Shown: positions 1-64,000 of the stretch, in pieces
How positions within the stretch are numbered: position 1 is the first letter of the stretch
How the letters are laid out: the number at the start of each line of letters is the position of its first letter
Assembly: GCF_900176375.1 (NCBI RefSeq)
Contig: NZ_FWYF01000001.1
Coordinates: 1,062,449 to 1,126,448 of the forward strand
Direction of reading: 5' to 3'
DNA length: 64,000 nt
Source of the DNA: Reichenbachiella faecimaris
Lineage (GTDB): Bacteria > Bacteroidota > Bacteroidia > Cytophagales > Cyclobacteriaceae
Notes under the pieces: model-generated
What the model saw: the letters and a program-made list of their open reading frames with translations, nothing else
Database searches by the model: none
What the model was told of the DNA's origin: nothing
Translations under genes and position numbers: made by a program

Positions 1-1482
1 GGTGCGGAAAATTATGGCACACTCAGTTATGTAGTGGAGTCTCCTCATGAGCATGGAGTGATCTGGACAGGTAGTGATGATGGATATGTGCAACTGACCA
101 AAAATGGTGGTACCAGTTGGGCGAATGTCACTCCTAAAAAACTACAAGAATGTTTGATCAATACCATTGATGTATCATCTCACCATCCAGCCAGTGCTTA
201 CATAGCTACCACCAGATATAAGTTCAATGACCACAGTCCCGGGCTCTATAAAACCAAAGATTATGGTAAGACGTGGACTAATATTTCTAATGGCATTCCC
301 AACGGAGCCTACACCCGAGTCGTACGCGAAGACCCTGTAATCAAGGGATTGTTGTATGCTGGGACAGAACTGGGCATTTATGTCTCTTGGGACGATGGCT
401 CCACATGGCAATCCTTGCAATTGAATATGCCCGTGGTTCCTATTAATGATTTGACGGTAAAAGGTAACGATTTGGTAGTTGCTACTTCTGGACGTTCATT
501 TTGGATATTAGATGATTTGGGCTTGATCCGTCAATGGAAAAATCAAGAGAAAAATAAACTCTTCAAGCCATCAAATGCCATTATAGGTGAATGGTACAGT
601 AGCCTAAATAGCAGTGGGCCAGAAGTAAAAGGTACTGACGCAACCGCTGGAGTTAACCCTGCCAATGGTGTAACCATTTACTACCACTTGGCTGATACAG
701 CAGATGTGATGCTAACGATAAAAGATGAAAAGGGAAATGTGCTACGAAAATTCAGCTCTATCGGTGACGACTCCTTTCTAAGCTATCCAGGCGGCCCTTC
801 AGCAGCGCCTACTTTATCAGCGGAAAAAGGCTTAAACAGATTTGTTTGGGATATGCACGTGGCCACAATGAAGGGTGCCCCAACTGCTTATATTGAAGGT
901 GGTTATCAAGGGCATAAAGTCCCGCCTTCCAATTATAATCTGGTGCTGTCTGCCGGGAGTTTTAAGGACAGTGTGGAGTGCACCATTGAACCTAACCCTC
1001 TCTATAAGGTAACAGCAGAAGAATATGCAAGCTATCACAGCTATATGATTGAAATGGAGGCTACATTCAATGATATGCATGAAAAAGTGAATACTATCAT
1101 GACCATGCGCAATCAGCTTGATGAGGTACTTGTTTTTTTGACTAATGACACTTCAAAAATGGAGATAAAAATTAAAGGCGACTTGCTAAGAAAACGAATG
1201 AAGGACTGGGACGATCTAATGATCCAAAGAAAAGCGAAAGCCTATGATGACGTAGAGAATTATGAAAACAAATTTACGGCAGAGTATCTTTTTCTGATCA
1301 ATCAAACCTATGGCCCTCAGGCTAAAATCACAAGCAGTTCAAAAACCAGACGAAAAGAACTAGAGGAGCAATGGAAAAAACTAAATGAAACAGCAGTTTC
1401 AATTATTGAAGAAGAAATTCCGGCATTTAATCAAATACTTTGGGAAGCAGGTATAGGGGCAGTCAGGGTGAAGAAGAAGTAA
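1..1482 (+). CDS. BNR/Asp-box repeat protein (sortilin/Ycf48-like glycoside-hydrolase-like beta-propeller), C-terminal portion; the 5-prime end lies upstream of the window
   Basis: The reading frame is open from base 1. There are repeated S-x-D-x-G-x-T-W Asp-box motifs ([31 protein letters not shown]). Confidence 0.6.
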
Positions 1483-1484
1483 TT

Positions 1485-2012
1485 TCATTTGCTTCTCATC
1501 TCCTGCAATAGCCCTTTAATATCACGAAGTAAGGAAACTACCTCAGAAGATTCTTTCGTAAGATCTTCTGACGACTTTCTGTTAGACAGCTTTTCCCTTT
1601 GAGCAAGCACTGCGTCTTTGAAGGCACCAGCCTCAATGATCCCCACAAGTTGCATATCGCTTTTCATGGGATGACCTTGGCTGGCAGTTTCTATTTTGAG
1701 AATTTTAAGTTGAAGCATTTTGAGCAGAGGATTTTCAATAAACGTCAGATCTTGAATATTTTCTAAAGGAATCGTTTTCTCTACTTTGAACATCACACCT
1801 TTTTTAAATTGGAGATGATGGGACGTCAGTGAACAACTTAAACTTTCATAATACCTTCTACTGATATATTGGCCTAAGCCCAAAAACCAAATGGGTAATA
1901 ATACAATTCCAAAAACAGATAAGGTAATGAAAAAGGAAACTATCAATAAAGTGTAAAGTTTGATATTGGGGCTAAATGCTGCTATAAGTAATGGTTGTGT
2001 AGATTTTGACAT
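1485..2012 (-). CDS. bPH_2 (YdbS/DUF304-like) membrane protein
   Basis: Two predicted TM helices precede a bacterial PH-like segment (FKVEKTIPLENIQDLTFIENPLLKMLQLKILKIETAS). The track ORF begins with TTG at 2117. The likely ATG start (MSKSTQ) is at 2012. Confidence 0.45.
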   Translation of the reverse strand: MSKSTQPLLIAAFSPNIKLYTLLIVSFFITLSVFGIVLLPIWFLGLGQYISRRYYESLSCSLTSHHLQFKKGVMFKVEKTIPLENIQDLTFIENPLLKMLQLKILKIETASQGHPMKSDMQLVGIIEAGAFKDAVLAQREKLSNRKSSEDLTKESSEVVSLLRDIKGLLQEMRSK

Positions 2013-2138
2013 ATACGATCCAGATTTTGAGTTTTCGAAAGATATAAAACATTCGTCAATCACCCTACCCTGTGCCGAGCTTGTATAATTTTGAAAGACA
2101 CACTTTAATTGATCCAAAAGAACGTCTATTATTGTACT

Positions 2139-3860
2139 ATGCTGTTCAATCGACTCAATATTGGCAATAAATTGGCGCTCATTATAATTGGGTTGTCACT
2201 AGCTGTATCAGCCTTCTTATCTTATTTGTTTTATGTACAGTTTGATGCTGCCCTGAAGGAAAGGGTACTACTTCAGCTCTCTTCAGTGAAGCAGCTCAAG
2301 ATTGTGAAAATTAGAAAAGAGCTCAATGAAAGATACGACGCCTTCAGCATGCGTTCTAAAAGCCCCAATGATACAGAACCATCAGCACTTTTTTTTCACG
2401 AAGGCATCTATGCATCACTTCCAGATTCACTTCTTGGCTACCCCATAGCCAGTATGCTCAGTGAAGTGGGGCGTAGCATCACCATGTTTGACCTGACACA
2501 TCACAACCCATCCCATGAAATCACCATTGGGCTGGTCACTCAAATTAATGGTGGTTTTTTGATTGCATTGGCCGAAGAGCCTGAAATTCAAGGCATTCTC
2601 TTGGAGCGAACTGGGCTTGGACAAACTGGGGAATCCTATATTGTGGGGAGCGATTATAAACTAAGAACCAAATCTAGATTTCTGAAAGACAGCCCAAAGA
2701 ATGTCACAGTAAAATCAGATGGTGTCATCCGCGCATTCGAGAATCAACCTGGTGAAGATTTGATTTATGATTACCGAGGCACGCAGGTATTTAGTAGTTA
2801 CGAAAAAATAGAATTGAGTGGCCTCAAATGGGTTATCCTAACAGAAATCAACCATCAGGAGGCTCTATTCCCTTTGGAGGAATTAAAAAACAAACTGATG
2901 ATCATGCTTCTGGTGATCATCCTAATTGTACCAATTGGCTCCTATTATTTATCAAATAAAATGGTTCGCCCAATTGTGGAAATGGAACAAAAACTGATCG
3001 ACATGTCAAAGGGCATCCTAGACCCCATCAAATCAACTCAAACCAGACACGATGAGATTGGACACATGTTTGAAGCACTTAATAAATTGGTAAATGCATT
3101 GAACGAAACGATTGTCTTTGCAGGGAAAATCGGAGCAGGTAATTTTCATGCTTCATACCAACTACTTAGTGAAGACGACAAACTCGGTCAGGCCCTGATG
3201 CAGATGAAAGAAAAGTTACAAGAGTACCAGAAAAATGAGCAACATCTACTACTTGAAAATCAAAGATCCATTCTAAATGGAGAAGAAGGAGAGCGCTCAC
3301 GCTTGTCTAAAGAAATGCACGACGGCCTAGGCCCCATGCTCACCACTATGAAAATGAGTATTCAGTCTGCAGAGCTTTCCCCTTCTACCAAAAAAAGTTT
3401 ATTGAACCAAACAGATGAGACGATCAGAGAAGTTCGACGCATGTCGAATAACCTGATGCCAAGCGTGTTGGCGGATTTTGGTGCAGGTGAAGCCATTGGC
3501 AATTTGGTGGATCAGATCAATGAAAGTTCTAACATTAGAATTCGCTACAAAAATGACATGCCTAGCGAAGCCAAGATTGATGATTCAATACAAATCACCT
3601 TGTACCGCATTGCTCAAGAGTCTCTAAACAATGCCATCAAGCATTCTAAAGCCAAGGAGATCAAACTATCTATAACAGCTTTCGACAATCGCGTAAGTTT
3701 CTATGTTTCAGATAATGGTGTAGGCTTTGACCCAGAAAAAAACACCAAAGGCAATGGACTTCGCAATATGAAGGAACGTGTTAAATTAGCCAATGGTACA
3801 CTAGAAATTGAAAGCCAATCTAATGGCACCACTTTAGAAATCGAAATTCCAATCGAATGA
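2139..3860 (+). CDS. Sensor histidine kinase, NarL-type (periplasmic Cache-like domain, HAMP, HisKA_3, HATPase_c)
   Basis: There is an N-terminal TM, a ~250-aa extracytoplasmic segment and a second TM. The HisKA_3 H-box is EERSRLSKEMHDGLGP and the C-terminus has an N/G-box (NAIKHS...DNGVGF...GNGLRNM). The track start at 2109 is TTG. ATG at 2139 (MLFNRL) is the more likely start. Confidence 0.8.
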   Translation: MLFNRLNIGNKLALIIIGLSLAVSAFLSYLFYVQFDAALKERVLLQLSSVKQLKIVKIRKELNERYDAFSMRSKSPNDTEPSALFFHEGIYASLPDSLLGYPIASMLSEVGRSITMFDLTHHNPSHEITIGLVTQINGGFLIALAEEPEIQGILLERTGLGQTGESYIVGSDYKLRTKSRFLKDSPKNVTVKSDGVIRAFENQPGEDLIYDYRGTQVFSSYEKIELSGLKWVILTEINHQEALFPLEELKNKLMIMLLVIILIVPIGSYYLSNKMVRPIVEMEQKLIDMSKGILDPIKSTQTRHDEIGHMFEALNKLVNALNETIVFAGKIGAGNFHASYQLLSEDDKLGQALMQMKEKLQEYQKNEQHLLLENQRSILNGEEGERSRLSKEMHDGLGPMLTTMKMSIQSAELSPSTKKSLLNQTDETIREVRRMSNNLMPSVLADFGAGEAIGNLVDQINESSNIRIRYKNDMPSEAKIDDSIQITLYRIAQESLNNAIKHSKAKEIKLSITAFDNRVSFYVSDNGVGFDPEKNTKGNGLRNMKERVKLANGTLEIESQSNGTTLEIEIPIE

Positions 3861-4486
3861 GTAAGATTAAAATCATAGTAGCAGACGATCATCAGTTATT
3901 TCGGGAAGGCATTATTGCTTTGCTCGCAAAAAACGACTCGCTGGACATTATTGGCGAAGCTGCATCTGCCAATGAGTTATTTGAATTGATGGACAAAAGC
4001 GTGCCGCACGTCGTACTGATGGATATTTCCATGCCAGAAACCAATGGATTGGATGCCATCAAAGTAGCCAAAGACAAATATCCAGAATGCAAATTTATCG
4101 TGCTCACTATGCATGCAGAAGGTCAGTATGTGGTGAAAGCCGTACGCAATGGTGCTTTTGGCTATCTGATCAAAAACGCAGACGAGAACGAATTGATAGC
4201 TGCCATTGAAGCTGTGGCATTGGGTAAAAAATACTTCAATAGTGAAATCTCACAACTCATGATAGGTAATATGGCTCTGGAGGGGGAATCGCACAAAAAA
4301 CTTTCTGATCGTGAAATGGAAGTACTGGAATTGGTATCAGAAGGACGAACCACCAAAGAAATCGCAGATCAATTGTTTGTAAGTGCCAGGACTGTGGACA
4401 CACATCGGGTGAATATGATGAAAAAGCTAAGTGTACAAAACACAGCCGAATTGATCAAAAAAGCTGCTCACCTCAAGCTCATCTAG
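3857..4486 (+). CDS. Response regulator, NarL/LuxR family (REC + LuxR-type HTH)
   Basis: The REC domain has IVADDH...D...LMDISMPETNG and the C-terminal HTH is LSDREMEVLELVSEGRTTKEIADQLFVSARTVDTHR. The start overlaps the kinase stop (ATGA), so the two genes are translationally coupled. Confidence 0.85.
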   Translation: MSKIKIIVADDHQLFREGIIALLAKNDSLDIIGEAASANELFELMDKSVPHVVLMDISMPETNGLDAIKVAKDKYPECKFIVLTMHAEGQYVVKAVRNGAFGYLIKNADENELIAAIEAVALGKKYFNSEISQLMIGNMALEGESHKKLSDREMEVLELVSEGRTTKEIADQLFVSARTVDTHRVNMMKKLSVQNTAELIKKAAHLKLI

Positions 4487-4609
4487 CCCTCCGTATTTAT
4501 ACTGACTGAAGAATACAAATATTTGCAGAGATAGGCATATCCGACAAAAAACTAACTTAGTAGCTTGAAATCAGGCATTATATCGCTAATTTCAACTAAA
4601 GTTTGAACT

Positions 4610-5860
4610 ATGCACATATTCGACATCATAGCTGTACTAATCTTTTTTTCTGGATTATTCATTTTCGTTAATACTTTCTACCTCAAACTACCCTCCTCTA
4701 TTGGATTGAGTATTTTGGCACTATTGCTTTCTTTTATAGTCCTCATTTTCGGCAAGGTATTTCCTGAATTTCATCTGGCAGAGCAAGTAAAGGCCTATGA
4801 CATGGAAGATGTGCTGGTGCGATTCGTGCTGAGTGTGATGTTATTTGCTGGTGCTTTAAATATTGATTTTGGGAAATTGGGAGATCAACTTGTCCCAGTT
4901 ATTGTACTAGCGTTTCTCGGCGTTCTCATATCAACTTTTGTTATCGGGACATTGGTCTACTACTTGCTGGATTTTATGAACATAGAGTTAGGCTACATTG
5001 GCTGCCTCATTTTTGGTGCACTCATTTCATCAACCGACCCCGTGGCCATTACCAAAATCATTCATAGGCACAAACTTTCAGTAGAATTAGAAAACAAAAT
5101 ATCAGGAGAAGCTCTGCTTAATGGTGGCATTGCGATTGTGCTGGCGTTGGTTCTTGTAAGTTTATTTAGAGAACAAGCCGTAGTGGGTACACTTAGTATT
5201 GGTAGCTCCATTTGGGTATTTTTAAGAGAATTAGGAGGTGGTTTAATCGTTGGACTTTTCTTTGGATGGCTTGGATATCAAGCTTTAAAATATATTGACA
5301 ATGACGAAGCACAGGTCGAAGTACTGATTACCATGGCCTTGGTGATGGTAGGCTCTTATATCGCCAACTATCTCAATGTATCGTCCATGCTTGTGGCTGT
5401 CATGTCTGGTTTGGTGATTCGCAACTCTGAAAAATCTGCTGATGGAGAAAGTGCGGTAGGTTATTATGTATTCAAATTCTGGCAACTGATGGAGGAATCT
5501 TTGGCAGCTATGTTATTTGTTCTCATAGGGTTCGAAATGCTTGTTATTCCTTTGAGACTCGATTACTTCGCAGCTGGATTCTTTGCTCTGAACATCGTAT
5601 TATTTGCCCGTTGGGTGAGTGTCTTCCTCCCGATCAAAATGATGTCTTCCAGTCATGCATTTGACAAAGGCACTATATCCGTACTTTCATGGGGCGCGTT
5701 GCGGGGAGGATTGCCCGTTGCGGTGTCATTGGCTCTCTCTGATTTTCCTGGACAGGAAATCATTGTCACCATGACCTATGTGGTGGTGGTATGTTCTGTG
5801 ATTTATCAAGGATTTACCCTTGGTCATGTAGTCAGATCTTACCAGTCTCAGCAGTTATAA
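4610..5860 (+). CDS. Na+/H+ (cation:proton) antiporter, CPA1/NhaP-like
   Basis: The protein has about 11-12 TM helices and conserved NhaP-type segments (FGALISSTDPVA, GEALLNGGIAIVLA). Confidence 0.7.
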   Translation: MHIFDIIAVLIFFSGLFIFVNTFYLKLPSSIGLSILALLLSFIVLIFGKVFPEFHLAEQVKAYDMEDVLVRFVLSVMLFAGALNIDFGKLGDQLVPVIVLAFLGVLISTFVIGTLVYYLLDFMNIELGYIGCLIFGALISSTDPVAITKIIHRHKLSVELENKISGEALLNGGIAIVLALVLVSLFREQAVVGTLSIGSSIWVFLRELGGGLIVGLFFGWLGYQALKYIDNDEAQVEVLITMALVMVGSYIANYLNVSSMLVAVMSGLVIRNSEKSADGESAVGYYVFKFWQLMEESLAAMLFVLIGFEMLVIPLRLDYFAAGFFALNIVLFARWVSVFLPIKMMSSSHAFDKGTISVLSWGALRGGLPVAVSLALSDFPGQEIIVTMTYVVVVCSVIYQGFTLGHVVRSYQSQQL

Positions 5861-6061
5861 ATCTGACCATTATATTTCAAAATATTCATTTCTCAATAAG
5901 GCCATGACCCAATGCCTAAAGATGTTTCATCATCAAATTCGAAATTTTGTCCCATTCGGATAAAATCCTATTAGCAGTCGCCAATTTATTACTTGATAGT
6001 ACTTCTTAAAGCATAGAATTTACGGTTTGTAAAAATTATTTTTTCATTAACCAACAAATCT

Positions 6062-9000
6062 ATGAGAGGTATTTTATCTATTATGATGACCATCTTGTTG
6101 TCATTTATTATCAACCAGCAAAGTCTTTTGGCACAAACCAGCGGCATCAGCTGTGGAACTTCCCAAGCGATGGAAGAGCTATACAAAGCGAGGCCTGAAG
6201 CAGCAAAAAAGGCTCAGGAGTTCAATCAATTTACCAAAACATTTGAGGTACAGCAGTCGGCACAACGCAAGGCCGCTTCTGGCTATACCATACCCGTAGT
6301 TTTCCATGTATTTGGTTCGGATTTTCAAGGTGCTTCTGTGACACAGTCCATCATTGAAGATGCGCTACAAAAAACAAATGAAGATTTCAATGGACTTAAC
6401 CCTGATTACGGCGACGTGTCAGCCTATTTCAGTGGCAGAAAATCAACATTGGATATTGATTTTGCTTTAGCCAAAATTGACCCTAATGGAAACGCAACTA
6501 CTGGCATCACTTTCAACTCAGCCAGATCTGGGTTTGGAAATGGAGGAGGGTATGACAGTCAAATCCAGCAATATGCCTGGGACAACAACAAGTATATGAA
6601 CATCTACATCATGTTGGACTTGTACGATGATGGTGCCACTAACAACTCTGGTGTAGCCTGGTATCCAGATCAGTGGATGACAGACAATAATCTCGCTCGT
6701 GTGGTGTACAATGGTCGCTATCTGGGAACAAACACTAGTGAAAATTTCAGAAGAGTGCTAACTCATGAATTTGGACACTACTTGAATCTGGCGCATACCT
6801 TTGACAATGGCTGTTCCGCTCCTGGAGACCATGTGAGCGATACGCCATCTACCACTTCCAACTCTGGAACTTGTAACTATACAGTAGAAACCTGTAGTGG
6901 TGCCGGACCCGCCAATGGCGAAAATTTCATGGATTACTCTGAGTGCTATCGGATGTTTACCCAAGGTCAAGTAGCACGTATGGAAGCTGCCTTAAATCAT
7001 TCGGCCAGACAGCCACTCTGGCAAGCTTCGAACTTAGTCGCAACAGGAGTGGATGGTATAGGTGCGCACGTGCTATTGGCCTCTTCTTCTTTTTCAGAAG
7101 ATCAAACCAATGATGGCACGATAAACGGTCAAACCAGTATCACAGCCGAAAATGGAGCTTCGTTCGCAGCTTCTGGAACCCTGACTGAGGGCATACACTA
7201 CACGACAACAAACTTACCCAATGGCCTGAATATTTCTATTACAGTCACCAATAGCACAACAGCTACTTTCAATATCTCCGGTGCGGCAAATAATCACAGC
7301 CAGTCCAATAGTCTGAATGATCTCTCTGTCACTTTTCTTGATCCAACTATTACAGGAGGTGCAAATAGTCTATTCAGCCCTACGCTCACCATGTCCATCG
7401 AATTTATTGATCCCTATCAAATTGTGTACGAAGACATGACAGATGTATCTGCCAGTGCCTCTGCCACTTGGACGTATTTTACAATCAATACAGGTGGGCA
7501 TGCTTATGGCGCCTGGTATGATAATGGGAAATTAAGATTAGAAACCTACACCAAATCAATGATTTGTGAAGGCTCTTCGAGAAATCTTACCAAGCTAGAT
7601 TTCGGAGACCCTATCAATGCTACGTCTAATTGGGTGGCCGGTGGCGCATATCCTGATGAACATGATATACGATCCAATCAATACACGGTCTGGGATGGCT
7701 CTTCTGGGTATCTAGGGTTTCAAGTAACCAATAATCAGGGTTTGAATATCAATGGATGGTTCAGCATAACAGTGGCGGCCAATGGCAACTCATTCACCAT
7801 TCATGACTATGCCTACAATGAAGATCCTAACGGTACCATTACTGCGGGCCAAACTACAGCAAATACAGGAAACCCTCCTGTGGCAGCCTTTTCAGCTTCT
7901 TCCACCATAATCATTGAAGGGGAATCAATTTCTTTTACAGACGAATCCACCCACACACCTACGAGTTGGAGTTGGGCATTTGAGGGAGGTACGCCTGCGA
8001 CAAGCACTAATCAAAATCCAGAAGTAACTTATACTACAGCTGGAGTCTATGAAGTGACCCTGAATGCATCAAATTCGAGTGGAAATGACAGCATCACAAT
8101 GACTGACTACATCACTGTAAACGAAGCTACTGGTTCAGCGTATTGTGAATCTGCCGGAAGTCGTGTCTCTTATGAATGGATTGCGAATGTGACCCTGAAT
8201 AATTTCTCCAATCCTTCGGACGCACAACTCTATTCAGATTTTACGAATCAAACTATATCAATTACCAAAGGACAAAGTCATGCAGTTGCACTGACCCCAG
8301 GATTCTCTGGATCAGCGTACAACGAGTACTTCAAGATCTGGATTGATTACAACCAAGATGGTGACTTTGAAGATGCAGGTGAAGTGGCCTTTGATGCAGG
8401 GGCCGCTTCCAACACCACAGTCAATGGATCCATTATACCTCCAACTTCAGCATTATTAGGTAGCACAAGAATGCGAGTCTCCATGAAGTATAATTCCGCC
8501 CCTACCTACTGTGGCAATCTGGGTGATGGTGAGGTAGAGGATTATACAGTCAATATAAGCAATGACACCACTCCACCTGCCGAATACTGTGAAGTCACCA
8601 ATGGTGCACCTAATGGTCAGTATATCAAAAGATTTCAATTCGGGAATATAGATAACAGCTCCAACTATGAAAATGGAGGGTATTCAGATTTCACCTCCCA
8701 AACGACTACTATTCAAGCTGGCTCACCCACTTCTATGACGATCACACCACACAACACTTGGGGAGCTACAGGAGCAAAAGCATGGATAGACTGGAACAGA
8801 GATGGTGACTTTAATGATGCGAATGAAGAAGTGCTGTCTGGGTCAGGAAGTGGCGGAAGCTACAGTGCCACTGTAAGTGTGCCAGCTGGTGCAGTTGATG
8901 GAATAACCAGACTCCGTATTCGTGCGCTTTATAGTGGCACAGCTACTCCTTGTGACGATGAATACTTCAGCGAGGTGGAGGATTATTCTATAGATGTGAA

Positions 9001-9286
9001 TACTGGAGTCACAGGGCCTACTGACAACATAGGTGTATATGGCAATGTAAAGCTCTATCCAAACCCATTTAAGGATTTCATTCAATTGGATCTGACGGAT
9101 TTTTCTGCTGAAGAAGTTGAGATTACTTTATTTGATCTCACTGGTGCAATAAAATATCAACAGAGGATATCTTCTACAGAAAGTCATTTAAGAATTGGGA
9201 CAAATTTGGAAGATGGGTTCTATGTCCTCCATGTAAAAACTGACCAATTACGCGAAGTACATCACATAGTTAAATCAGATCAATAA
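6062..9286 (+). CDS. Secreted M43B (ulilysin/cytophagalysin-type) zinc metalloprotease with PKD domain, two GEVED domains and a T9SS C-terminal sorting domain
   Basis: It has a signal peptide. The HEFGHYLNLAHTF motif (HExxHxxxxxH) is followed by CSAPGDHVSDTP, as in ulilysin. A PKD-like domain follows (PVAAF...YEVTLNASN). GEVEDYTVNI and SEVEDYSIDV are two GEVED domains. The C-terminus (KLYPNPFKDFIQLDL...FYVLHVKTD) matches a T9SS CTD. Confidence 0.8.
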   Translation: MRGILSIMMTILLSFIINQQSLLAQTSGISCGTSQAMEELYKARPEAAKKAQEFNQFTKTFEVQQSAQRKAASGYTIPVVFHVFGSDFQGASVTQSIIEDALQKTNEDFNGLNPDYGDVSAYFSGRKSTLDIDFALAKIDPNGNATTGITFNSARSGFGNGGGYDSQIQQYAWDNNKYMNIYIMLDLYDDGATNNSGVAWYPDQWMTDNNLARVVYNGRYLGTNTSENFRRVLTHEFGHYLNLAHTFDNGCSAPGDHVSDTPSTTSNSGTCNYTVETCSGAGPANGENFMDYSECYRMFTQGQVARMEAALNHSARQPLWQASNLVATGVDGIGAHVLLASSSFSEDQTNDGTINGQTSITAENGASFAASGTLTEGIHYTTTNLPNGLNISITVTNSTTATFNISGAANNHSQSNSLNDLSVTFLDPTITGGANSLFSPTLTMSIEFIDPYQIVYEDMTDVSASASATWTYFTINTGGHAYGAWYDNGKLRLETYTKSMICEGSSRNLTKLDFGDPINATSNWVAGGAYPDEHDIRSNQYTVWDGSSGYLGFQVTNNQGLNINGWFSITVAANGNSFTIHDYAYNEDPNGTITAGQTTANTGNPPVAAFSASSTIIIEGESISFTDESTHTPTSWSWAFEGGTPATSTNQNPEVTYTTAGVYEVTLNASNSSGNDSITMTDYITVNEATGSAYCESAGSRVSYEWIANVTLNNFSNPSDAQLYSDFTNQTISITKGQSHAVALTPGFSGSAYNEYFKIWIDYNQDGDFEDAGEVAFDAGAASNTTVNGSIIPPTSALLGSTRMRVSMKYNSAPTYCGNLGDGEVEDYTVNISNDTTPPAEYCEVTNGAPNGQYIKRFQFGNIDNSSNYENGGYSDFTSQTTTIQAGSPTSMTITPHNTWGATGAKAWIDWNRDGDFNDANEEVLSGSGSGGSYSATVSVPAGAVDGITRLRIRALYSGTATPCDDEYFSEVEDYSIDVNTGVTGPTDNIGVYGNVKLYPNPFKDFIQLDLTDFSAEEVEITLFDLTGAIKYQQRISSTESHLRIGTNLEDGFYVLHVKTDQLREVHHIVKSDQ

Positions 9287-9290
9287 TTAA

Positions 9291-9323
9291 AGAGAGAAAG
9301 CTGGTGATCCCAGCTTTCTCTCT
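9291..9323. terminator. Bidirectional rho-independent terminator between convergent genes
   Basis: A perfect 14-bp stem (agagagaaagctgg / ccagctttctctct) with a 5-nt loop sits between the protease stop (9286) and the manA stop (9337). There is an AT-rich tract on the minus-strand side. Confidence 0.55.
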
Positions 9324-9336
9324 TCTAAAATTCGTT

Positions 9337-10533
9337 TCAAGGTGTCGTAGCTTTATAGATAACCGCAGATGATGAAGAGTTTATTTCATAAGTACTCTCT
9401 GACTCCAAAAAGCAGGATTCACCTCTTTTTAATTTCAAAGCCAATGTACGTTCTGTAATTTCAATTTCACCGTCAATGACCATCAGAACCTCAGCAGTCT
9501 TCGCCTCAGATTTATAAGTAGTGCCTGCAGTCAGTTCAATTTTACTCAATTGAAAGTCTGGTGCTGGGCTTTTATAAATTCTTTCCAGTCCATCTGGTTG
9601 TAACTCACCTTTCATGATATGAGGGTGGGTTTTCTCAAAGGCTACATGTTTGAGTAATTCTGGCACGTCCACATGTTTTGGTGTAAGCCCTCCCCTGATC
9701 ACATTGTCTGAGTTTGCCATCAGTTCCATATTTTGGCCTTGCATGTAAGCATGCGGGATGCCAGCGTCTTGAAAGACTGCTTGTCCAGGCATCATCTTTA
9801 CAACGTTGAAAAAGTAGATGGAATAGAGTCCCTTGTCTATTTTATCATCTGAGCAAAAAGTCTTGTAGGCCTTTGCTGCCCAATAATCAGCAGAAGCCTT
9901 GTTCAATTCTCCGTCTTCGAACCTTTTTAAAACCCTGTTAATCAAAGGCTGAAGCACTTGATTAGTGGTCTCATCAGGTTCTTCCATCACATGTTGATAC
10001 AATCCTCTGTATCCAGCCTCTTCGAAAATCGAAACCAAGGGGGTCAATTCTTGCGTCGTTTGTAGCGTCTTCTTTAGCTCAGCTTCAGGCAAAAAACCAT
10101 GCAACAACCAAAACTCGCTCAAGGCCACCATGATTTCTGGCTTGTGGTTGTTGTCTTTATAATTTCTATTTGGGGCATCAAGTGCAATCCCCAATTCATT
10201 TTCATTGGCAAATCCCTTTTCAGCTTCTGCCTTGGTTGGATGCACCTGAATAGACAACATATCATTCACATCTAAGACTTTGAACAGAAAAGGTAATCGG
10301 CCAAATTTGGATTCAGTGATCTCACCCAACACCTCCTTGGCATTGGCTTCAATAAATGAGTCAAGGTTAGTCCCTGTGTCTGTTAAAACTGAAGGAGCAT
10401 TCACATGTGCCCCCAACCAATATTCTGCACAGGGCCTTCCCTCAGCTCGAATACCAAGCAAATTTGGAATGTAACTCTTCCCTCCCCAAGCGTAGTTTTG
10501 AACTTTCCCCTTAAGTGAATGTAATTTTGACAT
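9337..10533 (-). CDS. manA: Mannose-6-phosphate isomerase, class I
   Basis: It aligns along its length with type I PMI. Matching segments are VQNYAWGGKS, ELPFLFKVL-type (RLPFLFKVLDV), SIQVHP zinc ligands, NYKDNNHKPE, and ANSDNVIRGGLTPK. Confidence 0.85.
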   Translation of the reverse strand: MSKLHSLKGKVQNYAWGGKSYIPNLLGIRAEGRPCAEYWLGAHVNAPSVLTDTGTNLDSFIEANAKEVLGEITESKFGRLPFLFKVLDVNDMLSIQVHPTKAEAEKGFANENELGIALDAPNRNYKDNNHKPEIMVALSEFWLLHGFLPEAELKKTLQTTQELTPLVSIFEEAGYRGLYQHVMEEPDETTNQVLQPLINRVLKRFEDGELNKASADYWAAKAYKTFCSDDKIDKGLYSIYFFNVVKMMPGQAVFQDAGIPHAYMQGQNMELMANSDNVIRGGLTPKHVDVPELLKHVAFEKTHPHIMKGELQPDGLERIYKSPAPDFQLSKIELTAGTTYKSEAKTAEVLMVIDGEIEITERTLALKLKRGESCFLESESTYEINSSSSAVIYKATTP

Positions 10534-10692
10534 TAAATACCAATGTATGAATTTGTAGGTTTGGCGTGCAATTTAATAATGATTTAAGAAGGGTTTTGAA
10601 ATTATGGAAACTTAATAATTGTTCTTGTCAGAAATCGAATGGCACGAGCTCCACACCAGATCTAAAGTTAGAACTAATCCGAGCTGAAACGT

Positions 10693-10710
10693 TTGTGGCC
10701 CCTCCAGGAA
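10693..10710. repeat. Distal att direct repeat of the integrative element (ttgtggcccctccaggaa), a copy of the tRNA-Arg 3-prime end
   Basis: It is an exact 18-bp match to 25194..25211, which overlaps the 3-prime acceptor arm of the tRNA at 25197..25268. Confidence 0.7.
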
Positions 10711-10852
10711 ACCGTAAATATTTGAAACTCAGCTTAAAACCAGAATTTAGAAAAAAAATAATCAAACATTTCCATTAATTAGGTTATTCTCATTGTGGGA
10801 AGAAACGTTCTCTTAGACAATAAAACTCCAAAAACTTAATCAAGAACAACTT

Positions 10853-10889
10853 ATTAAACTAAATTACGTACAACATATTAAACTAAATT
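10853..10889 (+). promoter_or_regulatory. Pair of 13-bp direct repeats (attaaactaaatt) upstream of the Fic gene, a candidate operator or promoter element
   Basis: Copies are at 10853..10865 and 10877..10889, about 40 bp upstream of the ATG at 10931. Confidence 0.25.
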
Positions 10890-10930
10890 TAACGCATCAA
10901 TAAATACTTAAATAAACACAAACCTTATCA

Positions 10931-12466
10931 ATGGCACTACCATCCGAAAAATTAGCACAATCTCTGGAAGTTCTGAAAGAAATACAAAGCAATGGTTCGA
11001 AAACAATCAAAGCTAAAAACCTCACCAGAACACATAGAGAAAGGTTACTAAAACATGGCTTCATCAAAGAAGTAATGAAAGGATGGTATATATCTTCAAG
11101 ACCAGATGAAGTTCCAGGAGACAGCACAAGTTGGTACACCTCATTTTGGGACTTTTGTTCTAACTATCTAAATGATCGATTTGGAAATGAATGGTGCTTA
11201 TATCCTGAGCAATCTTTACTATTACACAGTGGCAACTGGACTATACCAAATCAATTATTGGTAAAAGCCACAAAAGGCCAAAATAATCAGACCACTCTCC
11301 TTTATGGAACTTCTATCTTTGACACAAGGCTTTCTTTGCCAGCCCATGACTCAATTATTGAAATTGACGGGCTTAAACTTAACACTCTGCCGTCAGCCCT
11401 AATCTCAATTTCTGAAAATTTCTATCGTCTACATCCGATAGATAGCCGAACCGCACTGAGCTTGATTAAAGATTCATCAGATATTTTAACGCTATTATTA
11501 GATGGGGGGCATTCGACAATTGCCGGCCGGCTAGCTGGTGCATTTAGAAATATAGGTAACGATCGTGTGGCAAACGACATAATCAAAACCATGAGGGCAG
11601 CTGACTATGACGTAAGGGAGACCGACCCATTTGAAGAAAAATTACAACATTCGATCAATACTAGAGAAGTATCTCCTTATGTACAACGTATAAAATTGCT
11701 CTGGCAGCAAATGAGAGATGAAATCATAGACATTTTCCCAAAAGCTCCTGATGTAAAGAACAAAGAAAGTTACCTGAAATTAGTTGAGGAACTTTATACA
11801 ACTGACGCTTATCACTCCCTATCCATAGAAGGATATCAAGTCACTTCAGAGCTTATAGAAAGGGTCAGATCCGGTAGTTGGAATCCCGATAGTAACGTAG
11901 AAGATCAGGATCAAAAAAATGCCTTGGCCGCAAGAGGCTACTGGCTAGCCTTTCAGTCCGTGAAAACAAGTATTGAAAAAATATTTGATGGTCAACCCCC
12001 AGGAGGAGTAGCTGATTTGGATCATGGAGATTGGTATCGGGCACTTTTTCAACCGAGTGTTGCTGCAGGTATCATAAAACCTTCAGATCTGGCAGGGTAT
12101 CGCAATAGCCCTGTTTATATCAAAAATTCTAAGCATGTACCATTGAACCGGGATGCCGTCCGAGATTGCATGCCAGTCTTATTCGAACTACTGTCGAATG
12201 AATCAGAAGCTTCGGTACGAGCCATTTTAGGACATTTTATTTTCACTTTCATTCACCCCTATATTGACGGAAATGGTCGAATTGGCCGCTTCTTGATGAA
12301 CGTAATGTTGGCCTCTGGGGGGTATCCATGGACAATTATTCCTGTAGAGAAAAGAAATGAATATATGAATGCTCTAGAAAAAGCCAGTATCAATCAAGAC
12401 ATTCAACCCTTTGCTCATTTTGTTTCTCAACAAGTAAAACTTATTAATTCATCAAATAAGCGTTAA
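10931..12466 (+). CDS. Fic family protein (class II, AMPylase-type Fic core with cis inhibitory helix) with an N-terminal ~260-aa AbiEi-like wHTH extension
   Basis: The canonical Fic motif HPYIDGNGRIGR is at 12254..12289. An (S/T)xxxE(G/N) inhibitory motif (SLSIEG) is at 11816..11833, upstream of the core. The N-terminal segment (LTRTHRERLLKHGFIKEVMKGWYISSRPDE) resembles AbiEi-type wHTH. Confidence 0.85.
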   Translation: MALPSEKLAQSLEVLKEIQSNGSKTIKAKNLTRTHRERLLKHGFIKEVMKGWYISSRPDEVPGDSTSWYTSFWDFCSNYLNDRFGNEWCLYPEQSLLLHSGNWTIPNQLLVKATKGQNNQTTLLYGTSIFDTRLSLPAHDSIIEIDGLKLNTLPSALISISENFYRLHPIDSRTALSLIKDSSDILTLLLDGGHSTIAGRLAGAFRNIGNDRVANDIIKTMRAADYDVRETDPFEEKLQHSINTREVSPYVQRIKLLWQQMRDEIIDIFPKAPDVKNKESYLKLVEELYTTDAYHSLSIEGYQVTSELIERVRSGSWNPDSNVEDQDQKNALAARGYWLAFQSVKTSIEKIFDGQPPGGVADLDHGDWYRALFQPSVAAGIIKPSDLAGYRNSPVYIKNSKHVPLNRDAVRDCMPVLFELLSNESEASVRAILGHFIFTFIHPYIDGNGRIGRFLMNVMLASGGYPWTIIPVEKRNEYMNALEKASINQDIQPFAHFVSQQVKLINSSNKR

Positions 12467-12554
12467 ATTTTACCCTAGATCTTATTAACTCTAATTATAT
12501 AGATCTTTACTTGAAGTATTAAATAATTTAGATGTACATAGACGAAAACCCAAC

Positions 12555-15500
12555 TTGATCAAATCAATTTTCTCCTTTCGAAACTTTAGTATAGCTTGTT
12601 ATACACTGTCGATAGTATTAGCTCTTATCTGGCACTTTTATTTTGATGGTGGTTTCGAGCCATTCACAGTACTCCCTTTGTTCGTTCTATCTTTAGCTGG
12701 ATATCTACTCAATAAGCACGCTAACAATATAAATCATGAACTTTTTTCAAATTTTCAGAACGAAATTAATGAAGCTGAAAATTTGTTCATTTCATATTTC
12801 ACCAGATCATGCATAAAAAGACTCGATGAAATCCAAAAGAGAATTGATACGTCTACCTTAACAGGGACACTTGGTACAACATTAAAAGCTAGGGCATTCT
12901 ATCTTAAAGGCCAATGCTATAGTCATATTGGAGACAATGACAATGGCTTTCCTTGTTTCCTTCAAGCAGCATCACTGAAAACGGACATAAAATATCTAGA
13001 AAGAAAATGCACCATCACATATCATGCTGGCGAAGAAAATAATGCACTTGAAATAGCCAATGACATTCTTGAACAAGACCCCTTAAATCCACGCGCAAAT
13101 GCAATAAAACTAATTATTGATAAAAACTTTGACATAGAAAGTATACATCCTTTCCTAAAAACGGATAAAACATTTAATCAAATATTCGGCAATATAGTAT
13201 CGAAACAATATCAGATAAATATTGACAAAAAACTTATCGATCTGGAATCTATAATAGTGCCAGATACCTTAAGTTCAGAAGACTATCACTATTGGGTATT
13301 TATCCTTTCGCATAGTTATTCAAAATTCTTACAAGAAAATCCGCTGGTATATTCAAAGCCAAATCCTGATAAATTAAACTCCTCAACTTCCCTTATTTCA
13401 AATATTAGTTCAATTTCAGAAATCATTCTTAATGCCACGAAAAATTCTGAACTAATTGAACAAAGTCAAACACTCAAATCTATTGAGTTTATTAGCCTTC
13501 ATATAAAATATTTACTTTATCAAGATTCAAATATCCCCAACAAAATGGTTAAAGTTATAACTCAAGAAGGCTATGTAATTAGTGAAAATGAGTTTATAAC
13601 AACAATTGCTCTATTGGGAAAGGTCAAGCTTCCAGAAATGATACTGAATTTTAAAAATCATGATTACGTCAAAAAATTAAATCTAGAAGTAATTTTCGCT
13701 CTGGCCTGTGTTGAAACGGAAGCAAAAGATGAGGCTATCAGTTTCTTTAAAGGATACATTCAAGGTTTAAACTTAGTTCAACGCTTTGCGGTTAAAAATA
13801 TCACATTGGCCATTGAATATTTTAGGCTTAACGATATTAATACAAGCGATTTATTTGACAATCAGCTAGCAACTAAAAAATATGAATATGAAGTAGATAA
13901 GCTTCTAATTAATATTGCTTGCAAGAAAGACCATATTCCAAATGAAGAATTAAAAAAACTAATTCTTTCCCCAAACCTTGAGCATAAATTACTCAGTATA
14001 GAAAACAAAGAATATTTATGTCTATGCTTAAATCAAATCGGTGAATTCGATGAGAGTAATAAACTTCTCATGGATGACTTAGACATTTCAAAAGAATCAT
14101 TAATGAGCTATCTATATTTAGATAATCTCTATAAAAATAGGAGCCAGTACGATGATTTGATAAAAGGGCTTGAATACTGGAGGTTAAATCATGCCCCCGT
14201 TTTTATATTGATGACCTATGAAATCGAACTTCAGCATACCCTTAGAAACTATGAGAAACTGGAAGAAGTATGTAATTACGGATTAGTACACTACCAAAGC
14301 TACAAAACAACCCTAATATACTATTTAATAATTGCATTAAATGGTGAATCACACAAGATTGATACCCTGAAAAAACTCCTAAACGAGGACGCATTGAGTT
14401 GTGATTTCAGTTGGCAAATGGCGTTTCATGTAGCACGCATTTGCTTAAATCATGAGTTTTACGAAATTGGATTTGAACTAGCTTACAGGAAAACTAAGAG
14501 CCGACCAGACAATATTCAAATAAAACAACATTATTTCGCATTAGTTGCGCAATTTTTAGACTCTTCTAAAATCACTGATCCCGGCAAAGTAGAGCTCGAT
14601 TCATCAGTAATTCTAATAGGAGAAAAAAGTAAACATATTATCCATATTAATGCCGACACTATATCTGGAAATAAAATTGTTCGTGAAATTCTAAACCAGA
14701 AAGCTGGCTTTTCCTTTATTAATAAGGACGAAGCCACGAATCAAAGTCGTGAATTGACCATTGAAAAGGTGGTAAATAAATATTCAGGTTTAATGACAGA
14801 AATCATGAATGAAATTTCATCTACGAGCAAGTCATTAGGGTATGACATAATATCTGTAACATACAAACAAGATGATATTGATTCAATTAATAGAGTCCTT
14901 TCCAATAGTTTCGGTAAAATGGGTGATAAAAGACAGATCATTCAAGGAAACGCCTTTAGCAGTTTCAATTCGGGAAAAATTAGTTTCACAAAATTGGTAC
15001 TAAATGTGAATTCATCAAGTTCAATAGAGATTTATCGTTCCTTGATAAGCGACTCTACTGCCAGTATTCATATTGTACCGAAGTCGTTATTTAATCAAGC
15101 AGATTTTTCTAAAGTAACTGAATATGTCCTTGATATCACCTCTTTGTTGATCCTTTCAAAATTAAAACCCAAAATCGACAGCGAAAATATAACTCTACTG
15201 GTGTCTCAAATATTGATAGATTATTTAGAATTCAAGACACAAGAGGTAAGACATATGCCCGATGAGGCTATGAATCTAAATATTACCTCTCTGGGCGTTC
15301 AACCATTCTTCTACCCTGAAAACTATAGAGCAGAATTGCTAAAGCAACTTTCAAATTTGACAAGTTGGATATCTGAAAATTGTAAAATTGAGTTTGCACC
15401 TGACAAGCTGGACTTACTTATGAAAGACCCTACATTGCTTGATAGAGAAGATTGGCATTTTCAACTTTGTTTGGATAATCTGCTAATAGCAAATAGACCA

Positions 15501-16031
15501 AATAGGTCTATTATCTCAGATGATCTAATGTACTTTCAAGAAAAACGGCCTTTCACTAACCCTCTTAGTGTCGAACACTTTCTCAGGATTCATAAACCAG
15601 ACCAATTAAGAGAGTACCAGCTCAGCTTACTCGAATTTAACCAGGTAGGATTGACATTAGATTCTAAGGTAATAACGCAGTGTTTCGAAGAAAACCCGAT
15701 GATTGAATCATCAAATAACCTCTTCAGAAAAGCAGTTAACAACTTATCATTTCATAAACATGGTGATCCAAACCTAATTTATGAGGTAATAGTTACCGTA
15801 AAAAACATTTACTTACTCGAATTGGAAAGGGGTTTCAAGCAGAGATTAGCTCAAACCTTGTTTACTGAAGCTTTAAAAGGTTACCCAATTACACTTAACT
15901 CTGGCACTAAATTTAGTGAATTTATCAAAAAGGAATTTTGCCTAATGGGAGACATTGGTCTCGACGTTATCGATGCGCTAACCAAGTCATTAGAAATTCT
16001 AAACAAATCAAGAAATCTTGCAGCAGACTAA
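12555..16031 (+). CDS. Large (1158 aa) membrane-anchored alpha-helical repeat (TPR-like) protein of unknown function, co-oriented downstream of Fic
   Basis: The ORF is long and uninterrupted with a TTG start and no in-frame ATG for >300 codons. Two N-terminal hydrophobic helices are present. The remainder is helical, Leu/Ile/Lys/Asn-rich, without a Walker A or other recognisable catalytic motif. It lies 88 bp after the Fic stop. Confidence 0.55.
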   Translation: MIKSIFSFRNFSIACYTLSIVLALIWHFYFDGGFEPFTVLPLFVLSLAGYLLNKHANNINHELFSNFQNEINEAENLFISYFTRSCIKRLDEIQKRIDTSTLTGTLGTTLKARAFYLKGQCYSHIGDNDNGFPCFLQAASLKTDIKYLERKCTITYHAGEENNALEIANDILEQDPLNPRANAIKLIIDKNFDIESIHPFLKTDKTFNQIFGNIVSKQYQINIDKKLIDLESIIVPDTLSSEDYHYWVFILSHSYSKFLQENPLVYSKPNPDKLNSSTSLISNISSISEIILNATKNSELIEQSQTLKSIEFISLHIKYLLYQDSNIPNKMVKVITQEGYVISENEFITTIALLGKVKLPEMILNFKNHDYVKKLNLEVIFALACVETEAKDEAISFFKGYIQGLNLVQRFAVKNITLAIEYFRLNDINTSDLFDNQLATKKYEYEVDKLLINIACKKDHIPNEELKKLILSPNLEHKLLSIENKEYLCLCLNQIGEFDESNKLLMDDLDISKESLMSYLYLDNLYKNRSQYDDLIKGLEYWRLNHAPVFILMTYEIELQHTLRNYEKLEEVCNYGLVHYQSYKTTLIYYLIIALNGESHKIDTLKKLLNEDALSCDFSWQMAFHVARICLNHEFYEIGFELAYRKTKSRPDNIQIKQHYFALVAQFLDSSKITDPGKVELDSSVILIGEKSKHIIHINADTISGNKIVREILNQKAGFSFINKDEATNQSRELTIEKVVNKYSGLMTEIMNEISSTSKSLGYDIISVTYKQDDIDSINRVLSNSFGKMGDKRQIIQGNAFSSFNSGKISFTKLVLNVNSSSSIEIYRSLISDSTASIHIVPKSLFNQADFSKVTEYVLDITSLLILSKLKPKIDSENITLLVSQILIDYLEFKTQEVRHMPDEAMNLNITSLGVQPFFYPENYRAELLKQLSNLTSWISENCKIEFAPDKLDLLMKDPTLLDREDWHFQLCLDNLLIANRPNRSIISDDLMYFQEKRPFTNPLSVEHFLRIHKPDQLREYQLSLLEFNQVGLTLDSKVITQCFEENPMIESSNNLFRKAVNNLSFHKHGDPNLIYEVIVTVKNIYLLELERGFKQRLAQTLFTEALKGYPITLNSGTKFSEFIKKEFCLMGDIGLDVIDALTKSLEILNKSRNLAAD

Positions 16032-16079
16032 CAGACTCAGGAAGTTCTAATTGTCACCCATTTCTGATACTGTTAGCAA

Positions 16080-17252
16080 TTACAATAATGAATTACTCGT
16101 ATGAACTAACGTTCTCAAAAAGTGAATTTGAAAAAACCACAAGCAAACGCTATTAAAATGAGATAATTCGAGGTTTCTAATATTCTCAATTTCATTCTCA
16201 GGGCTAACACAATTACCATTAAACAGTAGGTTTTTAGCCAATTTTTCAGACAGAGCCCAATAATCATCCTGACGCAATAACACCCGGCCGGCAAACCTAT
16301 TTTTTAGTTTTTCAAAATCATTTTTAGAAATACCTTTGGTCAACCTATTCATTTCAGATTTTATCAATGCTATAGCTCTTTTGGTCTTTGATTTCTCTAC
16401 ATCAAATTCGAGGTAAAGAAGTCCACAATCGGAAAAACGGGGAGCATTCAGATCGATATCATAAATCAATTGATTTTCGACTCTCAGTCTTTGATAAACC
16501 CGATCCTCGAACATGCAAATGGCCAGCTGAATGTACAAATCATCTTCATGATCATATTTAGGTATTGGAAAACCTAAAATTACATGATCTGGATCTTCTG
16601 GCAGATTCGTTTTATCCCAAATTTCAAAGCTGTCGCAATAGTAAAATGCTTTTCTCACTCGGTGATTTGCCTCTAGTGATACTGTACCAAATGCATCATT
16701 AAACATGGCCTCTACTTCTGCATCTGGCAAATCCGAAATAATTGAGATTACCGCCCTCGATGTACTAAAGATCCTGGAATAAAATGCTGACATCTTATCA
16801 ACGCCAATCTTTTGAATACTGGCCTTTGTGCCAAGTATACTTCTCCCAAGGTCATGATTGCGAAAAAACAATTCGTAATACTCATCAATCATCTCATCTG
16901 ATTCGTCAATCTCACACAAAACGATCTCTTTTTCTCTTGAGACCATATCACTATCAATAGACAAGTCAAAAACCTCCTTTTTTAAAGAATCTAAACTTTG
17001 AGATAAGAATTGCTTAGGTACAACAAATTGGAAAGTCATTTCCTCATGACCGGTTCCTGCATCTAATTGTCCACCTCTCGCTTCAACTACTTCGCTGAGC
17101 TTTTGATTGGACATTATCAAATGCTCCAGAAAGTGGGCATAACCCTGTTCATCGCTTCTTTCATCCCTGCTACCAAACCCAAGAGTAAAGCAAACATAAA
17201 CACCCTGTATACCTGGGTTTCTTTGATAATATGCTTTTATCTCATTGGACAT
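16080..17252 (-). CDS. M16 family (pitrilysin/insulinase-type) zinc peptidase-like protein
   Basis: The inverted zinc motif HFLEH is at 17121..17135. The surrounding sequence, GSRDERSDEQGYAHFLEHL...EVVEARGGQLDAGTGHEEMTFQF, matches the M16 N-terminal signature (GSRhE..G.AHFLEHm...GG.lNA.T..d.T.Y). The track ORF starts with TTG at 17297. The likely ATG (MSNEIK) is at 17252. Confidence 0.7.
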   Translation of the reverse strand: MSNEIKAYYQRNPGIQGVYVCFTLGFGSRDERSDEQGYAHFLEHLIMSNQKLSEVVEARGGQLDAGTGHEEMTFQFVVPKQFLSQSLDSLKKEVFDLSIDSDMVSREKEIVLCEIDESDEMIDEYYELFFRNHDLGRSILGTKASIQKIGVDKMSAFYSRIFSTSRAVISIISDLPDAEVEAMFNDAFGTVSLEANHRVRKAFYYCDSFEIWDKTNLPEDPDHVILGFPIPKYDHEDDLYIQLAICMFEDRVYQRLRVENQLIYDIDLNAPRFSDCGLLYLEFDVEKSKTKRAIALIKSEMNRLTKGISKNDFEKLKNRFAGRVLLRQDDYWALSEKLAKNLLFNGNCVSPENEIENIRNLELSHFNSVCLWFFQIHFLRTLVHTSNSLL

Positions 17253-17312
17253 TGAAACCAACTTCTTATTACATATTATGAGATATAAACTATACAATGA
17301 TCAGTACTAGGT

Positions 17313-17978
17313 TTATTGTAAGTATTCATGCATCAATCGAGTTGTCTTATTAATAAGGCCAGCTAAATTATCCTCCAAGAATCCATTATAATTTGAAACT
17401 GGTCTTTGAATCATGACATTAGCCATTTCTTCTACATTTAAATTGTGCTCTGGCAAGAATTTGGAAATCAGAATTGAACTTTCCAAGGGATGATTTATCA
17501 AATCTTCAAAATTGATTATTAAGATTGGCATCTTATAATCTTTTAAACTTTGAAGTGTGGAAAAAGTCATTCTTTCTATATCGGACACATCAACCAATTG
17601 AGACTTCAATTTTAATAAATCAACTTTCGGGTCATTAGTCTTTTCTTTATCCTTAAGAAGACCGAATAGTAAGTTCGAGACTTTTTTTATACTCTTAGAT
17701 TGTTCTTTTGAGTTTCTCAATACCCAAATAAATTTATAAGAATATCCCTTTGGCAAGTTCAAACAAAACGGAAATAATACCTTGACAGCTGCACCTTTGC
17801 ATTCATTTAGCCAAGAGGATTTTTCGGGCAATGCCATCTGTAAAGGAGATTCAAAAAAGGGATGAAACTTAGGATCAACAAAAACAGGAAGTCCTCCTTG
17901 ATTCAGCATTTTCATTAATAAAGAAGATCCACATCTTCCCATTCCCGTAACTACAGTAATAGAATTTTTAACTTTCAT
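17313..17978 (-). CDS. Small P-loop protein, sulfotransferase-family-like
   Basis: An N-terminal P-loop-like VVTGMGRCGSSLLMKML is at 17922..17945, resembling the 5-prime-PSB motif of bacterial sulfotransferases. A possible 3-prime-PB-like WVLRNSKEQ follows. The gene ends 15 bp before the M16 gene start, so the two form an operon. Confidence 0.4.
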   Translation of the reverse strand: MKVKNSITVVTGMGRCGSSLLMKMLNQGGLPVFVDPKFHPFFESPLQMALPEKSSWLNECKGAAVKVLFPFCLNLPKGYSYKFIWVLRNSKEQSKSIKKVSNLLFGLLKDKEKTNDPKVDLLKLKSQLVDVSDIERMTFSTLQSLKDYKMPILIINFEDLINHPLESSILISKFLPEHNLNVEEMANVMIQRPVSNYNGFLEDNLAGLINKTTRLMHEYLQ

Positions 17979-18100
17979 GATTTTGAGATTATATTTTTTA
18001 TTAATTACAATTTCAGGTTAGATCAACCAACTATTAAAAACCTGAATTCTTTCTTCTTCAATATCTGCCAACACAGAATTGGCATTAGAATGTCTTAAAT

Positions 18101-19117
18101 TTATTCCTGAGACAGAATATTTGACGCTAAAATTGATTTGCCGAGGGAATACTCAAGGCTATCCTTAAGATCCAGATCTAAGCACAGACGTTTATGGTCT
18201 GACCACCAATCATTTTTCACATGTTCCTGGATTGATTCAACTGTTAATCTCAACCTTTCTAATAGCTCATTTTCTTCTGGAATATCATCATATAAATCGT
18301 TGAATTCTCCTAACGCTGACACTGCATTGATTTTATTAAGTAGGGAGTCGCAAGCTTCAACTGTTAATTTTTGATCTTGTAAACTGAGTATTTCAACAAT
18401 TAGAGATTTAAAATCTCCGGTAAATTGAAGATTGGCATTGCCTTTTTCATCGAAGTCCTCTTTCTCTAAAATAACCTCAATTTGAAACTGGTCTGATAAT
18501 GTAATAACATCAGAGTGAAGATTGGTTTCCAAGCGTTTAATCTTCATATTCTCAAACCTTTCGATAAATCTGGTAGCCTGGTTCCAAATTAGATTCTCTG
18601 TGTATTGATCAGCATCATAATCATAAATGTCCTCAACAGCATCTTGGATATCTTCAAGACTATTTATGTAATGATCGGTTTCCTCCAGTTTATGCGCATA
18701 CTCAGGAGGTAGCTCTATCAATCGTCTCAAAACTTTCTTAAAGCCTTTCAAGGCAATTCTTTTTTTCTTGCGCAACTCTATTGCCGCAGAATTTAGTAAG
18801 TCATTTGAAGCTGAATTAGCGTCAAATTTAATGAGCTCCTTTTGTTCTTCTTGTGGTTCACTGTGAACTTGTTTGGGTTCATTTTCGACTTCCGTTGGTT
18901 CACTTTGGGATTCTACTAGTTCATTTTCCAATTGAGTCAGGGCTTCAATTTCATCATCCGAACTGAACTGATTGATCCATCTGTATATTGTGGCCTTCGA
19001 TACTTGTCCTTCTAGCTGGCGTTCAATTTCATTTGCGTTACGTCCTTCTTCAAATAACTTTCTGGCCTCTTCTCTTAATTCTTTATTTCCTTTCATGATT
19101 TCAGGTTTATAAAACAT
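18101..19117 (-). CDS. HTH-domain protein (N-terminal terminase-small-subunit-like or transposase-like HTH, acidic linker, C-terminal domain of unknown function)
   Basis: The N-terminus reads EGRNANEIERQLEGQVSKATIYRWINQ. An acidic E/Q-rich tract follows. The rest has no recognisable motifs. Confidence 0.45.
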   Translation of the reverse strand: MFYKPEIMKGNKELREEARKLFEEGRNANEIERQLEGQVSKATIYRWINQFSSDDEIEALTQLENELVESQSEPTEVENEPKQVHSEPQEEQKELIKFDANSASNDLLNSAAIELRKKKRIALKGFKKVLRRLIELPPEYAHKLEETDHYINSLEDIQDAVEDIYDYDADQYTENLIWNQATRFIERFENMKIKRLETNLHSDVITLSDQFQIEVILEKEDFDEKGNANLQFTGDFKSLIVEILSLQDQKLTVEACDSLLNKINAVSALGEFNDLYDDIPEENELLERLRLTVESIQEHVKNDWWSDHKRLCLDLDLKDSLEYSLGKSILASNILSQE

Positions 19118-19181
19118 GAAACAAATGAATAATATCGGATCTGATTTGGTTTTTAGAATTTTTGCATTCTTGCATTAATTT

Positions 19182-19406
19182 TCATTCCCTTTCCATCTTT
19201 TTCTCATATTCCCATTCAATATCCAGGTGTTTGAGCAGTTTTATCATCTGGCCGCTGGAAATCAACCCCCTTTTCTTTATGTTAATTTCAGACCTAGAAT
19301 TGACAGCACTCTCAATCGATTTTCTCAATGTGGGTTGTGATACACCTAACATATCAGCCAATTCTTTACGGTTGAAAAAGTTTTTATTGTTTGGAAGTAT
19401 AACCAT
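19182..19406 (-). CDS. Small HTH DNA-binding protein (AlpA/excisionase or regulator-like)
   Basis: It is 74 aa with FNRKELADMLGVSQPTLRKSIE as the HTH. It sits immediately downstream of the iteron region. Confidence 0.5.
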   Translation of the reverse strand: MVILPNNKNFFNRKELADMLGVSQPTLRKSIESAVNSRSEINIKKRGLISSGQMIKLLKHLDIEWEYEKKMERE

Positions 19407-19494
19407 AATTCAGTGCTGGAGCTGAGATATTATTTTGTGGCCTTGTTTAGCTGACGAAAACTGATTTGCGTCTCATGTAGCAATTTTAAAAAAT

Positions 19495-19750
19495 GCGTAG
19501 TTTTTGTAGTTTTCGTCGTTTCGAGAAATAACAAATTGATTATCAAATAATTAGGCAAGTTAAAAAAACTACAAAGCAAAAATATGTGTGTAGTTTTTTG
19601 TAGTAATGGATTCCAATTATATTGGATAAAAACTACGTATACTACATTTTTAAAATAGGAATGTAGTTTTGTAGTACACCCAAATACATCATTATTGAAT
19701 GTATAGGGCTTATTTTTAGGAAAAACTACAAAAACTACAAAAACTACGTT
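19495..19750. repeat. Iteron array (at least 9 copies of AAAACTAC / GTAGTTTT in both orientations, including 3 tandem AAAAACTAC at 19721..19748), a candidate replication or transfer origin
   Basis: Examples are cgtagtttttgtagttttcg (19497-), aaaaaactacaaagc (19563-), gtgtagttttttgtag (19588-), aaaactacgtatactac (19629-), atgtagttttgtagtac (19661-) and aaaaactacaaaaactacaaaaactacg (19721-). The array is non-coding and lies directly upstream of the primase-helicase gene. Confidence 0.65.
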
Positions 19751-19803
19751 ATTTACAATCATGATATTAATAATCTAAAATTGCTTTGATTTCATATTCA
19801 GTC

Positions 19804-22134
19804 TTAAAATGGTAAATCAGTACTTTCGTCGGTATCATCGGATTCCTTTCTATTAAACTCTTCCAGTTCTTCTTCATTGAGCCATTCTTGTACGATAAAA
19901 TGGTAAGCTCTAGCCTTTTCATCTTTGTAGTATATCGTTGGAGCTACTCCAGGAATCGTTGAATCAACATTATTCCATCCAATGGGAATTTTTATATCTC
20001 TAGGATCGTTTGGCTTTAATTTTCTTTTGTCTTTGAGGTATGTTTTCAACTCAATAGTATCAACCTTATATTTTGACATTTTAGGATCGTTCAATACTTC
20101 CACTAAATGACTGATTGAATACTTTAGAACAGGTAATTTGAAAGTAAGAAACTGGTCTTTAATCCAATCTTCAAAAACTCTATCCAATCGGTTTTTGGTG
20201 GTTTCTACGATGATGCGAAATTGCTCAGTTTCGAACTGGTCAGGGCTAAACCAAAGCCTATCAGTTTTGTCGTGCGCCACTGATCTATTGGCGATGAAAT
20301 GAAGGAAAGCAGGAATTTCCTTTTTCAGCTTCATTTCCAGATCCGGGTCTTTGTCTTCTTTGGGTATCACTGGCACCCGTACCACAAACCAGCGGCTTTC
20401 GCCGTCCTCGATCTTCATCACACGGTCGGCATCGTTCGAGCAAATGATTAGCTTTCCATAATAGGCCGTTTTTTTCACGTCCATGCCTTTGATTTCCATA
20501 TAGGAGGTATCGGCCGTGGCGAGCTGCTTTAGTCGCTCTTTTTCCGCTTTCTTGTCTACTTCGAGAAAACCTTCGTCTATCGCAATGATGAATTTATTTA
20601 TATAATGGGCGTTGAATTTCATTTTGAATTGATCATTGCCCAGGATAGCCATGTTCGACCCGTAGATGGCCTGTAGCCATTTGAGGAAAGTACTTTTGCC
20701 TGTGCCGTTCTCAGGACTTACTAGAATAGGTACAGGAAGCATTTGTTTGGGTCGCTGAAACTGTAAAGTCAGGTAATCCAATGCCACAGTAAACTGATCG
20801 CCAATGATATTGTTTTCTATAGTGCCTTCGCCCTGGAAGATATGCCTTAGAAATTTGGCCGTATTAGGAAACTCCCCTTCTACAAGGTCATGGGTGAGCG
20901 GACTATAAAGGTTGTAGCAATCGTAATGCACTCGTTTATAGTTCTCATTCCAACACGGTTCACTACAGAAAGCATCGTATTTAGGCACGTTGTCCAGGAA
21001 GTCAGGAAAAAACTTGTAGTCACGCTGTATTTCTCCAATTTTCCATCGTATCAAATCTTCTTCAGGTTCACCGTATTTGTTTGGCGTGGTAATCACTTTT
21101 ACCCAATCAGGGCCTATACGCATATATTTTTCGGTGTCTTCGTGTCGGACATACTTCACAGCTTCACCGTTGAACTCATACCTTCGTTTTTTGAAGAGAA
21201 ATTCCCGTGATCCTATAAATGCCTTGTAGGTAGTGTAAAATTCGGTTTCGTTGCGCAGACCGAAGTAGGCATACATGCGCTGGAGCTTGCCATCGGTGAG
21301 AATGTGACCCGTGAAATACTTCTGTGCAAACTGAAATTTGAGCAGATCATTTTTGATTTCTTCTCGTGGCTTTCCGGCGGTGTATTTGCCCAGCAGATCG
21401 TCCAGCCCTTTGGCATCTTCCTGAATGTAGCGGCTGCGAATGTGCATAAAATACACATTGGTCAAAGCCACCTGGTCGTCGTCTAGTAGCAGCTCCACCG
21501 ATTCACGCAAGTACTTGACAGCACTATAAAAAGACTGCGGCCGCTGGCTTAGGTCTTTGTCTTTCTTCCAGTTGACTGTGAGGGTGTCGGCATCGGTGAG
21601 GTAGACCAGTTTTTCGACCTTGCAGACGGTAATGAGTTCGATTAGTTCGTGGTGTAATTCGCCTGGCATATCGCCGCTGTAGAATCCGTGTATAGATGGT
21701 AACCCTACGATATCAAATCCGCACGTATCGCCCATCCAGGCTTTAAATTCACCTTCGGTGAGTACCAAAGTATCAATGTTTTCTTTCTTGGCGTATTTAG
21801 CCAATATACCAGGAGGAAAAAACGGGTGATGTCCTGATCCTTTGGGCTGCCAGTACTTCATATCACCTTCAGGATTTTTCAATCGCTTTCTGCTGAAGGG
21901 TTCCGCCCATTTGTTGCCTGGCTTGGTGTATTTGACCCGTGACTTATTGAGCTTGAAATAATTGATTACAATATTGTCTTCGTCGTCGGTTTCGAAGTAT
22001 CGGTTTGATACCTCGATATCTTCATTCGAAATATGGCCTTTTCGTTTGAGGTTTACGACATTGTTTTGGTCGGTCACACCCAGCGCCTTCATGCGCTGCT
22101 CAAAATAGCTCTGATTATTTTTCAAAGACTCCAT
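19804..22134 (-). CDS. DNA primase-helicase (N-terminal Toprim, C-terminal P-loop NTPase of the VirE/D5-like type)
   Basis: Toprim motifs are LTEGEFKAW and YLTDADT (DxD). The Walker A is SPENGTGKST and the Walker B-like motif is IIAIDEGF. Size and architecture are typical of Bacteroidetes and phage-satellite pri-rep proteins. Confidence 0.75.
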   Translation of the reverse strand: MESLKNNQSYFEQRMKALGVTDQNNVVNLKRKGHISNEDIEVSNRYFETDDEDNIVINYFKLNKSRVKYTKPGNKWAEPFSRKRLKNPEGDMKYWQPKGSGHHPFFPPGILAKYAKKENIDTLVLTEGEFKAWMGDTCGFDIVGLPSIHGFYSGDMPGELHHELIELITVCKVEKLVYLTDADTLTVNWKKDKDLSQRPQSFYSAVKYLRESVELLLDDDQVALTNVYFMHIRSRYIQEDAKGLDDLLGKYTAGKPREEIKNDLLKFQFAQKYFTGHILTDGKLQRMYAYFGLRNETEFYTTYKAFIGSREFLFKKRRYEFNGEAVKYVRHEDTEKYMRIGPDWVKVITTPNKYGEPEEDLIRWKIGEIQRDYKFFPDFLDNVPKYDAFCSEPCWNENYKRVHYDCYNLYSPLTHDLVEGEFPNTAKFLRHIFQGEGTIENNIIGDQFTVALDYLTLQFQRPKQMLPVPILVSPENGTGKSTFLKWLQAIYGSNMAILGNDQFKMKFNAHYINKFIIAIDEGFLEVDKKAEKERLKQLATADTSYMEIKGMDVKKTAYYGKLIICSNDADRVMKIEDGESRWFVVRVPVIPKEDKDPDLEMKLKKEIPAFLHFIANRSVAHDKTDRLWFSPDQFETEQFRIIVETTKNRLDRVFEDWIKDQFLTFKLPVLKYSISHLVEVLNDPKMSKYKVDTIELKTYLKDKRKLKPNDPRDIKIPIGWNNVDSTIPGVAPTIYYKDEKARAYHFIVQEWLNEEELEEFNRKESDDTDESTDLPF

Positions 22135-22149
22135 CTATACATCTTTTCT

Positions 22150-22178
22150 AAAAAAAAAGCTGCCTTGAATAGGCAGCT
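22150..22178 (-). terminator. Rho-independent terminator (minus strand) after the 142-aa gene
   Basis: Read on the minus strand, the hairpin AGCTGCC-tattcaa-GGCAGCT is followed by a run of 9 T. Confidence 0.55.
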
Positions 22179-22185
22179 GTTATTA

Positions 22186-22614
22186 TCAACCAACATGTTC
22201 TAAGATCATCTTTTCAAGACTCGATGGTCGGCAGGATTGAGCGATCCTGGCAATGACATTAATCGCATCAAAACATTTTAATGGATCATCGCAATTGTCT
22301 GCAAAGTTCGAAGAAAGAATACTCATACTTTCTATCATATACTCATGAAACTCCAGCAACATGGGAGCTGTATCAAATTCATCAAAGTGAATTTCTATAG
22401 TGTCTTCCTTGCTATTAAGTGTCCTGAATATTGACCTGGCCAGCATCGAAAGAAAGGCGACTTTATCCAGTGTTTCTCTAGGTGAAATCTCGCTACCGTG
22501 AGCAGTAATTGTCTCTATGGCTTGAATTAATTGACTGTAGAACTCTTTCAGATCTGATCTGCTTTCTACACCGGGCATTTTTAATACCCAAGGATTTTTA
22601 GTAGGTTTACCCAT
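22186..22614 (-). CDS. Hypothetical protein (island backbone)
   Basis: It is a 142-aa ORF with an ATG start, good length and a terminator downstream. No motifs were recognised. Confidence 0.45.
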   Translation of the reverse strand: MGKPTKNPWVLKMPGVESRSDLKEFYSQLIQAIETITAHGSEISPRETLDKVAFLSMLARSIFRTLNSKEDTIEIHFDEFDTAPMLLEFHEYMIESMSILSSNFADNCDDPLKCFDAINVIARIAQSCRPSSLEKMILEHVG

Positions 22615-22696
22615 GGTTTATAAAATTTAGTAATGATTATTATATTCCAGTATGCGATAAAAAAATTAGCCCTTGTGTTACGCGCACAAGGGTTTC

Positions 22697-22978
22697 TTAT
22701 TCATCCTCTTCCAGAAAGTATCGATTGACTTCGCTCTCGGGGACATAGAGCTTTTTACCTCTCCGAATGACTTTAATCCTATTTTGATCTCTGAGTTGAT
22801 CAAACTTCCATCGACCAATTTTAGCTTGAAACATGAACTCAGATGCCGTTAAAAATTCTGGACGTGGCACCATTTTTAGATTTTCAAGTGCTCCTAAAAT
22901 CTTATTCTGATTTTCAATGAATTCTTCGAACCTTTCTGAAGGTAATTCAATTATTTGCTTGACTGATGAGCCTTCCAT
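22697..22978 (-). CDS. Excisionase-family HTH (HTH_17-like) DNA-binding protein
   Basis: The protein is 93 aa. LTASEFMFQAKIGRWKFDQL...IKVIRRGKKLYVPESEV matches the MerR-like excisionase HTH common in Bacteroidetes mobile elements. Confidence 0.55.
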   Translation of the reverse strand: MEGSSVKQIIELPSERFEEFIENQNKILGALENLKMVPRPEFLTASEFMFQAKIGRWKFDQLRDQNRIKVIRRGKKLYVPESEVNRYFLEEDE

Positions 22979-23066
22979 TTTCGTTTTATTATGAATGTTA
23001 CAGTTATTTCATAATTCAAACATAATGAGAATATATTGAAATGTGAATATTATCGTGAAATGTTTT

Positions 23067-23843
23067 TTATTTTTTCACGATTTCAAAAGTTCTTAGATAA
23101 TATTCACAAGTCTGCTGAAGTAACTCTATCTCTTCAGTTCTATAATCGGTACTCAAGAAATTTACAGACTCAATGGCATCCACTTGACACATTTCGTATG
23201 TTGTAATAATATTACCACTCCTTTGTGTTTCAAGCATTCTTTCTAACAAGGCAAAACCAACTTCAAACGGCTTAAGGATTTCTAGGTAAAAAGCAGTCTG
23301 TCCATTACTATCCGAAGAGATACTTCGAAGAGGTGTGAAAAATTCTGAAAACTTATTTGGTGTAGACAGAAGCTTGTATTTTACATCTGAGTAGCCACTT
23401 GAGACTAATTTGTCCTTCAATATAGCACCTAAGAAAAAGTCTACAGATAGAAAAATAGGATTCAAATAAATATCAAGTATACCCTTTACATTTAAGTCTA
23501 GTAGGTTTTCCCCCTTATCATAGAAATTTCTAAATATCTTTTGACAAAGCTCTACCTCCTTTTCAAGAGTATTACGAAGCATTTCTGATGGGTTTGAAAA
23601 TTGCTGCTCCGTTAAATATCCAAAATCCCAAAATTCAACGCTGCTAGAAAATTCTTGAATTGAATACTCATCGCGCTCTACATGTTCGGAGTATGACGCT
23701 AGGTGGCTTCTTATTTCAACTGGTTTATTATTATATCTCAGTCTAATATATAGCGGATACCTTGGATTATTATTTACGTCAACTTCCGGAGGGAGACGTT
23801 TATTCAAAAAATGTCTTACTGTAAACTTCTTTTCTCGAGCCAT
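23067..23843 (-). CDS. Hypothetical protein (island backbone, adjacent to the integrase)
   Basis: It is a 258-aa ORF ending 2 bp before the integrase start. No motifs were recognised. Confidence 0.45.
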   Translation of the reverse strand: MAREKKFTVRHFLNKRLPPEVDVNNNPRYPLYIRLRYNNKPVEIRSHLASYSEHVERDEYSIQEFSSSVEFWDFGYLTEQQFSNPSEMLRNTLEKEVELCQKIFRNFYDKGENLLDLNVKGILDIYLNPIFLSVDFFLGAILKDKLVSSGYSDVKYKLLSTPNKFSEFFTPLRSISSDSNGQTAFYLEILKPFEVGFALLERMLETQRSGNIITTYEMCQVDAIESVNFLSTDYRTEEIELLQQTCEYYLRTFEIVKK

Positions 23844-23845
23844 AA

Positions 23846-25036
23846 TTACAAACCTAAACTACTGATATCAATTTTATCCACTCTCTCCCCCATTTCTCTA
23901 AGAGACAGTTCATAGTAGCTCTTCGTAGTACTTTCCTTAGTATGCCCTACAATCTTTGCCGTAAATTGTGTTTCCAGGCCTTGAGCTTCCCAGAACTGAA
24001 CAGCTGAATGTCTGGCCATTTTATTGCTTAGCTTTTTATTGATCCCAGCTGCAGCTGCTATCTCTTTTAGTTTTCCATTATACTTCGGTTCTGATATCAG
24101 ACTAGGAAATATAAACTTGCTGTGTTTTCCTTTTTGTTCAGATACCAAAGCAATAGCATGCGGAAATTTGTATATGGGCGCCAGGTAGCTTTGATTGTTT
24201 TTATAGCGGTCGGCTCGAATAAAATAGCCCTGGTCACTCGCCACCAAATCAGGCCACTCTAATTTTTTTAGATCCGAATAATAAAAGGCCGCATAAAAAC
24301 AAAATAACCAGTGATTTCTTGTGTCTTCTAGATCCTGTCTATCCAGTGGCAACCTACAGTTCTTTAGTTGTAGAATCTCATCAGTTTCAAGGTATGATCT
24401 CCTGGGCTTTGAGAGCTTAATGCCTAAGTCCACCAAATAAAACGGATCTCGATCTAGGTGTCCCTGCTTCACTGCCTTTCTAGTGATTTTTTTGAAGGCA
24501 TCAAAATACTTCTTCACCGTGGCCCCGGTATGTCCTTTACCCTTTAAGAATTCAACAAACCTCAGGAATAAATCTTCGCATAAATCACAAAATAGAATTT
24601 CCTTGTTAAAAGAATTAAGATGTTTTTGAAACGTCTTATATTTCTTGATTGTATTAAGATTGTTGAATTTTTCAGTTCGAAGATAGTTCTCGATGTAATC
24701 GTTGAATAGCTGCTTGTTTCCAGTCATCCGCATGAAATCATCAATAGAAGAAAGATGAATAGAATGTCCAAAAGCTTTAAGACGATATATATGCGAATTA
24801 ATCGCAGCCACCTGATCTTGGATGAGCCTGTTTATTTCAAAGCTATTCGGATGAGATTCTTTAACCCACTTATCCGGTTTACCACTCCAAAATTTAGGAT
24901 TGATTCTTTGGTCTAAACTATAATACTTGGATTTCCGATTGATTGTAACCCTAACCTGGATCTGGTGTAACCCTGACTTTGTTTTGCGATTATTCCGATT
25001 AATTAATGGTGTAACTGAGAATCCCATTTTTTTCAT
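23846..25036 (-). CDS. Tyrosine-type site-specific integrase (Bacteroidetes type with N-terminal Arm DNA-binding domain)
   Basis: The N-terminus (KSGLHQIQVRVTINRKSKYYSLDQRINPKFW) is Arm-DNA-bind-like. The C-terminal catalytic region has ...MARHSAVQFWEAQG...IVGHTKESTTKSYY (R, H-x-x-R, H, Y). The gene is adjacent to the tRNA. Confidence 0.85.
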   Translation of the reverse strand: MKKMGFSVTPLINRNNRKTKSGLHQIQVRVTINRKSKYYSLDQRINPKFWSGKPDKWVKESHPNSFEINRLIQDQVAAINSHIYRLKAFGHSIHLSSIDDFMRMTGNKQLFNDYIENYLRTEKFNNLNTIKKYKTFQKHLNSFNKEILFCDLCEDLFLRFVEFLKGKGHTGATVKKYFDAFKKITRKAVKQGHLDRDPFYLVDLGIKLSKPRRSYLETDEILQLKNCRLPLDRQDLEDTRNHWLFCFYAAFYYSDLKKLEWPDLVASDQGYFIRADRYKNNQSYLAPIYKFPHAIALVSEQKGKHSKFIFPSLISEPKYNGKLKEIAAAAGINKKLSNKMARHSAVQFWEAQGLETQFTAKIVGHTKESTTKSYYELSLREMGERVDKIDISSLGL

Positions 25037-25193
25037 GGTTTATTCAAACCTATGACAAAAAAATGTGAAAACAAATGCGCAAACAAATACCAAAAACAAG
25101 CAACAATAAACAATTGAACAAACATCAAAAAACCTTGATTATTTACTAACAATCAAGGTTTTAGCTTTTGTTTGTATTTGCTAGATGTTGTTA

Positions 25194-25211
25194 TTGTGGC
25201 CCCTCCAGGAA
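25194..25211. repeat. Proximal att direct repeat (ttgtggcccctccaggaa) overlapping the tRNA-Arg 3-prime end
   Basis: It is an exact match to 10693..10710. Confidence 0.7.
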
Positions 25212-25268
25212 TCGAACCTGGATCTAAAGTTTAGGAAACTTCTATTCTATCCATTGAACTAAGGGGCC
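25197..25268 (-). tRNA. tRNA-Arg (anticodon CCT)
   Basis: The reverse complement folds as a cloverleaf. The acceptor is GGCCCCT/AGGGGCC, the D-arm GTTC...GAAT, the anticodon stem GAAGT/ACTTT with loop TTCCTAA (CCT), and the T-arm CCAGG-TTCGATT-CCTGG. CCA is not encoded. Confidence 0.8.
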
Positions 25269-25325
25269 ATATCAGCAAATCTATAAATTTTATTGGAATG
25301 AGAAACTTCACAAGCTCATTGGTCA

Positions 25326-25622
25326 TTAAGTCATCAGCTCTGCCACTCTTTCTTCAAGAGAAGTCATATTGTCTCCCAAGGCGTCAATAAGGTCTACCTC
25401 TTTCTTATGTTTTTTATAAAATTCTTGGTAGGCCTCTTTTGACGTCCAATAATCTATGGTTATAAACATTTGATTGGTCTCTGTTTCGCAAAAAAGCTCT
25501 GTTTTAACATAATCTGGTGATTTGGAGAATAGTTGAACCCAATCCCCTTTCGAATCATATACTTTCAAAAAATCCTTGATACGTTCTGATTCAACACGAT
25601 ATCGCCAGATGACCCTGTACAC
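25326..25622 (-). CDS. Small ABM (antibiotic-biosynthesis-monooxygenase-like) domain protein
   Basis: The ORF is 98 aa. It has a ferredoxin-like fold signature that is only weakly recognisable. It abuts the rhodanese gene. Confidence 0.3.
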   Translation of the reverse strand: MYRVIWRYRVESERIKDFLKVYDSKGDWVQLFSKSPDYVKTELFCETETNQMFITIDYWTSKEAYQEFYKKHKKEVDLIDALGDNMTSLEERVAELMT

Positions 25623-26116
25623 TAGTAAACTGTTTCAGCATCATTCAACCATACGCCCCAGGTACGACCATAGCCATGTACCTTCTTAGTCGTATTGCCC
25701 AAACTATCCACCACTGGTTGGCCTGAATTGTACCAATCAAAAATACCTCCATAGAGATTTTTTACATTGGTGTAGCCAGCCCTCTCCAGTTTTTCTGCCA
25801 CTTTTTCGCTTCTGTACCCGATCGAGCAATAAACAATAATTTCAGCATCCTTATCAATGTCTTTTATTGATTTGATTTTAAAATCATCATAACCTACAAA
25901 TTGAGCACCTGCTATCCTACTTATATCATACTCCTCCTGCGCACGAGCATCCAGCCAAACCACATCTGTCTTTTTAATTTCATCTGCTTTCACTTCAGTT
26001 ACAGAATGGCTAATCAAGGAATTGATTAAAGCATAAAAAGCTTTCTTTTTCATATCGTCTTGGGGATAGAATAGTAATGAAGGCAGAATAAAAAAAGTAA
26101 GTGCTAAACTTTTCAT
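25622..26116 (-). CDS. Rhodanese-domain sulfurtransferase (secreted)
   Basis: It has a signal peptide and the active-site CSIGYRS (Cys-X5-Arg loop). Confidence 0.7.
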   Translation of the reverse strand: MKSLALTFFILPSLLFYPQDDMKKKAFYALINSLISHSVTEVKADEIKKTDVVWLDARAQEEYDISRIAGAQFVGYDDFKIKSIKDIDKDAEIIVYCSIGYRSEKVAEKLERAGYTNVKNLYGGIFDWYNSGQPVVDSLGNTTKKVHGYGRTWGVWLNDAETVY

Positions 26117-26409
26117 AGATGCGATTCAATGACTGATTTGAGCTGCTGCTTAGTGGAAGTCCCTGAGTGTCTCCAAAGGATTTGCCCTTTCTTGAATAAA
26201 ATCATGGTAGGTATAGATCTAATCTGATATACTTGAGAGGCCTTTTGATTTTTGTCTACATCTACTTTGATCACTTGTGCTTTGCCCTTCACCTCGCTTT
26301 TGAGTTCAGAAAGCACAGGAGCCATCTGCTGACAAGGCCCACACCAGTCGGCATAAAAATCGACCAGCACAGGCTGATCGGAATTTATGATATCTGAAAA
26401 TGTCGCCAT
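26113..26409 (-). CDS. trxA: Thioredoxin
   Basis: It contains the WCGPC active site and is 98 aa. Confidence 0.85.
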   Translation of the reverse strand: MATFSDIINSDQPVLVDFYADWCGPCQQMAPVLSELKSEVKGKAQVIKVDVDKNQKASQVYQIRSIPTMILFKKGQILWRHSGTSTKQQLKSVIESHL

Positions 26410-26505
26410 ATTATGTTAAAAATGAAAAACAATAAGGCCGTCTCAAAAGTTCGGCAACTTGACCCACTCCCCTCTTGGGAGAGGGGAATTTATTTGATTT
26501 ATATT

Positions 26506-27099
26506 CTAGAATTCTACCTTAGGCGCATTCTCGCTACCTTCTTGTGCGGCAAAGGCTGTTTTCTTTTCGAAATCAAACCATCCAGCGAATATTGTATTAG
26601 GGAATTTTCTAATGTAAGTATTATACCCTTGCACGGTTTCATTGAATCTTCTTCGTTCTACAGCGATTCGGTTTTCAGTGCCCTCTAGTTGGGCTTGAAG
26701 CTCAAGAAAGTTTTGATTAGCCTTTAAGTCAGGATACTTTTCGACAGTCACCAGCAAGCGAGACAGGGCAGAAGAAAGTCCACTTTGCGCTTCTTGAAAC
26801 TTTTGAATAGAAGCCGCATTTAAGTTGCCTGCGTCAATGGTTGTGCTGGTGGCTTTTGCTCTGGCTTGTACCACAGCTTCCAAGGTTTCCTTTTCGTGTG
26901 CGGCATACCCTTTTACGGTACTTACTAGATTAGGGATCAAATCCGCTCGTCTTTGGTATTGTGTTTCTACATTGGCCCACTGTGCGGTCACTCCTTCGTC
27001 CATGGCTACCATATTGTTGTATTTTCCAGTTACGGAACTATACATCCAAATCACTACTAAGGCTAGTGCGCCTAATATTATTAATGTCTTTTTGTTCAT
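26506..27099 (-). CDS. LemA family protein
   Basis: It has an N-terminal TM and the conserved LemA core (QWANVETQYQRRADLIPNLV). Confidence 0.8.
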   Translation of the reverse strand: MNKKTLIILGALALVVIWMYSSVTGKYNNMVAMDEGVTAQWANVETQYQRRADLIPNLVSTVKGYAAHEKETLEAVVQARAKATSTTIDAGNLNAASIQKFQEAQSGLSSALSRLLVTVEKYPDLKANQNFLELQAQLEGTENRIAVERRRFNETVQGYNTYIRKFPNTIFAGWFDFEKKTAFAAQEGSENAPKVEF

Positions 27100-27141
27100 C
27101 TTCTTACTTGGTTAAAAATCAAATGTACTACTTTAGCTGGA

Positions 27142-28017
27142 ATGAAAATTAAGAATACTCCAACTCTTTTTGTCCTTATTTGTTTCATTTTTCTGAGCAA
27201 TATTACAATCGCTCAAGACTATGTGACTATACCCGAACTCAAACAACGGGTAACGGACCTGACTCAGACCATTTCTAGTAATGATCTGGATTATTTGGAA
27301 GACAAATTGGCACGATTTGAAGAAACCAAAGGTAGTCAAATTGCCGTATTGATCCTGTCCTCTACTAAACCCGAAGAAATCGAACAATTCAGTATTCGTG
27401 TAGCCGAAAAATGGAAAATTGGGCGCGGAGGAGTGGATGATGGTGTATTGATGGTGGTGGCCATGAATGATCGCAAACTCAGAATTGACGTGGGGTATGG
27501 GCTAGAGGGGGCCATTCCCGATATTTATGCCAAGCGAATTATCGAAAATATTATCACACCCGAGTTTAGGCACGGACAGTTTTCTACAGGAATCAATAAG
27601 GGATTAGATGCTATTATGGATTTGATCAATGGAGAGGACTTACCAGTGGTAACAAAAACCAATTATAGCACCCAAAAATCGGGTAAGAAGTTTTCCATAT
27701 TCCTTATTGTATTTGGGTTGATTGCATTGAGTGTCATTAAATCCATGATAAAGAATTCGCCAATGAAAATAGTAGTAGCCATTGTAATCGCTATTTTGTT
27801 GGGCTTTCTTTTTGCCAACATAGTGATGGGTATCATTTCTCTCATATTTTCTCTGGTTGTACTATTCGGTAACTCTTCGGGCAGAGGTGGTGGTGGATAC
27901 TATGGCGGGGGCTATTATGGTGGCTCTGGTGGAGGCTTTTCTTCTGGAGGAGGTTTTGGAGGATTCTCAGGTGGAGGTGGTGGCTTTGGTGGAGGTGGTG
28001 CATCAGGTGGCTGGTAG
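27142..28017 (+). CDS. TPM-domain protein (YgcG-like) with a Gly/Tyr-rich low-complexity C-terminal tail
   Basis: It has a signal peptide, a TPM domain (GSQIAVLILSS...GVLMVVAMNDRKLRIDVGYG), TM helices and a GGGYYGGGYYGGSGGGF... tail. It follows the LemA gene, as in the conserved LemA-TPM arrangement. Confidence 0.7.
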   Translation: MKIKNTPTLFVLICFIFLSNITIAQDYVTIPELKQRVTDLTQTISSNDLDYLEDKLARFEETKGSQIAVLILSSTKPEEIEQFSIRVAEKWKIGRGGVDDGVLMVVAMNDRKLRIDVGYGLEGAIPDIYAKRIIENIITPEFRHGQFSTGINKGLDAIMDLINGEDLPVVTKTNYSTQKSGKKFSIFLIVFGLIALSVIKSMIKNSPMKIVVAIVIAILLGFLFANIVMGIISLIFSLVVLFGNSSGRGGGGYYGGGYYGGSGGGFSSGGGFGGFSGGGGGFGGGGASGGW

Positions 28018-28036
28018 TATGATTGAATAATTATTA

Positions 28037-28720
28037 ATGAATAATTGGCACTGTGCCATGAGAGATATGAGAAAGAAATTTGAATTTTCGGCAGCGGATA
28101 AAAAGCTTGTAAAAGAAGCCGTCCAGGAGCTGGAACAAAAAACGGCTGGTGAGATGGTTGTGTATTTTGCGCGTGACAGCGACAGCTATTTGATGGCCTG
28201 TTGGAAGCTAGCTGGTATATTTGGCGTACTCTTTTTAGCACTCATTGCCACGCTTTCTTATCTGTGGTTGTTACCTGCTTCCATTGGCATCTTATTCACT
28301 TGCCTCATAGGCATTGGCACTACGACTTTGGGGTTTGCCATCCCCTATTTTATCCATACACTTAGAGTCTCTTTTACACCTGACTCTGTTGTTTCACATC
28401 GTGTGCTGACCAAAGCCAGGGACATTTTTCTACAAGAAGAAATCTTTAATACTTCAGATCGAATAGGTATTCTTATCTATATCAGTGAATTGGAACATCA
28501 AGTGCAGGTCTTGGGAGATTCGGGGATCAATGCCAAAATCCAACAAGAAGACTGGAATGAAGTTTTGGGACTTGTGATCCAAGGTATCAAAGCCAATCAT
28601 CCCGCGAAGGGCATTGCTAGCGCCATCAAAAAGTGCGAAGAGCTGTTGTTAGCCAATGACTTTGTGAATGTGGTGAAGCCAGACAATGAATTGTCTGATG
28701 ATATGAGGATAGAGGAGTAA
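28037..28720 (+). CDS. TPM-domain membrane protein (second member of the LemA-TPM cluster)
   Basis: It has a TPM-like N-terminal region (EQKTAGEMVVYF) and two TM helices. Confidence 0.5.
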   Translation: MNNWHCAMRDMRKKFEFSAADKKLVKEAVQELEQKTAGEMVVYFARDSDSYLMACWKLAGIFGVLFLALIATLSYLWLLPASIGILFTCLIGIGTTTLGFAIPYFIHTLRVSFTPDSVVSHRVLTKARDIFLQEEIFNTSDRIGILIYISELEHQVQVLGDSGINAKIQQEDWNEVLGLVIQGIKANHPAKGIASAIKKCEELLLANDFVNVVKPDNELSDDMRIEE

Positions 28721-28812
28721 AACTCGATGAAGACAAGATTTCTCCCTTCACCCTCCTATCGTCTGGTTTGGTCGAAATGACACATGCCTTGATTGCAACT
28801 TATTTGTGGAGC

Positions 28813-29706
28813 TCACTTTAAAAACTCAGGATCTTTAAAAGCTGGATTGGGATAATTATAAAAACCACCTTTGGTTTTTATACCTAATTTTCCTTTGTCA
28901 AGATAATTGGTTTTCAGATATTCTGCATTCGCTAATTTTTGCTTGTCTTTGTTGGTCTCACCCCAGTGTATCATCACGTTGTACATGGTTTCCAATCCAA
29001 TCATATCCATAATCATAAAAGGTCCACGGGGATTGCCAGAGATCATCCAAGTGCGATCTACTTCTTGAAAATCCACCACACCTTGTTCTACCAGATCAAG
29101 TGCTGCTGTCAGCATTGGGCCTAAAATAGAATTGAGTACATAGCCATTTTGTTCTTTGTTGAGCACGATAGGCACCATACCAATAGATTTAGCGAAAGCA
29201 ATAGTTTCCTCTTTCACTTTAGGATCAGTCCCAGGATGCGTCATGACTTCAGCTACATTGAAGGTCCAAATCATATTAGCAAAATGCAAGGCTAAAAAGC
29301 GCTCAGGCTGCACCACAGAATCTACAAAATCGCTTGGCAACAGTGTAGAAGAATTGGAAGTAATGATCGTTTCTGGGGATACCACTTGGGATAGTTTTTT
29401 ATAGAATTCACTCTTAATCTTGTGGTTTTCTGGAACGGACTCGCTAATCAAATCAGCTGACTCAACAGCCTCAGCTAAGTTCGTCGTGTAAGTTAGTCTC
29501 TCCTTTGCAGCTTCTACTTCTTCCCTGGTAGCTCCCAACGATTTTTGGAAAATGGTTGCAAACTGCTCATGAAATTTTTTACTCGCTTCCAATCCTTCAG
29601 GAAACGCATCATAAACAACTACATGAAAACCCTTGAAAGCTGTTTGCCAGGCCACTTGTGAGCCTAATGTCCCTCCACCTGCAATGGTCACGTTTTTGAT
29701 TTTCAT
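28813..29706 (-). CDS. 3-hydroxyacyl-CoA dehydrogenase (NAD-binding), 3-hydroxybutyryl-CoA dehydrogenase-like
   Basis: It has a Rossmann motif, VTIAGGGTLGSQVA, and a C-terminal 3HCDH domain. Confidence 0.75.
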   Translation of the reverse strand: MKIKNVTIAGGGTLGSQVAWQTAFKGFHVVVYDAFPEGLEASKKFHEQFATIFQKSLGATREEVEAAKERLTYTTNLAEAVESADLISESVPENHKIKSEFYKKLSQVVSPETIITSNSSTLLPSDFVDSVVQPERFLALHFANMIWTFNVAEVMTHPGTDPKVKEETIAFAKSIGMVPIVLNKEQNGYVLNSILGPMLTAALDLVEQGVVDFQEVDRTWMISGNPRGPFMIMDMIGLETMYNVMIHWGETNKDKQKLANAEYLKTNYLDKGKLGIKTKGGFYNYPNPAFKDPEFLK

Positions 29707-29709
29707 AGA

Positions 29710-30537
29710 TTAAAACTTCGTGTTTTTGATAATGTCGTAAGTGGATGTGGTGGAAACGGGTTTGGTGAAAAAATCATCCAATACCTTAAAAAAAAGATCA
29801 GACTTTTCGTATGAACCAAAGTGCGTAGCCCCAGGCATCACAAAAAGGTTGGATTGCTTAATGTTATAAAATATTTCTAAGGAGTGCTCCAATTTGATCA
29901 CGTCCCTATCTCCAGTCATCACCAAAACTGGGGCAGCGATTTTAGCCAAGTCTTTGATAGGTATTTGTGGTTGATAAATAAGCAGCCCAAAAAGCCTCAA
30001 TTTATAATCATCCGTTTCATTGGCTACCATGTTCTTTACAAATTCTGCATTATCAGCATCGACTGCAGTGGAATCTGGTCGCAGGTTAGCTCCGAAAACA
30101 GCCAACCTTTTTACTTTATCAGGATAATCTATAGCCAATTTCAGACCAATGATTCCACCGTCACTTTGCCCCATGATATAACAGGAATCAATATTCAGTT
30201 GGTCCAATACCGCATTGATGTCACTTGTCATATTTTCATAAGTCAGGCTGTCTCCAATGTCTTTGGTTTTGCCATGTGCTCGGCTATCCATTGCGATCAC
30301 CTGATACTTATCCTTGTAGTACTCTATTTTAGGTGTACTCGACCTAATCGAGCCACCATTACCATGAATGAGTAGCAGTGGTTCTCCGTCCCCATAGATT
30401 TCATAATAGACTTTGATTCCATTTACAGATGCGTATTTTCCTACCTCTGGGTTGTTGCCATAAGGAATCTCCTTGCTCTGAGCACAACCCATGGTAGAAA
30501 ACAGAATTGTATGGAAGAGAAAAAACAGGGGTTTCAT
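29710..30537 (-). CDS. Alpha/beta hydrolase (lipoprotein)
   Basis: It has the GQSDGG nucleophile elbow (GxSxG) and a lipoprotein signal, MKPLFFLF...MGCAQ. The track ORF extends to 30591. Confidence 0.65.
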   Translation of the reverse strand: MKPLFFLFHTILFSTMGCAQSKEIPYGNNPEVGKYASVNGIKVYYEIYGDGEPLLLIHGNGGSIRSSTPKIEYYKDKYQVIAMDSRAHGKTKDIGDSLTYENMTSDINAVLDQLNIDSCYIMGQSDGGIIGLKLAIDYPDKVKRLAVFGANLRPDSTAVDADNAEFVKNMVANETDDYKLRLFGLLIYQPQIPIKDLAKIAAPVLVMTGDRDVIKLEHSLEIFYNIKQSNLFVMPGATHFGSYEKSDLFFKVLDDFFTKPVSTTSTYDIIKNTKF

Positions 30538-30687
30538 TGAATGGTGTTTGATGTGAATCCATAATGATACTTTAATAACCAGAGAATTCAAAAATGTACC
30601 TAAGAATAAAAGAATGCTAACATCTCATAATTAATTTTTTTCTCTCAAATAAAACCTCTATTTTCAACCGCATTTTACACTAGCCAC

Positions 30688-31275
30688 ATGTCATACAATT
30701 TTACCGAATGGTGGGAGTCTCTGGATACACTACTTAGAATTTATTGGGGTATTGCCATTCCATTCACCATATTCTTTTTGCTTCAATTAATTATGACTTT
30801 TTTCTTCGGGGATATTCCTGATGATGGAAGTGCTGATGCGGATGTAGAAGCTGATGATGGTATGGGTTTTCAGTTTTTCACCTTGAAGAATTTGGTTGCC
30901 TTCTTTACCATTTTTTCTTGGACTGGTATAGCCTGTCTAGACTCAGGTTTGTCAAACAATTGGTCCATTTTTATTTCAATGATTTCTGGGCTCGTGATGA
31001 TGCTGGTTATGGGAGGAATTTTATACCTTCTTGGTAAAGCCAATGCGAGCGGAACTATCAAGATGAAAAATGCCATTGGAGCCGTCGGAGAAGTGTACAT
31101 GGAAATTCGTGCTAAGCGGGATAACATAGGACAGGTACAAATCCAGGTTCAGGGAACTCTTCGCACGCTTGAAGCAATTACGGATGATGAAGAAACTTTA
31201 CGTCCTGGAGCAGTAATAACCGTAAAAGAAATAGCCACCAACAATATTTTAATCGTTACAAAAAGCCAATCATAA
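30688..31275 (+). CDS. NfeD-like membrane protein (partner of the flotillin/SPFH protein)
   Basis: It has TM helices and a C-terminal beta-rich OB-like region. It lies immediately upstream of the flotillin gene and abuts it. Confidence 0.5.
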   Translation: MSYNFTEWWESLDTLLRIYWGIAIPFTIFFLLQLIMTFFFGDIPDDGSADADVEADDGMGFQFFTLKNLVAFFTIFSWTGIACLDSGLSNNWSIFISMISGLVMMLVMGGILYLLGKANASGTIKMKNAIGAVGEVYMEIRAKRDNIGQVQIQVQGTLRTLEAITDDEETLRPGAVITVKEIATNNILIVTKSQS

Positions 31276-32726
31276 TGAGCATATTCGCATTACCTGTATT
31301 AGCCCTTTCGGCGCTATTCGTTTTTGTAGTCCTTGTTACCTTTTTCAGAAGGTATAAACGTTGTCCCTCGGACAGGATTTTAGTTGTTTATGGCAAAGTA
31401 GGAGATGGTTCCGCCAAGTGTATTCATGGTGGAGCAGCTTTTGTTTGGCCTGTTTTTCAGGACTATGAGTTTCTAGACCTTACTCCTATTTCGATTGAAG
31501 TAATGCTTACCAACGCACTGAGTAGACAAAACATTCGAGTAGACGTACCATCTCGATTTACAGTTGGTATCTCCACAGAACTTGGTATAATGAACAATGC
31601 AGCTGAACGTCTTTTGGGCCTTTCTCAAGAAAATATCCATGACCTTGCCAAAGACATCATCTTTGGTCAGTTGAGACTGGTAGTTGCCACCATGGATATT
31701 GAAGAAATCAATAGTAACAGAGATAAATTTCTGGAAAACGTAGCCTCAAACGTTGGTCAAGAGTTGAAGAAAATTGGACTTAAGTTGATCAATGTAAACG
31801 TAACGGATATCAAAGACGAATCTGGCTATATTGAAGCATTAGGAAAAGAAGCCGCCGCAAAAGCTATTAACGACGCTAAGAAGTCAGTAGCCGAAAAAGA
31901 CAGAGACGGAGCGATTGGAGAAGCCAACGCTCATCAGGATCAAAGGGTTCAGGTATCTGATGCGAATGCCAGAGCGGTAGAAGGTGAAAACACTGCCAAA
32001 ATCAAAGTAGCTCAATCTGATGCTTTGAGAGTGGAAAAAGAGGCCGAGGCATTAAAAATATCTACAGCAGCAGAGAAAGTTCAACATGCTAAAGCACTAG
32101 AAGAAGCCTACGCAGCAGAGCAATCCGCAGAAAAAGCAAGAGCTACCAGAGATAAGGCCGCTCAAACCGCTGATATTGTAATTCCTGCACAAATCGACAA
32201 AGAAAAGGTAGAAATTGCTGCTGAGGCTGAAGCAGAAATGATCAGAAGAAAGGCCAGAGGAGAGGCCGATGCCATACTATTCAAAAAGCAAGCTGAAGCA
32301 CAAGGTTTATATGAAATATTGACCAAGCAAGCCGAAGGTTTAAAACAAATCGTAAGTGCTGCCGGAGACAACTCGAAGGATGCTGTTCTTCTTTTAGTAG
32401 CAGACAAACTTCCTGAATTGGTTAAAACTCAGGCAGAGGCAATTAAGAATATTAAGATTGATAAAATCACTGTCTGGGACGGTGGAAATAACGGGTCAGA
32501 TAAAAGTTCGACTGCGAATTTTATTTCTGGACTTTATAAGTCAGTCCCTCCTCTGCAGGAAATGTTTAACATGGCTGGTATGGAATTACCAGAATATTTA
32601 AAAGGCAAGTCGCCTGAAGAGGTTCAAGCGATAATTGAATCGAAGAAAGCAAAAGCTACAGCACCTAAAAAGTCAAAGAAAAATGATAAGAATGAGGGAG
32701 ATGCTCCAGTAGATATTGTAGAATAA
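31275..32726 (+). CDS. Flotillin-like SPFH/Band 7 family protein
   Basis: It has an N-terminal TM, an SPFH domain and a long Ala/Glu-rich coiled coil (EAEALKISTAAEKVQHAKALEEAYAAEQSAEKARA...). Confidence 0.8.
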   Translation: MSIFALPVLALSALFVFVVLVTFFRRYKRCPSDRILVVYGKVGDGSAKCIHGGAAFVWPVFQDYEFLDLTPISIEVMLTNALSRQNIRVDVPSRFTVGISTELGIMNNAAERLLGLSQENIHDLAKDIIFGQLRLVVATMDIEEINSNRDKFLENVASNVGQELKKIGLKLINVNVTDIKDESGYIEALGKEAAAKAINDAKKSVAEKDRDGAIGEANAHQDQRVQVSDANARAVEGENTAKIKVAQSDALRVEKEAEALKISTAAEKVQHAKALEEAYAAEQSAEKARATRDKAAQTADIVIPAQIDKEKVEIAAEAEAEMIRRKARGEADAILFKKQAEAQGLYEILTKQAEGLKQIVSAAGDNSKDAVLLLVADKLPELVKTQAEAIKNIKIDKITVWDGGNNGSDKSSTANFISGLYKSVPPLQEMFNMAGMELPEYLKGKSPEEVQAIIESKKAKATAPKKSKKNDKNEGDAPVDIVE

Positions 32727-32746
32727 GATATTCAAAACAAAAAAAA

Positions 32747-32785
32747 AGTGCCTGTTCCATATAAAAATGAAACAGGCACTTTTTT
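32747..32785. terminator. Bidirectional rho-independent terminator between convergent flotillin and AKR genes
   Basis: The stem agtgcctgtt / aacaggcact has a 14-nt loop. It is followed by TTTTT (plus) and preceded by an A9 run (minus). Confidence 0.6.
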
Positions 32786-33776
32786 ACCCTTTCAAAATAC
32801 TTTCAATATCAGCCAACTCCTGGCTAGTAAACTCGATGTTATCAATACTAGTCAAGTTCTGTTTTAGCTGTTCCACACTACTGGCTCCAATGAGTACTGA
32901 AGTCACTACGTCATTGCGTAGCAACCAAGCAATGGCCAACTGAGAAATTTCCTGTCCTCTTGACTTTGCGATTTTCTCTAAAGCCAATACTTTGTTGATT
33001 TTCTCTTCAGTTACGTGATCACTTTTCAAGAAGCCCCAGTCTTTAGCTGCTCGCGAATCCTTTGGAATACCTTTCAAATACTTATCAGTCAAAAGGCCTT
33101 GCGCCAAAGGAGAGAAAACAATGCTTCCAATTCCATTGGATTCCAGTGTATCCAGCAAGCCATCTTCCACCCATCTGTCAAACATAGAATAGCGTGGCTG
33201 ATGAATGATAAATGGAGTACGCAACTCTTTGAAAATCTTAGCAATTTCTGCTGTTTGCTCTGGCTGATAGTTCGACACGCCAACATATAAAGACTTTCCT
33301 TGCTTCACTGCATGATCTAATGCCAGAGCAGATTCTTCGATTGGCGTATTTGGATCTGGTCTGTGATGATAGAAAATATCCACGTAGTCCAATCCCATTC
33401 TTTTCAGTGATTGATCCAGACTAGACAAGATGTATTTTCTACTCCCCCATTCGCCATACGGGCCTTCCCACATGTGGTAACCAGCCTTGGTAGAAATAAT
33501 CATTTCATCTCGAAATAGCATCAAATCCTGCTTCAGCATTTTCCCGAAATTCTCCTCGGCCGACCCTGGAGGCGGACCATAGTTGTTTGCCAAATCAAAG
33601 TGAGTAATACCTCGATCAAAAGCGTACTGGATCATTTTACATCCATTTTCATACTCGTCGACATGACCAAAGTTGTGCCATAACCCTAATGAAATAGCAG
33701 GCAACAACAACCCTGATGTCCCACATCTGCGATATTTCATCGTGTCATATCGATCTGCTGCTGGTTCGTAAGCCAT
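32784..33776 (-). CDS. Aldo/keto reductase (YghZ/AKR14-like)
   Basis: The sequence is AKR-like throughout (YRRCGTSGLLLPAISLGLWHNFG...). The track ORF extends to 33884. ATG at 33776 (MAYEPAADRY) is the more likely start. Confidence 0.8.
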   Translation of the reverse strand: MAYEPAADRYDTMKYRRCGTSGLLLPAISLGLWHNFGHVDEYENGCKMIQYAFDRGITHFDLANNYGPPPGSAEENFGKMLKQDLMLFRDEMIISTKAGYHMWEGPYGEWGSRKYILSSLDQSLKRMGLDYVDIFYHHRPDPNTPIEESALALDHAVKQGKSLYVGVSNYQPEQTAEIAKIFKELRTPFIIHQPRYSMFDRWVEDGLLDTLESNGIGSIVFSPLAQGLLTDKYLKGIPKDSRAAKDWGFLKSDHVTEEKINKVLALEKIAKSRGQEISQLAIAWLLRNDVVTSVLIGASSVEQLKQNLTSIDNIEFTSQELADIESILKG

Positions 33777-33891
33777 AAATTCTTTTTTTGTGTTAGAAAT
33801 ACAATTCGCGCGATAGCTTTCAAGCAACCTCCCAGTAGAGACTGTATAAGCATAATTCACATTTAGTTTTGGGAATGGAAGCACCTACGTG

Positions 33892-34398
33892 CTAAAGGGT
33901 AGGTAAATCTAGCCCTTTCGGATAATAATAAAAAAGCTTTTTGGCTCGACATTGGTTTATTTGTTTCCAATCGTCTGTTTCCAACTGGATACCAACAACA
34001 CCACTGGTCGGGATATTAAAAATATCTTCATTGGTTAGTTCATTGGCATAATCAGTAATACCTGGGTTATGAATGAAAAGTACGGCAGATTGATGGTCAT
34101 TGCTTAGAGAATGAATAACACTTTCAATGTCTCGTTCATCACCATGAAACAAACCCTCCTCCAATTTCAGGTCACTCTTCAAAAGACCAAATGCATGCAA
34201 AAAATTGACGGCTGTATCTTGTGTTCTTCTGGATGGGCTACTTATAAATGTATCAGGACAAGCCATTTTTTCTTTTAAAAATTCTGCCATTCTTGGCGCA
34301 TCTCTTTTGCCTCGTTTGTTCAATGGCCGATCCCTATCCCGCAAGCTGGTGTCTTTCCAACTCGACTTGGCATGACGGACAAGGTATAGGGTTTTCAT
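33892..34398 (-). CDS. Histidine phosphatase family protein (SixA-like phosphohistidine phosphatase)
   Basis: It has the LYLVRHAKS (RHG-type) motif and is 168 aa. Confidence 0.7.
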   Translation of the reverse strand: MKTLYLVRHAKSSWKDTSLRDRDRPLNKRGKRDAPRMAEFLKEKMACPDTFISSPSRRTQDTAVNFLHAFGLLKSDLKLEEGLFHGDERDIESVIHSLSNDHQSAVLFIHNPGITDYANELTNEDIFNIPTSGVVGIQLETDDWKQINQCRAKKLFYYYPKGLDLPTL

Positions 34399-34502
34399 TT
34401 CAGATTCATAATTAGTTTGTCATCTCGACGATAGGAGAGATCTTGTTTGCGGTAACTGGTCTTGTTAAGATTTCCCTATGTCGAAATGCAACATTGATTT
34501 AA

Positions 34503-36200
34503 TCAACGTTTCCTCCTTCCTTCAAAATATTTTGCTATCTCCTCCAGAGTCATTGCATTCAAGCACATCTCTTTCGTCAATCCGCCTTTACGTCCTGCAA
34601 GCAGTCCATAGTACATATCCTTGTACCCTTCCATTTTATGCGCATCAGGATTGATACTAAGCATAACTCCCTTTTCGAGTGCATAATGCACCCATCGCCA
34701 ATCCATATCCAAGCGGTACGGGCTGGCATTGATTTCGATAATCACACCTTTTTCCGCACAAGCATCTATGATGGCTTTGTGATCCACAGGATACCCTTCT
34801 CTTTCAAGAATCAATCGTCCAGTCATGTGACCTAGAATAGTGGTATGTGGGTTATTGATGGCCGTTAGCAATCTATGGGTTGCTTTGGTGATATCCATAG
34901 TGAGACCTGAATGCACAGAGGCCACGATAAAATCAAAACTTGCCAGCACATCATCCGAATAATCGAGTGAGCCATCCGCCAATATATCTGATTCTATACC
35001 TGAAAATATCTTAAAAGGTGCCAACTCTTCATTGAGTTTTTCAATTTCCTCCTGCTGTTTTTTGACTCTGAAGTCCTGCAGCCCGTTTGCATATACAGCC
35101 GTCTGGCTATGATCAGAAATCCCGAGATATTCATAGCCCAGCTCACGACAGTGCTCTGCCATTTGGCGCAATGTGTGCTTTCCATCACTATAGGTAGAGT
35201 GGTTATGCAGAATTCCCTTCAGGTCATCCATCTCCACCAGCTTTGGCAATTTGTTTTGCTTAGCCCATTCTATTTCAAACTCCCCTTCTCTCAACTCAGG
35301 CACCATAGGAGATAACCCAGCTGCTTCATAAACTGCTGATTCAGAAGCATAAGCCTTTTCTCTGACGATCTTTTTCAGATTCTTGTCCCCGTCAATCGGC
35401 ATATTCAAATGTTTAGGATTGGCTGTGGTTTCCACCAAAATATTGTAAAACTGATCAGTCGCAGAAAATCTTATTTTAACAGGAATATCGCATTTGTCAT
35501 ACATTCCACTCCAAGAGTAGGGCCCTGAGAGTTTTTCATTTTCAGTAAACCCTTCTATAGCATTAATTACAGTTCGTGTGGTTTCAAATTCATCTGAAGC
35601 CACAAGGAACTCCAAACAACCAATGACTTCCATTCTACGACGAAGATCACCTGTTTCTGAAAATAATGTGATAGATGGATGCTTTTCAAAGGCAGCTAAA
35701 ATATTGATCATGAAAGGCTCCACATTGGCATATCGCTCAAACCCTCTGCAACTGATCGCAAACTGCACAGCATTCGTTAACGTCTCTTGAGATTTTTCTG
35801 CAAAACCCTTGAGCTTAGCCACTTTCCCCTGCTGGCACAGCTGCAACAAATCATCTAACGTTTCTGCTCCTCCTTCTCTCCAGAGTACAGCAATTTTTTT
35901 GGCTCCAAAGCCAGAGATCTTGAACATCTCGACCACCCCTTCTGGCGTATCCATCATCAACTGATCCATACCATCAAATGATCCACGCTCCAATAACTGT
36001 GTAATATTGGCAGCCATGCCCTTCCCTATTCCGTCTATTTTTGGAATGTCATCTACTGACATGGTGACCATCTCTACATCCAAGTCACTGATGGTGTCTG
36101 CAGCAGTTTGGTATCCGCGTATCTTGAAAGGATTATCGCCATGAAGTTCCATCAATTTGGAGGCTAGCTTGAGTTTGGATTTTATTTCAGTGTTCGTCAC
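34503..36200 (-). CDS. DNA polymerase X family protein with C-terminal PHP phosphoesterase domain
   Basis: It has N-terminal HhH/Pol-beta-like domains and a C-terminal PHP domain (HNHSTYSDGKHT...HMTGR...). The start codon is GTG. Confidence 0.8.
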   Translation of the reverse strand: MTNTEIKSKLKLASKLMELHGDNPFKIRGYQTAADTISDLDVEMVTMSVDDIPKIDGIGKGMAANITQLLERGSFDGMDQLMMDTPEGVVEMFKISGFGAKKIAVLWREGGAETLDDLLQLCQQGKVAKLKGFAEKSQETLTNAVQFAISCRGFERYANVEPFMINILAAFEKHPSITLFSETGDLRRRMEVIGCLEFLVASDEFETTRTVINAIEGFTENEKLSGPYSWSGMYDKCDIPVKIRFSATDQFYNILVETTANPKHLNMPIDGDKNLKKIVREKAYASESAVYEAAGLSPMVPELREGEFEIEWAKQNKLPKLVEMDDLKGILHNHSTYSDGKHTLRQMAEHCRELGYEYLGISDHSQTAVYANGLQDFRVKKQQEEIEKLNEELAPFKIFSGIESDILADGSLDYSDDVLASFDFIVASVHSGLTMDITKATHRLLTAINNPHTTILGHMTGRLILEREGYPVDHKAIIDACAEKGVIIEINASPYRLDMDWRWVHYALEKGVMLSINPDAHKMEGYKDMYYGLLAGRKGGLTKEMCLNAMTLEEIAKYFEGRRKR

Positions 36201-36218
36201 GTCAGTCGTCTTTTAGAA

Positions 36219-37796
36219 TTGAAATATAAACTTACAAATTGCAAAAGAATTAAATACCAAATTACCGTTTATAAGTTATCATTGCGCGAACCAAAGCTCA
36301 TAAAACGGTTGGGAGTAGTTATCAAACAAAGTAGTATTTCGGCCTTTTTCACCTATCTAGGTGCAGGTATAGGCTTTGTGAACACGATCATTCTATTTCC
36401 ACTTTTTTTATCAACTGAGCAGATTGGTTTATTGAGAGTGATCCCCTCCTCAGCTTTTTTAATTGTCTCTTTTTCACAGCTTGGCATAGGGAGTACACTA
36501 CTCAAATTTGCGCCAGAGTTCAACAAAAAACCAGAGGGTCTCAGCCAACTGATCACGTTTTGTGTATGGGTTGTTTTAGCTGGATTCATTCTGGCCTGTG
36601 GCATACTATTCATCTTTGAGGCTCAGATCACAGCCTACTTCAGTACCCATTCTGCACTGCTTTCTGACTATTTTCTTGTCGTCGTGGCTTTGGTACTTAT
36701 ACTTTCCCTCTATAGCTTGTTTGAAATATACGGGCGCTTATTCTTGAAGATTATAGTCCAAAATATTATCAAAGAGGTGGCTCTAAGGCTCATGCTTACG
36801 ATTGGGGTTTCTCTTTATTTTTTACAGTTTATTTCCTTTCACCAACTTGTTTATAGTCTCATTATCATGTACGGATCCATGCTGATGATGATGTTGGCTT
36901 ACCTTTTCAAACTGGGTCAGCTCAAATTCAGTGCTAAGCTAGATGTCATGGACAAGCCATTGCTTAAGCGAATTGGAATGTATTCACTTTTTGTAATGAT
37001 AGGTGCTGGCAGTAATAATATTGTTCTCAACATTGATCAGCTGATGATCTCTTCTGAACTCGGTTTGAGCGCAAATGGCATTTATTCTACCGTCTTCTAC
37101 TTTGCAGTTATGATCGAATTGTCGCGTCGAGTAATTGCACAAATCACCACGCCACTCGTCTCCGATTCTTTAGAAAATCAAGACCTAGCCGCAGTGGAAA
37201 AAATTTATAAGCAGACCTCAATTAATCAAATGATAGTGGGTGGTTTGTTTTTCATTGGGTTAGTCTGCAATCTGGACAACCTATTTTCGCTTATGTCCAA
37301 TGGTGAGACGTTTGCGGATGGCAGATATGTTGTTTATTTCATTGGTCTGTCCAAAGTCATGGAAATGACTTTCGCCAATAGTAGCCCAATCATATCCATG
37401 TCCAAATACTACAAATTCAATGTCATCACCATTGCCATTCTAGCCATTTTGATGATCTGTCTCAATCTGGTTCTAATTCCAGCTTATGGTATATCTGGGG
37501 CTGCATTTGCCTCATTTTTGGCACTATTCGTTTTTGGAATTATTAAAATGATATTCATCAAGGTGAAATTGGGATTTACCCCATTTACATGGGCAAATGG
37601 AAAATTATTGGTCATTGGCGTGATTGTATTAGTCATAGGTTTTGTCATTCCTATTTTTGAAAATACGATACTGGACTTGGTTGTTCGATCCATTGTTATT
37701 GGTTTGATCTATTGCTGCGCCATTTATTTCTTTAAAATCTCAAAAGAAATCAATGGAGGATTGACCCATCTTGCGGAGAAGTTTAGAGGTCGATAA
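36219..37796 (+). CDS. Polysaccharide biosynthesis protein / Wzx-like oligosaccharide flippase (MOP superfamily)
   Basis: It has about 12-14 TM helices and is typical of polysaccharide_biosynth family proteins. The true start is probably downstream of 36219 because only 18 bp separate it from the divergent PolX start. Confidence 0.55.
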   Translation: MKYKLTNCKRIKYQITVYKLSLREPKLIKRLGVVIKQSSISAFFTYLGAGIGFVNTIILFPLFLSTEQIGLLRVIPSSAFLIVSFSQLGIGSTLLKFAPEFNKKPEGLSQLITFCVWVVLAGFILACGILFIFEAQITAYFSTHSALLSDYFLVVVALVLILSLYSLFEIYGRLFLKIIVQNIIKEVALRLMLTIGVSLYFLQFISFHQLVYSLIIMYGSMLMMMLAYLFKLGQLKFSAKLDVMDKPLLKRIGMYSLFVMIGAGSNNIVLNIDQLMISSELGLSANGIYSTVFYFAVMIELSRRVIAQITTPLVSDSLENQDLAAVEKIYKQTSINQMIVGGLFFIGLVCNLDNLFSLMSNGETFADGRYVVYFIGLSKVMEMTFANSSPIISMSKYYKFNVITIAILAILMICLNLVLIPAYGISGAAFASFLALFVFGIIKMIFIKVKLGFTPFTWANGKLLVIGVIVLVIGFVIPIFENTILDLVVRSIVIGLIYCCAIYFFKISKEINGGLTHLAEKFRGR

Positions 37797-37864
37797 TTCA
37801 AAATCATTCATCGAAAACTAAGATCATTATTAAATTCAACAGCAAAAAGTAACGTTTCAACAGT

Positions 37865-38650
37865 ATGAAAAAAATTAACCCACTCTTAATGCTCATCCTT
37901 CTTTCGTTTGTATTCGCTTGTAGCAGTGACGACCCAGCACCCAATAATAATTCTGACACTGACGATGAAACAACAGATTCGGATCCATTAGCTGATAGCT
38001 TTGAAGGCGACGGAGCACTTATAGACTATATTACCAACAATGAATCTGCTCTACCTGATGTGTCGAGAAAGGATGGACGCTACCATGCAAACCTTACCAC
38101 CAATTTAGACAATATCACTTTGCACTACCATGAAGATCAAGGCAGACTTGATGCAAAAAAACTGAGTTTTCCTTTTGAATTTATAGCTAGAAATATCGGG
38201 ATTGGAACCCAAGAAGATTCTCAAACAGCACCTCCCTCAGTCAATGATCCATACAATTTTTGTGGGGTGCAGGTACATGTACCTGACTTGGCCACAGCTA
38301 GTTCTAGTCATGTAGTGGTCGGTCACCGTGGGTCAACTGGGTTTACTATCGAAGGAAAAAACACCAATAATGGCAGTTCCAATGTCAACGACATTGGTGC
38401 CAACACCGTCCCTGATGGTCGCGCTGATATCAGAATAGTGGGAAACGAAGACCAGACCATCACAGTTTATTGGCAAGTGCCAAATCTGACTTCGGGAAGT
38501 GATGATTGGACGTTGTACAATGGAACTGGGGAATTGCCAGGAGTTGCACCTACTTATGACACTGAGGTATATGTAGGTTTGATCACCTATGCTTTTGAAC
38601 AGACAGGTGTTCCTTTTGTGGGTACTTGTGATGCGATTGAGATTAGGTAA
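37865..38650 (+). CDS. Lipoprotein of unknown function
   Basis: It has a lipoprotein signal, LLSFVFACSSDD. No motifs were recognised. Confidence 0.45.
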   Translation: MKKINPLLMLILLSFVFACSSDDPAPNNNSDTDDETTDSDPLADSFEGDGALIDYITNNESALPDVSRKDGRYHANLTTNLDNITLHYHEDQGRLDAKKLSFPFEFIARNIGIGTQEDSQTAPPSVNDPYNFCGVQVHVPDLATASSSHVVVGHRGSTGFTIEGKNTNNGSSNVNDIGANTVPDGRADIRIVGNEDQTITVYWQVPNLTSGSDDWTLYNGTGELPGVAPTYDTEVYVGLITYAFEQTGVPFVGTCDAIEIR

Positions 38651-39827
38651 CTAGCCGACTTTTCTCTTTAGACGGGTTGGTCTTGGCGTGATTTACCTTC
38701 AGCTCCAAGCTGAATATTGTCTTCTTATTAGGCGTGCTTTCAATATGAATTTGACCTCCATTGAGCTTAGCAAACTCAAAACACAACTTGAGTCCCATGC
38801 CTGTTCCTTTTTCTCCAGCAGTACCTATTGTACTTTCCTTCTCCATCTGGGTCAGCAAATCTGATATGGCCTCCTTCGTCAATCCCACGCCATTGTCTAC
38901 CACATGAATAGCAATCTTTTCATTTTTAATCTTCGAAATCTCCATTTGCACCTCCCCTCCTTTTGGGGTGAATTTTATGGCATTGTTCACTAGATTTCTA
39001 ATAATGAATGTGATTTGATTTTTGTCTCCAATCACTAAATTATTTTGGCCTGCTGAATACTTCAGTGTGATGTTTTTCTTTTCAGCTTGATCCTTATACA
39101 AATGCCAGACAGTGTTTATAATTTGATCTAGATCAACTTTCTCCTTTCGCGTTTCAAACTCTTGTATCTGTATCCTTGCCCACTCGATCAAGTTATCCGT
39201 CAGATTGATCGTATTATCTACAGTGGTTTGCAAACCCAGGCTTAACGTCTTTACATCCTCTGCTGCTAAATGATCTATTCCCTCTATCATTATTGACGCG
39301 AGTCCTTTGAGTGAGGTAAGCGGACTTCTGAGATCGTGAGCTATGATATTAAAGAATTTATCCTTGGCCTTGTTGAGGTCTCTCAAATACTCAGTCTGGG
39401 CTTCAATCAAAATTTTCTGATCTAAAATTTCCTTTGTCCTAACCTCTACTAATTTCTCCAACTGCTCATTAGACTTTCTAATAATTTCATCTGCTCGCTT
39501 CTGTGCTGTGATATCAAACGATAGAATTAATAATCCATCTTCAATTGGACGTATTCTCAACTCGAAATAACCTTTTGATTTGTCTGGAAAGTCAAATTCA
39601 TTAAGCCATGTATCTGACTGCTTGTTCTGCATGCATTTCCCCAATAGCCTAAAAAGAGGCGTTTTTTCAATACCAGGAAATTTTTCCATCATGGTGGCTC
39701 CTACCAAATCGCCCTTGGATAATTTGGCGTGTTTGGCCACTGCGTCATTGGCATACACATAGCGCCAATCCTGATCAATGACTTGGACGCCTTCAATCAT
39801 TTCATCAAAAATCTCATATTTCCCCAT
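38643..39827 (-). CDS. PAS-domain sensor histidine kinase
   Basis: It has an N-terminal PAS, the HisKA H-box IIAHDLRSPLTSLKG and a HATPase_c domain (NLVNNAIKFT...DNGVGL...GTGMGL). Confidence 0.75.
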   Translation of the reverse strand: MGKYEIFDEMIEGVQVIDQDWRYVYANDAVAKHAKLSKGDLVGATMMEKFPGIEKTPLFRLLGKCMQNKQSDTWLNEFDFPDKSKGYFELRIRPIEDGLLILSFDITAQKRADEIIRKSNEQLEKLVEVRTKEILDQKILIEAQTEYLRDLNKAKDKFFNIIAHDLRSPLTSLKGLASIMIEGIDHLAAEDVKTLSLGLQTTVDNTINLTDNLIEWARIQIQEFETRKEKVDLDQIINTVWHLYKDQAEKKNITLKYSAGQNNLVIGDKNQITFIIRNLVNNAIKFTPKGGEVQMEISKIKNEKIAIHVVDNGVGLTKEAISDLLTQMEKESTIGTAGEKGTGMGLKLCFEFAKLNGGQIHIESTPNKKTIFSLELKVNHAKTNPSKEKSRLVT

Positions 39828-40023
39828 ATCACTAATTTTTCTCTATGAGGTTAGGCAAATAATACCTTTAAGGGTGCTGCTGTAATGAAGGTTAGACTGG
39901 AGATTCAATCATATAGCTGGAAGTGAGACAATAAGTAAACGTCTTGAAAAGATGATATCCACTGTCTGTTTTTAAGTTAACACATTATTTGATCAAATAC
40001 AATGTCTCCATGCTCACATGAAG

Positions 40024-40914
40024 CTATAGCGCTGGCTCTTTCTTTTTTTGGCGAATGGCTAGAACATTTCCAATCAAGATAAGAACTACACCTAGGGCTG
40101 CATACAAGGTCATTTGATAGCTTTCAAAAATTGACGAAATACCAATGGCGATCACAGGAATGATGACCAACGCATAGGCGGCTTTATCTGCACCCACTCG
40201 ACTGATCAGAGTAAGATAGGTGCCGAACGCTATAATAGATCCGAAAACTGTCAAGTATAACAAGGAGATGATATAAGAAGTTGATGGATCAAAACTAAAT
40301 GGTCTATCCAATATCAGAGCTAAAAGTCCCATCCAAATACCTCCATACAACATGCCGTAGGCATTGGCTTGAATGACAGGAATATTATTAGCTGAATTTC
40401 TTGCAGACGTGATATTTCCAAGTGAAGCTATGACAACTGAAAGAACAGTAATAGTGGTACCAACAATAGTCTCCTGTGAAAAGGTCAATCCCAAAAATTC
40501 ATTACTGAAAATGAGAATGGTACCTGACAAACCAAATAAGGCAGCCATCAGTATGCTTTTATTTATTGGACGCTTTAAGAATATGGCACCAAAACCAGAA
40601 TTCAAAAATACTAGGGTTGAATAAGCCACAGCAATTAGTCCACTAGCCAGATAGACTTCTGCTTCATAAACCAACCAATAGTTAACTCCAAACAGCAGAA
40701 AGCCCTGCAAGGCCATAAACCCATGATCTCTAAAAGAAAAGCTCATTTTCTTTTTAGTCAAAAAACAAAAGGAAAGCATAAGCGTACCTGCTAGCAAATA
40801 GCGATAAACCACAGACACTAAAGGATCCACAATGCCCAATTGAAATTTGATAGTAAACCAGGTAGATCCCCAGATCAGCGCTGGAATGATAAATAGCCAA
40901 AGATTCTTATTCAT
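40024..40914 (-). CDS. EamA/DMT family transporter
   Basis: It has 10 TM helices in two EamA repeats. The track ORF starts with TTG at 40920. The likely ATG is at 40914. Confidence 0.7.
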   Translation of the reverse strand: MNKNLWLFIIPALIWGSTWFTIKFQLGIVDPLVSVVYRYLLAGTLMLSFCFLTKKKMSFSFRDHGFMALQGFLLFGVNYWLVYEAEVYLASGLIAVAYSTLVFLNSGFGAIFLKRPINKSILMAALFGLSGTILIFSNEFLGLTFSQETIVGTTITVLSVVIASLGNITSARNSANNIPVIQANAYGMLYGGIWMGLLALILDRPFSFDPSTSYIISLLYLTVFGSIIAFGTYLTLISRVGADKAAYALVIIPVIAIGISSIFESYQMTLYAALGVVLILIGNVLAIRQKKKEPAL

Positions 40915-41020
40915 GATCAATGTTCTGCAATTAGCGTAAGCTAAACAAAACTACTTGATGAATAATGCTAATCTCAGTGATGAGAAAATGTGATAGATTT
41001 GATTCGTTAGGAAATTAGGT

Positions 41021-43054
41021 TTGTACCTCTCTATGTCTTCGCCTATATTTAAACGGCTTAACCCAATACCAGCTGAGAAAATGAATCTCCAAGAGCAAAT
41101 ACTTGATGGATATGATACACTGATAGTCATAGCATTAGACACATCATACAAAATTCTCACTATCAATAAAAGTGGTGTCAAGTTGCTCAAACAGATGTAT
41201 GGACAGGAGGCAAAAAAAGGTGATTGCATATTGGATTTGTTTAAAGCACCATCTTCTAAATCCCTCGCAAAATCGCATTTTGATCGTGCACTAGCCGGAG
41301 AAAGTTTCACAGTCACTCGTCCATTTGAATCTGGTAAAATCATCAGATATTACGACATCATGTATGCGCCACTTTTGAAGAACGAAGAGATTTATGGTTT
41401 CTCTGCATTGGTCGTGGACATAACTGAAAAAACCAAACACGAAGAAGAACGTGTAGAGGCCAATGAAATGTACAGACGCCTATTCGTCACTTCAAAAGAT
41501 GCGATAATGACTTTGGAGCCTCCTTCTTGGAAATTTACCACTGGCAATGAGCGCATTCTCGAAATGTTCAAGGTTCGGGATATGGCCGAATGGACTTCAA
41601 TGGGGCCCTGGCAAGTTTCCCCTGAAGTCCAACCAGATGGTGAACTCTCTTCAGAAAAAGCTAAACGCATGATCCAAACGGCTATGACAAATGGGTCCCA
41701 CTATTTCGAATGGACACACCAGCGCATGAACGGAGAAAGCTTCCCAGCTACTGTATTGTTGACTCGGGTGAATTTTAGTGAAAGACAGTTTTTACAAGCG
41801 ACTGTCAGAGACATCACCAAAGAAAAACAAGTGGAACATGCCTTGCATGCACAGGCAGACTTGCAAAAGCTTTTGATGAAAATTTCAACTCAATACATCA
41901 ATGCCCCTCTGGATCAAGTTGAATCCATTATCCAAAAATCACTCGAAGAGTTAGGTGATTTTGTTGATGCGGATCGAGCCTATATTTTTGACTATAATCC
42001 AGAAGAACAAACCATAGATAACACCTTCGAGTGGTGTTCAGAAGAAGTCACACCTTTTATAGACAAACTTCAAGGATTACCACTTCATACAATCCCTGAG
42101 CTAACTTATCCAGACAGCAGACACGTCTATATCCCAGACACCTCACTCATGCCAGAAGGTCCCTCTAAGGATATCACGATAGAACAAGAGATAAAGAGCA
42201 TTTTAACTGTGCCCTTGATACAAGATGGCAAGTATGTGGGGCTCGTAGGGTTCGATTCTGTGAAGAATCATCATACCTACACAGAAAAAGAAATAGCCTT
42301 GCTGAGGATATTCTCAAATATGCTGGTGAATATTAAAATAAGAAGTGAAAAAGAAACAGAATTGGCCAAGTTGCTCTCCAGGACAAAAGACCAAAACAAA
42401 CGCTTGAAAGAATTTTCATATATCACTTCTCACAATATGAGAGCCTCAGTGGCTAATATGATCGGCCTTTCGCAGATGATTCAAGTAGTTCCAGACAATG
42501 AAGACTATCTAGACATGCTGAAGACAACCACACAAAAGCTGGACAACTCGATTACCAATATCAACCAATTGATCAACTTCGAAAATGGAAATGATGTACT
42601 TGAAAAAGTAGATTGCAACTTGTCTGAAGCTGTACAAAGGGTGCTAAAACTTACAAATCAAATCATCAAAAAGAAAGAAGTAGATCTGCATGTCAATATT
42701 GACGATTTTCATGTGATCAAAGCGTTTCCTGCTTATCTAGATAGCATTTTTCACAACCTGATCACTAATGCACTGAAATACGGGATAACAGATCAATCAA
42801 AAAAACTGGACATCTACGCTAGTCAAGAAAGTGCAGGCACTACCGTTTTTATCAAGGATCAAGGGCTCGGAATAGATCTGAATAAGTATCATGAAAAGAT
42901 GTTTAAGTTAGGCACACGTCTACACGACACATCAGACGGTCAGGGTCTGGGTCTATTCATGACCAAAAGACATCTTGAAGCCATGGGTGGACAAATAGAG
43001 GTCGAAAGTAAGGTGAATCAAGGAACGACTTTCAAGCTGCATTTTCAAAATTGA
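41021..43054 (+). CDS. Multi-PAS/GAF sensor histidine kinase
   Basis: It has PAS-like repeats, a GAF-like region, an H-box YITSHNMRASVANMIG and a HATPase_c domain (NLITNALKYG...DQGLGI...GQGLGL). Confidence 0.75.
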   Translation: MYLSMSSPIFKRLNPIPAEKMNLQEQILDGYDTLIVIALDTSYKILTINKSGVKLLKQMYGQEAKKGDCILDLFKAPSSKSLAKSHFDRALAGESFTVTRPFESGKIIRYYDIMYAPLLKNEEIYGFSALVVDITEKTKHEEERVEANEMYRRLFVTSKDAIMTLEPPSWKFTTGNERILEMFKVRDMAEWTSMGPWQVSPEVQPDGELSSEKAKRMIQTAMTNGSHYFEWTHQRMNGESFPATVLLTRVNFSERQFLQATVRDITKEKQVEHALHAQADLQKLLMKISTQYINAPLDQVESIIQKSLEELGDFVDADRAYIFDYNPEEQTIDNTFEWCSEEVTPFIDKLQGLPLHTIPELTYPDSRHVYIPDTSLMPEGPSKDITIEQEIKSILTVPLIQDGKYVGLVGFDSVKNHHTYTEKEIALLRIFSNMLVNIKIRSEKETELAKLLSRTKDQNKRLKEFSYITSHNMRASVANMIGLSQMIQVVPDNEDYLDMLKTTTQKLDNSITNINQLINFENGNDVLEKVDCNLSEAVQRVLKLTNQIIKKKEVDLHVNIDDFHVIKAFPAYLDSIFHNLITNALKYGITDQSKKLDIYASQESAGTTVFIKDQGLGIDLNKYHEKMFKLGTRLHDTSDGQGLGLFMTKRHLEAMGGQIEVESKVNQGTTFKLHFQN

Positions 43055-43057
43055 TCT

Positions 43058-43408
43058 ATGCATCCAGATTTATCTTCATTTTATTTAGAAAAGTCCGAAC
43101 CCGTTAAAAGTTGCCTTTTGGCTCTCAGAACAATCGTACTGAAATTCGACGTGGAAATTAAAGAGACCAAGAAGTATGGCATGCCCTGCTACCTCTACAA
43201 AAACAAAGCCTTTTGTTATATCTGGACTGACAAGAAATCTGGACACCCCTACTTGTTGATAGTAGAAGGTCGACAAATTGATCACCCCGCACTACAACAA
43301 GGCGACAGAAGCAAAATGAAAATATTGCCTGTTGATCCAAATGCTGACTTGGAGATTGAAATCATTCAAGAAGTGCTCTTACTGGCAGTAGCATTGTATA
43401 CAGGCTAA
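43058..43408 (+). CDS. DUF1801 (YdhG-like) domain protein
   Basis: It is 116 aa with a YdhG-like motif region. It lies immediately downstream of the kinase. Confidence 0.4.
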   Translation: MHPDLSSFYLEKSEPVKSCLLALRTIVLKFDVEIKETKKYGMPCYLYKNKAFCYIWTDKKSGHPYLLIVEGRQIDHPALQQGDRSKMKILPVDPNADLEIEIIQEVLLLAVALYTG

Positions 43409-43563
43409 GTATCATTTTTCACAAAAGCTGTACACCTCCATTACAAACTGTACATAATCGTACACCACTAAACAATAAAATTAACGTCACACAGCCTTAA
43501 TAGCTAATTTGTAGTTTTAGCACAATAATTGCAACTCTTCTTAAAATCAAAAAAAAGACTCAA

Positions 43564-44814
43564 ATGACTCAATGGATTTCAACCCTCACAGTAACCTTAT
43601 TTTTATCTACAGTTGCATGGGCACAGCAACATCAGCCCACATTAGAAGATTGCAAACTCATGTTTCAGGATTATTACTATCTGAAAGACTGGAAAAAGGC
43701 TGAAACCAATTTAGAATTTATCATCAAAAACAGCCCCGAAGAAGAGGAGAAATATTACATCAAAGGGGTGAAGGTTTATGAATATCTGATGAAGGAAACT
43801 GATGACAAGGAAGCTATCAGAGCCTATCAGCAGAAAGCACTTGGTTTATATGCGAAGCGACTGTCAATTTTCGGCAATGACGATCAGGTACAAAATCAAT
43901 ACCTCTCTTCTATTTACCGTTATTGGATCAGTCAACCCGCCAAATACGACAGCTTAGCTTCTCTATTTCAAGCTCGCTTTGATGAGAAGATTACAGGTGT
44001 CTCCCAATCCAACATGCTCGCCTACTTTGATGTGATGCGTCGGGCAAAAAAGTATAAACAAGCATTCGACGAATCATTGGTCCTTTCGAATTACGATAAT
44101 ATTTCCAGGGAAATAAATGCCCAAGGTGATGAAAAAGGCTATATGGAAAAAATAGACCAAATGCTGCTGGAAGCTATAGATTTGGATTGCACCAAAGTGG
44201 AAGAAATATATGGCAAAGATGTAAGCGGTCTGGACAATGCCAAACGCTACTTGAATATGGTCTTCAAGATGGACTGTGAAGTAAACAGCAAAGCGCAGCA
44301 AGCATTGTCCGTCGTTTTGGAAAAAGATCCTGAATACAAATTAGCCATATACGCTGCCAAAAAGTCCATCATTGACAAGCGGTTAGGTGATGCCAAAAAG
44401 TATTTGGGCATTGCGCTTCAGCAAGCCAAAAACCCTACTGAAGAAGGAGATGTTTATTTGGAATTGGCTAAGACCATGACACTAGATCAAAAGAAACAGG
44501 AAGCTCATAAATATGCCAAACAGTCCATTGCTAAATCGAACAACAGGGAGGCTTACAAGCTGATTGGCAATCTCTACATGTCCAGCTTTAATGAGTGCGT
44601 AGGCGAAAAAGATATTGTGGCTCGCCGGGCCGTATTTATTGCGGCTTATGACAAATTCAAAATGGCTAGTGATGAAAAAAATATGGCTCTGGCTGAAGCC
44701 CAGTTTCCTACTATGGAAGAAATTCATTTCAATAGCTATGAAGTGGGGCAATCCGTGATTGTGGATTGCTGGTTTAAAGAAGAAGTGGCGATTGCGAGAC
44801 GGCCAGCAGAATAA
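43564..44814 (+). CDS. Secreted TPR-like helical protein of unknown function
   Basis: It has a signal peptide followed by an all-helical repeat architecture. Confidence 0.45.
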   Translation: MTQWISTLTVTLFLSTVAWAQQHQPTLEDCKLMFQDYYYLKDWKKAETNLEFIIKNSPEEEEKYYIKGVKVYEYLMKETDDKEAIRAYQQKALGLYAKRLSIFGNDDQVQNQYLSSIYRYWISQPAKYDSLASLFQARFDEKITGVSQSNMLAYFDVMRRAKKYKQAFDESLVLSNYDNISREINAQGDEKGYMEKIDQMLLEAIDLDCTKVEEIYGKDVSGLDNAKRYLNMVFKMDCEVNSKAQQALSVVLEKDPEYKLAIYAAKKSIIDKRLGDAKKYLGIALQQAKNPTEEGDVYLELAKTMTLDQKKQEAHKYAKQSIAKSNNREAYKLIGNLYMSSFNECVGEKDIVARRAVFIAAYDKFKMASDEKNMALAEAQFPTMEEIHFNSYEVGQSVIVDCWFKEEVAIARRPAE

Positions 44815-44875
44815 AACAAAAAAATCCCGACGGCTGCGCCGTTGGGATTCAAAACCAACTCAAACTACTTGATGC

Positions 44876-45625
44876 TTAGCCAATATACTTGGCAAACTCT
44901 TTTTCTATTGTTTTTGGGCTTGTGCCATAGCCAGCGCCCAATTGCTCAGACATTACATCTGGATAGATGTCTTCCAGTCCAGCAATCAATCCATCTACCA
45001 CTGCCTTAGCCACATTCTCTGGTGTATCCTTGCCCATTTCCATATCCTTAGTCATATCCGTATCAATTGCTCCAGGATAGACACCTGATACCAGAACATT
45101 GGTTTCAGCTAATTCTGCTCGGTAACCCTGCGTAATACTATGAACAGCCGCTTTAGTAACGGAGTAAGTTCCAATCACTGGCATATTGGCTAGCCCGGCC
45201 AAAGATGATACATTAGCAATAGCTGCTACTTCTCTTTGCTTCAATTCATTAACGAATGCATTGGTTAAGCTGATTACACCTTGCACGTTCACTGATATCT
45301 GAAAAGCTAAATTTTCGCCAGCATCTTTTCCTAATATGCTATCGAATTTTAGCACACCAGCATTATTGATCAAAATATCCACGTCACTAGCAGTTTTCAC
45401 AGCTTCTGCCACTGAGTCTTTATCCGTGACATCTAATTTTAATGGCACCAAACGGTCTCCATACTTTTCTTTCAGCACCACCAAGGTTTCCGGATTTCTA
45501 GCACCTGCATACACTTTGCTCGCTCCTCTTTCGAGTAATTCTACCACGATTGCTTTGCCAATCCCTCTATTACCTCCACTTACCAATGCTACTTTTCCTT
45601 CAGGGTTAATTTTTACTTCTGACAT
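44876..45625 (-). CDS. SDR family NAD(P)-dependent oxidoreductase
   Basis: It has the VSGGNRGIGKA glycine motif, NNAG, and the YxxxK catalytic motif (YSVTKAA). Confidence 0.8.
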   Translation of the reverse strand: MSEVKINPEGKVALVSGGNRGIGKAIVVELLERGASKVYAGARNPETLVVLKEKYGDRLVPLKLDVTDKDSVAEAVKTASDVDILINNAGVLKFDSILGKDAGENLAFQISVNVQGVISLTNAFVNELKQREVAAIANVSSLAGLANMPVIGTYSVTKAAVHSITQGYRAELAETNVLVSGVYPGAIDTDMTKDMEMGKDTPENVAKAVVDGLIAGLEDIYPDVMSEQLGAGYGTSPKTIEKEFAKYIG

Positions 45626-45739
45626 TTGATTATTGTTTTAGTTTTTTTAAAAGTTGAAGTGTAGAAAACGGAAGCAAAAAAAAAGTAGCTATAAATATTT
45701 ATCGTAAATTTGAATCTGTGATATTAAAATATTTATAGC

Positions 45740-46645
45740 ATGATTAATCTGGAATGGCTTAGAACTTTTCGTGCCGTCTATAAAACTAAGTCCCTGAGTC
45801 AGGCAGCAGAAATGCTCAGCGTAAGTCAACCAACTGTAAGCCAGCAGATTTCGGCCTTGGAATCCAGAATGGGCAAAAAACTCTTTGAACGCAAGTCTAA
45901 AGGAGTGATAGAAACTGATGTAGGACGCATGCTCAACACCATGATATCAGGGTCAATTGAAGCACTTGAGGGCGTTGAGCACAACATCATCAAATCCGAC
46001 GCTAGCCTTAAAAATATTTTAACCATTGGAGTATCCCCTCATTTGTACAAAACTGCCTTTTGCCAAAGAATATTAGAGTTGGGCGAATATGTCCATCTTA
46101 CTTTTGGCACCAGGCAACAGCTCATTCGTGACGTAGAAGAAGGCAATTTGCTCTATGCTATTGTACCAGAGGAGCAAAATACATTCGATACCTATTGTCA
46201 TCACCTAACAGCTCAAAATGTGGTACTGGTAGGCACGCCAGAAATTGATTTTAGTGAATTAGAAAAATTATACAAAAAGAGTCATCAAATGGCTCAGGAT
46301 TGGCTGGCACAGTATAAATGGTATGCACATGATCACAATTCGAGTTTTATCAAAGTCTATTGGCTCAATGTATTTGACAAGAAAAGACCTGCTATCGTCC
46401 CCAACTATGTCATCCCCAACGAATTCGAAACCTTGTTTCAGCAAACCAGAGGTTCTGGCCTATCTATTGCATTTGATACTGTAGTAGAACATTTTGTAAA
46501 TGAAGGAACGTTACAAACATGCCAGCTGAAAAAAATACCCTACAGGGAGCTGTATCTCATTGCCAACAAGAAAAAAACCAAATCAAAAGTGACTGAGGAG
46601 GTATTAAAAATTTTGAAGAAAATTAATCAACATACGCCTGCTTAG
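45740..46645 (+). CDS. LysR family transcriptional regulator (divergent from the SDR gene)
   Basis: It has an N-terminal HTH (LEWLRTFRAVYKTKSLSQAAEMLSVSQPTVSQQISALE) and a LysR substrate-binding domain. Confidence 0.8.
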   Translation: MINLEWLRTFRAVYKTKSLSQAAEMLSVSQPTVSQQISALESRMGKKLFERKSKGVIETDVGRMLNTMISGSIEALEGVEHNIIKSDASLKNILTIGVSPHLYKTAFCQRILELGEYVHLTFGTRQQLIRDVEEGNLLYAIVPEEQNTFDTYCHHLTAQNVVLVGTPEIDFSELEKLYKKSHQMAQDWLAQYKWYAHDHNSSFIKVYWLNVFDKKRPAIVPNYVIPNEFETLFQQTRGSGLSIAFDTVVEHFVNEGTLQTCQLKKIPYRELYLIANKKKTKSKVTEEVLKILKKINQHTPA

Positions 46646-46755
46646 ACGCTTTCCCTTTACCCTTAGGTACAGTTAGATACAAGCACGGTTACTTTTATTG
46701 ATTGACTGTGCTGTCTTTTGGGGCATCTATCATTCTGCGTCATCTTCTTCCGCTA

Positions 46756-47319
46756 TTATAACACAAACTTCACATGAGGGATCATTGCTCTTTTCAGCAT
46801 CAACTTGAAAGTTTCGTCAGTTACCTCTAGCCAGTTGACCGTCATGGCCAACAACAGCTTCTCACCCATTTTGTAATTTGTGAACCCATAGTAGTTAGCC
46901 ACCTTTTTAAGCACCTCCTTATCTTTCACTCTTTTAGCTCTTGTCAATCTTTGAATATCAGCCAGCACCTTTTTTGCAGAACCCAAAATCAATAGTTTGC
47001 CCGTAGAGGAAGAGACAACATACACACCTGACAAATCATTAAGCCGTCCAGTTTTTTCCATTACAGTTTTAGTACCATTACCTCTTTTTTGAAAGAGGCT
47101 CAGCTCAAAACCTCTCAAGAGTTTCCTTTTGAATAATTCCATCTTAGAAATTATCTTCTTCGAACGATTGAGCTGCTTCGTAGAATAGGTCGGGGCCACT
47201 AGATCTAGTTTGTTTATTATTGAATGTTTCATGACGTAAGGGTTTGGCTCATGGGTTGCCAAATTCATTCCAAAACGGAAAGCATGTGCAACATGTGCAT
47301 AAGAGCATCTTGAATCCAC
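46756..47319 (-). CDS. Hypothetical protein with GIY-YIG-like nuclease motif
   Basis: SGVYVVSSSTGKLLILGSAKKVLADIQRLTR resembles GIY...YIG...R. The true start is likely internal (MKHSII or MELFKRK). Confidence 0.35.
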   Translation of the reverse strand: MDSRCSYAHVAHAFRFGMNLATHEPNPYVMKHSIINKLDLVAPTYSTKQLNRSKKIISKMELFKRKLLRGFELSLFQKRGNGTKTVMEKTGRLNDLSGVYVVSSSTGKLLILGSAKKVLADIQRLTRAKRVKDKEVLKKVANYYGFTNYKMGEKLLLAMTVNWLEVTDETFKLMLKRAMIPHVKFVL

Positions 47320-47460
47320 ACACCCGACTTAAAATGAGAAATAAATTCCCCAAACGGGAAATTAAATTAAGGCGGATTTCTCAGTGTTGCAGGATTTTGC
47401 ACCTCTATTTTCAGCGTTGAAAGAAAATCAGCTAACTTCGCGGATTAAACAGCAGGTAAG

Positions 47461-47817
47461 ATGGTTATTTACAAAAAGTTCGCATTTGATTCAGCTCATT
47501 TTCTTCCGAATGTACCGGAAGGGCATAAGTGCAAAAATATGCATGGTCACACCTACAATCTTACGGTTTATCTAGAAGGTGATTTGGATACCGAACTCCA
47601 ATGGGTGATGGATTTCAAAGAACTAAAGGACGTAGTAAAACCAGTAATCGAACGCATCGACCATCAGTTACTGAATAGTATCAAGGGATTGGAGAATCCT
47701 ACGGCCGAACGCATAGTTGTTTGGATTTGGGAACAAATACAACCTAAACTCCCTCTTTTGAGTAAGTTAGAGTTGAATGAAACTCCTACCTCAGGAGCCA
47801 TCTACGAAGGAAAATAA
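47461..47817 (+). CDS. queD: 6-carboxy-5,6,7,8-tetrahydropterin synthase
   Basis: The protein is 118 aa. FAFDSAHFLPNVPEGHKCKNMHGHTY has the Cx5HxH-type zinc and catalytic motif of the QueD/PTPS family. Confidence 0.8.
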   Translation: MVIYKKFAFDSAHFLPNVPEGHKCKNMHGHTYNLTVYLEGDLDTELQWVMDFKELKDVVKPVIERIDHQLLNSIKGLENPTAERIVVWIWEQIQPKLPLLSKLELNETPTSGAIYEGK

Positions 47818-47825
47818 AGACGACA

Positions 47826-49067
47826 ATGGAAGCAAAAAGACACGATATCGAAATTATGGCACCAGCAGGCTCTTACGAAAGCTTGCATGCAGCCATCAAG
47901 GGTGGAGCCAACTCCATCTACTTTGGAGTAGAGCAACTCAACATGCGTGCTCGGTCTTCAAACAATTTTACACTCGAAGACCTTAGAAAAATAGCTGACA
48001 TCTGTTCGGAAAACAATATGAAGTCATACATCACACTCAACACCGTGATGTACGATCATGACATGAGTCTCATGCGTTCGATTGTAGATGCAGCCAAAGA
48101 GAGTGGTATATCAGCTATCATTGCCGCTGACCATTCAGTTATGAACTATGCCAAGAAAATTGGTTTTCCTGTTCACATCTCTACTCAAGCCAATATCAGC
48201 AACATCGAAACCGTAGAATTCTACGCCATGTATGCGGACGTGATGGTGATGGCTCGTGAGCTGAGCTTGATGCAAGTGGCAGACATTACTAGGGAAATTA
48301 AGAAAAGAAACATCACTGGTCCAGCTGGTGAATTAGTGAGAATTGAGGTTTTTGCTCATGGCGCACTATGCATGGCAGTTTCTGGCAAATGCTATTTGAG
48401 CCTTCACTCTGATATGGCTTCTGCCAACAGGGGAGCTTGTGTACAAAATTGCAGAAGAGAATACACCGTCAAAGATGAGCAAGGCAACGAACTCAAAATT
48501 GACAACGAATATATCATGAGTGCTGCTGACTTGTGTACCATAGACTTTATGGACAAAGTAGTAGACGCAGGTGTGTCTGTATTTAAGATTGAAGGACGAG
48601 GACGGGCCGCTGACTACGTTTACACCACCACCAAGTGCTATAGAGATGCAGGAGATGCTATCAACGAAGGCACATATACTCAAGATAAGTTTGATCACTG
48701 GAAAACTGAGCTAGAAAGAGTCTATAACCGTGGCTTCTGGGATGGATACTATCTGGGCAGAAAAATGGGTGAATGGAGTGAAGTCCATGGATCTAAAGCC
48801 ACCACTAAAAAAATCTTTCTTGGGAAAGGCGTGAAATACTTCAACAAGTTGGGTGTTGGCGAGTTCCTTATGGAAACCCACGCACTGGAAAAAGGCGATG
48901 AAATTATGATCACTGGCCCTACTACTGGTATTGTAAAAGCCAAGATTGAAGAAATGAGAGTCGCTGATCAATCTGTAGACCAAGTGAAAAAGGGAGACAG
49001 TTTCTCTATCAAAATAGATGAAATGATTCGCCCCTCGGACAAACTTTACAAAGTAGTACCGGCCTGA
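47826..49067 (+). CDS. Peptidase U32 family protein (RlhA/TrhP-type O2-independent hydroxylase candidate)
   Basis: DIEIMAPAGSYESLHAAIKGGANSIYFG matches the U32 N-terminus. A conserved Cys cluster (CMAVSGKCYLS...CVQNC) and a C-terminal beta-barrel domain are also present. Confidence 0.8.
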   Translation: MEAKRHDIEIMAPAGSYESLHAAIKGGANSIYFGVEQLNMRARSSNNFTLEDLRKIADICSENNMKSYITLNTVMYDHDMSLMRSIVDAAKESGISAIIAADHSVMNYAKKIGFPVHISTQANISNIETVEFYAMYADVMVMARELSLMQVADITREIKKRNITGPAGELVRIEVFAHGALCMAVSGKCYLSLHSDMASANRGACVQNCRREYTVKDEQGNELKIDNEYIMSAADLCTIDFMDKVVDAGVSVFKIEGRGRAADYVYTTTKCYRDAGDAINEGTYTQDKFDHWKTELERVYNRGFWDGYYLGRKMGEWSEVHGSKATTKKIFLGKGVKYFNKLGVGEFLMETHALEKGDEIMITGPTTGIVKAKIEEMRVADQSVDQVKKGDSFSIKIDEMIRPSDKLYKVVPA

Positions 49068-49069
49068 TC

Positions 49070-49297
49070 ATGCACAAGATCACTCAATATCGTGATCGCT
49101 GCATTGGCTGCAACGCCTGTGTAGAAATAGCACCTGACCGCTGGAGAATTTCCAAAAAAGACGGCAGGTGTACTTTGGTTGGTGGCAAGGAGAAAAAAGG
49201 GATCTACCAGGTAGACATCCACGAACATGAACTAGAAGCAAATAAAAGAGCAGCTGTTAGTTGCCCTGTCAACATCATCAAGATAGACGGTAAGTAG
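49070..49297 (+). CDS. Small ferredoxin ([4Fe-4S]/[3Fe-4S], CxxCxxC...CP)
   Basis: The protein is 75 aa with CIGCNAC...SCP. It starts 3 bp after the U32 gene stop. Confidence 0.65.
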   Translation: MHKITQYRDRCIGCNACVEIAPDRWRISKKDGRCTLVGGKEKKGIYQVDIHEHELEANKRAAVSCPVNIIKIDGK

Positions 49298-49328
49298 TTC
49301 TTCAAATCACCTTCTAATCATCACAATT

Positions 49329-49406
49329 GCCTTTTCGCAGATAAATATCTGTCATGCTATTTTGAATTTTACGTAGTTTGCATATATTTGTACGTAGTAT
49401 TACGTA
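49329..49406 (+). promoter_or_regulatory. Candidate operator region upstream of the FNR-like regulator (TTTTCGCAGATAAATA box plus three TACGTA palindromes)
   Basis: The sequence is ccttttcgcagataaatatct...ttttacgtagtttgcatatatttgtacgtagtattacgta. Related boxes recur at 50827-50843, 50867-50885 and 50958-50979, upstream of the porin gene. Confidence 0.3.
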
Positions 49407-49417
49407 TTTTATCAATT

Positions 49418-50125
49418 ATGGAAGGAGCAATTTGTATCACTTGTAAGAATCAAGACTGTATCATTAAGAAGAATAGTCATGACAAAGATGTTGAGCAGTA
49501 CTTAAGCAAGAAACACACGATACAATGTAAAAAAGGCCAACAATTCATCTTAGAGGGGGCGCCAGTTCATGGCCTATACTTCGTAAATAAAGGAAAAGCG
49601 AAAGTAGCCAAAACAGGCTTCCAGGGTAGAGAGCAGATCGTAAGATTCGCTAAAGATGGAGAAATCATTGGTCATCGCGGATTTGGCATGGGCGAATCCT
49701 ATCAAATCAATGCAGTAGCACTGGAAGATACGATATTATGCAATTTTCCGAATGAATTGATGCAAGACATGCTACATCACGCACCTAATCTGACTTATGA
49801 TTTTATGCTGTTTTATGCAGATGAACTCAATAGAAGTGAAACCAAGGTCAAGAAATTTGCACAGATGACCGTGCGCGAAAAAGTAATAGACGCCATTCTC
49901 TATATCTACCGAAAATTTGGACAAAGCAATGATTTTCTAAACATCCAACTGTCCAGAAAAGAGATCGCTGATTTTGCTGGAACCACAGACGAGCAAGTCA
50001 TTCGCGTAATATCTGCTTTGAAAAAAGAGAACTTACTACGCGCATCAGGCAAGAAGATTGGCATCGTAGATATCGACTTACTCAAAAAAGAAATTTCTGA
50101 GCATAATTTCTTCTTAGACAGTTAA
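49418..50125 (+). CDS. Crp/Fnr family transcriptional regulator, FNR-like with N-terminal Cys cluster
   Basis: The N-terminus has Cx2Cx4C (ICITCKNQDC). It has a cNMP-binding-like beta-roll and a C-terminal HTH (SRKEIADFAGTTDEQVIRVISALKKENLL). The track start at 49388 is TTG. ATG at 49418 (MEGAIC) is preferred. Confidence 0.75.
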   Translation: MEGAICITCKNQDCIIKKNSHDKDVEQYLSKKHTIQCKKGQQFILEGAPVHGLYFVNKGKAKVAKTGFQGREQIVRFAKDGEIIGHRGFGMGESYQINAVALEDTILCNFPNELMQDMLHHAPNLTYDFMLFYADELNRSETKVKKFAQMTVREKVIDAILYIYRKFGQSNDFLNIQLSRKEIADFAGTTDEQVIRVISALKKENLLRASGKKIGIVDIDLLKKEISEHNFFLDS

Positions 50126-51028
50126 TTAAATTCTGAGAGAGAAGCCAAAACATTCAAATTAGAAAACGCCGAAGATGAATTCCACTTCTGGCCACTCAAA
50201 GAAATCTGGCAGGAGCCCATAGTAGCTATCACAGATCAGGTCGCAAAAAAACAGCTATTAGCTGAAGGGGCGACGCATATTTATTACCAAGCCAATCCTT
50301 GGGTATTCTCCAGGCTGGCAATTCTGCTGGGCTCTAATTAGGGTATTTGAAAAGTGGCCGTGTACAAGTACATCTCAGACTACTTCCCAAACAAAGTCGA
50401 AGCAGTAGATGGCATGCCAGGGACTCGAAAGACTCCGCTGTTTCATTTTGCTCAATCATCTTTGACCACCTATTGTCAGGCATTGGGCTCGTGGTCTAGC
50501 TACTGGCTGCTCATGTTGGTATTATCTGTAGTTCGGCTAGGATGGATGCACAGCTTGGTTCAGAAAATGAGTGACGAAGCCTCTCCTAACATGAAGCAAA
50601 ATTTTGATGTCGCTAAAAATTGATTTTTAATGTTGTAGATCAACTCAACATTTAACTTCGTCAAGACCAAATCTTTCAGTCCAACTAAGTAATTAATTTT
50701 TCACAACTCAGTAGATGCCATCTTCCTTCTAACACCAAAGGGAGGTTATGCCTACTTTTTTGTTTTATGTGCAAACCACTCGTAAATACGTGAATACAGC
50801 TATTCAACTACTTAGTTTACAATTCTTAATTACGTATTTTTCAAAAATAGTCTATTACAACCCTGCGTTTTCGCAGAAATAAAAGCCGAATAAAAAAGAT
50901 TCTAAGACTGTCATTTACCATTTCATCACTCACGGCGCCCGACTAGGTTTGCCATACAATTACGTAATAGTACGCAAACATTGTTAACCCAGCCAAAACA
51001 ATCATTTAAGTACTAAACTATAAGAATC

Positions 51029-52309
51029 ATGAAAAAACTAATGCTGGCTTTATCCACCATTATCATAACCATCACCTCAGCTCAAGCTCAATTTTCTATG
51101 AGCGGAGAGGTCAATGCCAGATCTGAATTCAGAAATGGATTTAAAAAACCGATGACAGAAAGCCTTGACCCAGCGTTCTTCACAGAACAAAGAACCAGAC
51201 TATATGCCAACTACAAAGCGGACGAATATGAAGTGAACATAGCACTACAAGACATCAGAATGTGGGGAGCAGACGGAATAGTAGACAAAACCTACGGCGG
51301 CTCATTTGGTATCTCAGAAGCCTGGGCCAGATACTACATGACAAACAAAGTTTCTGTGAAATTTGGTCGTCAGATCATTTCGTATGACAACCAAAGAATG
51401 TTCGGCGGACTAGAATGGGCCATGCAAGGTCTCAGACACGACGCCGCGCTATTCATGTATGAAGATTCACTTGGACTCAAAGTACATGCGGGAATAGCCT
51501 ACAATCAAAACCCTGTGACAGGTGCAGAGCCAGTGAGGCTTACTGGCACCTACTATCCATCATTTACTGGAAACGGCCCATACCACGCCACAGGCAACTA
51601 CAAACACATGGAATTCGCTTACCTCAATAAAAAATATGAAAAAGGCAGCTTATCTGCTTATCTGATTAATGATGCCAGACAATATGGCTTAGAAGATTCA
51701 GTTGCTAATAGACAGACTTATGGCTTGATGACCATGAGAAAGGTAGGTGACATCAAACTTAATGGCGAATTTTTCTACCAAGGAGGTAAAATTGCCCTGA
51801 GCGACTTGAGTGCCTACATGTTTTCCGTATCAGCTACCCTCACAACCAGCGCTACGCCACTGACTATAGGATATGATCATCTTTCTGGTCAGGATGTAGA
51901 AAGCGGCAAAAACACAACCTTTGCTCCCCTGTTCGGGACAAACCATGCCTTTTATGGTTTTATGGACTACTTCTATGTAGGTAATGGCAATAGCAATTCA
52001 GGATTGCAAGACTTGTACTTGAAGACAAAATTCAAAATTGGGAAAGGAGCCATTCTTGGACACTTTCACCATTTTTTAACGGCCAGCACCATCTATGAAG
52101 CAGATGGGATCACGGAAGCTAGCGCTTCTCTGGGCACTGAACTGGACATAGTCTATGTTACTCCTTTAGGTAAAGTAGGCACCTTCAAATTGGGTTATTC
52201 ACAAATGTTCGCTTCAGACAGCATGGATATCATCAAGAACACAGCAGAGTCCAACTCTCTTAACAACTGGGCATGGGCTCAACTGATCATCAAACCTAAG
52301 TTTCTATAA
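51029..52309 (+). CDS. Outer-membrane beta-barrel porin-like protein
   Basis: It has a signal peptide (AQAQ cleavage), alternating amphipathic beta strands and a C-terminal aromatic residue (KF). Confidence 0.5.
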   Translation: MKKLMLALSTIIITITSAQAQFSMSGEVNARSEFRNGFKKPMTESLDPAFFTEQRTRLYANYKADEYEVNIALQDIRMWGADGIVDKTYGGSFGISEAWARYYMTNKVSVKFGRQIISYDNQRMFGGLEWAMQGLRHDAALFMYEDSLGLKVHAGIAYNQNPVTGAEPVRLTGTYYPSFTGNGPYHATGNYKHMEFAYLNKKYEKGSLSAYLINDARQYGLEDSVANRQTYGLMTMRKVGDIKLNGEFFYQGGKIALSDLSAYMFSVSATLTTSATPLTIGYDHLSGQDVESGKNTTFAPLFGTNHAFYGFMDYFYVGNGNSNSGLQDLYLKTKFKIGKGAILGHFHHFLTASTIYEADGITEASASLGTELDIVYVTPLGKVGTFKLGYSQMFASDSMDIIKNTAESNSLNNWAWAQLIIKPKFL

Positions 52310-52437
52310 TCCACCAGCAATTAAAATCTAAATCAACATGAATAAGTTAACTACACTCTTTACGCAAATCATAGCTTTCTTCGGTCTAACGACAGTAGAA
52401 GCTTCATGAATTTAATATTTCTTTTTAAACCATTGAT

Positions 52438-53382
52438 ATGAAAAAACTAACGATTCAATATTTGATGTTTTTGGGTGTGCTGACCCTGGCCATCGTGGCA
52501 AGTCAAATTCTCATCCAACGTACCATTTCTGACAGTAAAACGGATTCAAGAATTATCAACATCTCAGGCCGACAGCGAATGCTCAGTCAGAAAATCAGCA
52601 AAGCTGCTTTGAAGCTTCCATTGAGTAAAACCAAAGAAGAATTCAACAGAACTAAATCTGAACTGACAGATGCAGCCAGACTTTGGACTGATTCTCATAA
52701 GGAGCTCAAATTCGGTAATGAGCGTTTAGATGTCAGCGAAATGAACGAATCTGTATTTCTAGAGCGGTTATTCACACAAATACAGCCCTATTTTTTATCG
52801 ATCAATGAAGCGGTTTCCGATCTTGACTTGTACAATTACAATCAGGTAAGCGAGGGCGATATTCCTGCAAAAATGGAAGAAGCCATTCAGGTGATTGCTG
52901 ACCAAGAAAAAGACTTCCTCAAACTGATGAATGACATCACGTTCGAATATGATCGGATTGCTACAGCCAAAGTGGAAAAATTGTCCACATCGGAATATTA
53001 CTTGCTGGCTGGCACATTGCTCTTGATCTTATTAGAAGCCATTTTCATCTTTCGTCCTATGGTGAAAACATCCAAACGCAAGGACCATGTCATTTCAGAG
53101 TTCAACGATTACGTGCAACAGTCCATTTCAGCCTTGGGACAGACTCATCAAGAGAAAGAATTAGCTGACGATATCATAGCTGAAGCCAATGAGAAAATTG
53201 ACGCACTTTCAACAGTGAACAACAACCTGCGTAAACGTATCAAACAAACTAAGAATGAATATGAAAAGAAGCTCAGTGAAGAGATCATTAACTATACTGA
53301 AATTAGTGAACTGAACAATACCTATGAAAGCAGAATTGAAAGATTAGAAAAAGAACTCAAGAGAATAAAGAAAATCGCATGA
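52438..53382 (+). CDS. Membrane protein with PilJ/NarX-type N-terminal sensing domain (nitrate/nitrite P-box-like) and C-terminal coiled coil; no kinase or MCP output domain
   Basis: NISGRQRMLSQKISKAAL matches the P-box of NarX/NarQ and the PilJ N-terminal domain. A second TM and a coiled-coil C-terminus follow. Confidence 0.5.
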   Translation: MKKLTIQYLMFLGVLTLAIVASQILIQRTISDSKTDSRIINISGRQRMLSQKISKAALKLPLSKTKEEFNRTKSELTDAARLWTDSHKELKFGNERLDVSEMNESVFLERLFTQIQPYFLSINEAVSDLDLYNYNQVSEGDIPAKMEEAIQVIADQEKDFLKLMNDITFEYDRIATAKVEKLSTSEYYLLAGTLLLILLEAIFIFRPMVKTSKRKDHVISEFNDYVQQSISALGQTHQEKELADDIIAEANEKIDALSTVNNNLRKRIKQTKNEYEKKLSEEIINYTEISELNNTYESRIERLEKELKRIKKIA

Positions 53383-53445
53383 TTGAACCAGCCGTGGTTA
53401 GTGAAGGTGAGGTATACCATAGACTTATAGCCTCACTTTATTTCT

Positions 53446-53772
53446 TTATTTAGGTGGCAATGAAAGCACGAATTCATAGCTCTTCTGAAGGAATTTAGCC
53501 GCAAGAGCCGTATTGTCCAGCATCGAATCCGGTAGGACCACATAACCCCTCATCACAGCACCATAAGATTTAAAAAGTGATGATTGATACGTTTTGATAA
53601 ATTCTTCACCGTCTTCTTTTGACAATCGGATTCCTAACTCACCAGCTTTATTCAGTTGAGAAAACATATAGCCATTGACAGAGGTGAATAGCATATTTTT
53701 CCCCTTTAGTTCAAAATTTGAATTGGAAGCAACCAATCGTTCGTACCGTGCTATTCTATCTGGATCAATCAT
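53446..53772 (-). CDS. Hypothetical protein
   Basis: It is a 108-aa ORF. No motifs were recognised. Confidence 0.3.
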   Translation of the reverse strand: MIDPDRIARYERLVASNSNFELKGKNMLFTSVNGYMFSQLNKAGELGIRLSKEDGEEFIKTYQSSLFKSYGAVMRGYVVLPDSMLDNTALAAKFLQKSYEFVLSLPPK

Positions 53773-53796
53773 TGATATTAAGATAGTTAATATTCC

Positions 53797-54261
53797 CTAC
53801 ATTTTCGATTTCAAAAAATCGGCTAACCTATTGAATACAGACCCCCAACCATTGTAAAAGCCCATTTCTTCTTGCTGCTTACAATACGCTTCAGTTTCAT
53901 GTACACACTTGAATGTAAATTTGGTTTGCTCTCCCTTTGCTTCAAAATAGGCCTGAATTTCAACCCCTTCCGTCATGGGTTTGAAATTAGCTGTTGAACA
54001 AATTTTTTCGAATTCTACAATTTCTGTGTACACACCTTCAGCCATAAACACCTGACCATCGGGCATAGTCATCGCGTATTCCCACTCCCCTCCAACTCGA
54101 AAATCGTGTTTATTAACCTTGGTCTCCATGCCTTCTGGCCCCCACCATTGCGCCAGATGCTCAGGGTTGGTCCAGGCCTCCCATGCCAAGGATATAGGTG
54201 CATTAAATACTCTTTCCAACGTAAGTGTGCGACTATCCGCATCATTTGTTTTGCTCATCAT
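53797..54261 (-). CDS. SRPBCC (AHSA1/Aha1-like) domain protein
   Basis: It has an AHSA1-like signature (WEAWTNPEHLAQWWGP) and is 154 aa. It overlaps the ArsR gene by 20 bp, so the two form an operon. Confidence 0.65.
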   Translation of the reverse strand: MMSKTNDADSRTLTLERVFNAPISLAWEAWTNPEHLAQWWGPEGMETKVNKHDFRVGGEWEYAMTMPDGQVFMAEGVYTEIVEFEKICSTANFKPMTEGVEIQAYFEAKGEQTKFTFKCVHETEAYCKQQEEMGFYNGWGSVFNRLADFLKSKM

Positions 54262-54583
54262 CTAGATTTTTAGTTTGAAGTTTATTAAGATACTTTTCGA
54301 AAGAATCGAGTTTCTCATCCCATAGATTACGGTATTGTTCCATCCAAAGAAAGGCTGGAATCAATGTCTTGGGCTGAATCATACAAAAACGCTCCCGCCC
54401 TTTTTGCTCAAAATCAATGACTCCACATTCTTTGAGAATCTTCAGATGCTTGGAAATCGCTGGTCGGCTCACTTCGAATTTTTCCGCTACAGCATTTACC
54501 GTCAACGAATCCTCAGCGAGTAACTCTATAATATCCCTTCTTACAGGATCAGCAATCGCTTGAAATATGTCTCGTCTAGTCAT
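54242..54583 (-). CDS. ArsR/SmtB family transcriptional regulator
   Basis: The HTH is FQAIADPVRRDIIELLAEDSLTVNAVAEKFEVSRPAISKHLKILKECGV. Confidence 0.75.
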   Translation of the reverse strand: MTRRDIFQAIADPVRRDIIELLAEDSLTVNAVAEKFEVSRPAISKHLKILKECGVIDFEQKGRERFCMIQPKTLIPAFLWMEQYRNLWDEKLDSFEKYLNKLQTKNLDDEQNK

Positions 54584-54595
54584 TAAAGTAACCGT

Positions 54596-55567
54596 TTGGT
54601 TACAAATATATATGTAACTAATTGGTTACACAAATATTATTTTCAGAAAAACGAAAAATTGACCTATCATAGCTGTATGAATCGCTCGATCACACTACTA
54701 CTGCTTATACTGACCATGCTTTTTTGGGCGGTCAATTTCCACATAACCAAAATCGCTTTGGTACATTATTCTCCCATGGCCGTGGCCTTTTGGCGGTTTC
54801 TTTTTGGTGTGATCATACTTATAGGGGTGCTCGTAGTTCAGTATGGCAAGGGACTATCCAATATTAGAATTTCTCTCAAAACTTTTGGGCTGATTTGCCT
54901 GGTTTCATTCTTTGGTATATTCCTAACCATTTACTTTTTCAATAAAGGACTACAGACTGCAAGTGCCGTAAGTGGATCATTGATACTTGCCACAAGCCCA
55001 ATCATGACAGCTATCTTGGCTTTCTTTTTTCTGAACAGACGATTCTCTCCTATCCAGTTGTTCGCCATGACCATAAGCATCACAGGAGTGATCATTCTAC
55101 TGGTGAAAGGTGATTTCACCAGACTGATAGCCATGAAATTAGAAACGGGAGACTTGTATATCTTGGGCATGGCACTGGTCTTTTCGCTTTCGCAAATCCT
55201 TGTAGACAAATACTTGTCGGGCATCAATAGTATCTTGATGACAACCATCAGTGTAATCATAGGTTTATTGATGTTTGCAGCTGTGTCTACACCAGAACTG
55301 CTATCCAGCCCTGTCCCAGACGAATGGCCGTTTTGGGCAAGTGTGGGCTTTATGGGCATATTAGGTACGGGTGTGGGCTATGTGGCTTTTTATCATGCCG
55401 TAGTCAAACTGGGAGCAACTACCACAGCACTTTATGGCAATTTGATCCCGTTATTTACAGTGCTATTAGCCGTACCCTTCAAAGAAGAAGTTCATGCATC
55501 GCAGCTGATTGGTGGATTGGTGATTGTTTTAGGGTTATTACTGTTTGGGCAATCGAAAAAGAGGTAG
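54596..55567 (+). CDS. EamA/DMT family transporter
   Basis: It has 10 TM helices in two EamA repeats. The likely start is internal (MNRSITLLL). Confidence 0.65.
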   Translation: MVTNIYVTNWLHKYYFQKNEKLTYHSCMNRSITLLLLILTMLFWAVNFHITKIALVHYSPMAVAFWRFLFGVIILIGVLVVQYGKGLSNIRISLKTFGLICLVSFFGIFLTIYFFNKGLQTASAVSGSLILATSPIMTAILAFFFLNRRFSPIQLFAMTISITGVIILLVKGDFTRLIAMKLETGDLYILGMALVFSLSQILVDKYLSGINSILMTTISVIIGLLMFAAVSTPELLSSPVPDEWPFWASVGFMGILGTGVGYVAFYHAVVKLGATTTALYGNLIPLFTVLLAVPFKEEVHASQLIGGLVIVLGLLLFGQSKKR

Positions 55568-55689
55568 GGCGTATCCAACGAATGGGTATAGCCAAGGACT
55601 AAAACTATTATCTCAAGCTAAATAGTTAGATCAATCTTAGAAAAAAATTTTGACATCGGATTTGGAAAATACACTTTCCCATATTGCGG

Positions 55690-56256
55690 TTAATCTTGGC
55701 TCTTTGATTTTGTCACATTCGACACTTCTATCAAGCTATCATTTTTTATGATTTGCAATTTTTCGTTTCCAAGATAAATAATTGAATCATTTCCTATTTC
55801 ATCAATATTGAAGTAATGCAGTTTAGGTCTTTCTGATTCTTTTTTGAAAAAAAAGAATCCTACCACCCCTATAAAAATAAGGCCAACTGCAATAACATAT
55901 CTGACCCGACCACTTTCGCGACTATTAATTGGGTCATCCACAACTACTAAACGATATCCTTTTTTGGGAATGGTTTCTAAAGCAACATTTTCAATTTTGT
56001 TAGTCTTTAGGATATTCCGTATTTTGAAAATATTTTTTGTTAATGCCTTCTCACCACTTAATTTATTGCCGTCCCAAATTTCCCGAATAAAAGTTCCCTT
56101 CTCAACAAGTTTTCCATCATATTCAATTAAAAGCAGCAAAATCTTCATTACTTGATTTTCAACTTTTATCACATTTTTTATTCCTTCTTCTTTGATTATC
56201 AGCTCATCGGTAGAGCCATTTATCTCAAGATGTGAGTTCAGTTTAACAATGTTCAT
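55690..56256 (-). CDS. CadC/ToxR-like membrane-anchored winged-helix (OmpR/PhoB-type trans_reg_C) regulator
   Basis: A wHTH is visible (LSGEKALTKNIFKIRNILK...IETIPKKGYRLVV), followed by a single TM. Confidence 0.5.
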   Translation of the reverse strand: MNIVKLNSHLEINGSTDELIIKEEGIKNVIKVENQVMKILLLLIEYDGKLVEKGTFIREIWDGNKLSGEKALTKNIFKIRNILKTNKIENVALETIPKKGYRLVVVDDPINSRESGRVRYVIAVGLIFIGVVGFFFFKKESERPKLHYFNIDEIGNDSIIYLGNEKLQIIKNDSLIEVSNVTKSKSQD

Positions 56257-56359
56257 GGCCTAAAATTTAAAGGAATATAAAAAGGACTTTTATAGGATAG
56301 TCAATTGCATCATTCAAATATTTCTTCCCATAAATTTATTTGAAACTTTTAAAACTTCC

Positions 56360-57457
56360 ATGATGAAATCTGTTCACCTATCATTACTGTCATTGTTAAT
56401 CCTGTTAATATTTGAGATACATAGCTCTTATGCACAAAAAACACTTACAGAAGAATTTACACTAGAAACATCAGACGGAATACAACTAGCAGGACAAATT
56501 GACTACCCGAATAAATCCGGACGATTTCCTTCGGCTATTTTAATTTGGGGTAATGGACCACATACCCGAGACATGGAAATCTCCGGGTCGCCAATCTTTA
56601 AGCAAATAGCAGACTCTTTATTGAAATTGGATATGGTTGTTTTAAGAATGGATAAGCGTGGTTTTGGCAAATCCAAAGGAGATATATCGAAATCTGAAGG
56701 GAATTACACGACACATGATCTGGTAAATGACTTCAAATTGGCGTACAACTATTTGAACCATCATCACGCAGTTGATACAGGTAATGTAGGGTTAATTGGT
56801 CATAGTGAGGGAAGTATAATTGCACCTATATTAGCTACTGAAGTATCGGGTGTTGATTGGATCATTACTTTTGGATCCGTTGGAGTTTCAGGAGCTGATA
56901 TTACCAGAGCGCAAAATAGATTAAATAGAAAAAGGTTGGGGATATCTGAAGAAATTTCAGAAGCTATTGAAATTGTTTGGGAAGACTACATAACCATGAT
57001 AAAAGATGGTACCGTTAAAAATGATTCTATTTATTATGATTTGGGGACAAGGTTTTTAGTAGCACATGGTTTAAATAAGGATGACAAACGAATTACATAT
57101 AAATTTATAGATCAGCTTTTGGATGAGTATAGAGGCAAATGGTATCAGTATTTTTATAATACGAATGTGACGGATTTTATACGAAAAATAGAAAAGCCTT
57201 ATCTGGTTGTTTTTGGCGAAAATGATATACAAACTAGCGTAGAACTAAATCTTATTCCTATAAATCAAGCACTGTCAGAAGCCGGAAACAAACATTATAA
57301 AATTGTTGTTCTTTCTGATGAAGATCATTTTTTTCTACGCTCCAACAATAAACGAATGGAAAAACATGAATTCGGCAAAATGAAAATATCTGACAGACTC
57401 ATGACAACAATTAGAAACTGGCTATTGTTTGAAGGTATTTGTAAGGTATACCAATGA
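56360..57457 (+). CDS. Alpha/beta hydrolase (secreted)
   Basis: It has a signal peptide and the GHSEGS nucleophile elbow. Confidence 0.6.
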   Translation: MMKSVHLSLLSLLILLIFEIHSSYAQKTLTEEFTLETSDGIQLAGQIDYPNKSGRFPSAILIWGNGPHTRDMEISGSPIFKQIADSLLKLDMVVLRMDKRGFGKSKGDISKSEGNYTTHDLVNDFKLAYNYLNHHHAVDTGNVGLIGHSEGSIIAPILATEVSGVDWIITFGSVGVSGADITRAQNRLNRKRLGISEEISEAIEIVWEDYITMIKDGTVKNDSIYYDLGTRFLVAHGLNKDDKRITYKFIDQLLDEYRGKWYQYFYNTNVTDFIRKIEKPYLVVFGENDIQTSVELNLIPINQALSEAGNKHYKIVVLSDEDHFFLRSNNKRMEKHEFGKMKISDRLMTTIRNWLLFEGICKVYQ

Positions 57458-57587
57458 ATAAATTTTACTGAAAAAGATATATTATTCCATTAGTATCCTA
57501 CAGAGCTAGTGTACCTTCTTATCAAGTTTTGTTTTATCCTTACAGGGCAGGAGAGTAAAGTTTTCAAAATGGATCCTAATTGAATCT

Positions 57588-58880
57588 TTATTCTTTGATC
57601 AATTTCACATAATTGAGCCCTTCATTCGTATGTAGAGCCACGTAGTATAAACCTGGCGCTAAGTCCTCAACCGAAAACGAAATCTGGTGGAGTCCCTCTC
57701 CAAGTATGGCAGTCCGAATTTCCTTCAAATGTTTACCTTCAGTATCAAATAGGTTGAGATGAGTTCGGGTGTATTGCCCAATATTGAGCTCAATGTTAAT
57801 CTGATTTCTCGTGGGATTGGGATAAACTGACAGCTGATGTATTTCCTTCTCGATGTTTAGCAGTATCTCATCATTCGCATCGTTTTCATATTTATACACC
57901 TGTCTGCCAGTTAAGAAAAGGGTAGAACCATCAATCATGAAAAATCTATTAAATCCAGACTGGTCTTCTACAGATACATCCTCCCAACTATCACCTCCAT
58001 CATGCGTTTCGAAAAGAACTGTTCTTTCTTGAGACGATCCTCCGGTCCATCCAGTTTGAGCATCTTTAAATCCTATGGCCTGTATATGATCCCAGCCCGA
58101 CCGAACAATTTTGGATGTCCACGTAAGTCCTTTATCCGTGGATTTAGCAAAAGTTATATTTGGTGTTCCCGGGTTTGACGCCACAGCACCAAAGAAATTT
58201 ACTGTATCAGGTGTTTGGATTTTCCAAACATAATCTCCCTCATTTTTTGTTTCATGGACGTTTTCCCAGCTTTCACCACCATCAGTAGTATGAAGGATGA
58301 TGCCCCCATTTTTCGCAGACTCACGATCATCACATCCGGTGACGAAACCTTCCATATCATCTATGAAAAAAATGTCTACCAGACACGTGGCGTAGGCACT
58401 CATGTCATAAGTAGTCCAGGTTTCACCCGCATCGTAGGATTTTGACACAAACGGAGGAGCCTCCGAAGAATAAATACCGCACATATATATGGTATTAGCC
58501 GAAGGAGCGGATAAACCACAGGCACCTGGCACACCACCTTCTGCGAAATCAAATGGTATGCGGTCTGAAATGTCCTGCCAAGTCTCACCACCATCAATAG
58601 TTCGATAAATACTCGTAAATAGAGAACCAAGATATCCGATTTGCTCTGTTGAAAATTCTATACTTCGTAAGTAGCTATTAGCTTTAAAATTCAGCGACCA
58701 TGTCGCTCCGCCATCTGTGGTTTTGTAGACTTCTTTTATCGAGTTGACAGCCCATCCGTTGGTTTTGTCCAGAAAGAATACATCGTCATATCTAGACGCC
58801 AGTGGAATATCTGTTGTCTTCCACTGAGCCAAGCTGAAGTAAGGGAATGCGAGAATGGCGATAAGAAAGTACTTGTACAT
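57588..58880 (-). CDS. Secreted BNR/Ycf48-like beta-propeller protein with T9SS C-terminal sorting domain
   Basis: It has a signal peptide and repeated T(D/T)DGGxTW Asp-box motifs (TTDGGATWS, TIDGGETWQ, YDAGETWT, TTDGGESWE, THDGGDSWE). The C-terminus (LSVYPNPTRNQINIEL...YYVALHT) is a T9SS CTD. Confidence 0.6.
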   Translation of the reverse strand: MYKYFLIAILAFPYFSLAQWKTTDIPLASRYDDVFFLDKTNGWAVNSIKEVYKTTDGGATWSLNFKANSYLRSIEFSTEQIGYLGSLFTSIYRTIDGGETWQDISDRIPFDFAEGGVPGACGLSAPSANTIYMCGIYSSEAPPFVSKSYDAGETWTTYDMSAYATCLVDIFFIDDMEGFVTGCDDRESAKNGGIILHTTDGGESWENVHETKNEGDYVWKIQTPDTVNFFGAVASNPGTPNITFAKSTDKGLTWTSKIVRSGWDHIQAIGFKDAQTGWTGGSSQERTVLFETHDGGDSWEDVSVEDQSGFNRFFMIDGSTLFLTGRQVYKYENDANDEILLNIEKEIHQLSVYPNPTRNQINIELNIGQYTRTHLNLFDTEGKHLKEIRTAILGEGLHQISFSVEDLAPGLYYVALHTNEGLNYVKLIKE

Positions 58881-59028
58881 GATATGACGTAAAAAAGAAA
58901 TGTGAAGTTAAATCTAGCCAATTCTATCAGAATAAAGGAATCAGCTGGGTTTTATTAAAAGTTTTATGCATGTCCAGTCTTACAAAAGCTTGAGGTCATC
59001 CAATTACAACAACTAATTCTTTCACTGA

Positions 59029-60078
59029 CTAAGGTTCATGATTATTCTTTCTCAGGATTTTCATCAAGCGATTATTTATAATTTCTGACACATTCCACAA
59101 GTACAATTTAGGATCTGTTGTGCTGTAGAACTGAATCATCACAGCATCAATTTCTTCGTGATAATTGGCAAAGCTCTGGTAACCAGGCACCCAGCCGCCA
59201 TGTTCATATTCATAAATGGAGGAATAGATTTTTTTTTCTTCCCCTTCAAACAATGATCCATCGTTTAATGCCCTTAGGAAAATCCCTACATCTTCTGCAG
59301 TGGCCAACATACCACGTTCGTCAGACTTTAAATCATAAGGATGTCCCAGATGATAGCCACTCATGACACGATCTAAATTCACTTCAGATAGTGAGCTGAA
59401 TGTGTTTTTTAGATTTAGAGGAATTAAAATTTCTTCTTGTATGAACTGGAAGTTGTCGTAACCCAATTCTTGATCCATGATCTTGTTGAGCAACAAGTAA
59501 TTCGTGTTACAATATTCATAATCCTCTCCAGGCTTAAAGTTAGCTGGTATATCCAAAATCAATGCGAGGTTTTCCTCATAAGACGCTGGTGGGGCCGACC
59601 AATAGTTTGGAGCGTTCGTAAAATTGGGCATTCCGCTTCGATGCTGAATCATCAATCGCAAGGTGATTTGGTCAGCGTTTTCAATTCTCCCTTCTAGCTC
59701 TGGTAAGTAGTCAGCTACCGTTTTGTCCAAAGACAGACGGCCCTCGCTTACCAATTTGGTTATAGCCACGGCATCGTAGAGCTTACTGATACTCGCAATT
59801 TTGAACAAAGCGTGTGGATCTGCCGAAATTCCCTTTTCTCTGTCGTGCCAACCTGCTGCATAAAACCCAGGGGCTTCGCCCGTCTGATCTACATAGACAA
59901 CCATCCCTTCAAACCTATGATCAATCGCCTCTTCAAGTTGTGCTTCTATGGTATCTGGCAGTGGTAGAATCCAAGCCCAAACCAAGATCCATGGCACATA
60001 AAACAGGGAGACAGGCGTACCAATGGCGAGTATGATTCTGAGTATTTGTTTTTTAGTCAATCTCATTGAGGGTAGCAA
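59029..60078 (-). CDS. Serine hydrolase, beta-lactamase/transpeptidase-like family
   Basis: It has the SxxK motif (FKIASISKLYDAV) and a YxN-like motif, with an N-terminal TM or signal. Confidence 0.7.
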   Translation of the reverse strand: MLPSMRLTKKQILRIILAIGTPVSLFYVPWILVWAWILPLPDTIEAQLEEAIDHRFEGMVVYVDQTGEAPGFYAAGWHDREKGISADPHALFKIASISKLYDAVAITKLVSEGRLSLDKTVADYLPELEGRIENADQITLRLMIQHRSGMPNFTNAPNYWSAPPASYEENLALILDIPANFKPGEDYEYCNTNYLLLNKIMDQELGYDNFQFIQEEILIPLNLKNTFSSLSEVNLDRVMSGYHLGHPYDLKSDERGMLATAEDVGIFLRALNDGSLFEGEEKKIYSSIYEYEHGGWVPGYQSFANYHEEIDAVMIQFYSTTDPKLYLWNVSEIINNRLMKILRKNNHEP

Positions 60079-60108
60079 TATAGTAAAGGATTGTATAGGT
60101 TTTTAATC

Positions 60109-60519
60109 TTATTGAAATACTTCACGAGCATCCGAAAACGCTTTGAATTCTAAAGGGTTCCCGCTAAAATCAAACACAAACATAGTAAGTTGCTCACCAG
60201 TTTTTCCCTGATATCGTGTTTGAGGTTTGACTACAAATTCTATTTGTTCGATTTCGAATTTTTGACGGATGAACTGGAATTCTTCTACACCAATCAAACA
60301 GCCAAAATGAGGAATAGGCACACTGACACCATCAACTTTCCCACAATAATCCAACACTGGAAAATTATCACTTACATGCGCTGACAATTGATTTCCAAAA
60401 AAATCAAAGTCAACCCATGATGCAGTGGATCGTCCTTCTTTGCAACCTAGAATCTCCACATAAAACTTCCGTGTGGATTCAAGGTCTTTTACTTTAAATG
60501 CGTAATGAAATGGGTTCAT
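60109..60519 (-). CDS. VOC (glyoxalase/bleomycin-resistance/dioxygenase) family protein
   Basis: The N-terminus reads HYAFKVKDLESTRKFYVEILG, as in the VOC family. It is 136 aa. Confidence 0.5.
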   Translation of the reverse strand: MNPFHYAFKVKDLESTRKFYVEILGCKEGRSTASWVDFDFFGNQLSAHVSDNFPVLDYCGKVDGVSVPIPHFGCLIGVEEFQFIRQKFEIEQIEFVVKPQTRYQGKTGEQLTMFVFDFSGNPLEFKAFSDAREVFQ

Positions 60520-60551
60520 TTTTTTGATCTTTTATTTGAAATAGCAATAGT

Positions 60552-61295
60552 TCACCACCCCAACAGTTCCTTCAACTTGGTATAACCAGTGGCGCTTACC
60601 ACCACTTCATCTCCATTTTTGAGTTGGGCGAGGTGGGTCTCTTTGCCGTATTTATCGATCTTTCCGATTTGTGATACTTGCACTATGGATGAACGATGTA
60701 CCCTTACAAACTTCTTGGGATCCAGCACCTGTTCCAGATGTTTCATGGTTTGTTTTTTGAGGTGCTTGCCTTTAGCAGTGATGATCTCTGAATAGTCGTC
60801 CTGTGCGGCAATTCGGATAATTTCGTCTGTGGGGATGATGTCGATTTTTGTACCATCTTTCACTACCAGTCGATGTGCGGGTTCTTGCAAGTACTCTCGC
60901 ACCAGTGATTCTGTAGCTAAAGGAGCAGTAGTTTGGCTGATCAAAGTTTTGGCTTTGGCCAAACCATCTTCAAACCGCTCCCTATTATAGGGCTTGAGTA
61001 AGTAATCTGCTGCATGCAGTTCAAAGGCCTTTAAGGCATACTGATCGTAGGCTGTGGAGAAAATAATTGTAGGTGGCTGATCTATGAGTTCCAGCAACTC
61101 AAATCCCGTCAATTTAGGCATTTGAATGTCCAGAAAGATCAAATCTGGATTTTGAGCTTGAATGAGTTTGAGGCCGTCAAAACCATTCTCTGCTTCACCT
61201 GCCAATTCAAAATCTTCATGATCTTTGAGAAAATGTTTGATCACTTCTCTAGCTGGAGGTTCGTCGTCTATAATAATTACTTTATAAGCACTCAT
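60552..61295 (-). CDS. LytTR family response regulator (REC + LytTR DNA-binding domain)
   Basis: It has a REC domain (IIIDDEPPAR...DLIFLDIQMPKLTGFE) and a C-terminal LytTR domain (VKDGTKIDIIPTDEIIRIAAQDDYSEI). Confidence 0.85.
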   Translation of the reverse strand: MSAYKVIIIDDEPPAREVIKHFLKDHEDFELAGEAENGFDGLKLIQAQNPDLIFLDIQMPKLTGFELLELIDQPPTIIFSTAYDQYALKAFELHAADYLLKPYNRERFEDGLAKAKTLISQTTAPLATESLVREYLQEPAHRLVVKDGTKIDIIPTDEIIRIAAQDDYSEIITAKGKHLKKQTMKHLEQVLDPKKFVRVHRSSIVQVSQIGKIDKYGKETHLAQLKNGDEVVVSATGYTKLKELLGW

Positions 61296-61301
61296 GGTTT
61301 A

Positions 61302-62360
61302 CTATTGGTCTAGTTGAGGAATGGTCAGTTGTACTTTGAATTCATTTTCTTTCTTATGTGTCTGCAGCAAATCTGCGCTTTCATAGATCAATTGCAGCCT
61401 GCCTCGCACGTTTTTCAAACCTATGCCTTTACCCTTGTGAGCGACCGAATCGTCTTCCGTGCTGTTAGTGATTTCTATTTGCAAATGCCTATCACTATAG
61501 GCAATATGAACTTCAATGGTACTGGCAGAGGTACTTTCATAAACACCATACTTGATGGCATTTTCTATGAGCGGCTGTAGAATTAAGTTGGGCAATTTGG
61601 CTGATTCAGGAATGACGTCAGCACCTTCAAAGTTCACCTCTAGTTTTTTCCCAAACCTCAATTTCTCTATTTCTAAATAAAGTTGAATCGTCTCTATTTC
61701 CTGGCTAAGTGATACCAGTTCTGTCTCAGAATGTCCAATCGTATATCGCAGAAAGGAAGACAGTTTTACAATCATTTCGTGTGCATCTTCTGGTCTGGTG
61801 AGCGTCAATGAGCTGATGGAGTTGAGACTATTGAATATAAAATGGGGATTGATTTGCGCTTTGAGCATGCTGAGCTCAGTTTCCTTTAATGTGGATTCCA
61901 TCTCAATCTCACGGATCTGTTTTTCTTTATAATTTTGATAAAAAATCAGAAGATAATAGATCAAAGCAACCAAGAGGTAATAGATGGCACCTAAAGCCAC
62001 GCGCCACCAAACATCAACAATAGATGCCTGCCGAATAGAAGTTGGATATTCCAATAAATAGCCTGTGATAAAATAGCTTGTAGCCAGCCATATAAAAATA
62101 AGCAGGCCTCCGGCCGCCAGATGACTCATGATAGCATTCCATAGATTTCCGTCAGTGAGTCCCGTGAACCTTACGACAAACCAGATACTCAATCCAACCA
62201 AAGCAAAACCACAACCATAAACAATAGCTTCTACAAGCGCAGGAGACCAAATCACTTGCTGTCCCCAATGCAAAAGCATGGTGTGGATAATGATAAGTAA
62301 GAGCCAAAACAGTCCGTATACGAGTATGTGCTCTCTGTTTTTTAGAATAGGGTTGATCAT
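61302..62360 (-). CDS. LytS/YehU-type sensor histidine kinase (5TM + His_kinase + HATPase_c)
   Basis: It has multiple TM helices, the H-box AQINPHFIFNSLNSISSL and a HATPase region (LILQPLIENAIKYG...GKGIGLKNV). Confidence 0.8.
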   Translation of the reverse strand: MINPILKNREHILVYGLFWLLLIIIHTMLLHWGQQVIWSPALVEAIVYGCGFALVGLSIWFVVRFTGLTDGNLWNAIMSHLAAGGLLIFIWLATSYFITGYLLEYPTSIRQASIVDVWWRVALGAIYYLLVALIYYLLIFYQNYKEKQIREIEMESTLKETELSMLKAQINPHFIFNSLNSISSLTLTRPEDAHEMIVKLSSFLRYTIGHSETELVSLSQEIETIQLYLEIEKLRFGKKLEVNFEGADVIPESAKLPNLILQPLIENAIKYGVYESTSASTIEVHIAYSDRHLQIEITNSTEDDSVAHKGKGIGLKNVRGRLQLIYESADLLQTHKKENEFKVQLTIPQLDQ

Positions 62361-62368
62361 GGGTTGGC

Positions 62369-63079
62369 TCAGTAGTTTTTAATCTCTCCTCCTCCAAACA
62401 AAACAAACCCTTTGATTCGTAGTCGCTTGTTAGTTCCAGATTCGGGAGGTTTTACGAATTTCCGTTTGTCTGCCAAAGCCCCAAATATAGCTGTGACATC
62501 CAATTGAATTTCCCAGTCCGATGGGACGATAAATGTGAACCCTCCGAAAACTGCCAATACTTCCAGAGTGTGATTGCCCTCAGCCAATTTGGAGCCTGTC
62601 ATATCATAACTAGCTCCTCCAAATACAGCACTGGTTTGACCACCTTTGAATTGTTCAGACCTGACTTTCACTTCTCCACCACCCATGATGTTCGAGTCAT
62701 TCAGATAATCAAAAGACTGACCAGATACTTTTCGCTTGAATTCAATTTTCCTTTTATTCAACAATAAAATACCCGCAGCAATCATAAGACCAGGCCAAAA
62801 GATCCTACTCAAACCAATGTTGATGTGGTACTCCTGCCAAACGTAGGTAGCTATGATGAAATACATGGCCCCAATAATCATAAACAAACCTGGTAGTTTG
62901 TTTGATTTAGTGGCGTATAAAACAATTCCAACGACCAAGACAATCCCTTTCCAATTGAACGCTAAGTTTTCAACAACTACGGGCAGAATATCAAAATTGA
63001 CCAATAGGAATATTCCGCCAATAATGACCAGAGCTAAGCCTATAAGGTTGGATCTATCTTCGAGTTTATAATGTCTCAT
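62369..63079 (-). CDS. LiaF-like (DUF2154-type cell-wall-stress-associated) membrane protein
   Basis: It has 4 N-terminal TM helices and a C-terminal Gly-rich beta region (MGGGEVKVRSEQFKGG...FGGASYDMT...FGGFTFIVPSDWEIQL). The track start is TTG at 63145. ATG at 63079 is preferred. Confidence 0.5.
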   Translation of the reverse strand: MRHYKLEDRSNLIGLALVIIGGIFLLVNFDILPVVVENLAFNWKGIVLVVGIVLYATKSNKLPGLFMIIGAMYFIIATYVWQEYHINIGLSRIFWPGLMIAAGILLLNKRKIEFKRKVSGQSFDYLNDSNIMGGGEVKVRSEQFKGGQTSAVFGGASYDMTGSKLAEGNHTLEVLAVFGGFTFIVPSDWEIQLDVTAIFGALADKRKFVKPPESGTNKRLRIKGFVLFGGGEIKNY

Positions 63080-63191
63080 GTGTTTGAATTCTGATCTACA
63101 AGATACGGCGAGTTGTTCGATTTTTAAAAAACACCCAGCGTGCAATGAGCACCTGGGTGATTGAGTGTTTGGTTATTCTGAGTTTATATTT

Positions 63192-63959
63192 TTAGACGAA
63201 GTTTTTGACTTCTCCACCACCAAATAGCACGGTTCCTTTGATAAGTAATTCCTTGGTTGCATCCGTCTTTACTTCGGCCGACAATTTTCTACTGTCGCTA
63301 TAGCCTCCAAAAATGGAGGTAACCTCCAGGCGAACATTCCAATCTGAGGGAACGATAAAATTAGCTCCACCCATCAATATCAGCACATCTATTTCTTGCG
63401 TACCTTCTGCCAAGCCACATTTACTTAAATCATAAGTACCTCCGCCCATGACAGTGGTTACTTTACCTCCTCGAAATTTGTCTGAAGTGATCGCCATATC
63501 ACCACCACCAAGCACAGCTGTCACATTGATATGGTCTGAGTCATTGGGCACTTCTTTATCATTGCTATCTGCAGTAAAAACATGCGCGGAAACTAACGGG
63601 CTTTTGCTTTTTCTGCTGAGAATAACCAGACCAATTACTATGAGAAGAACTGGCCAAAAAAGCTTTCGTGTATCATACCAATGCCAATTGAATTCATAAG
63701 ATAAGACATCAGACATGATGAAGAAGCCCCCGACAGCCATCAGGATAATGCCTGGGCTTTTGTTTTCTTTTGTAGAAAGAAATACTGCGCCTATCATGAT
63801 CATGATGCCTTTCCAATTGAATAAGTAATAAGAGATTTCGTAAGGAATCAGATCCAAATTGTCGAGTAGAAATAAGGAACCCAATGCGATGAGAATAAGA
63901 CCAAGTATCCCTGACCGAGAACTGCTAGCTGGTGATTTTTGTGATGTGCGTCGTGACAT
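63192..63959 (-). CDS. LiaF-like membrane protein, paralog of the upstream-adjacent gene
   Basis: It has the same architecture and conserved C-terminal blocks (LGGGDMAITSDKFRGG...MGGGTYDL...MGGANFIVPSDWNVRLEV). Confidence 0.5.
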   Translation of the reverse strand: MSRRTSQKSPASSSRSGILGLILIALGSLFLLDNLDLIPYEISYYLFNWKGIMIMIGAVFLSTKENKSPGIILMAVGGFFIMSDVLSYEFNWHWYDTRKLFWPVLLIVIGLVILSRKSKSPLVSAHVFTADSNDKEVPNDSDHINVTAVLGGGDMAITSDKFRGGKVTTVMGGGTYDLSKCGLAEGTQEIDVLILMGGANFIVPSDWNVRLEVTSIFGGYSDSRKLSAEVKTDATKELLIKGTVLFGGGEVKNFV

Positions 63960-64000
63960 GGTATATGAGTTATTGATTATGACACAATTTTACGTCGCAT

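What the first reader, a model, noticed from the sequence alone, without database searches (positions are those of the whole stretch)
10693..25211. 14.5-kb island integrated in tRNA-Arg(CCT), bounded by exact 18-bp att direct repeats
The 18-mer ttgtggcccctccaggaa occurs exactly twice in the window. One copy overlaps the 3-prime acceptor arm of an intact tRNA-Arg(CCT) at 25197..25268. The other lies 14.5 kb away, just past manA. A tyrosine integrase (23846..25036) is the first gene inside the tRNA-proximal boundary. The interior is conspicuously AT-rich relative to both flanks. These are the signatures of a site-specifically integrated mobile island, so everything between the repeats is accessory DNA.
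Basis: seen in the sequence. Interest (0 to 1): 0.7.

Follow-up and report, generated by a model that had tools for sequence, protein, structure and literature searches.

The report
Mobile island inserted in tRNA-Arg gene
A 14.5-kb mobile DNA island sits in the end of a tRNA-Arg gene of the marine bacterium Reichenbachiella faecimaris; this is an ordinary kind of insertion, but it belongs to a small, apparently undescribed family that carries its own replication genes, an odd conserved protease, and swappable toxin or defence genes.

Summary

**What is there**
- The 18-mer occurs exactly twice. One copy covers the 3' end of tRNA-Arg(CCT); the other lies 160 bp upstream of manA.
- A Bacteroidota-type tyrosine integrase is the first gene inside the tRNA-side boundary.
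- Island GC is 35.9% against 40.3% for the rest of the window.

**Evidence that it is inserted and mobile**
- A related Reichenbachiella genome has the same flanking genes on both sides, with the tRNA 188 bp from manA and no island.
- A second species carries a sister island at the same site. Its core is far more similar than the neighbouring manA (third-codon-position identity 84% for int, 46% for manA), and its cargo differs.
- Further members sit in tRNA-Arg, tRNA-Met and tRNA-Leu in other genomic contexts.

**Family layout**
- The conserved core is integrase, a 258-aa protein, an AlpA/Xis-like protein, a 142-aa protein, a replaceable primase-helicase with its own iterons, a small HTH protein, a rare 338-aa HTH protein and an M16 metallopeptidase.
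- Here the cargo is a Fic AMP-transferase and a 1158-aa PIN-domain protein.
- No capsid, lysis or relaxase gene was found.

**Reading**
I read it as a self-replicating, helper-dependent island, most like a phage satellite. The helper is not identified. It is ordinary as a class and mildly novel as a family.

The parts
10693..10710 (.). Integrase-distal direct repeat (att core copy): the displaced tRNA 3' end next to manA.
   Evidence: Exact 18-mer found twice in the window, 0 expected by chance. Sequence context read.
25194..25211 (.). Integrase-proximal direct repeat (att core copy), forming the 3' end of the functional tRNA-Arg(CCT).
25196..25268 (-). tRNA-Arg(CCT), the integration target. 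It is intact because the island supplies its last 16 nt.
   Evidence: ARAGORN. Rfam RF00005, 68.4 bits.
25129..25162 (-). Island-borne terminator-like hairpin (15 pairs followed by a T run), 34 nt downstream of the tRNA 3' end.
   Evidence: A hairpin is visible at the same position in the sequences read for L088, L089 and L101.
23846..25036 (-). Tyrosine integrase, Bacteroidota type. The likely start is 25027, giving 393 aa.
   Evidence: Pfam Arm-DNA-bind_5 1.2e-13, Phage_int_SAM_5 6e-17, Phage_integrase 6.5e-11. phrog_1 9.7e-26. The gene is called as 393 aa. It is 94% identical in L088 and 55% in L089.
23067..23843 (-). Conserved 258-aa core protein of unknown function, placed where an excision accessory factor might sit.
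   Evidence: Homologues lie directly after int in L088, L089, L093, L101 and L103. The only family hint is a sub-threshold Arm-DNA-bind_5 hit at E = 0.009. That link is not supported by hhalign, probability 0.08. The AF2 model is unusable, pLDDT 43.
22697..22978 (-). 93-aa AlpA/Xis-like helix-turn-helix protein, a candidate excisionase or regulator.
   Evidence: Pfam HTH_17 at E = 0.003, sub-threshold. Homologues in L101 and L089 hit phrog_66 'excisionase and transcriptional regulator' at 2.4e-4 and 4.6e-3. A homologue was found in L088, L089, L093 and L094, and a gene of about 95 aa sits at the same position in L101 and L103.
22186..22614 (-). Conserved 142-aa core protein of unknown function.
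   Evidence: Homologues in L088 (85% identity) and weakly in L089. No family match.
19804..22134 (-). 776-aa primase-helicase (D5/P4-type SF3 helicase core), the element's replicase.
   Evidence: Pfam DUF5906 1.2e-16 and VapE-like 3.9e-5. PHROG DNA primase families down to 5.5e-17. TIGR01613 P4 primase C-terminus matches weakly. Relatives at 45-56% identity lie in roughly 31-41-kb IMG/VR viral contigs; the two examined, L084 and L085, are temperate tailed phages.
19497..19747 (.). Iteron cluster and candidate replication origin. The 110-aa ORF at 19430-19762 that overlaps it is probably not a gene.
   Evidence: 9 of the window's 15 AAAACTAC copies fall here, against 2.5 expected for the whole window. 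They occur in direct and inverted arrays. Local GC is 27.7%. The cluster is conserved in L088. Other members have different iterons at the same position.
19182..19406 (-). 74-aa helix-turn-helix protein (CI-repressor-like HTH), a candidate regulator.
   Evidence: Pfam Phage_CI_repr 1.1e-4, 23 bits against a cut-off of 22. A small HTH gene sits at the same position in L088, L089, L093 and L102.
18101..19117 (-). 338-aa family-marker protein. It has an N-terminal homeodomain-like HTH, an acidic disordered linker and an all-helical C-terminal domain. Function unknown.
   Evidence: Only 3 clusters match in 5.8 billion, and 25 representatives in 1.84 billion. AF2 model pLDDT 68.8. No fold match in BFVD or PDB. 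Across the family the N-terminus hits HTH_23 in 10 of 19 members and Terminase_5 in 7 of 19. PHROG hits are a mix of TerS, transposase and generic HTH families.
17313..17978 (-). 221-aa variable-slot gene with a sulfotransferase-like N-terminal motif.
   Evidence: Sulfotransfer_3 at E = 0.002, sub-threshold. It is replaced by unrelated genes of 184 aa in L088, 135 aa in L089, and 89 plus 276 aa in L101.
16080..17297 (-). M16B metallopeptidase, a conserved core gene. The likely start is 17252, giving 390 aa.
   Evidence: Pfam Peptidase_M16 6.7e-19 and Peptidase_M16_C 1.9e-21. HxxEH (H55, E58, H59) plus E122 and E129 are invariant in 4 members. It is linked to the 338-aa gene in L088, L089, L093, L096 and L101.
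12555..16031 (+). Cargo: 1158-aa protein with a PIN domain of the TPR-GreAB-C-PIN type. The N-terminus looks hydrophobic.
   Evidence: PF20698 at 2.3e-6, 28.4 bits against a cut-off of 27.8, residues 858-993. No PADLOC, PHROG or PDB match. GC 32.9% and the largest tetranucleotide deviation in the window. Absent from L088.
10931..12466 (+). Cargo: 511-aa Fic-domain protein, a predicted AMP-transferase.
   Evidence: Pfam Fic 1.4e-10. PADLOC SoFic 6.6e-22. FICD structures 2.7e-19 over residues 232-500. HPYIDGNGRIGR motif and SLSIEG inhibitory motif read from the translation. A 71%-identical Fic sits at the distal end of the L089 island.
10618..10676 (-). Outside the island: a decayed tRNA-Arg 3' half (anticodon loop to 3' end) with a hairpin insertion. 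Probably the scar of an older integration.
   Evidence: Alignment with the tRNA and with L003 9834-9918. Hairpin at 10658-10640. Sequence read.
9337..10533 (-). Chromosomal flank: manA (mannose-6-phosphate isomerase).
   Evidence: Pfam match. Syntenic in L003, L004 and L088.

Best explanation
The region 10693-25211 is a site-specifically integrated, self-replicating mobile island of about 14.5 kb in Reichenbachiella faecimaris.

**Integration (inferred from the anatomy).** The tyrosine integrase recombined an 18-bp core in the circular island with the identical 3' end of tRNA-Arg(CCT). The island carries a replacement tRNA 3' end and a terminator hairpin, so the tRNA stays intact. The original 3' end is left as the distal repeat beside manA.

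**Shown here.**
- The repeats, the tRNA and the integrase are present at the stated positions.
- A relative has an island-free site.
- Sister islands exist at the same tRNA and at other tRNAs.
- The island core is younger than the split between its hosts.
- The family has a conserved core with variable cargo.

**Inferred life cycle.** Integrase, probably helped by the AlpA/Xis-like 93-aa protein and the 258-aa protein, excises the island. The primase-helicase then replicates the circle from the iteron cluster just downstream of its own gene.

**Transfer.** The island has no capsid, tail, lysis, large terminase, relaxase or mating-pore gene. It must therefore borrow another element to move between cells. 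I judge a helper phage (satellite lifestyle) the most likely route, at about 45% against about 20% for conjugative mobilisation.

**Cargo and unknowns.** The integrase-distal third is exchangeable cargo. Here it is an autoinhibited Fic AMP-transferase and a large PIN-domain protein, which are probably toxin or anti-phage functions that pay for the island's upkeep. The conserved 338-aa HTH protein plus active M16 peptidase module belongs to the element's own biology, but its role is unknown.
For: **Boundaries and target**
- Exact 18-bp repeat, 0 expected by chance.
- tRNA-Arg(CCT) overlaps the right copy.
- The integrase has three diagnostic domains.
- A terminator-like hairpin lies just inside the island.

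**Island-free site**
- L003 has conserved genes on both sides: LemA 94%, thioredoxin 92%, rhodanese 74% and manA 69% identity.
- Its tRNA-Arg(CCT) is 188 bp from manA.

**Sister island L088 at the same site**
- It has its own 16-bp repeat.
- Core nucleotide identity is 85-90%, against 72% for manA.
- Third-codon-position identity is 84% for int, 77% for p142 and 69% for the primase, against 46% for manA.
- Its cargo is different: a 1258-aa protein plus HipA with an HTH partner.

**Other members**
- L089/L090 sits in tRNA-Arg(CCT) beside accC.
- L093/L099 sits in tRNA-Met with a 17-bp repeat about 11.3 kb apart.
- L101, L102 (tRNA-Leu) and L103 (MmeI-like RM cargo) extend the family.

**Replication module**
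- The primase-helicase matches DUF5906 and PHROG primase families.
- An iteron cluster lies directly 3' of it and is conserved in L088.
- Different iterons accompany different replicases in L089 and L093.

**Phage link**
- The nearest primase relatives outside the family, where context was checked, lie in temperate tailed phages of about 37-41 kb.
- None of the 12 island ORFs matches a structural, lysis or relaxase family in Pfam. The 10 largest have no such match in PHROGs or NCBIfam either.

**Composition**
-.
Against: - No excised circle, attP junction or packaged form was seen. None of the family contigs is circular, and the attP-type junction is absent from IMG/VR.
- The 338-aa and M16 markers are absent from IMG/VR, and the 338-aa marker is also absent from the JGI metagenome scan.
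- No recognisable hijacking gene is present. TerS-like signals in the 338-aa family are confined to a generic HTH and appear in a minority of members. Fold searches found nothing.
- No candidate helper was identified. Cultured phages share only 24-29% identity over part of the helicase.
- The Xis assignment rests on sub-threshold hits.
- The origin is inferred from repeats only.
- The island-free relative is a different species and carries an older tRNA-fragment scar, so it is not a strict before-and-after pair.
Confidence: 0.85

Rival explanations
1. It is an integrative mobilizable element of the Bacteroides NBU type. It excises like NBU1 (int, accessory ORFs, Xis-like protein, primase gene in the same order) and is transferred as single-stranded DNA by a co-resident conjugative element acting on an unrecognised oriT.
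For: - The integrase is a Bacteroidota-type tyrosine integrase targeting a tRNA 3' end, as NBU1 and NBU2 do (review PMC5704250, read).
- The gene order int, 258 aa, 93 aa Xis-like, 142 aa, primase resembles intN1-orf2-orf2x-orf3-prmN1. That order is from my own recollection of the NBU1 literature and was not tested here.
- Some known mobilizable elements carry no relaxase of their own (PMC5704250, Table 2, read).
Against: - None of the 12 island ORFs matches a relaxase, coupling-protein or Mob family.
- The replicase is a large phage-type primase-helicase with iterons, and its nearest relatives outside the family are in tailed phages.
- NBU means 'non-replicating Bacteroides unit', whereas this family always keeps a full replicase and origin.
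- No conjugative element is visible in the window; this was not searched exhaustively.
Confidence: 0.2
2. It is a decayed prophage remnant. A roughly 40-kb temperate phage integrated in tRNA-Arg, then lost its structural and lysis genes. The island is now an immobile fossil that happens to keep its integrase and replication genes.
For: - The primase-helicase is 45-56% identical to those in IMG/VR viral contigs. The two examined, L084 and L085, also carry Bacteroidota-type integrases.
- No transfer machinery is present.
Against: - At least five elements in different hosts and tRNAs share the same compact architecture of about 11-15 kb, with intact ORFs and exact repeats.
- The shared non-phage core genes (258 aa, 338 aa, M16) are absent from the phage loci.
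- The island is much younger than the host split, so it has moved recently.
- Random decay would not repeatedly produce the same gene set.
Confidence: 0.05
3. The 18-bp repeat is a chance or duplicated tRNA fragment, and the region between the copies is ordinary chromosome.
For: A second, decayed tRNA-Arg fragment does lie just outside the left repeat. tRNA-derived fragments therefore occur here independently of this island.
Against: - The shuffle expectation for the 18-mer is 0.
- An integrase lies adjacent to the tRNA.
- A relative has an island-free site.
- Sister islands carry their own matching repeats.
- There is a compositional shift.
Confidence: 0.01

Closest known systems
Phage-inducible chromosomal islands (PICIs, including SaPIs) and the loosely defined 'Type C PICI' class of SatelliteFinder (integrase + AlpA + primase/replicase; PMC10085698, read)
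   Same: - Size of about 11-15 kb, roughly a third of the related ~37-41-kb phages.
- Integrase at one end beside a specific att site.
- AlpA/Xis-like small HTH protein.
- Primase-helicase followed by an iteron origin.
- No structural or lysis genes.
- Accessory toxin or defence genes at the integrase-distal end.
- Similar elements present in different species.
   Different: - The host phylum is Bacteroidota (Cytophagales), which the abstract of that survey does not list among the taxa where satellites were found.
- This member has no divergent stl/str-type regulator pair.
- No recognisable terS, ppi, cpm or rpp gene is present.
- The conserved module is instead a rare 338-aa HTH protein plus an M16 metallopeptidase.
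- Helper induction and packaging are untested.
P4-like satellites
   Same: - Integrase together with a large fused primase-helicase.
- A weak match to TIGR01613, 'phage/plasmid primase, P4 family' C-terminus.
- Origin repeats near the replicase gene.
- Defence genes carried in a hotspot.
   Different: - No psu, delta, sid or epsilon homologue among the PHROG hits.
- The TIGR01613 score is 27 bits against a cut-off of 108.7.
- The hosts and the integrase type are unrelated.
Marine virion-encapsidated integrative mobile elements (VEIMEs; PNAS 2022, PMC9618062, read)
   Same: - Marine hosts, including Flavobacteria.
- Small integrative elements with tyrosine integrase, primase/helicase, AlpA or excisionase, and sometimes TerS-like genes.
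   Different: - VEIMEs are defined by being found packaged as concatemers in virus particles.
- No packaged or circular copy of this family was found in IMG/VR.
Bacteroides NBU1/NBU2 mobilizable elements, and the Riemerella anatipestifer 10K genomic island in tRNA-Arg (PMC5704250 read; PMC6764341 read)
   Same: - IntN1-like Bacteroidota tyrosine integrase.
- Integration in the 3' end of a tRNA gene with short direct repeats.
- Size of about 10 kb.
- Toxin-antitoxin or other cargo.
   Different: - NBUs carry a MobP relaxase and oriT and do not replicate; this island has no relaxase and has a full replicase plus iterons.
- The Riemerella island has a 53-bp repeat, and its gene content was not compared.

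Membership tests
tRNA-integrated genomic island with tyrosine integrase | Direct repeats at both ends, one being the 3' part of an intact tRNA gene. | tested here: met
   18-bp exact repeat; the right copy covers the last 16 nt of tRNA-Arg(CCT) plus 2 nt.
tRNA-integrated genomic island with tyrosine integrase | Integrase gene adjacent to the tRNA-side boundary. | tested here: met
   The integrase start is 158 bp from the repeat, and three integrase domains are present.
tRNA-integrated genomic island with tyrosine integrase | Island-free site in a relative with both flanks conserved. | tested here: met
   L003. It is a different species and carries an older tRNA-fragment scar.
tRNA-integrated genomic island with tyrosine integrase | Composition differs from the chromosome. 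| tested here: met
   35.9% GC against 40.3%, with tetranucleotide z up to 6.8.
tRNA-integrated genomic island with tyrosine integrase | Excision to a circle, with attP and a restored attB. | not testable with these tools
No circular contig was found and no attP-type junction occurs in IMG/VR.
PICI / phage satellite | Replication module (primase or replicase plus origin) of its own. | tested here: met
   DUF5906/P4-type primase-helicase. The iteron cluster is conserved in L088, and other iterons sit at the same position next to the differing replicases of L089 and L093. Origin function is inferred.
PICI / phage satellite | No phage structural or lysis genes. | tested here: met
   No such match among the 12 island ORFs.
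PICI / phage satellite | AlpA or Stl/Str-type regulator next to the integrase. | tested here: inconclusive
   p93 has only sub-threshold HTH_17, and its relatives have weak phrog_66 hits. This member has no divergent repressor, though L102 has one.
PICI / phage satellite | Packaging or capsid-hijack genes (terS, ppi, cpmAB, rpp, or own capsid genes). | tested here: inconclusive
   The only signals are Terminase_5 and TerS-PHROG hits to the N-terminal HTH of some 338-aa family members, not this one. There is no fold match.
PICI / phage satellite | Induction and packaging by a helper phage. | not testable with these tools
   Needs experiment. The related primase in uncultured temperate phages is the only lead.
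P4-like satellite | psu, delta, sid, epsilon and alpA core genes. | tested here: not met
   No PHROG or Pfam match to these in any scanned island ORF. The P4 primase C-terminus model is far below its cut-off.
NBU-type integrative mobilizable element | Own relaxase (MobP) and oriT. | tested here: not met
   No relaxase or Mob family match in the 12 island ORFs. oriT cannot be recognised by sequence alone.
Prophage | Terminase, portal, capsid, tail and lysis modules. | tested here: not met
   By contrast, tail-fibre and head-maturation protease/capsid-type matches are found in the related phages L084 and L085.
Fic AMP-transferase (cargo gene 10931-12466) | HxFx(D/E)GNGRxxR catalytic motif and Fic fold. 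| tested here: met
   HPYIDGNGRIGR. Pfam Fic 1.4e-10. FICD structures 2.7e-19. Below the NCBIfam SoFic equivalog cut-off, 27 bits against 550, so it is not SoFic itself.
TPR-GreAB-C-PIN conflict system (cargo gene 12555-16031) | PIN domain of family PF20698 together with TPR and GreA/B C-terminal domains. | tested here: inconclusive
   PIN domain at 28.4 bits against a cut-off of 27.8. No TPR or GreAB-C domain was detected at E <= 0.001, and there is no PDB match.

The most novel reading that the evidence does not exclude
This island may be a founding member of an undescribed family of phage satellites of marine Bacteroidota (Cytophagales). In this reading its helper-interaction module is the conserved pair of a rare HTH protein (338 aa, with a TerS-like N-terminus in some members) and an active M16 metallopeptidase. 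The peptidase might, for example, sense or sabotage a helper-phage protein, or cleave a repressor. The integrase-distal end would serve as a hotspot for exchangeable anti-phage or toxin genes: Fic, PIN-TPR, HipA and MmeI-like RM in different members.
Probability: 0.25. Interest if true: 0.6.

Novelty: new variant of a known kind. Interest (0 to 1): 0.35.

Why it matters
**As an island.** This is routine. It marks 14.5 kb of R. faecimaris as accessory DNA and identifies tRNA-Arg(CCT) beside manA as a recurrent integration hotspot.

**As a family.** The modest added value is at family level. The satellite survey read here (PMC10085698) reports most satellites in Proteobacteria and Firmicutes and some in Actinobacteria. 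How the many 'orphan' genomic islands move is also an open question.

This family gives a compact, comparable set of elements with three useful properties:
- a conserved core;
- replaceable replicases with matching iterons;
- a cargo slot that holds Fic, PIN, HipA or restriction-modification genes in different members.

If a helper were found, the family would extend satellite biology to marine Cytophagales. It would also assign a role to an M16 peptidase in mobile-element biology.

Tried and rejected
**Relatives and contexts**
1. Exact-protein look-ups of manA and rhodanese found only the same strain.
2. The IMG/VR scan with the 338-aa protein found nothing. The same scan with the M16 protein also found nothing.
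3. The JGI metagenome scan with a 338-aa alignment found nothing.
4. The integrase alignment in the same collection yielded one useful locus, L093.
5. A search for the attP-type junction in IMG/VR found nothing.
6. A test for circular family contigs found none.
7. Cultured phages share only 24-29% identity over part of the primase-helicase, so no helper candidate emerged.

**Function of the core proteins**
8. The idea that the 258-aa protein is a free-standing arm-binding domain rested on a sub-threshold Pfam hit. It is not supported by profile-profile comparison, probability 0.08.
10. The idea that the 338-aa protein is a small terminase gave no BFVD or PDB fold match. Only generic HTH cross-hits appeared, so the question is left open.
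11. PADLOC has no model for any core gene or for the PIN protein.
12. PDB sequence searches of the primase-helicase and the PIN protein returned nothing.

**DNA features**
13. A search for shared arm-type sites at the two island ends found no convincing repeated motif shared by both ends.
14. Rfam found no RNA in 9-27 kb other than the tRNA.

**Literature**
15. The NBU1 primary papers and Williams 2002 are not held in the library. Statements about them rest on the IME review and on my own knowledge.

Full report
**1. The observation**

The 18-mer TTGTGGCCCCTCCAGGAA occurs at 10693-10710 and 25194-25211 and nowhere else in the window, even with two mismatches allowed. Shuffled sequence gives no match.

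ARAGORN places tRNA-Arg(CCT) at 25196-25268 on the minus strand. Rfam agrees, at 25197-25268 with 68.4 bits. Read in the tRNA's sense, the repeat runs from the last two bases of the T-loop through the 3' T-stem, the 3' acceptor stem and the discriminator, to a few bases past the gene.

The left copy lies 160 bp upstream of manA (9337-10533, minus strand).

The ORF at 23846-25036 carries the three domains typical of Bacteroidota integrases: Arm-DNA-bind_5, Phage_int_SAM_5 and Phage_integrase.

The interior averages 35.9% GC against 40.3% outside. Its tetranucleotide usage departs from the rest of the window by up to 6.8 standard deviations at 12-16 kb. The shift is not uniform: the primase-helicase gene is 42.8% GC.

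**2. Host and island-free site**

The 338-aa and 258-aa island proteins are identical to Reichenbachiella faecimaris entries with locus tags SAMN04488029_0906 and _0912.

A scan of one genome per species with ManA returned Reichenbachiella MAGs as the nearest relatives, at 69-71% identity. In one of them, L003, the order is TPM, LemA (94% identity), thioredoxin (92%), rhodanese (74%), one unrelated gene, tRNA-Arg(CCT), a 188-bp gap, then manA. No island gene is present.

The site is not pristine. Between the tRNA and manA, L003 carries a decayed copy of the 3' half of a tRNA-Arg, from the anticodon loop to the 3' end, interrupted by a 32-nt GC-rich insertion. The window has the homologous relic at 10618-10676, just outside the left repeat, with a 19-nt hairpin insertion. 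I read this as the scar of an older element that used the anticodon-loop sublocation. That reading is an inference. It draws on Williams 2002, cited from my own knowledge and listed in the references of PMC6764341. It suggests the locus is a recurrent hotspot.

**3. A family of islands**

The primase-helicase has a 91%-identical relative on a 15.9-kb contig, L088. That contig starts inside a tRNA-Arg(CCT) and ends in a manA only 72% identical to the window's.

L088 has the same gene order from the integrase to the M16 peptidase. Its boundaries are marked by its own repeat, GTAGCCCCTCCAGGAA. Its cargo is different: a 1258-aa protein and a HipA kinase with an HTH partner.

| Gene (window vs L088) | Third-codon-position identity |
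|---|---|
| int | 84% |
| p142 | 77% |
| primase-helicase | 69% |
| p258 | 58% |
| p93 | 53% |
| manA (chromosomal) | 46% |

Most of the island backbone is therefore much younger than the split between the two hosts, and it is mosaic. That is direct evidence of horizontal movement.

More distant members are listed below.

| Locus | Target and context | Notes |
|---|---|---|
| L089/L090 (Cyclobacteriaceae MAG) | tRNA-Arg(CCT), beside accC | A 71%-identical Fic sits at the distal end |
| L093/L099 (TARA) | tRNA-Met, between era and der | 17-bp repeat, about 11.3 kb apart |
| L101 | Contig starts inside a tRNA 3' end (Arg-like by eye, no tRNA called) | Same core order, VapE/DUF5906 helicase |
| L102 | tRNA-Leu | Divergent repressor; an HTH-M78 peptidase in place of M16 |
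| L103 | Another Reichenbachiella; no tRNA checked | MmeI-like restriction-modification cargo |

**4. Anatomy of the core**

In the direction of transcription away from the tRNA, the core runs as follows.

- **Integrase.**
- **258-aa protein.** It is found after int in six members, but has no supported family.
- **93-aa protein.** It has weak but consistent AlpA/excisionase-type signals.
- **142-aa protein.** No family match.
- **Replicase.** This is a DUF5906/P4-type primase-helicase in the window, L088 and L089. L093 has a DnaG-type primase fused to a helicase-like C-terminal region (weak DUF927 match). L103 has a DUF3987 protein.
- **Iteron cluster.** An AT-rich cluster of short repeats lies immediately downstream of the replicase gene. 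In the window, 9 of the 15 AAAACTAC copies fall in 19497-19747, in direct and inverted arrays. The cluster is conserved in L088. L089 has TGTTAC at 9-bp phase, and L093 has AATGTTGGA five times. Iterons that change with the replicase are what an origin would show. I therefore call this the origin and regard the 110-aa ORF over it as spurious.
- **Small HTH protein**.
- **338-aa protein.** Only about 25 representative clusters match it among 1.84 billion. It has an N-terminal homeodomain-like HTH, a disordered acidic linker and a helical domain with no fold match. Some relatives hit Terminase_5 or TerS PHROGs through the HTH only.
- **Variable slot.** It holds zero to two genes. Here it is a 221-aa protein with a sulfotransferase-like N-terminus.
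- **M16B peptidase.** Its HxxEH zinc site and downstream glutamates are invariant in four members.

Just inside the tRNA-side boundary there is a 15-bp-stem hairpin followed by a T run, oriented to terminate the tRNA transcript. A hairpin is visible at the same position in the sequences read for L088, L089 and L101. The island thus replaces both the tRNA's 3' end and its terminator.

**5. Cargo**

The integrase-distal 5.3 kb holds two plus-strand genes.

- The 511-aa protein is a Fic enzyme with an intact HPYIDGNGRIGR motif and an SLSIEG inhibitory motif. It resembles FICD structures at 2.7e-19 and hits the PADLOC SoFic model at 6.6e-22. It lies far below the NCBIfam SoFic equivalog cut-off.
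- The 1158-aa protein has a PIN domain of the TPR-GreAB-C-PIN type just above the Pfam cut-off, and nothing else recognisable.

This is the most AT-rich and compositionally most deviant part of the island. It is the part that differs between family members.

**6. How it most likely works**

*Shown:* integration at the tRNA 3' end, recent horizontal spread, a conserved core and exchangeable cargo.

*Inferred:* excision by the integrase with the Xis-like protein, then replication of the circle by the primase-helicase at the iterons.

*Transfer:* none of the island ORFs scanned matches a capsid, portal, tail, large terminase, lysis, relaxase or mating-pore family. A helper is therefore needed. 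I favour a phage helper for four reasons.

- The primase-helicase's nearest relatives outside the family (45-56% identity) lie in IMG/VR viral contigs. The two examined, of about 37-41 kb, are temperate tailed phages with an integrase, tail fibres and a head-maturation protease.
- The island is about a third of that size.
- The layout matches PICI and P4-like satellites.
- Satellites typically carry defence cargo (PMC10085698; my own knowledge of the P4 and PICI hotspot literature).

Against this, no packaged or circular form, no hijack gene and no helper were found. I put the satellite reading at about 45%, conjugative mobilisation at about 20% and an immobile remnant at about 5%.

**7. Comparison with known systems**

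- The island is a member of the broad class of tRNA-integrated genomic islands with tyrosine integrases.
- It works like a PICI or P4-type satellite, but it fails or leaves open the defining tests for either family (see the membership table).
- It shares integrase type and target logic with Bacteroides NBU elements, but it lacks their relaxase and has what they lack, a replicase (PMC5704250).
- The Riemerella 10K island in tRNA-Arg is a functional precedent for such integrases in Bacteroidota (PMC6764341).
- Marine VEIMEs are the nearest ecological analogue (PMC9618062), but they are defined by packaging, which is untested here.
- I found no paper describing this family in three literature searches.

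**8. Verdict**

The finding is real and correctly interpreted. As a class it is ordinary. As a family it is a new variant, because of its Bacteroidota host, its conserved 338-aa plus M16 peptidase module and its modular replicases. Overall interest is modest.

Noticed in passing
window 10618-10676 (and L003 9834-9918): A decayed tRNA-Arg 3' half (anticodon loop to 3' end) lies between manA and the tRNA or left repeat. In it, the 5' T-stem strand is replaced by a hairpin-forming insertion of 19 nt in the window and 32 nt in L003. It is present in both the island-bearing and the island-free species. It is probably the scar of an older element using a different crossover sublocation.
   Followed up: partly
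L088 14592-14607 versus L003 9900-9918: In L088 the island's distal repeat sits exactly where L003's decayed tRNA fragment begins, with the same chromosomal flank. The history of this junction therefore differs between species and is not a simple one-step insertion.
   Followed up: partly
window 19497-19747; L088 5497-5747; L089 12411-12654; L093 16249-16347: Each family member has a different short iteron directly downstream of its replicase gene: AAAACTAC, TGTTAC and AATGTTGGA. The replicase types differ in step with the iterons.
   Followed up: yes
window 16080-19117 and L088, L089, L093, L096, L101: An apparently active M16 metallopeptidase is always linked to a very rare 300-360-aa HTH protein, with 0-2 unrelated small genes between them. 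No function can be assigned. L102 has an HTH-M78 peptidase in the equivalent place.
   Followed up: partly
window 6062-9286: A 1074-aa M43 metallopeptidase with PKD, GEVED and T9SS sorting domains lies next to manA. It is present in L004 but absent from L003. Its region is a tetranucleotide outlier (z = 3.6) despite a high GC content.
   Followed up: no
window 55000-59000: A second low-GC patch (34-36% GC, tetranucleotide z = 2.1-2.4) holds an OmpR-type winged-helix protein, an alpha/beta hydrolase and a BNR-repeat T9SS protein. No integrase or repeat was looked for.
   Followed up: no
window 10832-10879: Two tandem copies of a 24-bp unit (79% identical) lie in the 220-bp spacer between the left repeat and the Fic gene. 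They could be an operator or integrase-arm sites.
   Followed up: no
L103 8665-9748 and 17216-20266: The Reichenbachiella sp. MALMAid0571 member has fragments of a second integrase just after its own. It carries a 1016-aa MmeI-like restriction-modification gene as cargo and shows no M16 peptidase in the held stretch.
   Followed up: no
L085 14943-15917: The temperate phage carrying a related primase-helicase also encodes a reverse transcriptase (phrog_1423 'Reverse transcriptase', 5e-119).
   Followed up: no
window 12555-12750: The 1158-aa PIN-domain ORF starts at TTG, and its first ~55 residues look like two hydrophobic helices. The true start, and whether the protein is membrane-anchored, are uncertain.
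   Followed up: no

Follow-up and report, generated by a model that had tools for sequence, protein, structure and literature searches.

The Fic gene of Reichenbachiella faecimaris and the giant TPR-protein gene located directly downstream of it are probably two independent single-gene modules of defence type, which share a small mobile island as neighbours without partnership. The window analysed comprised 64,000 nucleotides of contig NZ_FWYF01000001.1 (1,062,449–1,126,448, forward strand), and all positions given below are counted from its first letter. The ORFs, the 88-bp gap between them and the TTG start of the large gene described in the first-pass annotation were all confirmed by an ORF check:

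10931–12466, plus strand: Fic gene, 511 aa, ATG start, encoding a class II Fic domain behind an AbiEi-like module
12467–12554, plus strand: gap of 88 bp between Fic and the large gene, without predicted terminator and without Bacteroidota -7 box
12555–16031, plus strand: gene of the TPR-GreA/B-C-PIN family protein WP_084371210.1, 1158 aa, TTG start

Both genes occupy the att-distal end of an integrative element of 14.5 kb (10693–25211) inserted at tRNA-Arg(CCT). The borders of the element were marked by an exact 18-bp direct repeat at 10693–10710 and 25194–25211 (0 expected by chance), the second copy of which represents the 3' end of the tRNA gene and adjoins a tyrosine integrase, and the GC content was 0.359 inside the island vs 0.403 outside. 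Apart from the two genes, the island included the following features:

10693–10710, no strand assigned: direct, att-like distal repeat TTGTGGCCCCTCCAGGAA of 18 bp, identical to the tRNA-Arg 3' end, left island boundary
16080–19117, minus strand: other island cargo, an M16-family peptidase and proteins of 221 and 338 aa
19804–22134, minus strand: replication-type island gene, DUF5906/VapE-like, matching phage DNA-primase PHROGs
22697–22978, minus strand: ORF of 93 aa, probably an excisionase-type HTH protein (assigned by eye)
23846–25036, minus strand: tyrosine integrase (Arm-DNA-bind_5, Phage_int_SAM_5 and Phage_integrase; PHROG integrase)
25194–25268, minus strand: tRNA-Arg(CCT) at 25196–25268 with the proximal 18-bp att repeat at 25194–25211, right island boundary

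Among the additional cargo, the 221-aa protein gave a weak P-loop/sulfotransferase match and the 338-aa protein a weak HTH match. A PICI-like phage satellite would combine an integrase, an excisionase and a primase or replication module with genes that hijack helper-phage packaging; an integrase, a primase-type DUF5906 protein and a probable excisionase were present here, and no packaging, capsid-redirecting or conjugation genes were recognised in the island by Pfam or PHROGs. The island differed between the sister genomes, with Fic and the large gene being among its cargo: the sister genome L002 had its own 15-bp distal repeat, matching the L002 variant of the same tRNA. The repeat, the integrase and the L002 comparison together bore out the earlier proposal that both genes are carried as island cargo, and a position of Fic outside the island was rejected from the repeat boundaries and the same island comparison.

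The distribution of the two families spoke against a conserved association. An HMM of the large-protein family gave 0 matches to ORFs encoded at 80 Fic loci (1.17 Mb, many phyla), while the positive controls scored 110–1214 bits, and no Fic gene was found within 8–10 kb of the members of five large-protein subfamilies (P0122, P0123, P0135, P0128 and P0272). The only co-occurrence was detected in L001, which represents the equivalent locus of a closely related genome, at 89% DNA identity, with both genes in the same arrangement, and no independent case was obtained; in L002, Fic was present at the same island end and the large gene was missing. Full-length Fic relatives of approximately 510 aa with 56–66% identity were found in at least 591 species from many phyla and, since the protein is solo at this level of identity across such a range, it appears to work independently of the giant. 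The first-pass annotation had coupled a Fic effector to a giant sensor or scaffold and had set a lack of conserved co-occurrence beforehand as grounds for refutation; with the families meeting only in L001, the outcome is essentially the refuting one, and that pairing is not supported. The large protein is, in addition, published as a predicted stand-alone system.

A looser connection might exist at the level of transcription. Neither a terminator nor a TAnnTTTG box was predicted in 12467–12554, and the large gene may therefore be co-transcribed with Fic, although the missing box is weak evidence because Bacteroidota promoters are poorly predicted by the available tools; a sigma-70 promoter scan was uninformative for R. 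faecimaris, since it returned fewer sites (19) than the shuffled sequences (mean 23.7). The two genes have unlike GC contents (0.395 in Fic vs 0.329 in the large gene) and unlike evolutionary rates (dN/dS 0.078 vs 0.255), which points to separate origins, and an operator-like repeat array was present only upstream of Fic and not before the large gene. Such a combination would be expected if the large gene had been inserted downstream of Fic and were read from the Fic promoter under the Fic operator array, with a shared timing and no physical or mechanistic link, an explanation that we regard as rather unlikely. With two independent modules, as preferred here, co-expression and a lineage-specific functional link may still exist, and any co-transcription would be no more than a local matter of expression.

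Considerably less probable is a dedicated two-gene system for abortive infection, with the giant as a sensor or scaffold that activates Fic, and with Fic as a variable effector in trans to the TM-type TPR-GreA/B-C-PIN protein. The common strand, the short gap devoid of a terminator or promoter box and the arrangement preserved in L001 would agree with it, as would the lack of an enzymatic N-terminal effector in the subgroup of the giant, which leaves room for one in trans, and some Pseudomonas aeruginosa entries in the published table, where a 'DOC+HTH' (Fic-type) gene precedes the family members by a few genes. Opposed to this are the absence of giant homologs from all 80 Fic loci and of Fic from the surroundings of all five giant subfamilies, the retention of Fic without the giant at the same island end in L002, the solo occurrence of Fic across phyla, the dependence of the L001 case on close relationship and the possession by the giant of its own predicted nuclease. 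As a less likely extension of the one-gene reading of the Fic family given below, Fic might have been recruited within the Reichenbachiella lineage as a trans-acting effector of the neighbouring TM-type protein. The locus is not to be pursued as a defence pair, the giant being catalogued as a predicted single-gene system with its own predicted nuclease and Fic belonging to a widespread solo family.

The organisation of the Fic module, including the region immediately upstream, was as follows:

10830–10925, plus strand: four 24-bp direct-repeat units (aligned) just upstream of the Fic start, putative operator
10931–11110, plus strand: winged helix-turn-helix, aa 1–60, including LLKHGFIKEVMKGWYI
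11111–11620, plus strand: alpha/beta domain, aa 61–230, with a putative fold like that of minimal nucleotidyltransferases or the AbiEi C-terminal domain
11816–11833, plus strand: inhibitory-helix motif SLSIEG, aa 296–301, aligned with FICD
12254–12289, plus strand: Fic catalytic motif HPYIDGNGRIGR, aa 442–453, found by regex match

Judged from its sequence, the protein is a class II, self-inhibited Fic enzyme, as the first-pass annotation had it. The Fic fold was intact in the 511-aa chain, and both motifs named earlier were found at the positions listed above. SLSIEG fits the (S/T)xxxE(G/N) pattern of inhibitory helices, aligned with the corresponding TVAIEG motif in human FICD and lies N-terminal to the Fic core in the same chain. 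The residues S296–E300 and the catalytic H442, D446, G447, N448, G449, R450 and R453 were invariant across 66 family members, and the replacement of Phe by Tyr in the catalytic motif (HPY.DGNGR) was conserved family-wide; 30 of the 66 members weakly matched the VbhA antitoxin model. The absence of a C-terminal wHTH was also confirmed, since the chain stops directly after the Fic core. The N-terminal extension, which had been called unusual, is part of an architecture that recurs unchanged throughout a very large family. No conserved DxD-type acidic motif was present in its alpha/beta domain at aa 61–230.

In contrast to human FICD/HYPE, the Fic protein has neither a TPR nor a TM region, and in contrast to Shewanella SoFic it has, instead of the C-terminal wHTH, an N-terminal module of approximately 230 aa consisting of the wHTH and the nucleotidyltransferase-like domain; the PADLOC SoFic model covered only profile positions 52–261 of 361, and the NCBIfam SoFic equivalog scored 27 bits vs the cut-off of 550. 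Unlike in AbiEi and Rv2827c (type IV AbiE/MenAT antitoxins), the N-terminal module continues into a Fic domain, and the upstream repeats run in direct orientation with a 24-bp spacing and are not inverted. AbiEi Pfam models did not match the Fic N-terminus at E ≤ 10 or any of the 66 members at E ≤ 5, and a PDB profile search with the N-terminus returned no AbiEi or Rv2827c sequence. No AbiEii/DUF1814 toxin gene was adjacent, the neighbours of Fic being the PIN-family gene and, on the other side, the island boundary followed by a PMI gene.

The Fic gene was under strong purifying selection, and the Fic family had a patchy distribution, often near integrases and tRNA genes and also within defence islands, while some loci were in ordinary chromosomal contexts. 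The largest neighbour cluster comprised 10 of the 80 loci, and no neighbour was recurrent. A phage-borne nature of the family was rejected, with only 11 full-length relatives among 2.9 million viral contigs. Upstream of the Fic start codon, 84 of the 87 loci had three to six direct repeats at a strict 24-bp spacing, and lag 24 was the best lag in 84/87 of the upstream regions vs 3/83 controls; the array had no match in Rfam. It is probably the Fic protein's own operator. The 56–66% identity across phyla, the AbiEi-like DNA-binding module and the 24-bp array mark the Fic family as an experimentally accessible candidate for an autoregulated module of toxin or defence type that consists of one protein, and the array offers an immediate starting point for testing this idea.

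The array and the 511-aa protein would together form a self-contained conflict-type unit. The winged helix would bind the array and repress transcription of its own gene, as AbiEi does; a trigger would displace the inhibitory glutamate E300, and the freed Fic domain would AMPylate a cellular or invader target, so that the protein would act as an autoregulated unit in a single chain, of the toxin/antitoxin-like or the abortive-infection type. A precedent for this mechanism is CccR of Yersinia pseudotuberculosis (PMC9755527), in which a Fic AMPylase acting as a toxin and a DNA-binding domain, by which the protein serves as an autoregulating transcription factor and represses its own promoter, are joined in one polypeptide. 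CccR is, however, a T6SS-secreted effector of approximately 380 aa with the SoFic-type order (Fic first, C-terminal HTH), while the protein described here has the reversed domain order, a different DNA-binding module and no secretion context. As a tentative and rather unlikely extension, the entire family of approximately 510-aa proteins, with its at least 591 species, might constitute a so far undescribed one-gene mobile module. In place of the separate AbiEii nucleotidyltransferase toxin of AbiE systems, the AbiEi-like antitoxin/regulator would here be joined to a self-inhibited Fic toxin and travel together with an operator of 3–6 direct repeats at 24 bp, as a type IV-like toxin-antitoxin or an abortive-infection unit contained in one chain.

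The large protein was already present as 'X+PIN', with no neighbours in the operon string, in the source table of Kaur, Iyer, Burroughs and Aravind (eLife 2021; PMC8195603), who described the TPR-GreA/B-C-PIN conflict family (Pfam PF20698), whose function is predicted only, and whose table also catalogues TM+TM+TPR+GreAB-C+PIN architectures. It has the same TPR, small beta domain and divergent PIN core as the family, with a variable N-terminal module, a mostly stand-alone gene and fast evolution; in contrast to the archetype, it has neither an enzymatic nor an EAD10 N-terminal effector, and an enzymatic N-terminal effector is lacking in its subgroup as well. The 'X' of the catalogue was resolved here into two hydrophobic helices, a solenoid of approximately 600 aa and a putative GreA/B-C-like domain, which provides a model of a TM-type member at the level of its domains:

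12585–12710, plus strand: two hydrophobic, probably transmembrane helices, aa ~11–52 (hydropathy), in the variable N-terminal position of the family
12735–14555, plus strand: TPR-like alpha-solenoid, aa 61–667 (all-alpha model), predicted sensor region
14586–14777, plus strand: small beta-rich domain, aa 678–741, assigned as GreA/B C-terminal-like from model strands and family description
15120–15539, plus strand: predicted PIN nuclease domain, aa 856–995 (PF20698 match, alpha/beta topology in the model)
15570–16025, plus strand: C-terminal helical domain, aa 1006–1157, kept across the family

The two N-terminal TM helices of the first-pass annotation were recovered as hydrophobic helices at aa ~11–30 and 34–52 with a mean hydropathy of 1.7–1.9 (≤1.12 elsewhere), and the relatives P0122 and P0123 share them. 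The TPR-like repeats, previously thought to fill approximately 1100 residues, were confined to aa ~61–667 and followed by the beta domain, a helical linker in the structure model, the PIN-position domain and a helical tail. The solenoid was modelled with a pLDDT mostly of 85–97, its top Foldseek matches were the TPR proteins Ski3, IFT-A, Ctr9 and APC, and TPR_8 was weakly matched; compared to L001, it was mosaic and fast-diverging. The assignment of aa 678–741 to GreA/B-C is weak: hhalign against E. coli GreA gave E 7.8e-5 and a probability of 62% over 29 columns, a PDB profile search gave Gfh1 C-terminal domains at E 0.08–0.3 and trigger factor at E 0.02, and Pfam GreA_GreB had no match in the protein.

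The absence of a Walker A motif was confirmed, whereas the earlier statement that the large protein has no nuclease motif did not hold. It carries a predicted PIN nuclease, according to sequence and structure model: PF20698 matched aa 858–993 above the cut-off of 27.8 bits (28.4 bits with the whole protein, 31.2 bits with the isolated C-terminus) as well as 38 of 39 full-length relatives (best E 3.4e-16), and all four PIN acidic residues were present, with D860 conserved in 49, Glu at E897 in 29, D974 in 39 and D990 in 47 of 50 members. Other searches were less informative. The whole protein had no match in the PDB sequence search and the profile of the C-terminal 320 aa no PIN or other meaningful match; an hhalign comparison between the PIN region and three aligned sequences of apparent VapC-type toxins from the surveyed loci was uninformative (probability 0.8%), and Foldseek with the whole model was swamped by TPR solenoids, so that the folds assigned to PIN and GreA/B-C were neither confirmed nor denied by it.

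Following Kaur et al. (2021), this second self-contained conflict-type unit would sense an invader by its TPR region, dock at the RNA polymerase secondary channel by the GreA/B-C domain and cut the transcript by the PIN domain, while the N-terminal helices would either tether it to the membrane or serve as a back-up membrane effector.

An orphan status of the large protein was rejected after an exhaustive search, which produced 245 cluster representatives (E ≤ 1e-3, aligned over residues ~60–1150). Such a search was necessary since the word-indexed ones found almost no relatives: the protein matched only itself, and a 50-sequence profile added only three distant members. The family was also too divergent for a back-translated pattern search of related loci, and the single protein had no match among viral contigs. 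The N-terminal modules among the family included Trypsin_2, PNP_UDP_1, SMEK_N and AAA_14-DUF4143, and the genomic neighbourhoods varied by subfamily.

Experimental papers on either family were not found in the literature, and the PIN proteins validated in the DefensePredictor paper do not belong to the TPR-GreA/B-C-PIN family. The reading of neither gene as a conflict system, with Fic being a housekeeping regulator modifying a host protein and the giant an ordinary membrane-anchored TPR scaffold, could draw on this lack of a published defence phenotype and on the Fic loci in ordinary contexts, but it is very improbable in view of the carriage of both genes on an element that varies between sister genomes, the patchy occurrence of Fic near mobility genes and in defence islands, and the behaviour of the giant family, which has exchangeable modules at the N-terminus (a trypsin-like peptidase and a PNP_UDP phosphorylase among them), diverges fast in a mosaic pattern and adjoins integrases, AbiJ-type ATPases and restriction-type genes.

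In Reichenbachiella faecimaris, the Fic gene and the large gene directly downstream of it were found to occupy the att-distal end of an integrative element of 14.5 kb (10693-25211) at tRNA-Arg(CCT), as indicated by the flanking 18-bp exact direct repeat TTGTGGCCCCTCCAGGAA (10693-10710 and 25194-25211; 0 expected by chance), the integrase next to the tRNA gene and a shift in GC content (35.9% in the island vs 40.3% outside). The best reading is that two single-gene conflict modules, independent of each other, share this tRNA-Arg island; one of them, the large protein of the TPR-GreA/B-C-PIN type, is already catalogued. The window features were as follows:

10830-10925, array of four repeat units upstream of the Fic start codon
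10931-12466, + strand, Fic gene, 511 aa, ATG start
Fic aa 296-301, SLSIEG motif
Fic aa 442-453, HPYIDGNGRIGR motif
12555-16031, + strand, large gene, 1158 aa, TTG start, 88 bp downstream of Fic
19804-22134, DUF5906/primase-type protein, deeper in the island than the integrase
23846-25036, tyrosine integrase, adjoining tRNA-Arg(CCT)
25196-25268, - strand, tRNA-Arg(CCT), 3' end overlapped by the second copy of the 18-bp repeat

The first-pass annotation was largely accurate: the positions of both open reading frames, their spacing and the TTG start, both Fic motifs and the absence of Walker A from the large protein (motif scan) were all confirmed, the exceptions being its claims of no nuclease motif, of about 1100 residues of repeats and of an unusual Fic N-terminus. 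An excisionase is probably encoded inward of the integrase. Packaging or conjugation genes were not recognised on the island, so that its "satellite-like" status is possible but unproven. A second cargo block (16080-19117, - strand) produced no match to PHROG or defence models. It encodes an M16-family peptidase of 405 aa, a protein of 221 aa that weakly matches a sulfotransferase (E 0.0023) and an acidic protein of 338 aa whose N-terminus weakly matches an HTH. Just beyond the distal att repeat, the sequence …CCAGATCTAAAGTTAGAAC… (10640-10692) is similar to a stretch inside the tRNA-Arg gene, …CCTGGATCTAAAGTTTAGGAAAC…, and may be either an older integration remnant or a chance likeness. An M43 metalloprotease of 1074 aa encoded beyond the island (6062-9286, + strand) combines GEVED and PKD domains with a C-terminal sorting domain for Por secretion (T9SS); it seems to be an unremarkable secreted Bacteroidota protease.

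The large protein (WP_084371210.1, identical to SAMN04488029_0903 in the database search) retrieved only itself in a word-indexed search, while an exhaustive search recovered 245 cluster representatives, mostly of 1100-1370 aa, with near-full-length homology at 22-32% identity. Residues 858-993 matched the Pfam model PF20698 ("PIN domain associated with the TPR-GreAB-C-PIN system") just above the cut-off, 38 of the 39 family members tested also matched the model, and the four canonical PIN acidic positions conserved in the family are kept (D860, E897, D974 and D990); the claimed absence of a nuclease motif was thus not borne out. A structure model built on 50 homologs (pLDDT 86, pTM 0.71) gave the following layout, in which the repeats end at residue 667 and are followed by other domains, well short of the 1100 residues proposed:

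aa 1-58, two hydrophobic helices, low confidence
aa 61-667, alpha-solenoid
aa 678-741, beta-rich domain
aa 742-846, helical linker
aa 856-995, alpha/beta domain at the PIN position
aa 1006-1157, helical tail

The solenoid resembled TPR proteins (Ski3, IFT-A, Ctr9 and APC subunits; Foldseek), and the beta domain aligned weakly but specifically with the C-terminal domains of GreA and Gfh1. These features agree with the system described by Kaur, Iyer, Burroughs and Aravind (eLife 2021; PMC8195603). Comparisons with solved structures gave no confirmation of the PIN fold, which fits the description of this domain as a previously undetected PIN version (Kaur et al., 2021). The source table of that paper already includes WP_084371210.1 as "X+PIN" (1158 aa, R. 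faecimaris) with an operon string free of neighbours, together with TM+TM+TPR+GreAB-C+PIN architectures. The N-terminal modules vary within the family (trypsin-like peptidase, PNP_UDP phosphorylase, SMEK or AAA_14-DUF4143), the hydrophobic helices being that of the subgroup of the large protein. Some subfamilies may have partners of their own. In one (P0135; loci L010-L012), the family gene has an MBL-fold gene overlapping its start and a 407-aa gene 5 bp past its stop, all inside an integrase-bearing element. At another locus (L014) the gene for an AAA_14-DUF4143 ATPase immediately precedes the family gene, and in P0271 this ATPase is fused to the family protein.

The undescribed two-gene defence pairing of Fic with the large protein, proposed earlier, was not supported. 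Both genes co-occurred only in a metagenomic contig of 89% DNA identity (L001; Fic 94% and large protein 84% identical), which is a close relative's copy of this locus and no independent occurrence. The large-protein family HMM matched no ORF in 80 Fic loci (1.17 Mb), with positive controls scoring 110-1214 bits, and no Fic was found near members of five large-protein subfamilies, whose neighbours were integrases, DUF1016/YhcG-type, MBL-fold, AbiJ_NTD3-AAA_15/21, HTH_3 plus Peptidase_M78, and DUF488 or AAA_14-DUF4143 proteins. The two genes also differ in GC content (39.5% in Fic vs 32.9% in the large gene) and, when compared with L001, in the selection acting on them (dN/dS 0.078 vs 0.255). 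Moreover, the large gene is mosaic against L001, with dS of 1.14 in aa 301-540 (window 13455-14174), about 0.35 in adjoining N-terminal parts and 0.02-0.11 beyond this segment (aa 541-900), which suggests that part of the putative sensor was replaced by recombination or has diversified. Two observations leave room for a link. The 88-bp gap has neither a terminator nor a Bacteroidota -7 box, making co-transcription plausible, and some P. aeruginosa strains have a Fic-type "DOC+HTH" gene within a few genes of PIN-family members, on their upstream side (PMC8195603, table 7 of the Figure 2 source data). Unrelated genes stand in between in this case, the only other such proximity noticed, and it probably reflects shared placement in defence islands.

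The sister genome (L002), syntenic on both flanks and with a Fic 80% identical to that of the window, carries Fic without the large gene. The 3' sequence of its tRNA-Arg differs from that in the window, and the variant GCCTCGGCAAGAATC, a 15-bp repeat matching its own tRNA-Arg, is found again between PMI and Fic. Repeat and tRNA thus covary, which shows L002 to have a decayed version of the island of about 6.6 kb (about 9800-16415 of L002) that keeps Fic and an integrase remnant. A 1003-aa sortilin-like gene on the opposite strand follows Fic in place of the rest of the island.

The most interesting remainder of the locus is the Fic family, in which a predicted AbiEi-like DNA-binding module is joined to a self-inhibited Fic domain, with a strictly 24-bp-periodic array upstream. 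The window protein matched Pfam Fic, and its residues 232-500 aligned with human FICD, SLSIEG falling on the inhibitory TVAIEG. SoFic orthology was rejected: the protein scored only 27 bits where the NCBIfam SoFic model demands 550, the PADLOC SoFic model was matched in part, and the C-terminal winged helix present in SoFic is absent here. The N-terminus is a family-wide trait instead of an unusual extension, since the best 120 database matches had 502-533 aa (one had 641 aa) and aligned along 97-100% of the length at 60-94% identity, dozens of positions in residues 1-260 were invariant, and relatives are encoded in at least 591 species-level genomes. The best 80 of these relatives were full-length, with 56-66% identity, and came from Bacteroidota, Ignavibacteriota, Pseudomonadota, Acidobacteriota, Desulfobacterota, Myxococcota, Verrucomicrobiota and other phyla. 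The proposed AbiEi resemblance is probably one of fold only, because none of the AbiEi models and profiles searched matched the N-terminal region by sequence and the family lacks a conserved DxD-type acidic motif in this domain.

Fic-family loci ranged from a defence island (one locus with MmeI-like enzyme, Multi_ubiq/ThiF and NERD genes) to prophage-like gene strings and plain chromosomal settings. Three tyrosine-integrase-like neighbour clusters occurred near Fic in about 11 of 80 loci, a tRNA gene lay within about 3.5 kb in 10 of the 48 scanned, and a scan of 2.9 million viral contigs yielded only 11 full-length relatives. No neighbour was conserved (the largest cluster covered 10 of 80 loci), and the family behaves as a solo gene on integrated elements.

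Nearly every family member has 3-6 direct repeats with a period of exactly 24 bp directly upstream of the Fic start codon (about -150 to -16). Among 87 upstream regions (loci L001-L007 and L015-L094), the best autocorrelation lag (lags 10-40) was 24 in 84, vs 3 of 83 downstream controls, with a mean identity at this lag of 0.505 vs a background of 0.27. Copies were spaced by exactly 24 bp (n = 159) or by 48 bp (n = 19), and exact direct repeats of at least 10 bp were present in 63 of the 87 regions vs 2 of the 83 controls. The unit comprises two conserved boxes, roughly AATAAnC(T/G)A and (G/T)ACA(A/G)C, with lineage-dependent details. The array, a new observation, had no Rfam match, and no published description was found in a literature search. 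It is probably the operator of Fic's own winged helix, which would bind the repeats and autoregulate its gene; with no other gene co-travelling, this is the simplest reading, and both AbiEi and the Fic/HTH protein CccR offer precedents for such autoregulation.

What the first reader, a model, noticed from the sequence alone, without database searches (positions are those of the whole stretch)
16080..17978. Cargo module 2: M16 pitrilysin-type peptidase operon-coupled to a small P-loop sulfotransferase-like protein, convergent to the Fic module
The 391-aa protein has the inverted zinc motif HFLEH and the downstream GGxLNAxT..E.T.Y-like block (GGQLDAGTGHEEMTFQF), so it is a bona fide M16 family member. 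Its stop is 15 bp from the start of a 221-aa protein whose N-terminus (GMGRCGSSLL) looks like a PAPS-binding P-loop. M16 proteases outside housekeeping contexts usually process a specific peptide substrate (RiPP leader cleavage, PqqF-like). A peptidase plus sulfotransferase pair on a mobile island suggests either a small modified-peptide pathway or a protease-based effector. No obvious precursor peptide ORF is visible in the 120-bp and 50-bp flanking gaps, which is itself worth checking.
Basis: partly seen in the sequence, partly recalled or inferred. Interest (0 to 1): 0.6.

Follow-up and report, generated by a model that had tools for sequence, protein, structure and literature searches.

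The report
Sulfotransferase cassette beside island M16 peptidase
A small sulfotransferase gene and a zinc peptidase gene lie side by side on a 14.5-kb mobile island, but related islands show the sulfotransferase is a swappable insert and not the peptidase's dedicated partner, so nothing supports a modified-peptide pathway.

Summary

The two genes lie in the cargo half of a tRNA-Arg island bounded by 18-nt repeats (10693..25211). The pairing does not look functional:
- 0 of 99 other loci carrying a gene of this sulfotransferase family have an M16 gene nearby.
- In a sister island (L002), homology breaks at the upstream gene's stop and resumes at the M16 start codon. An unrelated tail-anchored membrane protein sits in that slot.
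- A distant island (L104) has the same tail-anchored protein plus M16 arrangement.
- Synonymous divergence of the sulfotransferase is 1.7, against 0.3 for M16.
- There is no conserved precursor ORF and no transporter.

The nearest non-island M16 relatives sit in chromosomal core-gene neighbourhoods. The nearest sulfotransferase relatives lie in phage-like contigs, two of them in clear replication modules.

Verdict: the family assignments are right. The peptide-pathway reading is not supported. Interest is modest.

The parts
17313..17978 (-). 221-aa stand-alone sulfotransferase. It is a compact TPST-like member related to Pfam Sulfotransfer_3 and has no transmembrane segment. Family-invariant residues are G12, R15, G17 (5'-PSB loop), E43, K66, and R88...S96 (3'-PB motif).
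   Evidence: - ORF.
- Exhaustive phmmer: 1571 representatives at E<=1e-3.
- 37 of 38 aligned members hit Sulfotransfer_3.
- The family profile hits TPST1/2 at E 1.7e-6, with both PAPS motifs aligned.
- No hydrophobic segment.
- dN/dS 0.18 against L001.
16080..17252 (-). 390-aa M16B zinc peptidase, a single-subunit half-clamshell expected to work as a homodimer. It carries HFLEH 40-44, distal Glu114 within REKEIVLCE, and the Arg257/Tyr264 pair. It has no signal peptide or transmembrane segment.
   Evidence: - Pfam Peptidase_M16 6.7e-19 and Peptidase_M16_C 1.9e-21.
- Best solved relative is 3hdi (BH2405), E 5.6e-19, over residues 3-359.
- Motif positions.
- Motif definitions: PMC12731061.
- The start codon is fixed by homology.
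17254..18097 (-). Exchangeable cassette slot between the HTH gene stop and the M16 start. In this window it holds the sulfotransferase gene, a 122-bp upstream spacer and a 60-bp downstream spacer.
   Evidence: - blastn of L002 against the window gives about 85% identity up to window 18098, then no similarity, then about 90% identity from 17253.
- L002 carries an unrelated 184-aa tail-anchored protein in the slot.
- The 122-bp spacer is not conserved in L001, where the gap is 10 bp.
18101..19117 (-). 338-aa protein (331 aa from the second Met) with an N-terminal HTH, an acidic linker and a helical C-terminal part. It is a conserved island gene lying immediately upstream of the slot.
   Evidence: - Weak HTH hits only.
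- Homologues occur only in the related islands: 80% identity in L002 and 33% in L104.
10693..10710 (.). Distal copy of the 18-nt direct repeat TTGTGGCCCCTCCAGGAA. This is the island end far from the integrase.
25194..25211 (.). tRNA-proximal copy of the 18-nt direct repeat, overlapping the 3' end of tRNA-Arg(CCT) at 25196..25268(-).
23846..25036 (-). Tyrosine integrase of the island.
   Evidence: Pfam Arm-DNA-bind_5, Phage_int_SAM_5 and Phage_integrase.
19804..22134 (-). Primase/helicase of the island (DUF5906 / VapE-like / P4-type).
12555..16031 (+). 1158-aa TPR...PIN protein convergent to the M16 gene. It is a variable cargo gene, replaced in L002 by an unrelated 1258-aa protein.
   Evidence: PF20698 PIN-TPR-GreABC 2.3e-6. 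No similarity to the L002 protein.
10931..12466 (+). 511-aa Fic-domain protein, a cargo gene at the distal end of the island.
   Evidence: Pfam Fic 1.4e-10. PADLOC SoFic 6.6e-22.

Best explanation
The two genes are neighbours by cassette insertion, not a dedicated two-enzyme system.

The M16B peptidase is a fixed gene of a family of about 14-16-kb integrase/primase islands of Cytophagales. It always lies one gene downstream of a conserved HTH protein. The position between the HTH gene and M16 is an exchange slot.
- In two lineages, one of them distant, the slot holds a small tail-anchored membrane protein whose stop abuts the M16 start. That protein is the likelier native partner or substrate of the peptidase.
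- In this window and in L001 the slot instead holds a sulfotransferase gene. It is low in GC, and its nearest relatives sit in phage-like contigs.

Inferred mechanism:
- The sulfotransferase works on its own in the cytoplasm. It transfers sulfate from host PAPS to an acceptor not encoded next to it, as an accessory (moron-like) function of the island. Its acceptor class, whether a sugar, a lipid, a small molecule or a protein tyrosine, is unresolved.
- The peptidase forms a homodimeric clamshell that degrades or trims unstructured peptides. It serves an island function that does not require the sulfotransferase.

Shown: the family assignments, intact catalytic motifs, island boundaries, cassette boundaries and lack of co-occurrence.

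Inferred: independence of function, the acceptor class and the role of the peptidase.
For: 1. Co-occurrence. An M16 HMM finds no M16 within about 6 kb of a sulfotransferase-family gene in any of 80 genomic loci or 14 IMG/VR loci. None is listed in the 5 phage-like loci that hold the closest homologues.
2. Cassette boundaries. Homology between L002 and the window stops at the HTH stop codon and resumes at the M16 ATG. The L002 slot holds an unrelated 184-aa protein.
3. Distant island. L104/L105 shares integrase at 55%, primase at 59%, HTH at 33% and M16 at 28% identity. Its order is HTH, then a 135-aa tail-anchored protein, then M16.
4. The two slot proteins of L002 and L104 share a QYxxFLGE motif near the N-terminus and a C-terminal transmembrane helix. 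They abut M16, with gaps of 0 and 6 bp.
5. Divergence. For the sulfotransferase between window and L001, dS is 1.72. The flanking M16 has dS 0.30 and the TPR-PIN gene 0.28. The sulfotransferase allele was therefore exchanged independently of M16.
6. Composition. The sulfotransferase has GC 0.32, the lowest in the island. The chromosome is at 0.40-0.41.
7. The sulfotransferase-to-M16 spacer is 60 bp here and 37 bp in L001, so the genes are not coupled.
8. There is no conserved small ORF in the flanks and no exporter in the island.
9. Elsewhere the family sits beside ATP-sulfurylase/APS-kinase, glycosyltransferase, epimerase and flippase genes, or alone in phage-like contigs, two of which are replication modules.
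Against: - The sample of islands is tiny: window, L001, L002, and L104 (L105 is the same island).
- The window and L001 sulfotransferases are each other's only close relatives among 5.8 billion clustered proteins (59% identity, the next at 41%). Both lie next to this M16 lineage.
- Keeping that adjacency through an allele exchange could reflect selection for the combination.
- HTH, sulfotransferase and M16 are on one strand with short spacers, so co-transcription is likely.
- Homology of the two tail-anchored proteins rests on an 8-residue motif plus shared architecture (pairwise E 0.05).
- Monophyly of the island M16s cannot be shown by sequence. L104's M16 is as close to housekeeping M16s (27-30%) as to the window's (28%).
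- Nothing here measures activity or expression.
Confidence: 0.55

Rival explanations
1. Modular two-gene system. The island M16 peptidase works with whatever is encoded in the upstream slot. The tail-anchored membrane protein and the sulfotransferase are alternative partners. An example would be a protease-controlled effector or sensor used for phage exclusion or abortive infection, consistent with the defence-like cargo around it.
For: - The slot gene and M16 share a strand in all four islands and are tightly spaced: 0, 6, 37 and 60 bp.
- The island-type sulfotransferase clade is known only from this position.
- The surrounding cargo is defence- or toxin-like: SoFic-like Fic, HipBA and TPR-GreAB-C-PIN. 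A TPR-GreAB-C-PIN protein, Agp, acts in a demonstrated abortive-infection system (bioRxiv 10.1101/2024.11.07.622273).
- The middle of the sulfotransferase (residues 91-135) is only 13-30% identical between the two alleles.
Against: - A cytoplasmic sulfotransferase and a tail-anchored membrane protein have nothing in common that one protease could plausibly recognise.
- Neither gene hits any PADLOC model.
- The sulfotransferase family shows no link to proteases elsewhere.
- dN/dS of the sulfotransferase is 0.18 with saturated dS. That points to allele exchange rather than demonstrable positive selection.
Confidence: 0.22
2. One reading: a small sulfated-peptide (RiPP-like) pathway. The sulfotransferase sulfates a tyrosine of a precursor peptide and the M16 removes its leader, as RaxST and the RaxB peptidase domain do for RaxX, or as AlbE/AlbF do for subtilosin.
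For: - M16B enzymes do mature RiPPs (AlbE/AlbF, PqqF; PMC12731061).
- Sulfated RiPPs exist (raxX-raxSTAB; PMC4646787 and PMC6637879).
Against: - No precursor is apparent. The only ORF in the 122-bp upstream gap is 20 aa, and the whole gap is missing in L001, where it is 10 bp. The 48-bp and 60-bp gaps hold nothing.
- The island has no exporter, immunity gene or other tailoring gene.
- The pairing is not conserved.
Confidence: 0.06
3. The M16 is a life-cycle gene of the element. For example, it could be a protease that removes a repressor or processes a replication or transfer protein, analogous in logic to ImmA/ImmR of ICEBs1. The sulfotransferase would then be unrelated cargo inserted upstream of it.
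For: - M16 is conserved in position in every island of the family, directly after the backbone block of integrase, primase and two HTH proteins.
- The genes on both sides of it vary.
Against: - M16 peptidases enclose short unstructured peptides and are not known as repressor proteases (general knowledge of the family; PMC12731061).
- Its usual neighbour is a membrane protein, not a DNA-binding protein.
- dN/dS is 0.25-0.29, higher than for integrase and primase at 0.07.
Confidence: 0.1

Closest known systems
Prokaryotic single-subunit M16B peptidases of the YmxG/BH2405 type (PDB 3hdi)
   Same: - About 400 aa with Peptidase_M16 plus Peptidase_M16_C domains.
- HFLEH, a distal Glu and the R/Y pair are all present.
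- 3hdi is the best solved match, E 5.6e-19, over nearly the full length.
- There is only one M16 gene at the locus, so a homodimer is expected, as for BH2405 (PMC12731061).
   Different: - Only about 24-27% identical to any non-island homologue.
- Encoded on a mobile island, whereas the relatives lie in pnp/rpsO/truB or thrC core-gene neighbourhoods.
- Preceded in related islands by a tail-anchored membrane protein.
PAPS-dependent sulfotransferases of the Sulfotransfer_3 / tyrosylprotein sulfotransferase (TPST) type
   Same: - 5'-PSB loop (G-x-G-R-C-G-S-S against G-V-P-R-S-G-T-T) and 3'-PB motif (R88...S96 against R...S of TPST).
- Sulfotransferase fold.
- Homologues lie next to ATP-sulfurylase/APS-kinase genes.
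   Different: - About 195-220 aa against 275-330 aa for the solved domains, so most acceptor-binding elaborations are missing.
- The window protein alone scores below Pfam's cut-off (18.7 against 27 bits).
- The acceptor is unknown.
- This clade has an extra insertion (about residues 105-130) and an extra C-terminal helix.
raxX-raxSTAB sulfated-peptide cluster of Xanthomonas (PMC4646787, PMC6637879)
   Same: A bacterial sulfotransferase and a peptidase activity are encoded together.
   Different: - The rax cluster has a precursor gene (raxX) and an ABC exporter that carries the peptidase domain (RaxB) together with RaxA. None of these is present here.
- The peptidase here is a cytoplasmic M16B, not a transporter-borne peptidase domain.
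M16B pairs in RiPP or cofactor maturation (AlbE/AlbF for subtilosin, PqqF/PqqG)
   Same: The same peptidase family. NCBIfam gives a weak partial PqqF match of 44 bits against a 320-bit cut-off.
   Different: - Those enzymes sit inside clusters with a precursor and a radical-SAM or other tailoring enzyme, and are usually heterodimers of two M16 genes.
- Here there is one M16 gene and no such neighbours.
Variable cargo hot-spots of integrative elements, prophages and satellites (morons, defence hot-spots). This comparison rests on my own knowledge of the literature and was not checked here.
   Same: A conserved backbone with gene-boundary cassette exchange, low-GC inserts, and neighbouring toxin- or defence-like genes: Fic, HipBA and TPR-PIN.
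   Different: One cargo-side gene, the M16, is itself invariant between two variable slots. That is unusual for pure cargo.

Membership tests
MEROPS M16 (subfamily M16B) metallopeptidase | Inverted zinc motif HxxEH in the N-terminal domain | tested here: met
   HFLEH at residues 40-44, aligned to HFLEH of 3hdi.
MEROPS M16 (subfamily M16B) metallopeptidase | Distal zinc-binding Glu about 70-77 residues after HxxEH, in an R/K-E-x-x-V-x-x-E helix | tested here: met
   REKEIVLCE at 106-114. Glu114 aligns with the distal Glu of 3hdi once a 6-residue gap is allowed for (definition in PMC12731061).
MEROPS M16 (subfamily M16B) metallopeptidase | R/Y pair in the C-terminal (inactive) domain | tested here: met
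   R257-x6-Y264 (LRVENQLIY) aligns to LREKRGLCY of 3hdi and is invariant in the three island copies.
MEROPS M16 (subfamily M16B) metallopeptidase | Two-domain half-clamshell of about 400 aa (Peptidase_M16 plus Peptidase_M16_C) above Pfam thresholds | tested here: met
   68.7 and 77.2 bits against cut-offs of 22.3 and 23.
MEROPS M16 (subfamily M16B) metallopeptidase | Dimer formation and peptidase activity | not testable with these tools
   There is only one M16 gene in the island, so a homodimer is inferred by analogy with BH2405.
PAPS-dependent sulfotransferase (Sulfotransfer_3 / TPST-like) | 5'-phosphosulfate-binding loop | tested here: met
   The family profile VVaGlgRcGsslvmrmL aligns to IGGVPRSGTTLMRAML of TPST1. 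G12, R15 and G17 are invariant in 38 sequences.
PAPS-dependent sulfotransferase (Sulfotransfer_3 / TPST-like) | 3'-phosphate-binding motif R-x7-S | tested here: met
   R88 and S96 are invariant and align to MVRDGRASVHS of TPST1.
PAPS-dependent sulfotransferase (Sulfotransfer_3 / TPST-like) | Sulfotransferase fold rather than a nucleotide-kinase fold | tested here: met
PAPS-dependent sulfotransferase (Sulfotransfer_3 / TPST-like) | Score above the Pfam gathering threshold | tested here: not met
   The window protein scores 18.7 bits against a cut-off of 27, over the N-terminal loop only. Of 38 aligned relatives, 37 match Sulfotransfer_3 at E<=0.01, the best at 4.4e-12.
PAPS-dependent sulfotransferase (Sulfotransfer_3 / TPST-like) | Genomic link to PAPS supply | tested here: met
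   An ATP-sulfurylase plus APS-kinase fusion lies next to family members in 11 of 80 genomic loci. This was not testable for the host genome itself, and none lies in the window.
Tyrosylprotein sulfotransferase (peptide or protein acceptor) | Catalytic Glu/Lys constellation and a peptide-binding cleft equivalent to TPST | tested here: inconclusive
   E43 and K66 are invariant and could correspond to the TPST catalytic Glu and Lys (from memory), but they were not aligned by the profile search. TPST leads other sulfotransferases by a Z margin of only 0.6-1.6.
Sulfated RiPP cluster (raxX-raxSTAB type) | Adjacent precursor peptide gene | tested here: not met
   There is no conserved small ORF in the flanking gaps, and the 122-bp gap is absent from L001.
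Sulfated RiPP cluster (raxX-raxSTAB type) | Dedicated exporter or peptidase-containing ABC transporter | tested here: not met
   No transporter domain occurs in any island ORF that was scanned.
Sulfated RiPP cluster (raxX-raxSTAB type) | Sulfotransferase and peptidase co-inherited across homologous loci | tested here: not met
   0 of 99 other sulfotransferase loci carry an M16. Two of four island lineages carry the M16 without a sulfotransferase.
Catalogued anti-phage defence system (PADLOC-DB 2.0) | Match of either protein to a defence-system model | tested here: not met
   M16 has no hit. The sulfotransferase has only a 25-residue P-loop match to PDC-S01 at E 0.013.

The most novel reading that the evidence does not exclude
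The conserved block of HTH protein, slot gene and M16 peptidase is an undescribed protease-centred module of a family of Cytophagales integrative elements. In this reading the M16 processes or controls the product of an exchangeable upstream gene, either a tail-anchored membrane protein or a phage-derived sulfotransferase. The purpose would be phage exclusion, abortive infection or interference with a helper phage. It would be the first M16-based conflict system and the first role for the widespread but unstudied small phage-type sulfotransferases.
Probability: 0.15. Interest if true: 0.6.

Novelty: new member of a known kind. Interest (0 to 1): 0.3.

Why it matters
As found, this is mostly a clarification. 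Two divergent but recognisable enzymes sit next to each other because of cassette exchange, so the locus should not be listed as a candidate sulfated-peptide pathway.

Two smaller points may interest specialists:
- An M16B peptidase is a fixed, fast-evolving gene of a mobile-element family and is usually coupled to a tail-anchored membrane protein. No role for M16 enzymes in mobile-element biology turned up in the literature searches made here.
- A compact sulfotransferase family of about 195 aa has about 1,500 representatives at 50% identity. It includes many phage-borne copies, some in replication modules. Text searches found essentially nothing on phage sulfotransferases, and the acceptor is unknown.

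Tried and rejected
1. The word-indexed protein search made the 221-aa protein look like an orphan with 2 hits. The exhaustive HMMER search overturned that with 1571 representatives.
2. A direct PDB sequence search with the single protein gave only noise. The family profile was needed.
3. The first genome scan with the 38-sequence alignment failed for lack of a conserved stretch. It worked with 7 sequences.
4. Scans for further close M16 relatives found nothing. This covered two scans of JGI metagenomes and one of IMG/VR. The island primase in IMG/VR gave only distant primases without M16. The island family therefore stays at four lineages.
5. INPHARED phages have no sulfotransferase homologue by tblastn. 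Only distant M16 hits appear there, in unannotated gut contigs.
6. My first greedy ORF calling lost genes in high-GC loci, for example the known M16 of L003. I replaced it with six-frame stop-to-stop translation.
7. The sigma-70 promoter and terminator scan gave no more sites than shuffled sequence and no terminator. It is also not suited to Bacteroidota promoters.
9. The TTG start at 17297, which gives the 15-bp gap, was rejected.
10. Literature searches for sulfotransferase or M16 in phage defence found nothing relevant.
Full report
OBSERVATION

The window comes from Reichenbachiella faecimaris (Bacteroidota). Exact-match database proteins are named so.

Two same-strand ORFs occupy the reported interval. 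One is a 221-aa ORF at 17313..17978(-). The other is an M16 ORF ending at 16080, which is 405 aa from a TTG at 17297 or 390 aa from the ATG at 17252.

It also holds only for the TTG start. Three results fix the start at the ATG:
- DNA homology to a sister island begins at 17253.
- The three island homologues align from that ATG.
- NCBI calls a 390-aa protein.

The spacer is therefore 60 bp, or 37 bp in L001. The M16 stop faces the stop of a 1158-aa gene across 48 bp. Both genes are under purifying selection, with dN/dS of 0.18 and 0.25-0.29.

THE PEPTIDASE

Pfam gives Peptidase_M16 at 6.7e-19 and Peptidase_M16_C at 1.9e-21, well above the cut-offs. The best solved relative is the homodimeric M16B peptidase BH2405 (3hdi), at E 5.6e-19 over residues 3-359.

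All catalytic features listed in a recent family review (PMC12731061) are present:
- HFLEH at 40-44.
- The distal Glu114 in REKEIVLCE.
- The R257/Y264 pair.

There is no hydrophobic segment or signal peptide. It is thus a cytoplasmic, probably active, single-subunit M16B enzyme, not a pitrilysin-type M16A (NCBIfam pitrilysin 23 bits against a cut-off of 765).

It is also an outlier. Only three close copies exist in 5.8 billion clustered proteins, and the next hits are at most 27% identical. None turned up in JGI metagenomes or IMG/VR.

Four of the next-best homologues were looked up. Three sit in classic core-gene contexts: infB-rbfA-truB-rpsO-pnp-M16 twice, and thrC-M16 once. The fourth sits in a chromosomal stretch next to mutS.

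THE 221-AA PROTEIN

On its own it scores only 18.7 bits on Sulfotransfer_3, over the N-terminal loop and below the cut-off. The word-indexed search found one relative.

The exhaustive search found 1571 representatives at E<=1e-3 and 335 at E<=1e-10, mostly proteins of 185-225 aa. In a 38-sequence alignment the invariant residues are G12, R15, G17, E43, G62, K66, R88 and S96. Of those 38 sequences, 37 hit Sulfotransfer_3.

A profile of the alignment matches human TPST1/2 best (E 1.7e-6). It aligns both the 5'-phosphosulfate loop and the R-x7-S 3'-phosphate motif.

In 11 of 80 genomic loci a family member lies beside an ATP-sulfurylase/APS-kinase gene. Other recurrent neighbours are epimerase, GT2, flippase, ABC exporter and AlkP-type phosphodiesterase genes. 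The phosphodiesterase is often fused to TPR repeats and the sulfotransferase domain.

The sulfotransferase assignment is therefore sound. The acceptor is not resolved, because the margin of TPST over other sulfotransferases is small.

The closest homologues (38-41% identity) could be placed on contigs in four cases. All four lie in runs of small, unannotated, same-strand genes. Two of them are clear phage replication modules, with a RecE-like exonuclease, an O-like initiator, DnaB and thymidylate synthase. BFVD also holds small phage sulfotransferases.

THE SETTING

An 18-nt direct repeat at 10693-10710 and 25194-25211 brackets a 14.5-kb island. The second copy overlaps the 3' end of tRNA-Arg(CCT).

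From the tRNA end, the island carries:
- integrase, three small genes, and a DUF5906/P4-type primase
- an iteron-rich stretch and a small CI-like HTH gene
- a 338-aa HTH protein, the sulfotransferase and M16
- on the other strand, a TPR...PIN protein and a SoFic-like Fic protein

IS THE PAIR A UNIT?

Five lines of evidence say it probably is not.

1. Co-occurrence. An M16 HMM finds no M16 within about 6 kb of a sulfotransferase-family gene in 80 genomic loci or 14 viral loci. None is listed in the five phage-like loci.

2. Related islands.
- L001 is collinear with the window (sulfotransferase 59%, M16 86% identical).
- L002 shares the whole backbone at about 85% DNA identity. Similarity stops at the HTH stop codon (window 18098) and resumes at the M16 start (17253), running on at about 90%.
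- In between, L002 has an unrelated 184-aa protein with a single C-terminal transmembrane helix. Its stop codon abuts the M16 ATG.
- After M16 the islands differ again: an unrelated 1258-aa protein, and HipBA instead of Fic.

3. A distant island of the same family. L104/L105 comes from a Cyclobacteriaceae MAG and shares integrase at 55%, primase at 59%, HTH at 33%, M16 at 28% and Fic at 71% identity. It has the order HTH, then a 135-aa protein, then M16. That small protein is again tail-anchored, ends 6 bp before M16, and shares a QYxxFLGE motif with the L002 protein. The recurrent partner of the island M16 is therefore the tail-anchored protein. The sulfotransferase occupies that slot only in the window and L001.

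4. Divergence. Between window and L001, dS is 1.72 for the sulfotransferase. It is 0.30 for M16 and 0.28 for the TPR-PIN gene on its other side. The sulfotransferase allele was exchanged independently of its neighbours. Its GC content (0.32) is the lowest in the island.

5. Pathway components. Nothing else needed for a peptide pathway is present. The only ORF in the 122-bp upstream gap is 20 aa, and the gap itself is absent from L001. The 48- and 60-bp gaps are empty. The island has no exporter or further tailoring enzyme.

WHAT REMAINS OPEN

The sample is four island lineages. The island-type sulfotransferase clade is known only from this slot. HTH, sulfotransferase and M16 are probably co-transcribed.

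A modular reading, in which the M16 acts with whichever gene occupies the slot, cannot be excluded. It would fit the defence-like cargo around it. A TPR-GreAB-C-PIN protein (Agp) is a component of a demonstrated abortive-infection system (bioRxiv 10.1101/2024.11.07.622273). However, neither gene matches any PADLOC model.

Monophyly of the island M16s rests on synteny, not on sequence.

COMPARISON WITH KNOWN SYSTEMS

The peptidase meets every testable defining feature of M16B. The 221-aa protein meets the motif, fold and context criteria of PAPS-dependent sulfotransferases, although it falls below the Pfam threshold on its own.

The locus fails all three testable features of a raxX-raxSTAB-type sulfated-peptide cluster (PMC4646787, PMC6637879): a precursor, an exporter and co-inheritance.

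VERDICT

The most likely description is a phage-type sulfotransferase cassette inserted upstream of an island-conserved M16B peptidase, with the two acting independently (confidence about 0.55).

Novelty: new, divergent members of known enzyme families in an unremarkable cargo arrangement. The mobile-element-borne M16 with its tail-anchored partner is a modest open question.

Noticed in passing
window 19430-19762: Dense GTAGTTTTT / AAAACTAC repeats in both orientations lie between the small CI-like HTH gene and the primase gene. They look like iterons and may be the island's replication origin. The 110-aa ORF listed there is probably not a gene.
   Followed up: partly
window 12555-16031 (+): A 1158-aa protein with two N-terminal hydrophobic segments, TPR repeats and the PF20698 PIN domain of the TPR-GreAB-C-PIN type. 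The same architecture class occurs in Agp of the Bab/Agp amyloid-signalling abortive-infection system of E. coli (bioRxiv 10.1101/2024.11.07.622273). No Bab-like partner was looked for.
   Followed up: partly
window 10931-12466 (+); L104:14026-14553: The SoFic-like Fic protein is the best conserved gene of the island family. It is 71% identical in the distant island L104, where integrase is 55%, primase 59%, HTH 33% and M16 28%. The sister island L002 carries HipBA at this position instead.
   Followed up: partly
L002:7167-7721 and L104:11169-11576: Small tail-anchored membrane proteins (184 and 135 aa) lie immediately upstream of the island M16, with gaps of 0 and 6 bp. They share only a QYxxFLGE motif near the N-terminus and a C-terminal transmembrane helix. 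They hit no Pfam family. They are possibly the native partner or substrate of the M16.
   Followed up: partly
window 17313-17978, residues 91-135 of the protein: The middle of the sulfotransferase is only 13-30% identical between the window and L001, while the ends are 70-83% identical. The same segment is the low-confidence part of the model (residues 110-130) and is an insertion relative to the rest of the family. It could be the acceptor-binding region.
   Followed up: partly
L099, L100, L101, L102/L103 (metagenomic contigs): The nearest stand-alone sulfotransferase homologues (38-41% identity) lie in phage-like contigs. In L099 and L102 they sit next to a RecE-like exonuclease, an O-like initiator, DnaB and thymidylate synthase. 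The role of a sulfotransferase in a phage replication or nucleotide module is unknown.
   Followed up: partly
L025:4108-6582, L073:1261-3822, L019, L050: In 13 of 82 loci (window and L001 included), the same sulfotransferase domain is the C-terminal part of large fusion proteins. The order is AlkP-type phosphodiesterase/sulfatase-like, then TPR, then sulfotransferase. Bacteroidota examples are included.
   Followed up: partly
window 10832-10889: A 24-nt tandem repeat (2.4 copies, 85% match) lies between the distal att repeat and the Fic start codon.
   Followed up: no
window 17965-17993 and 19083-19111: The translation-start regions of the sulfotransferase gene and of the HTH gene (at its second Met, the NCBI start) share a 29-nt stretch at 76% identity, including AAATCATGAAAG. 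This may be chance.
   Followed up: no
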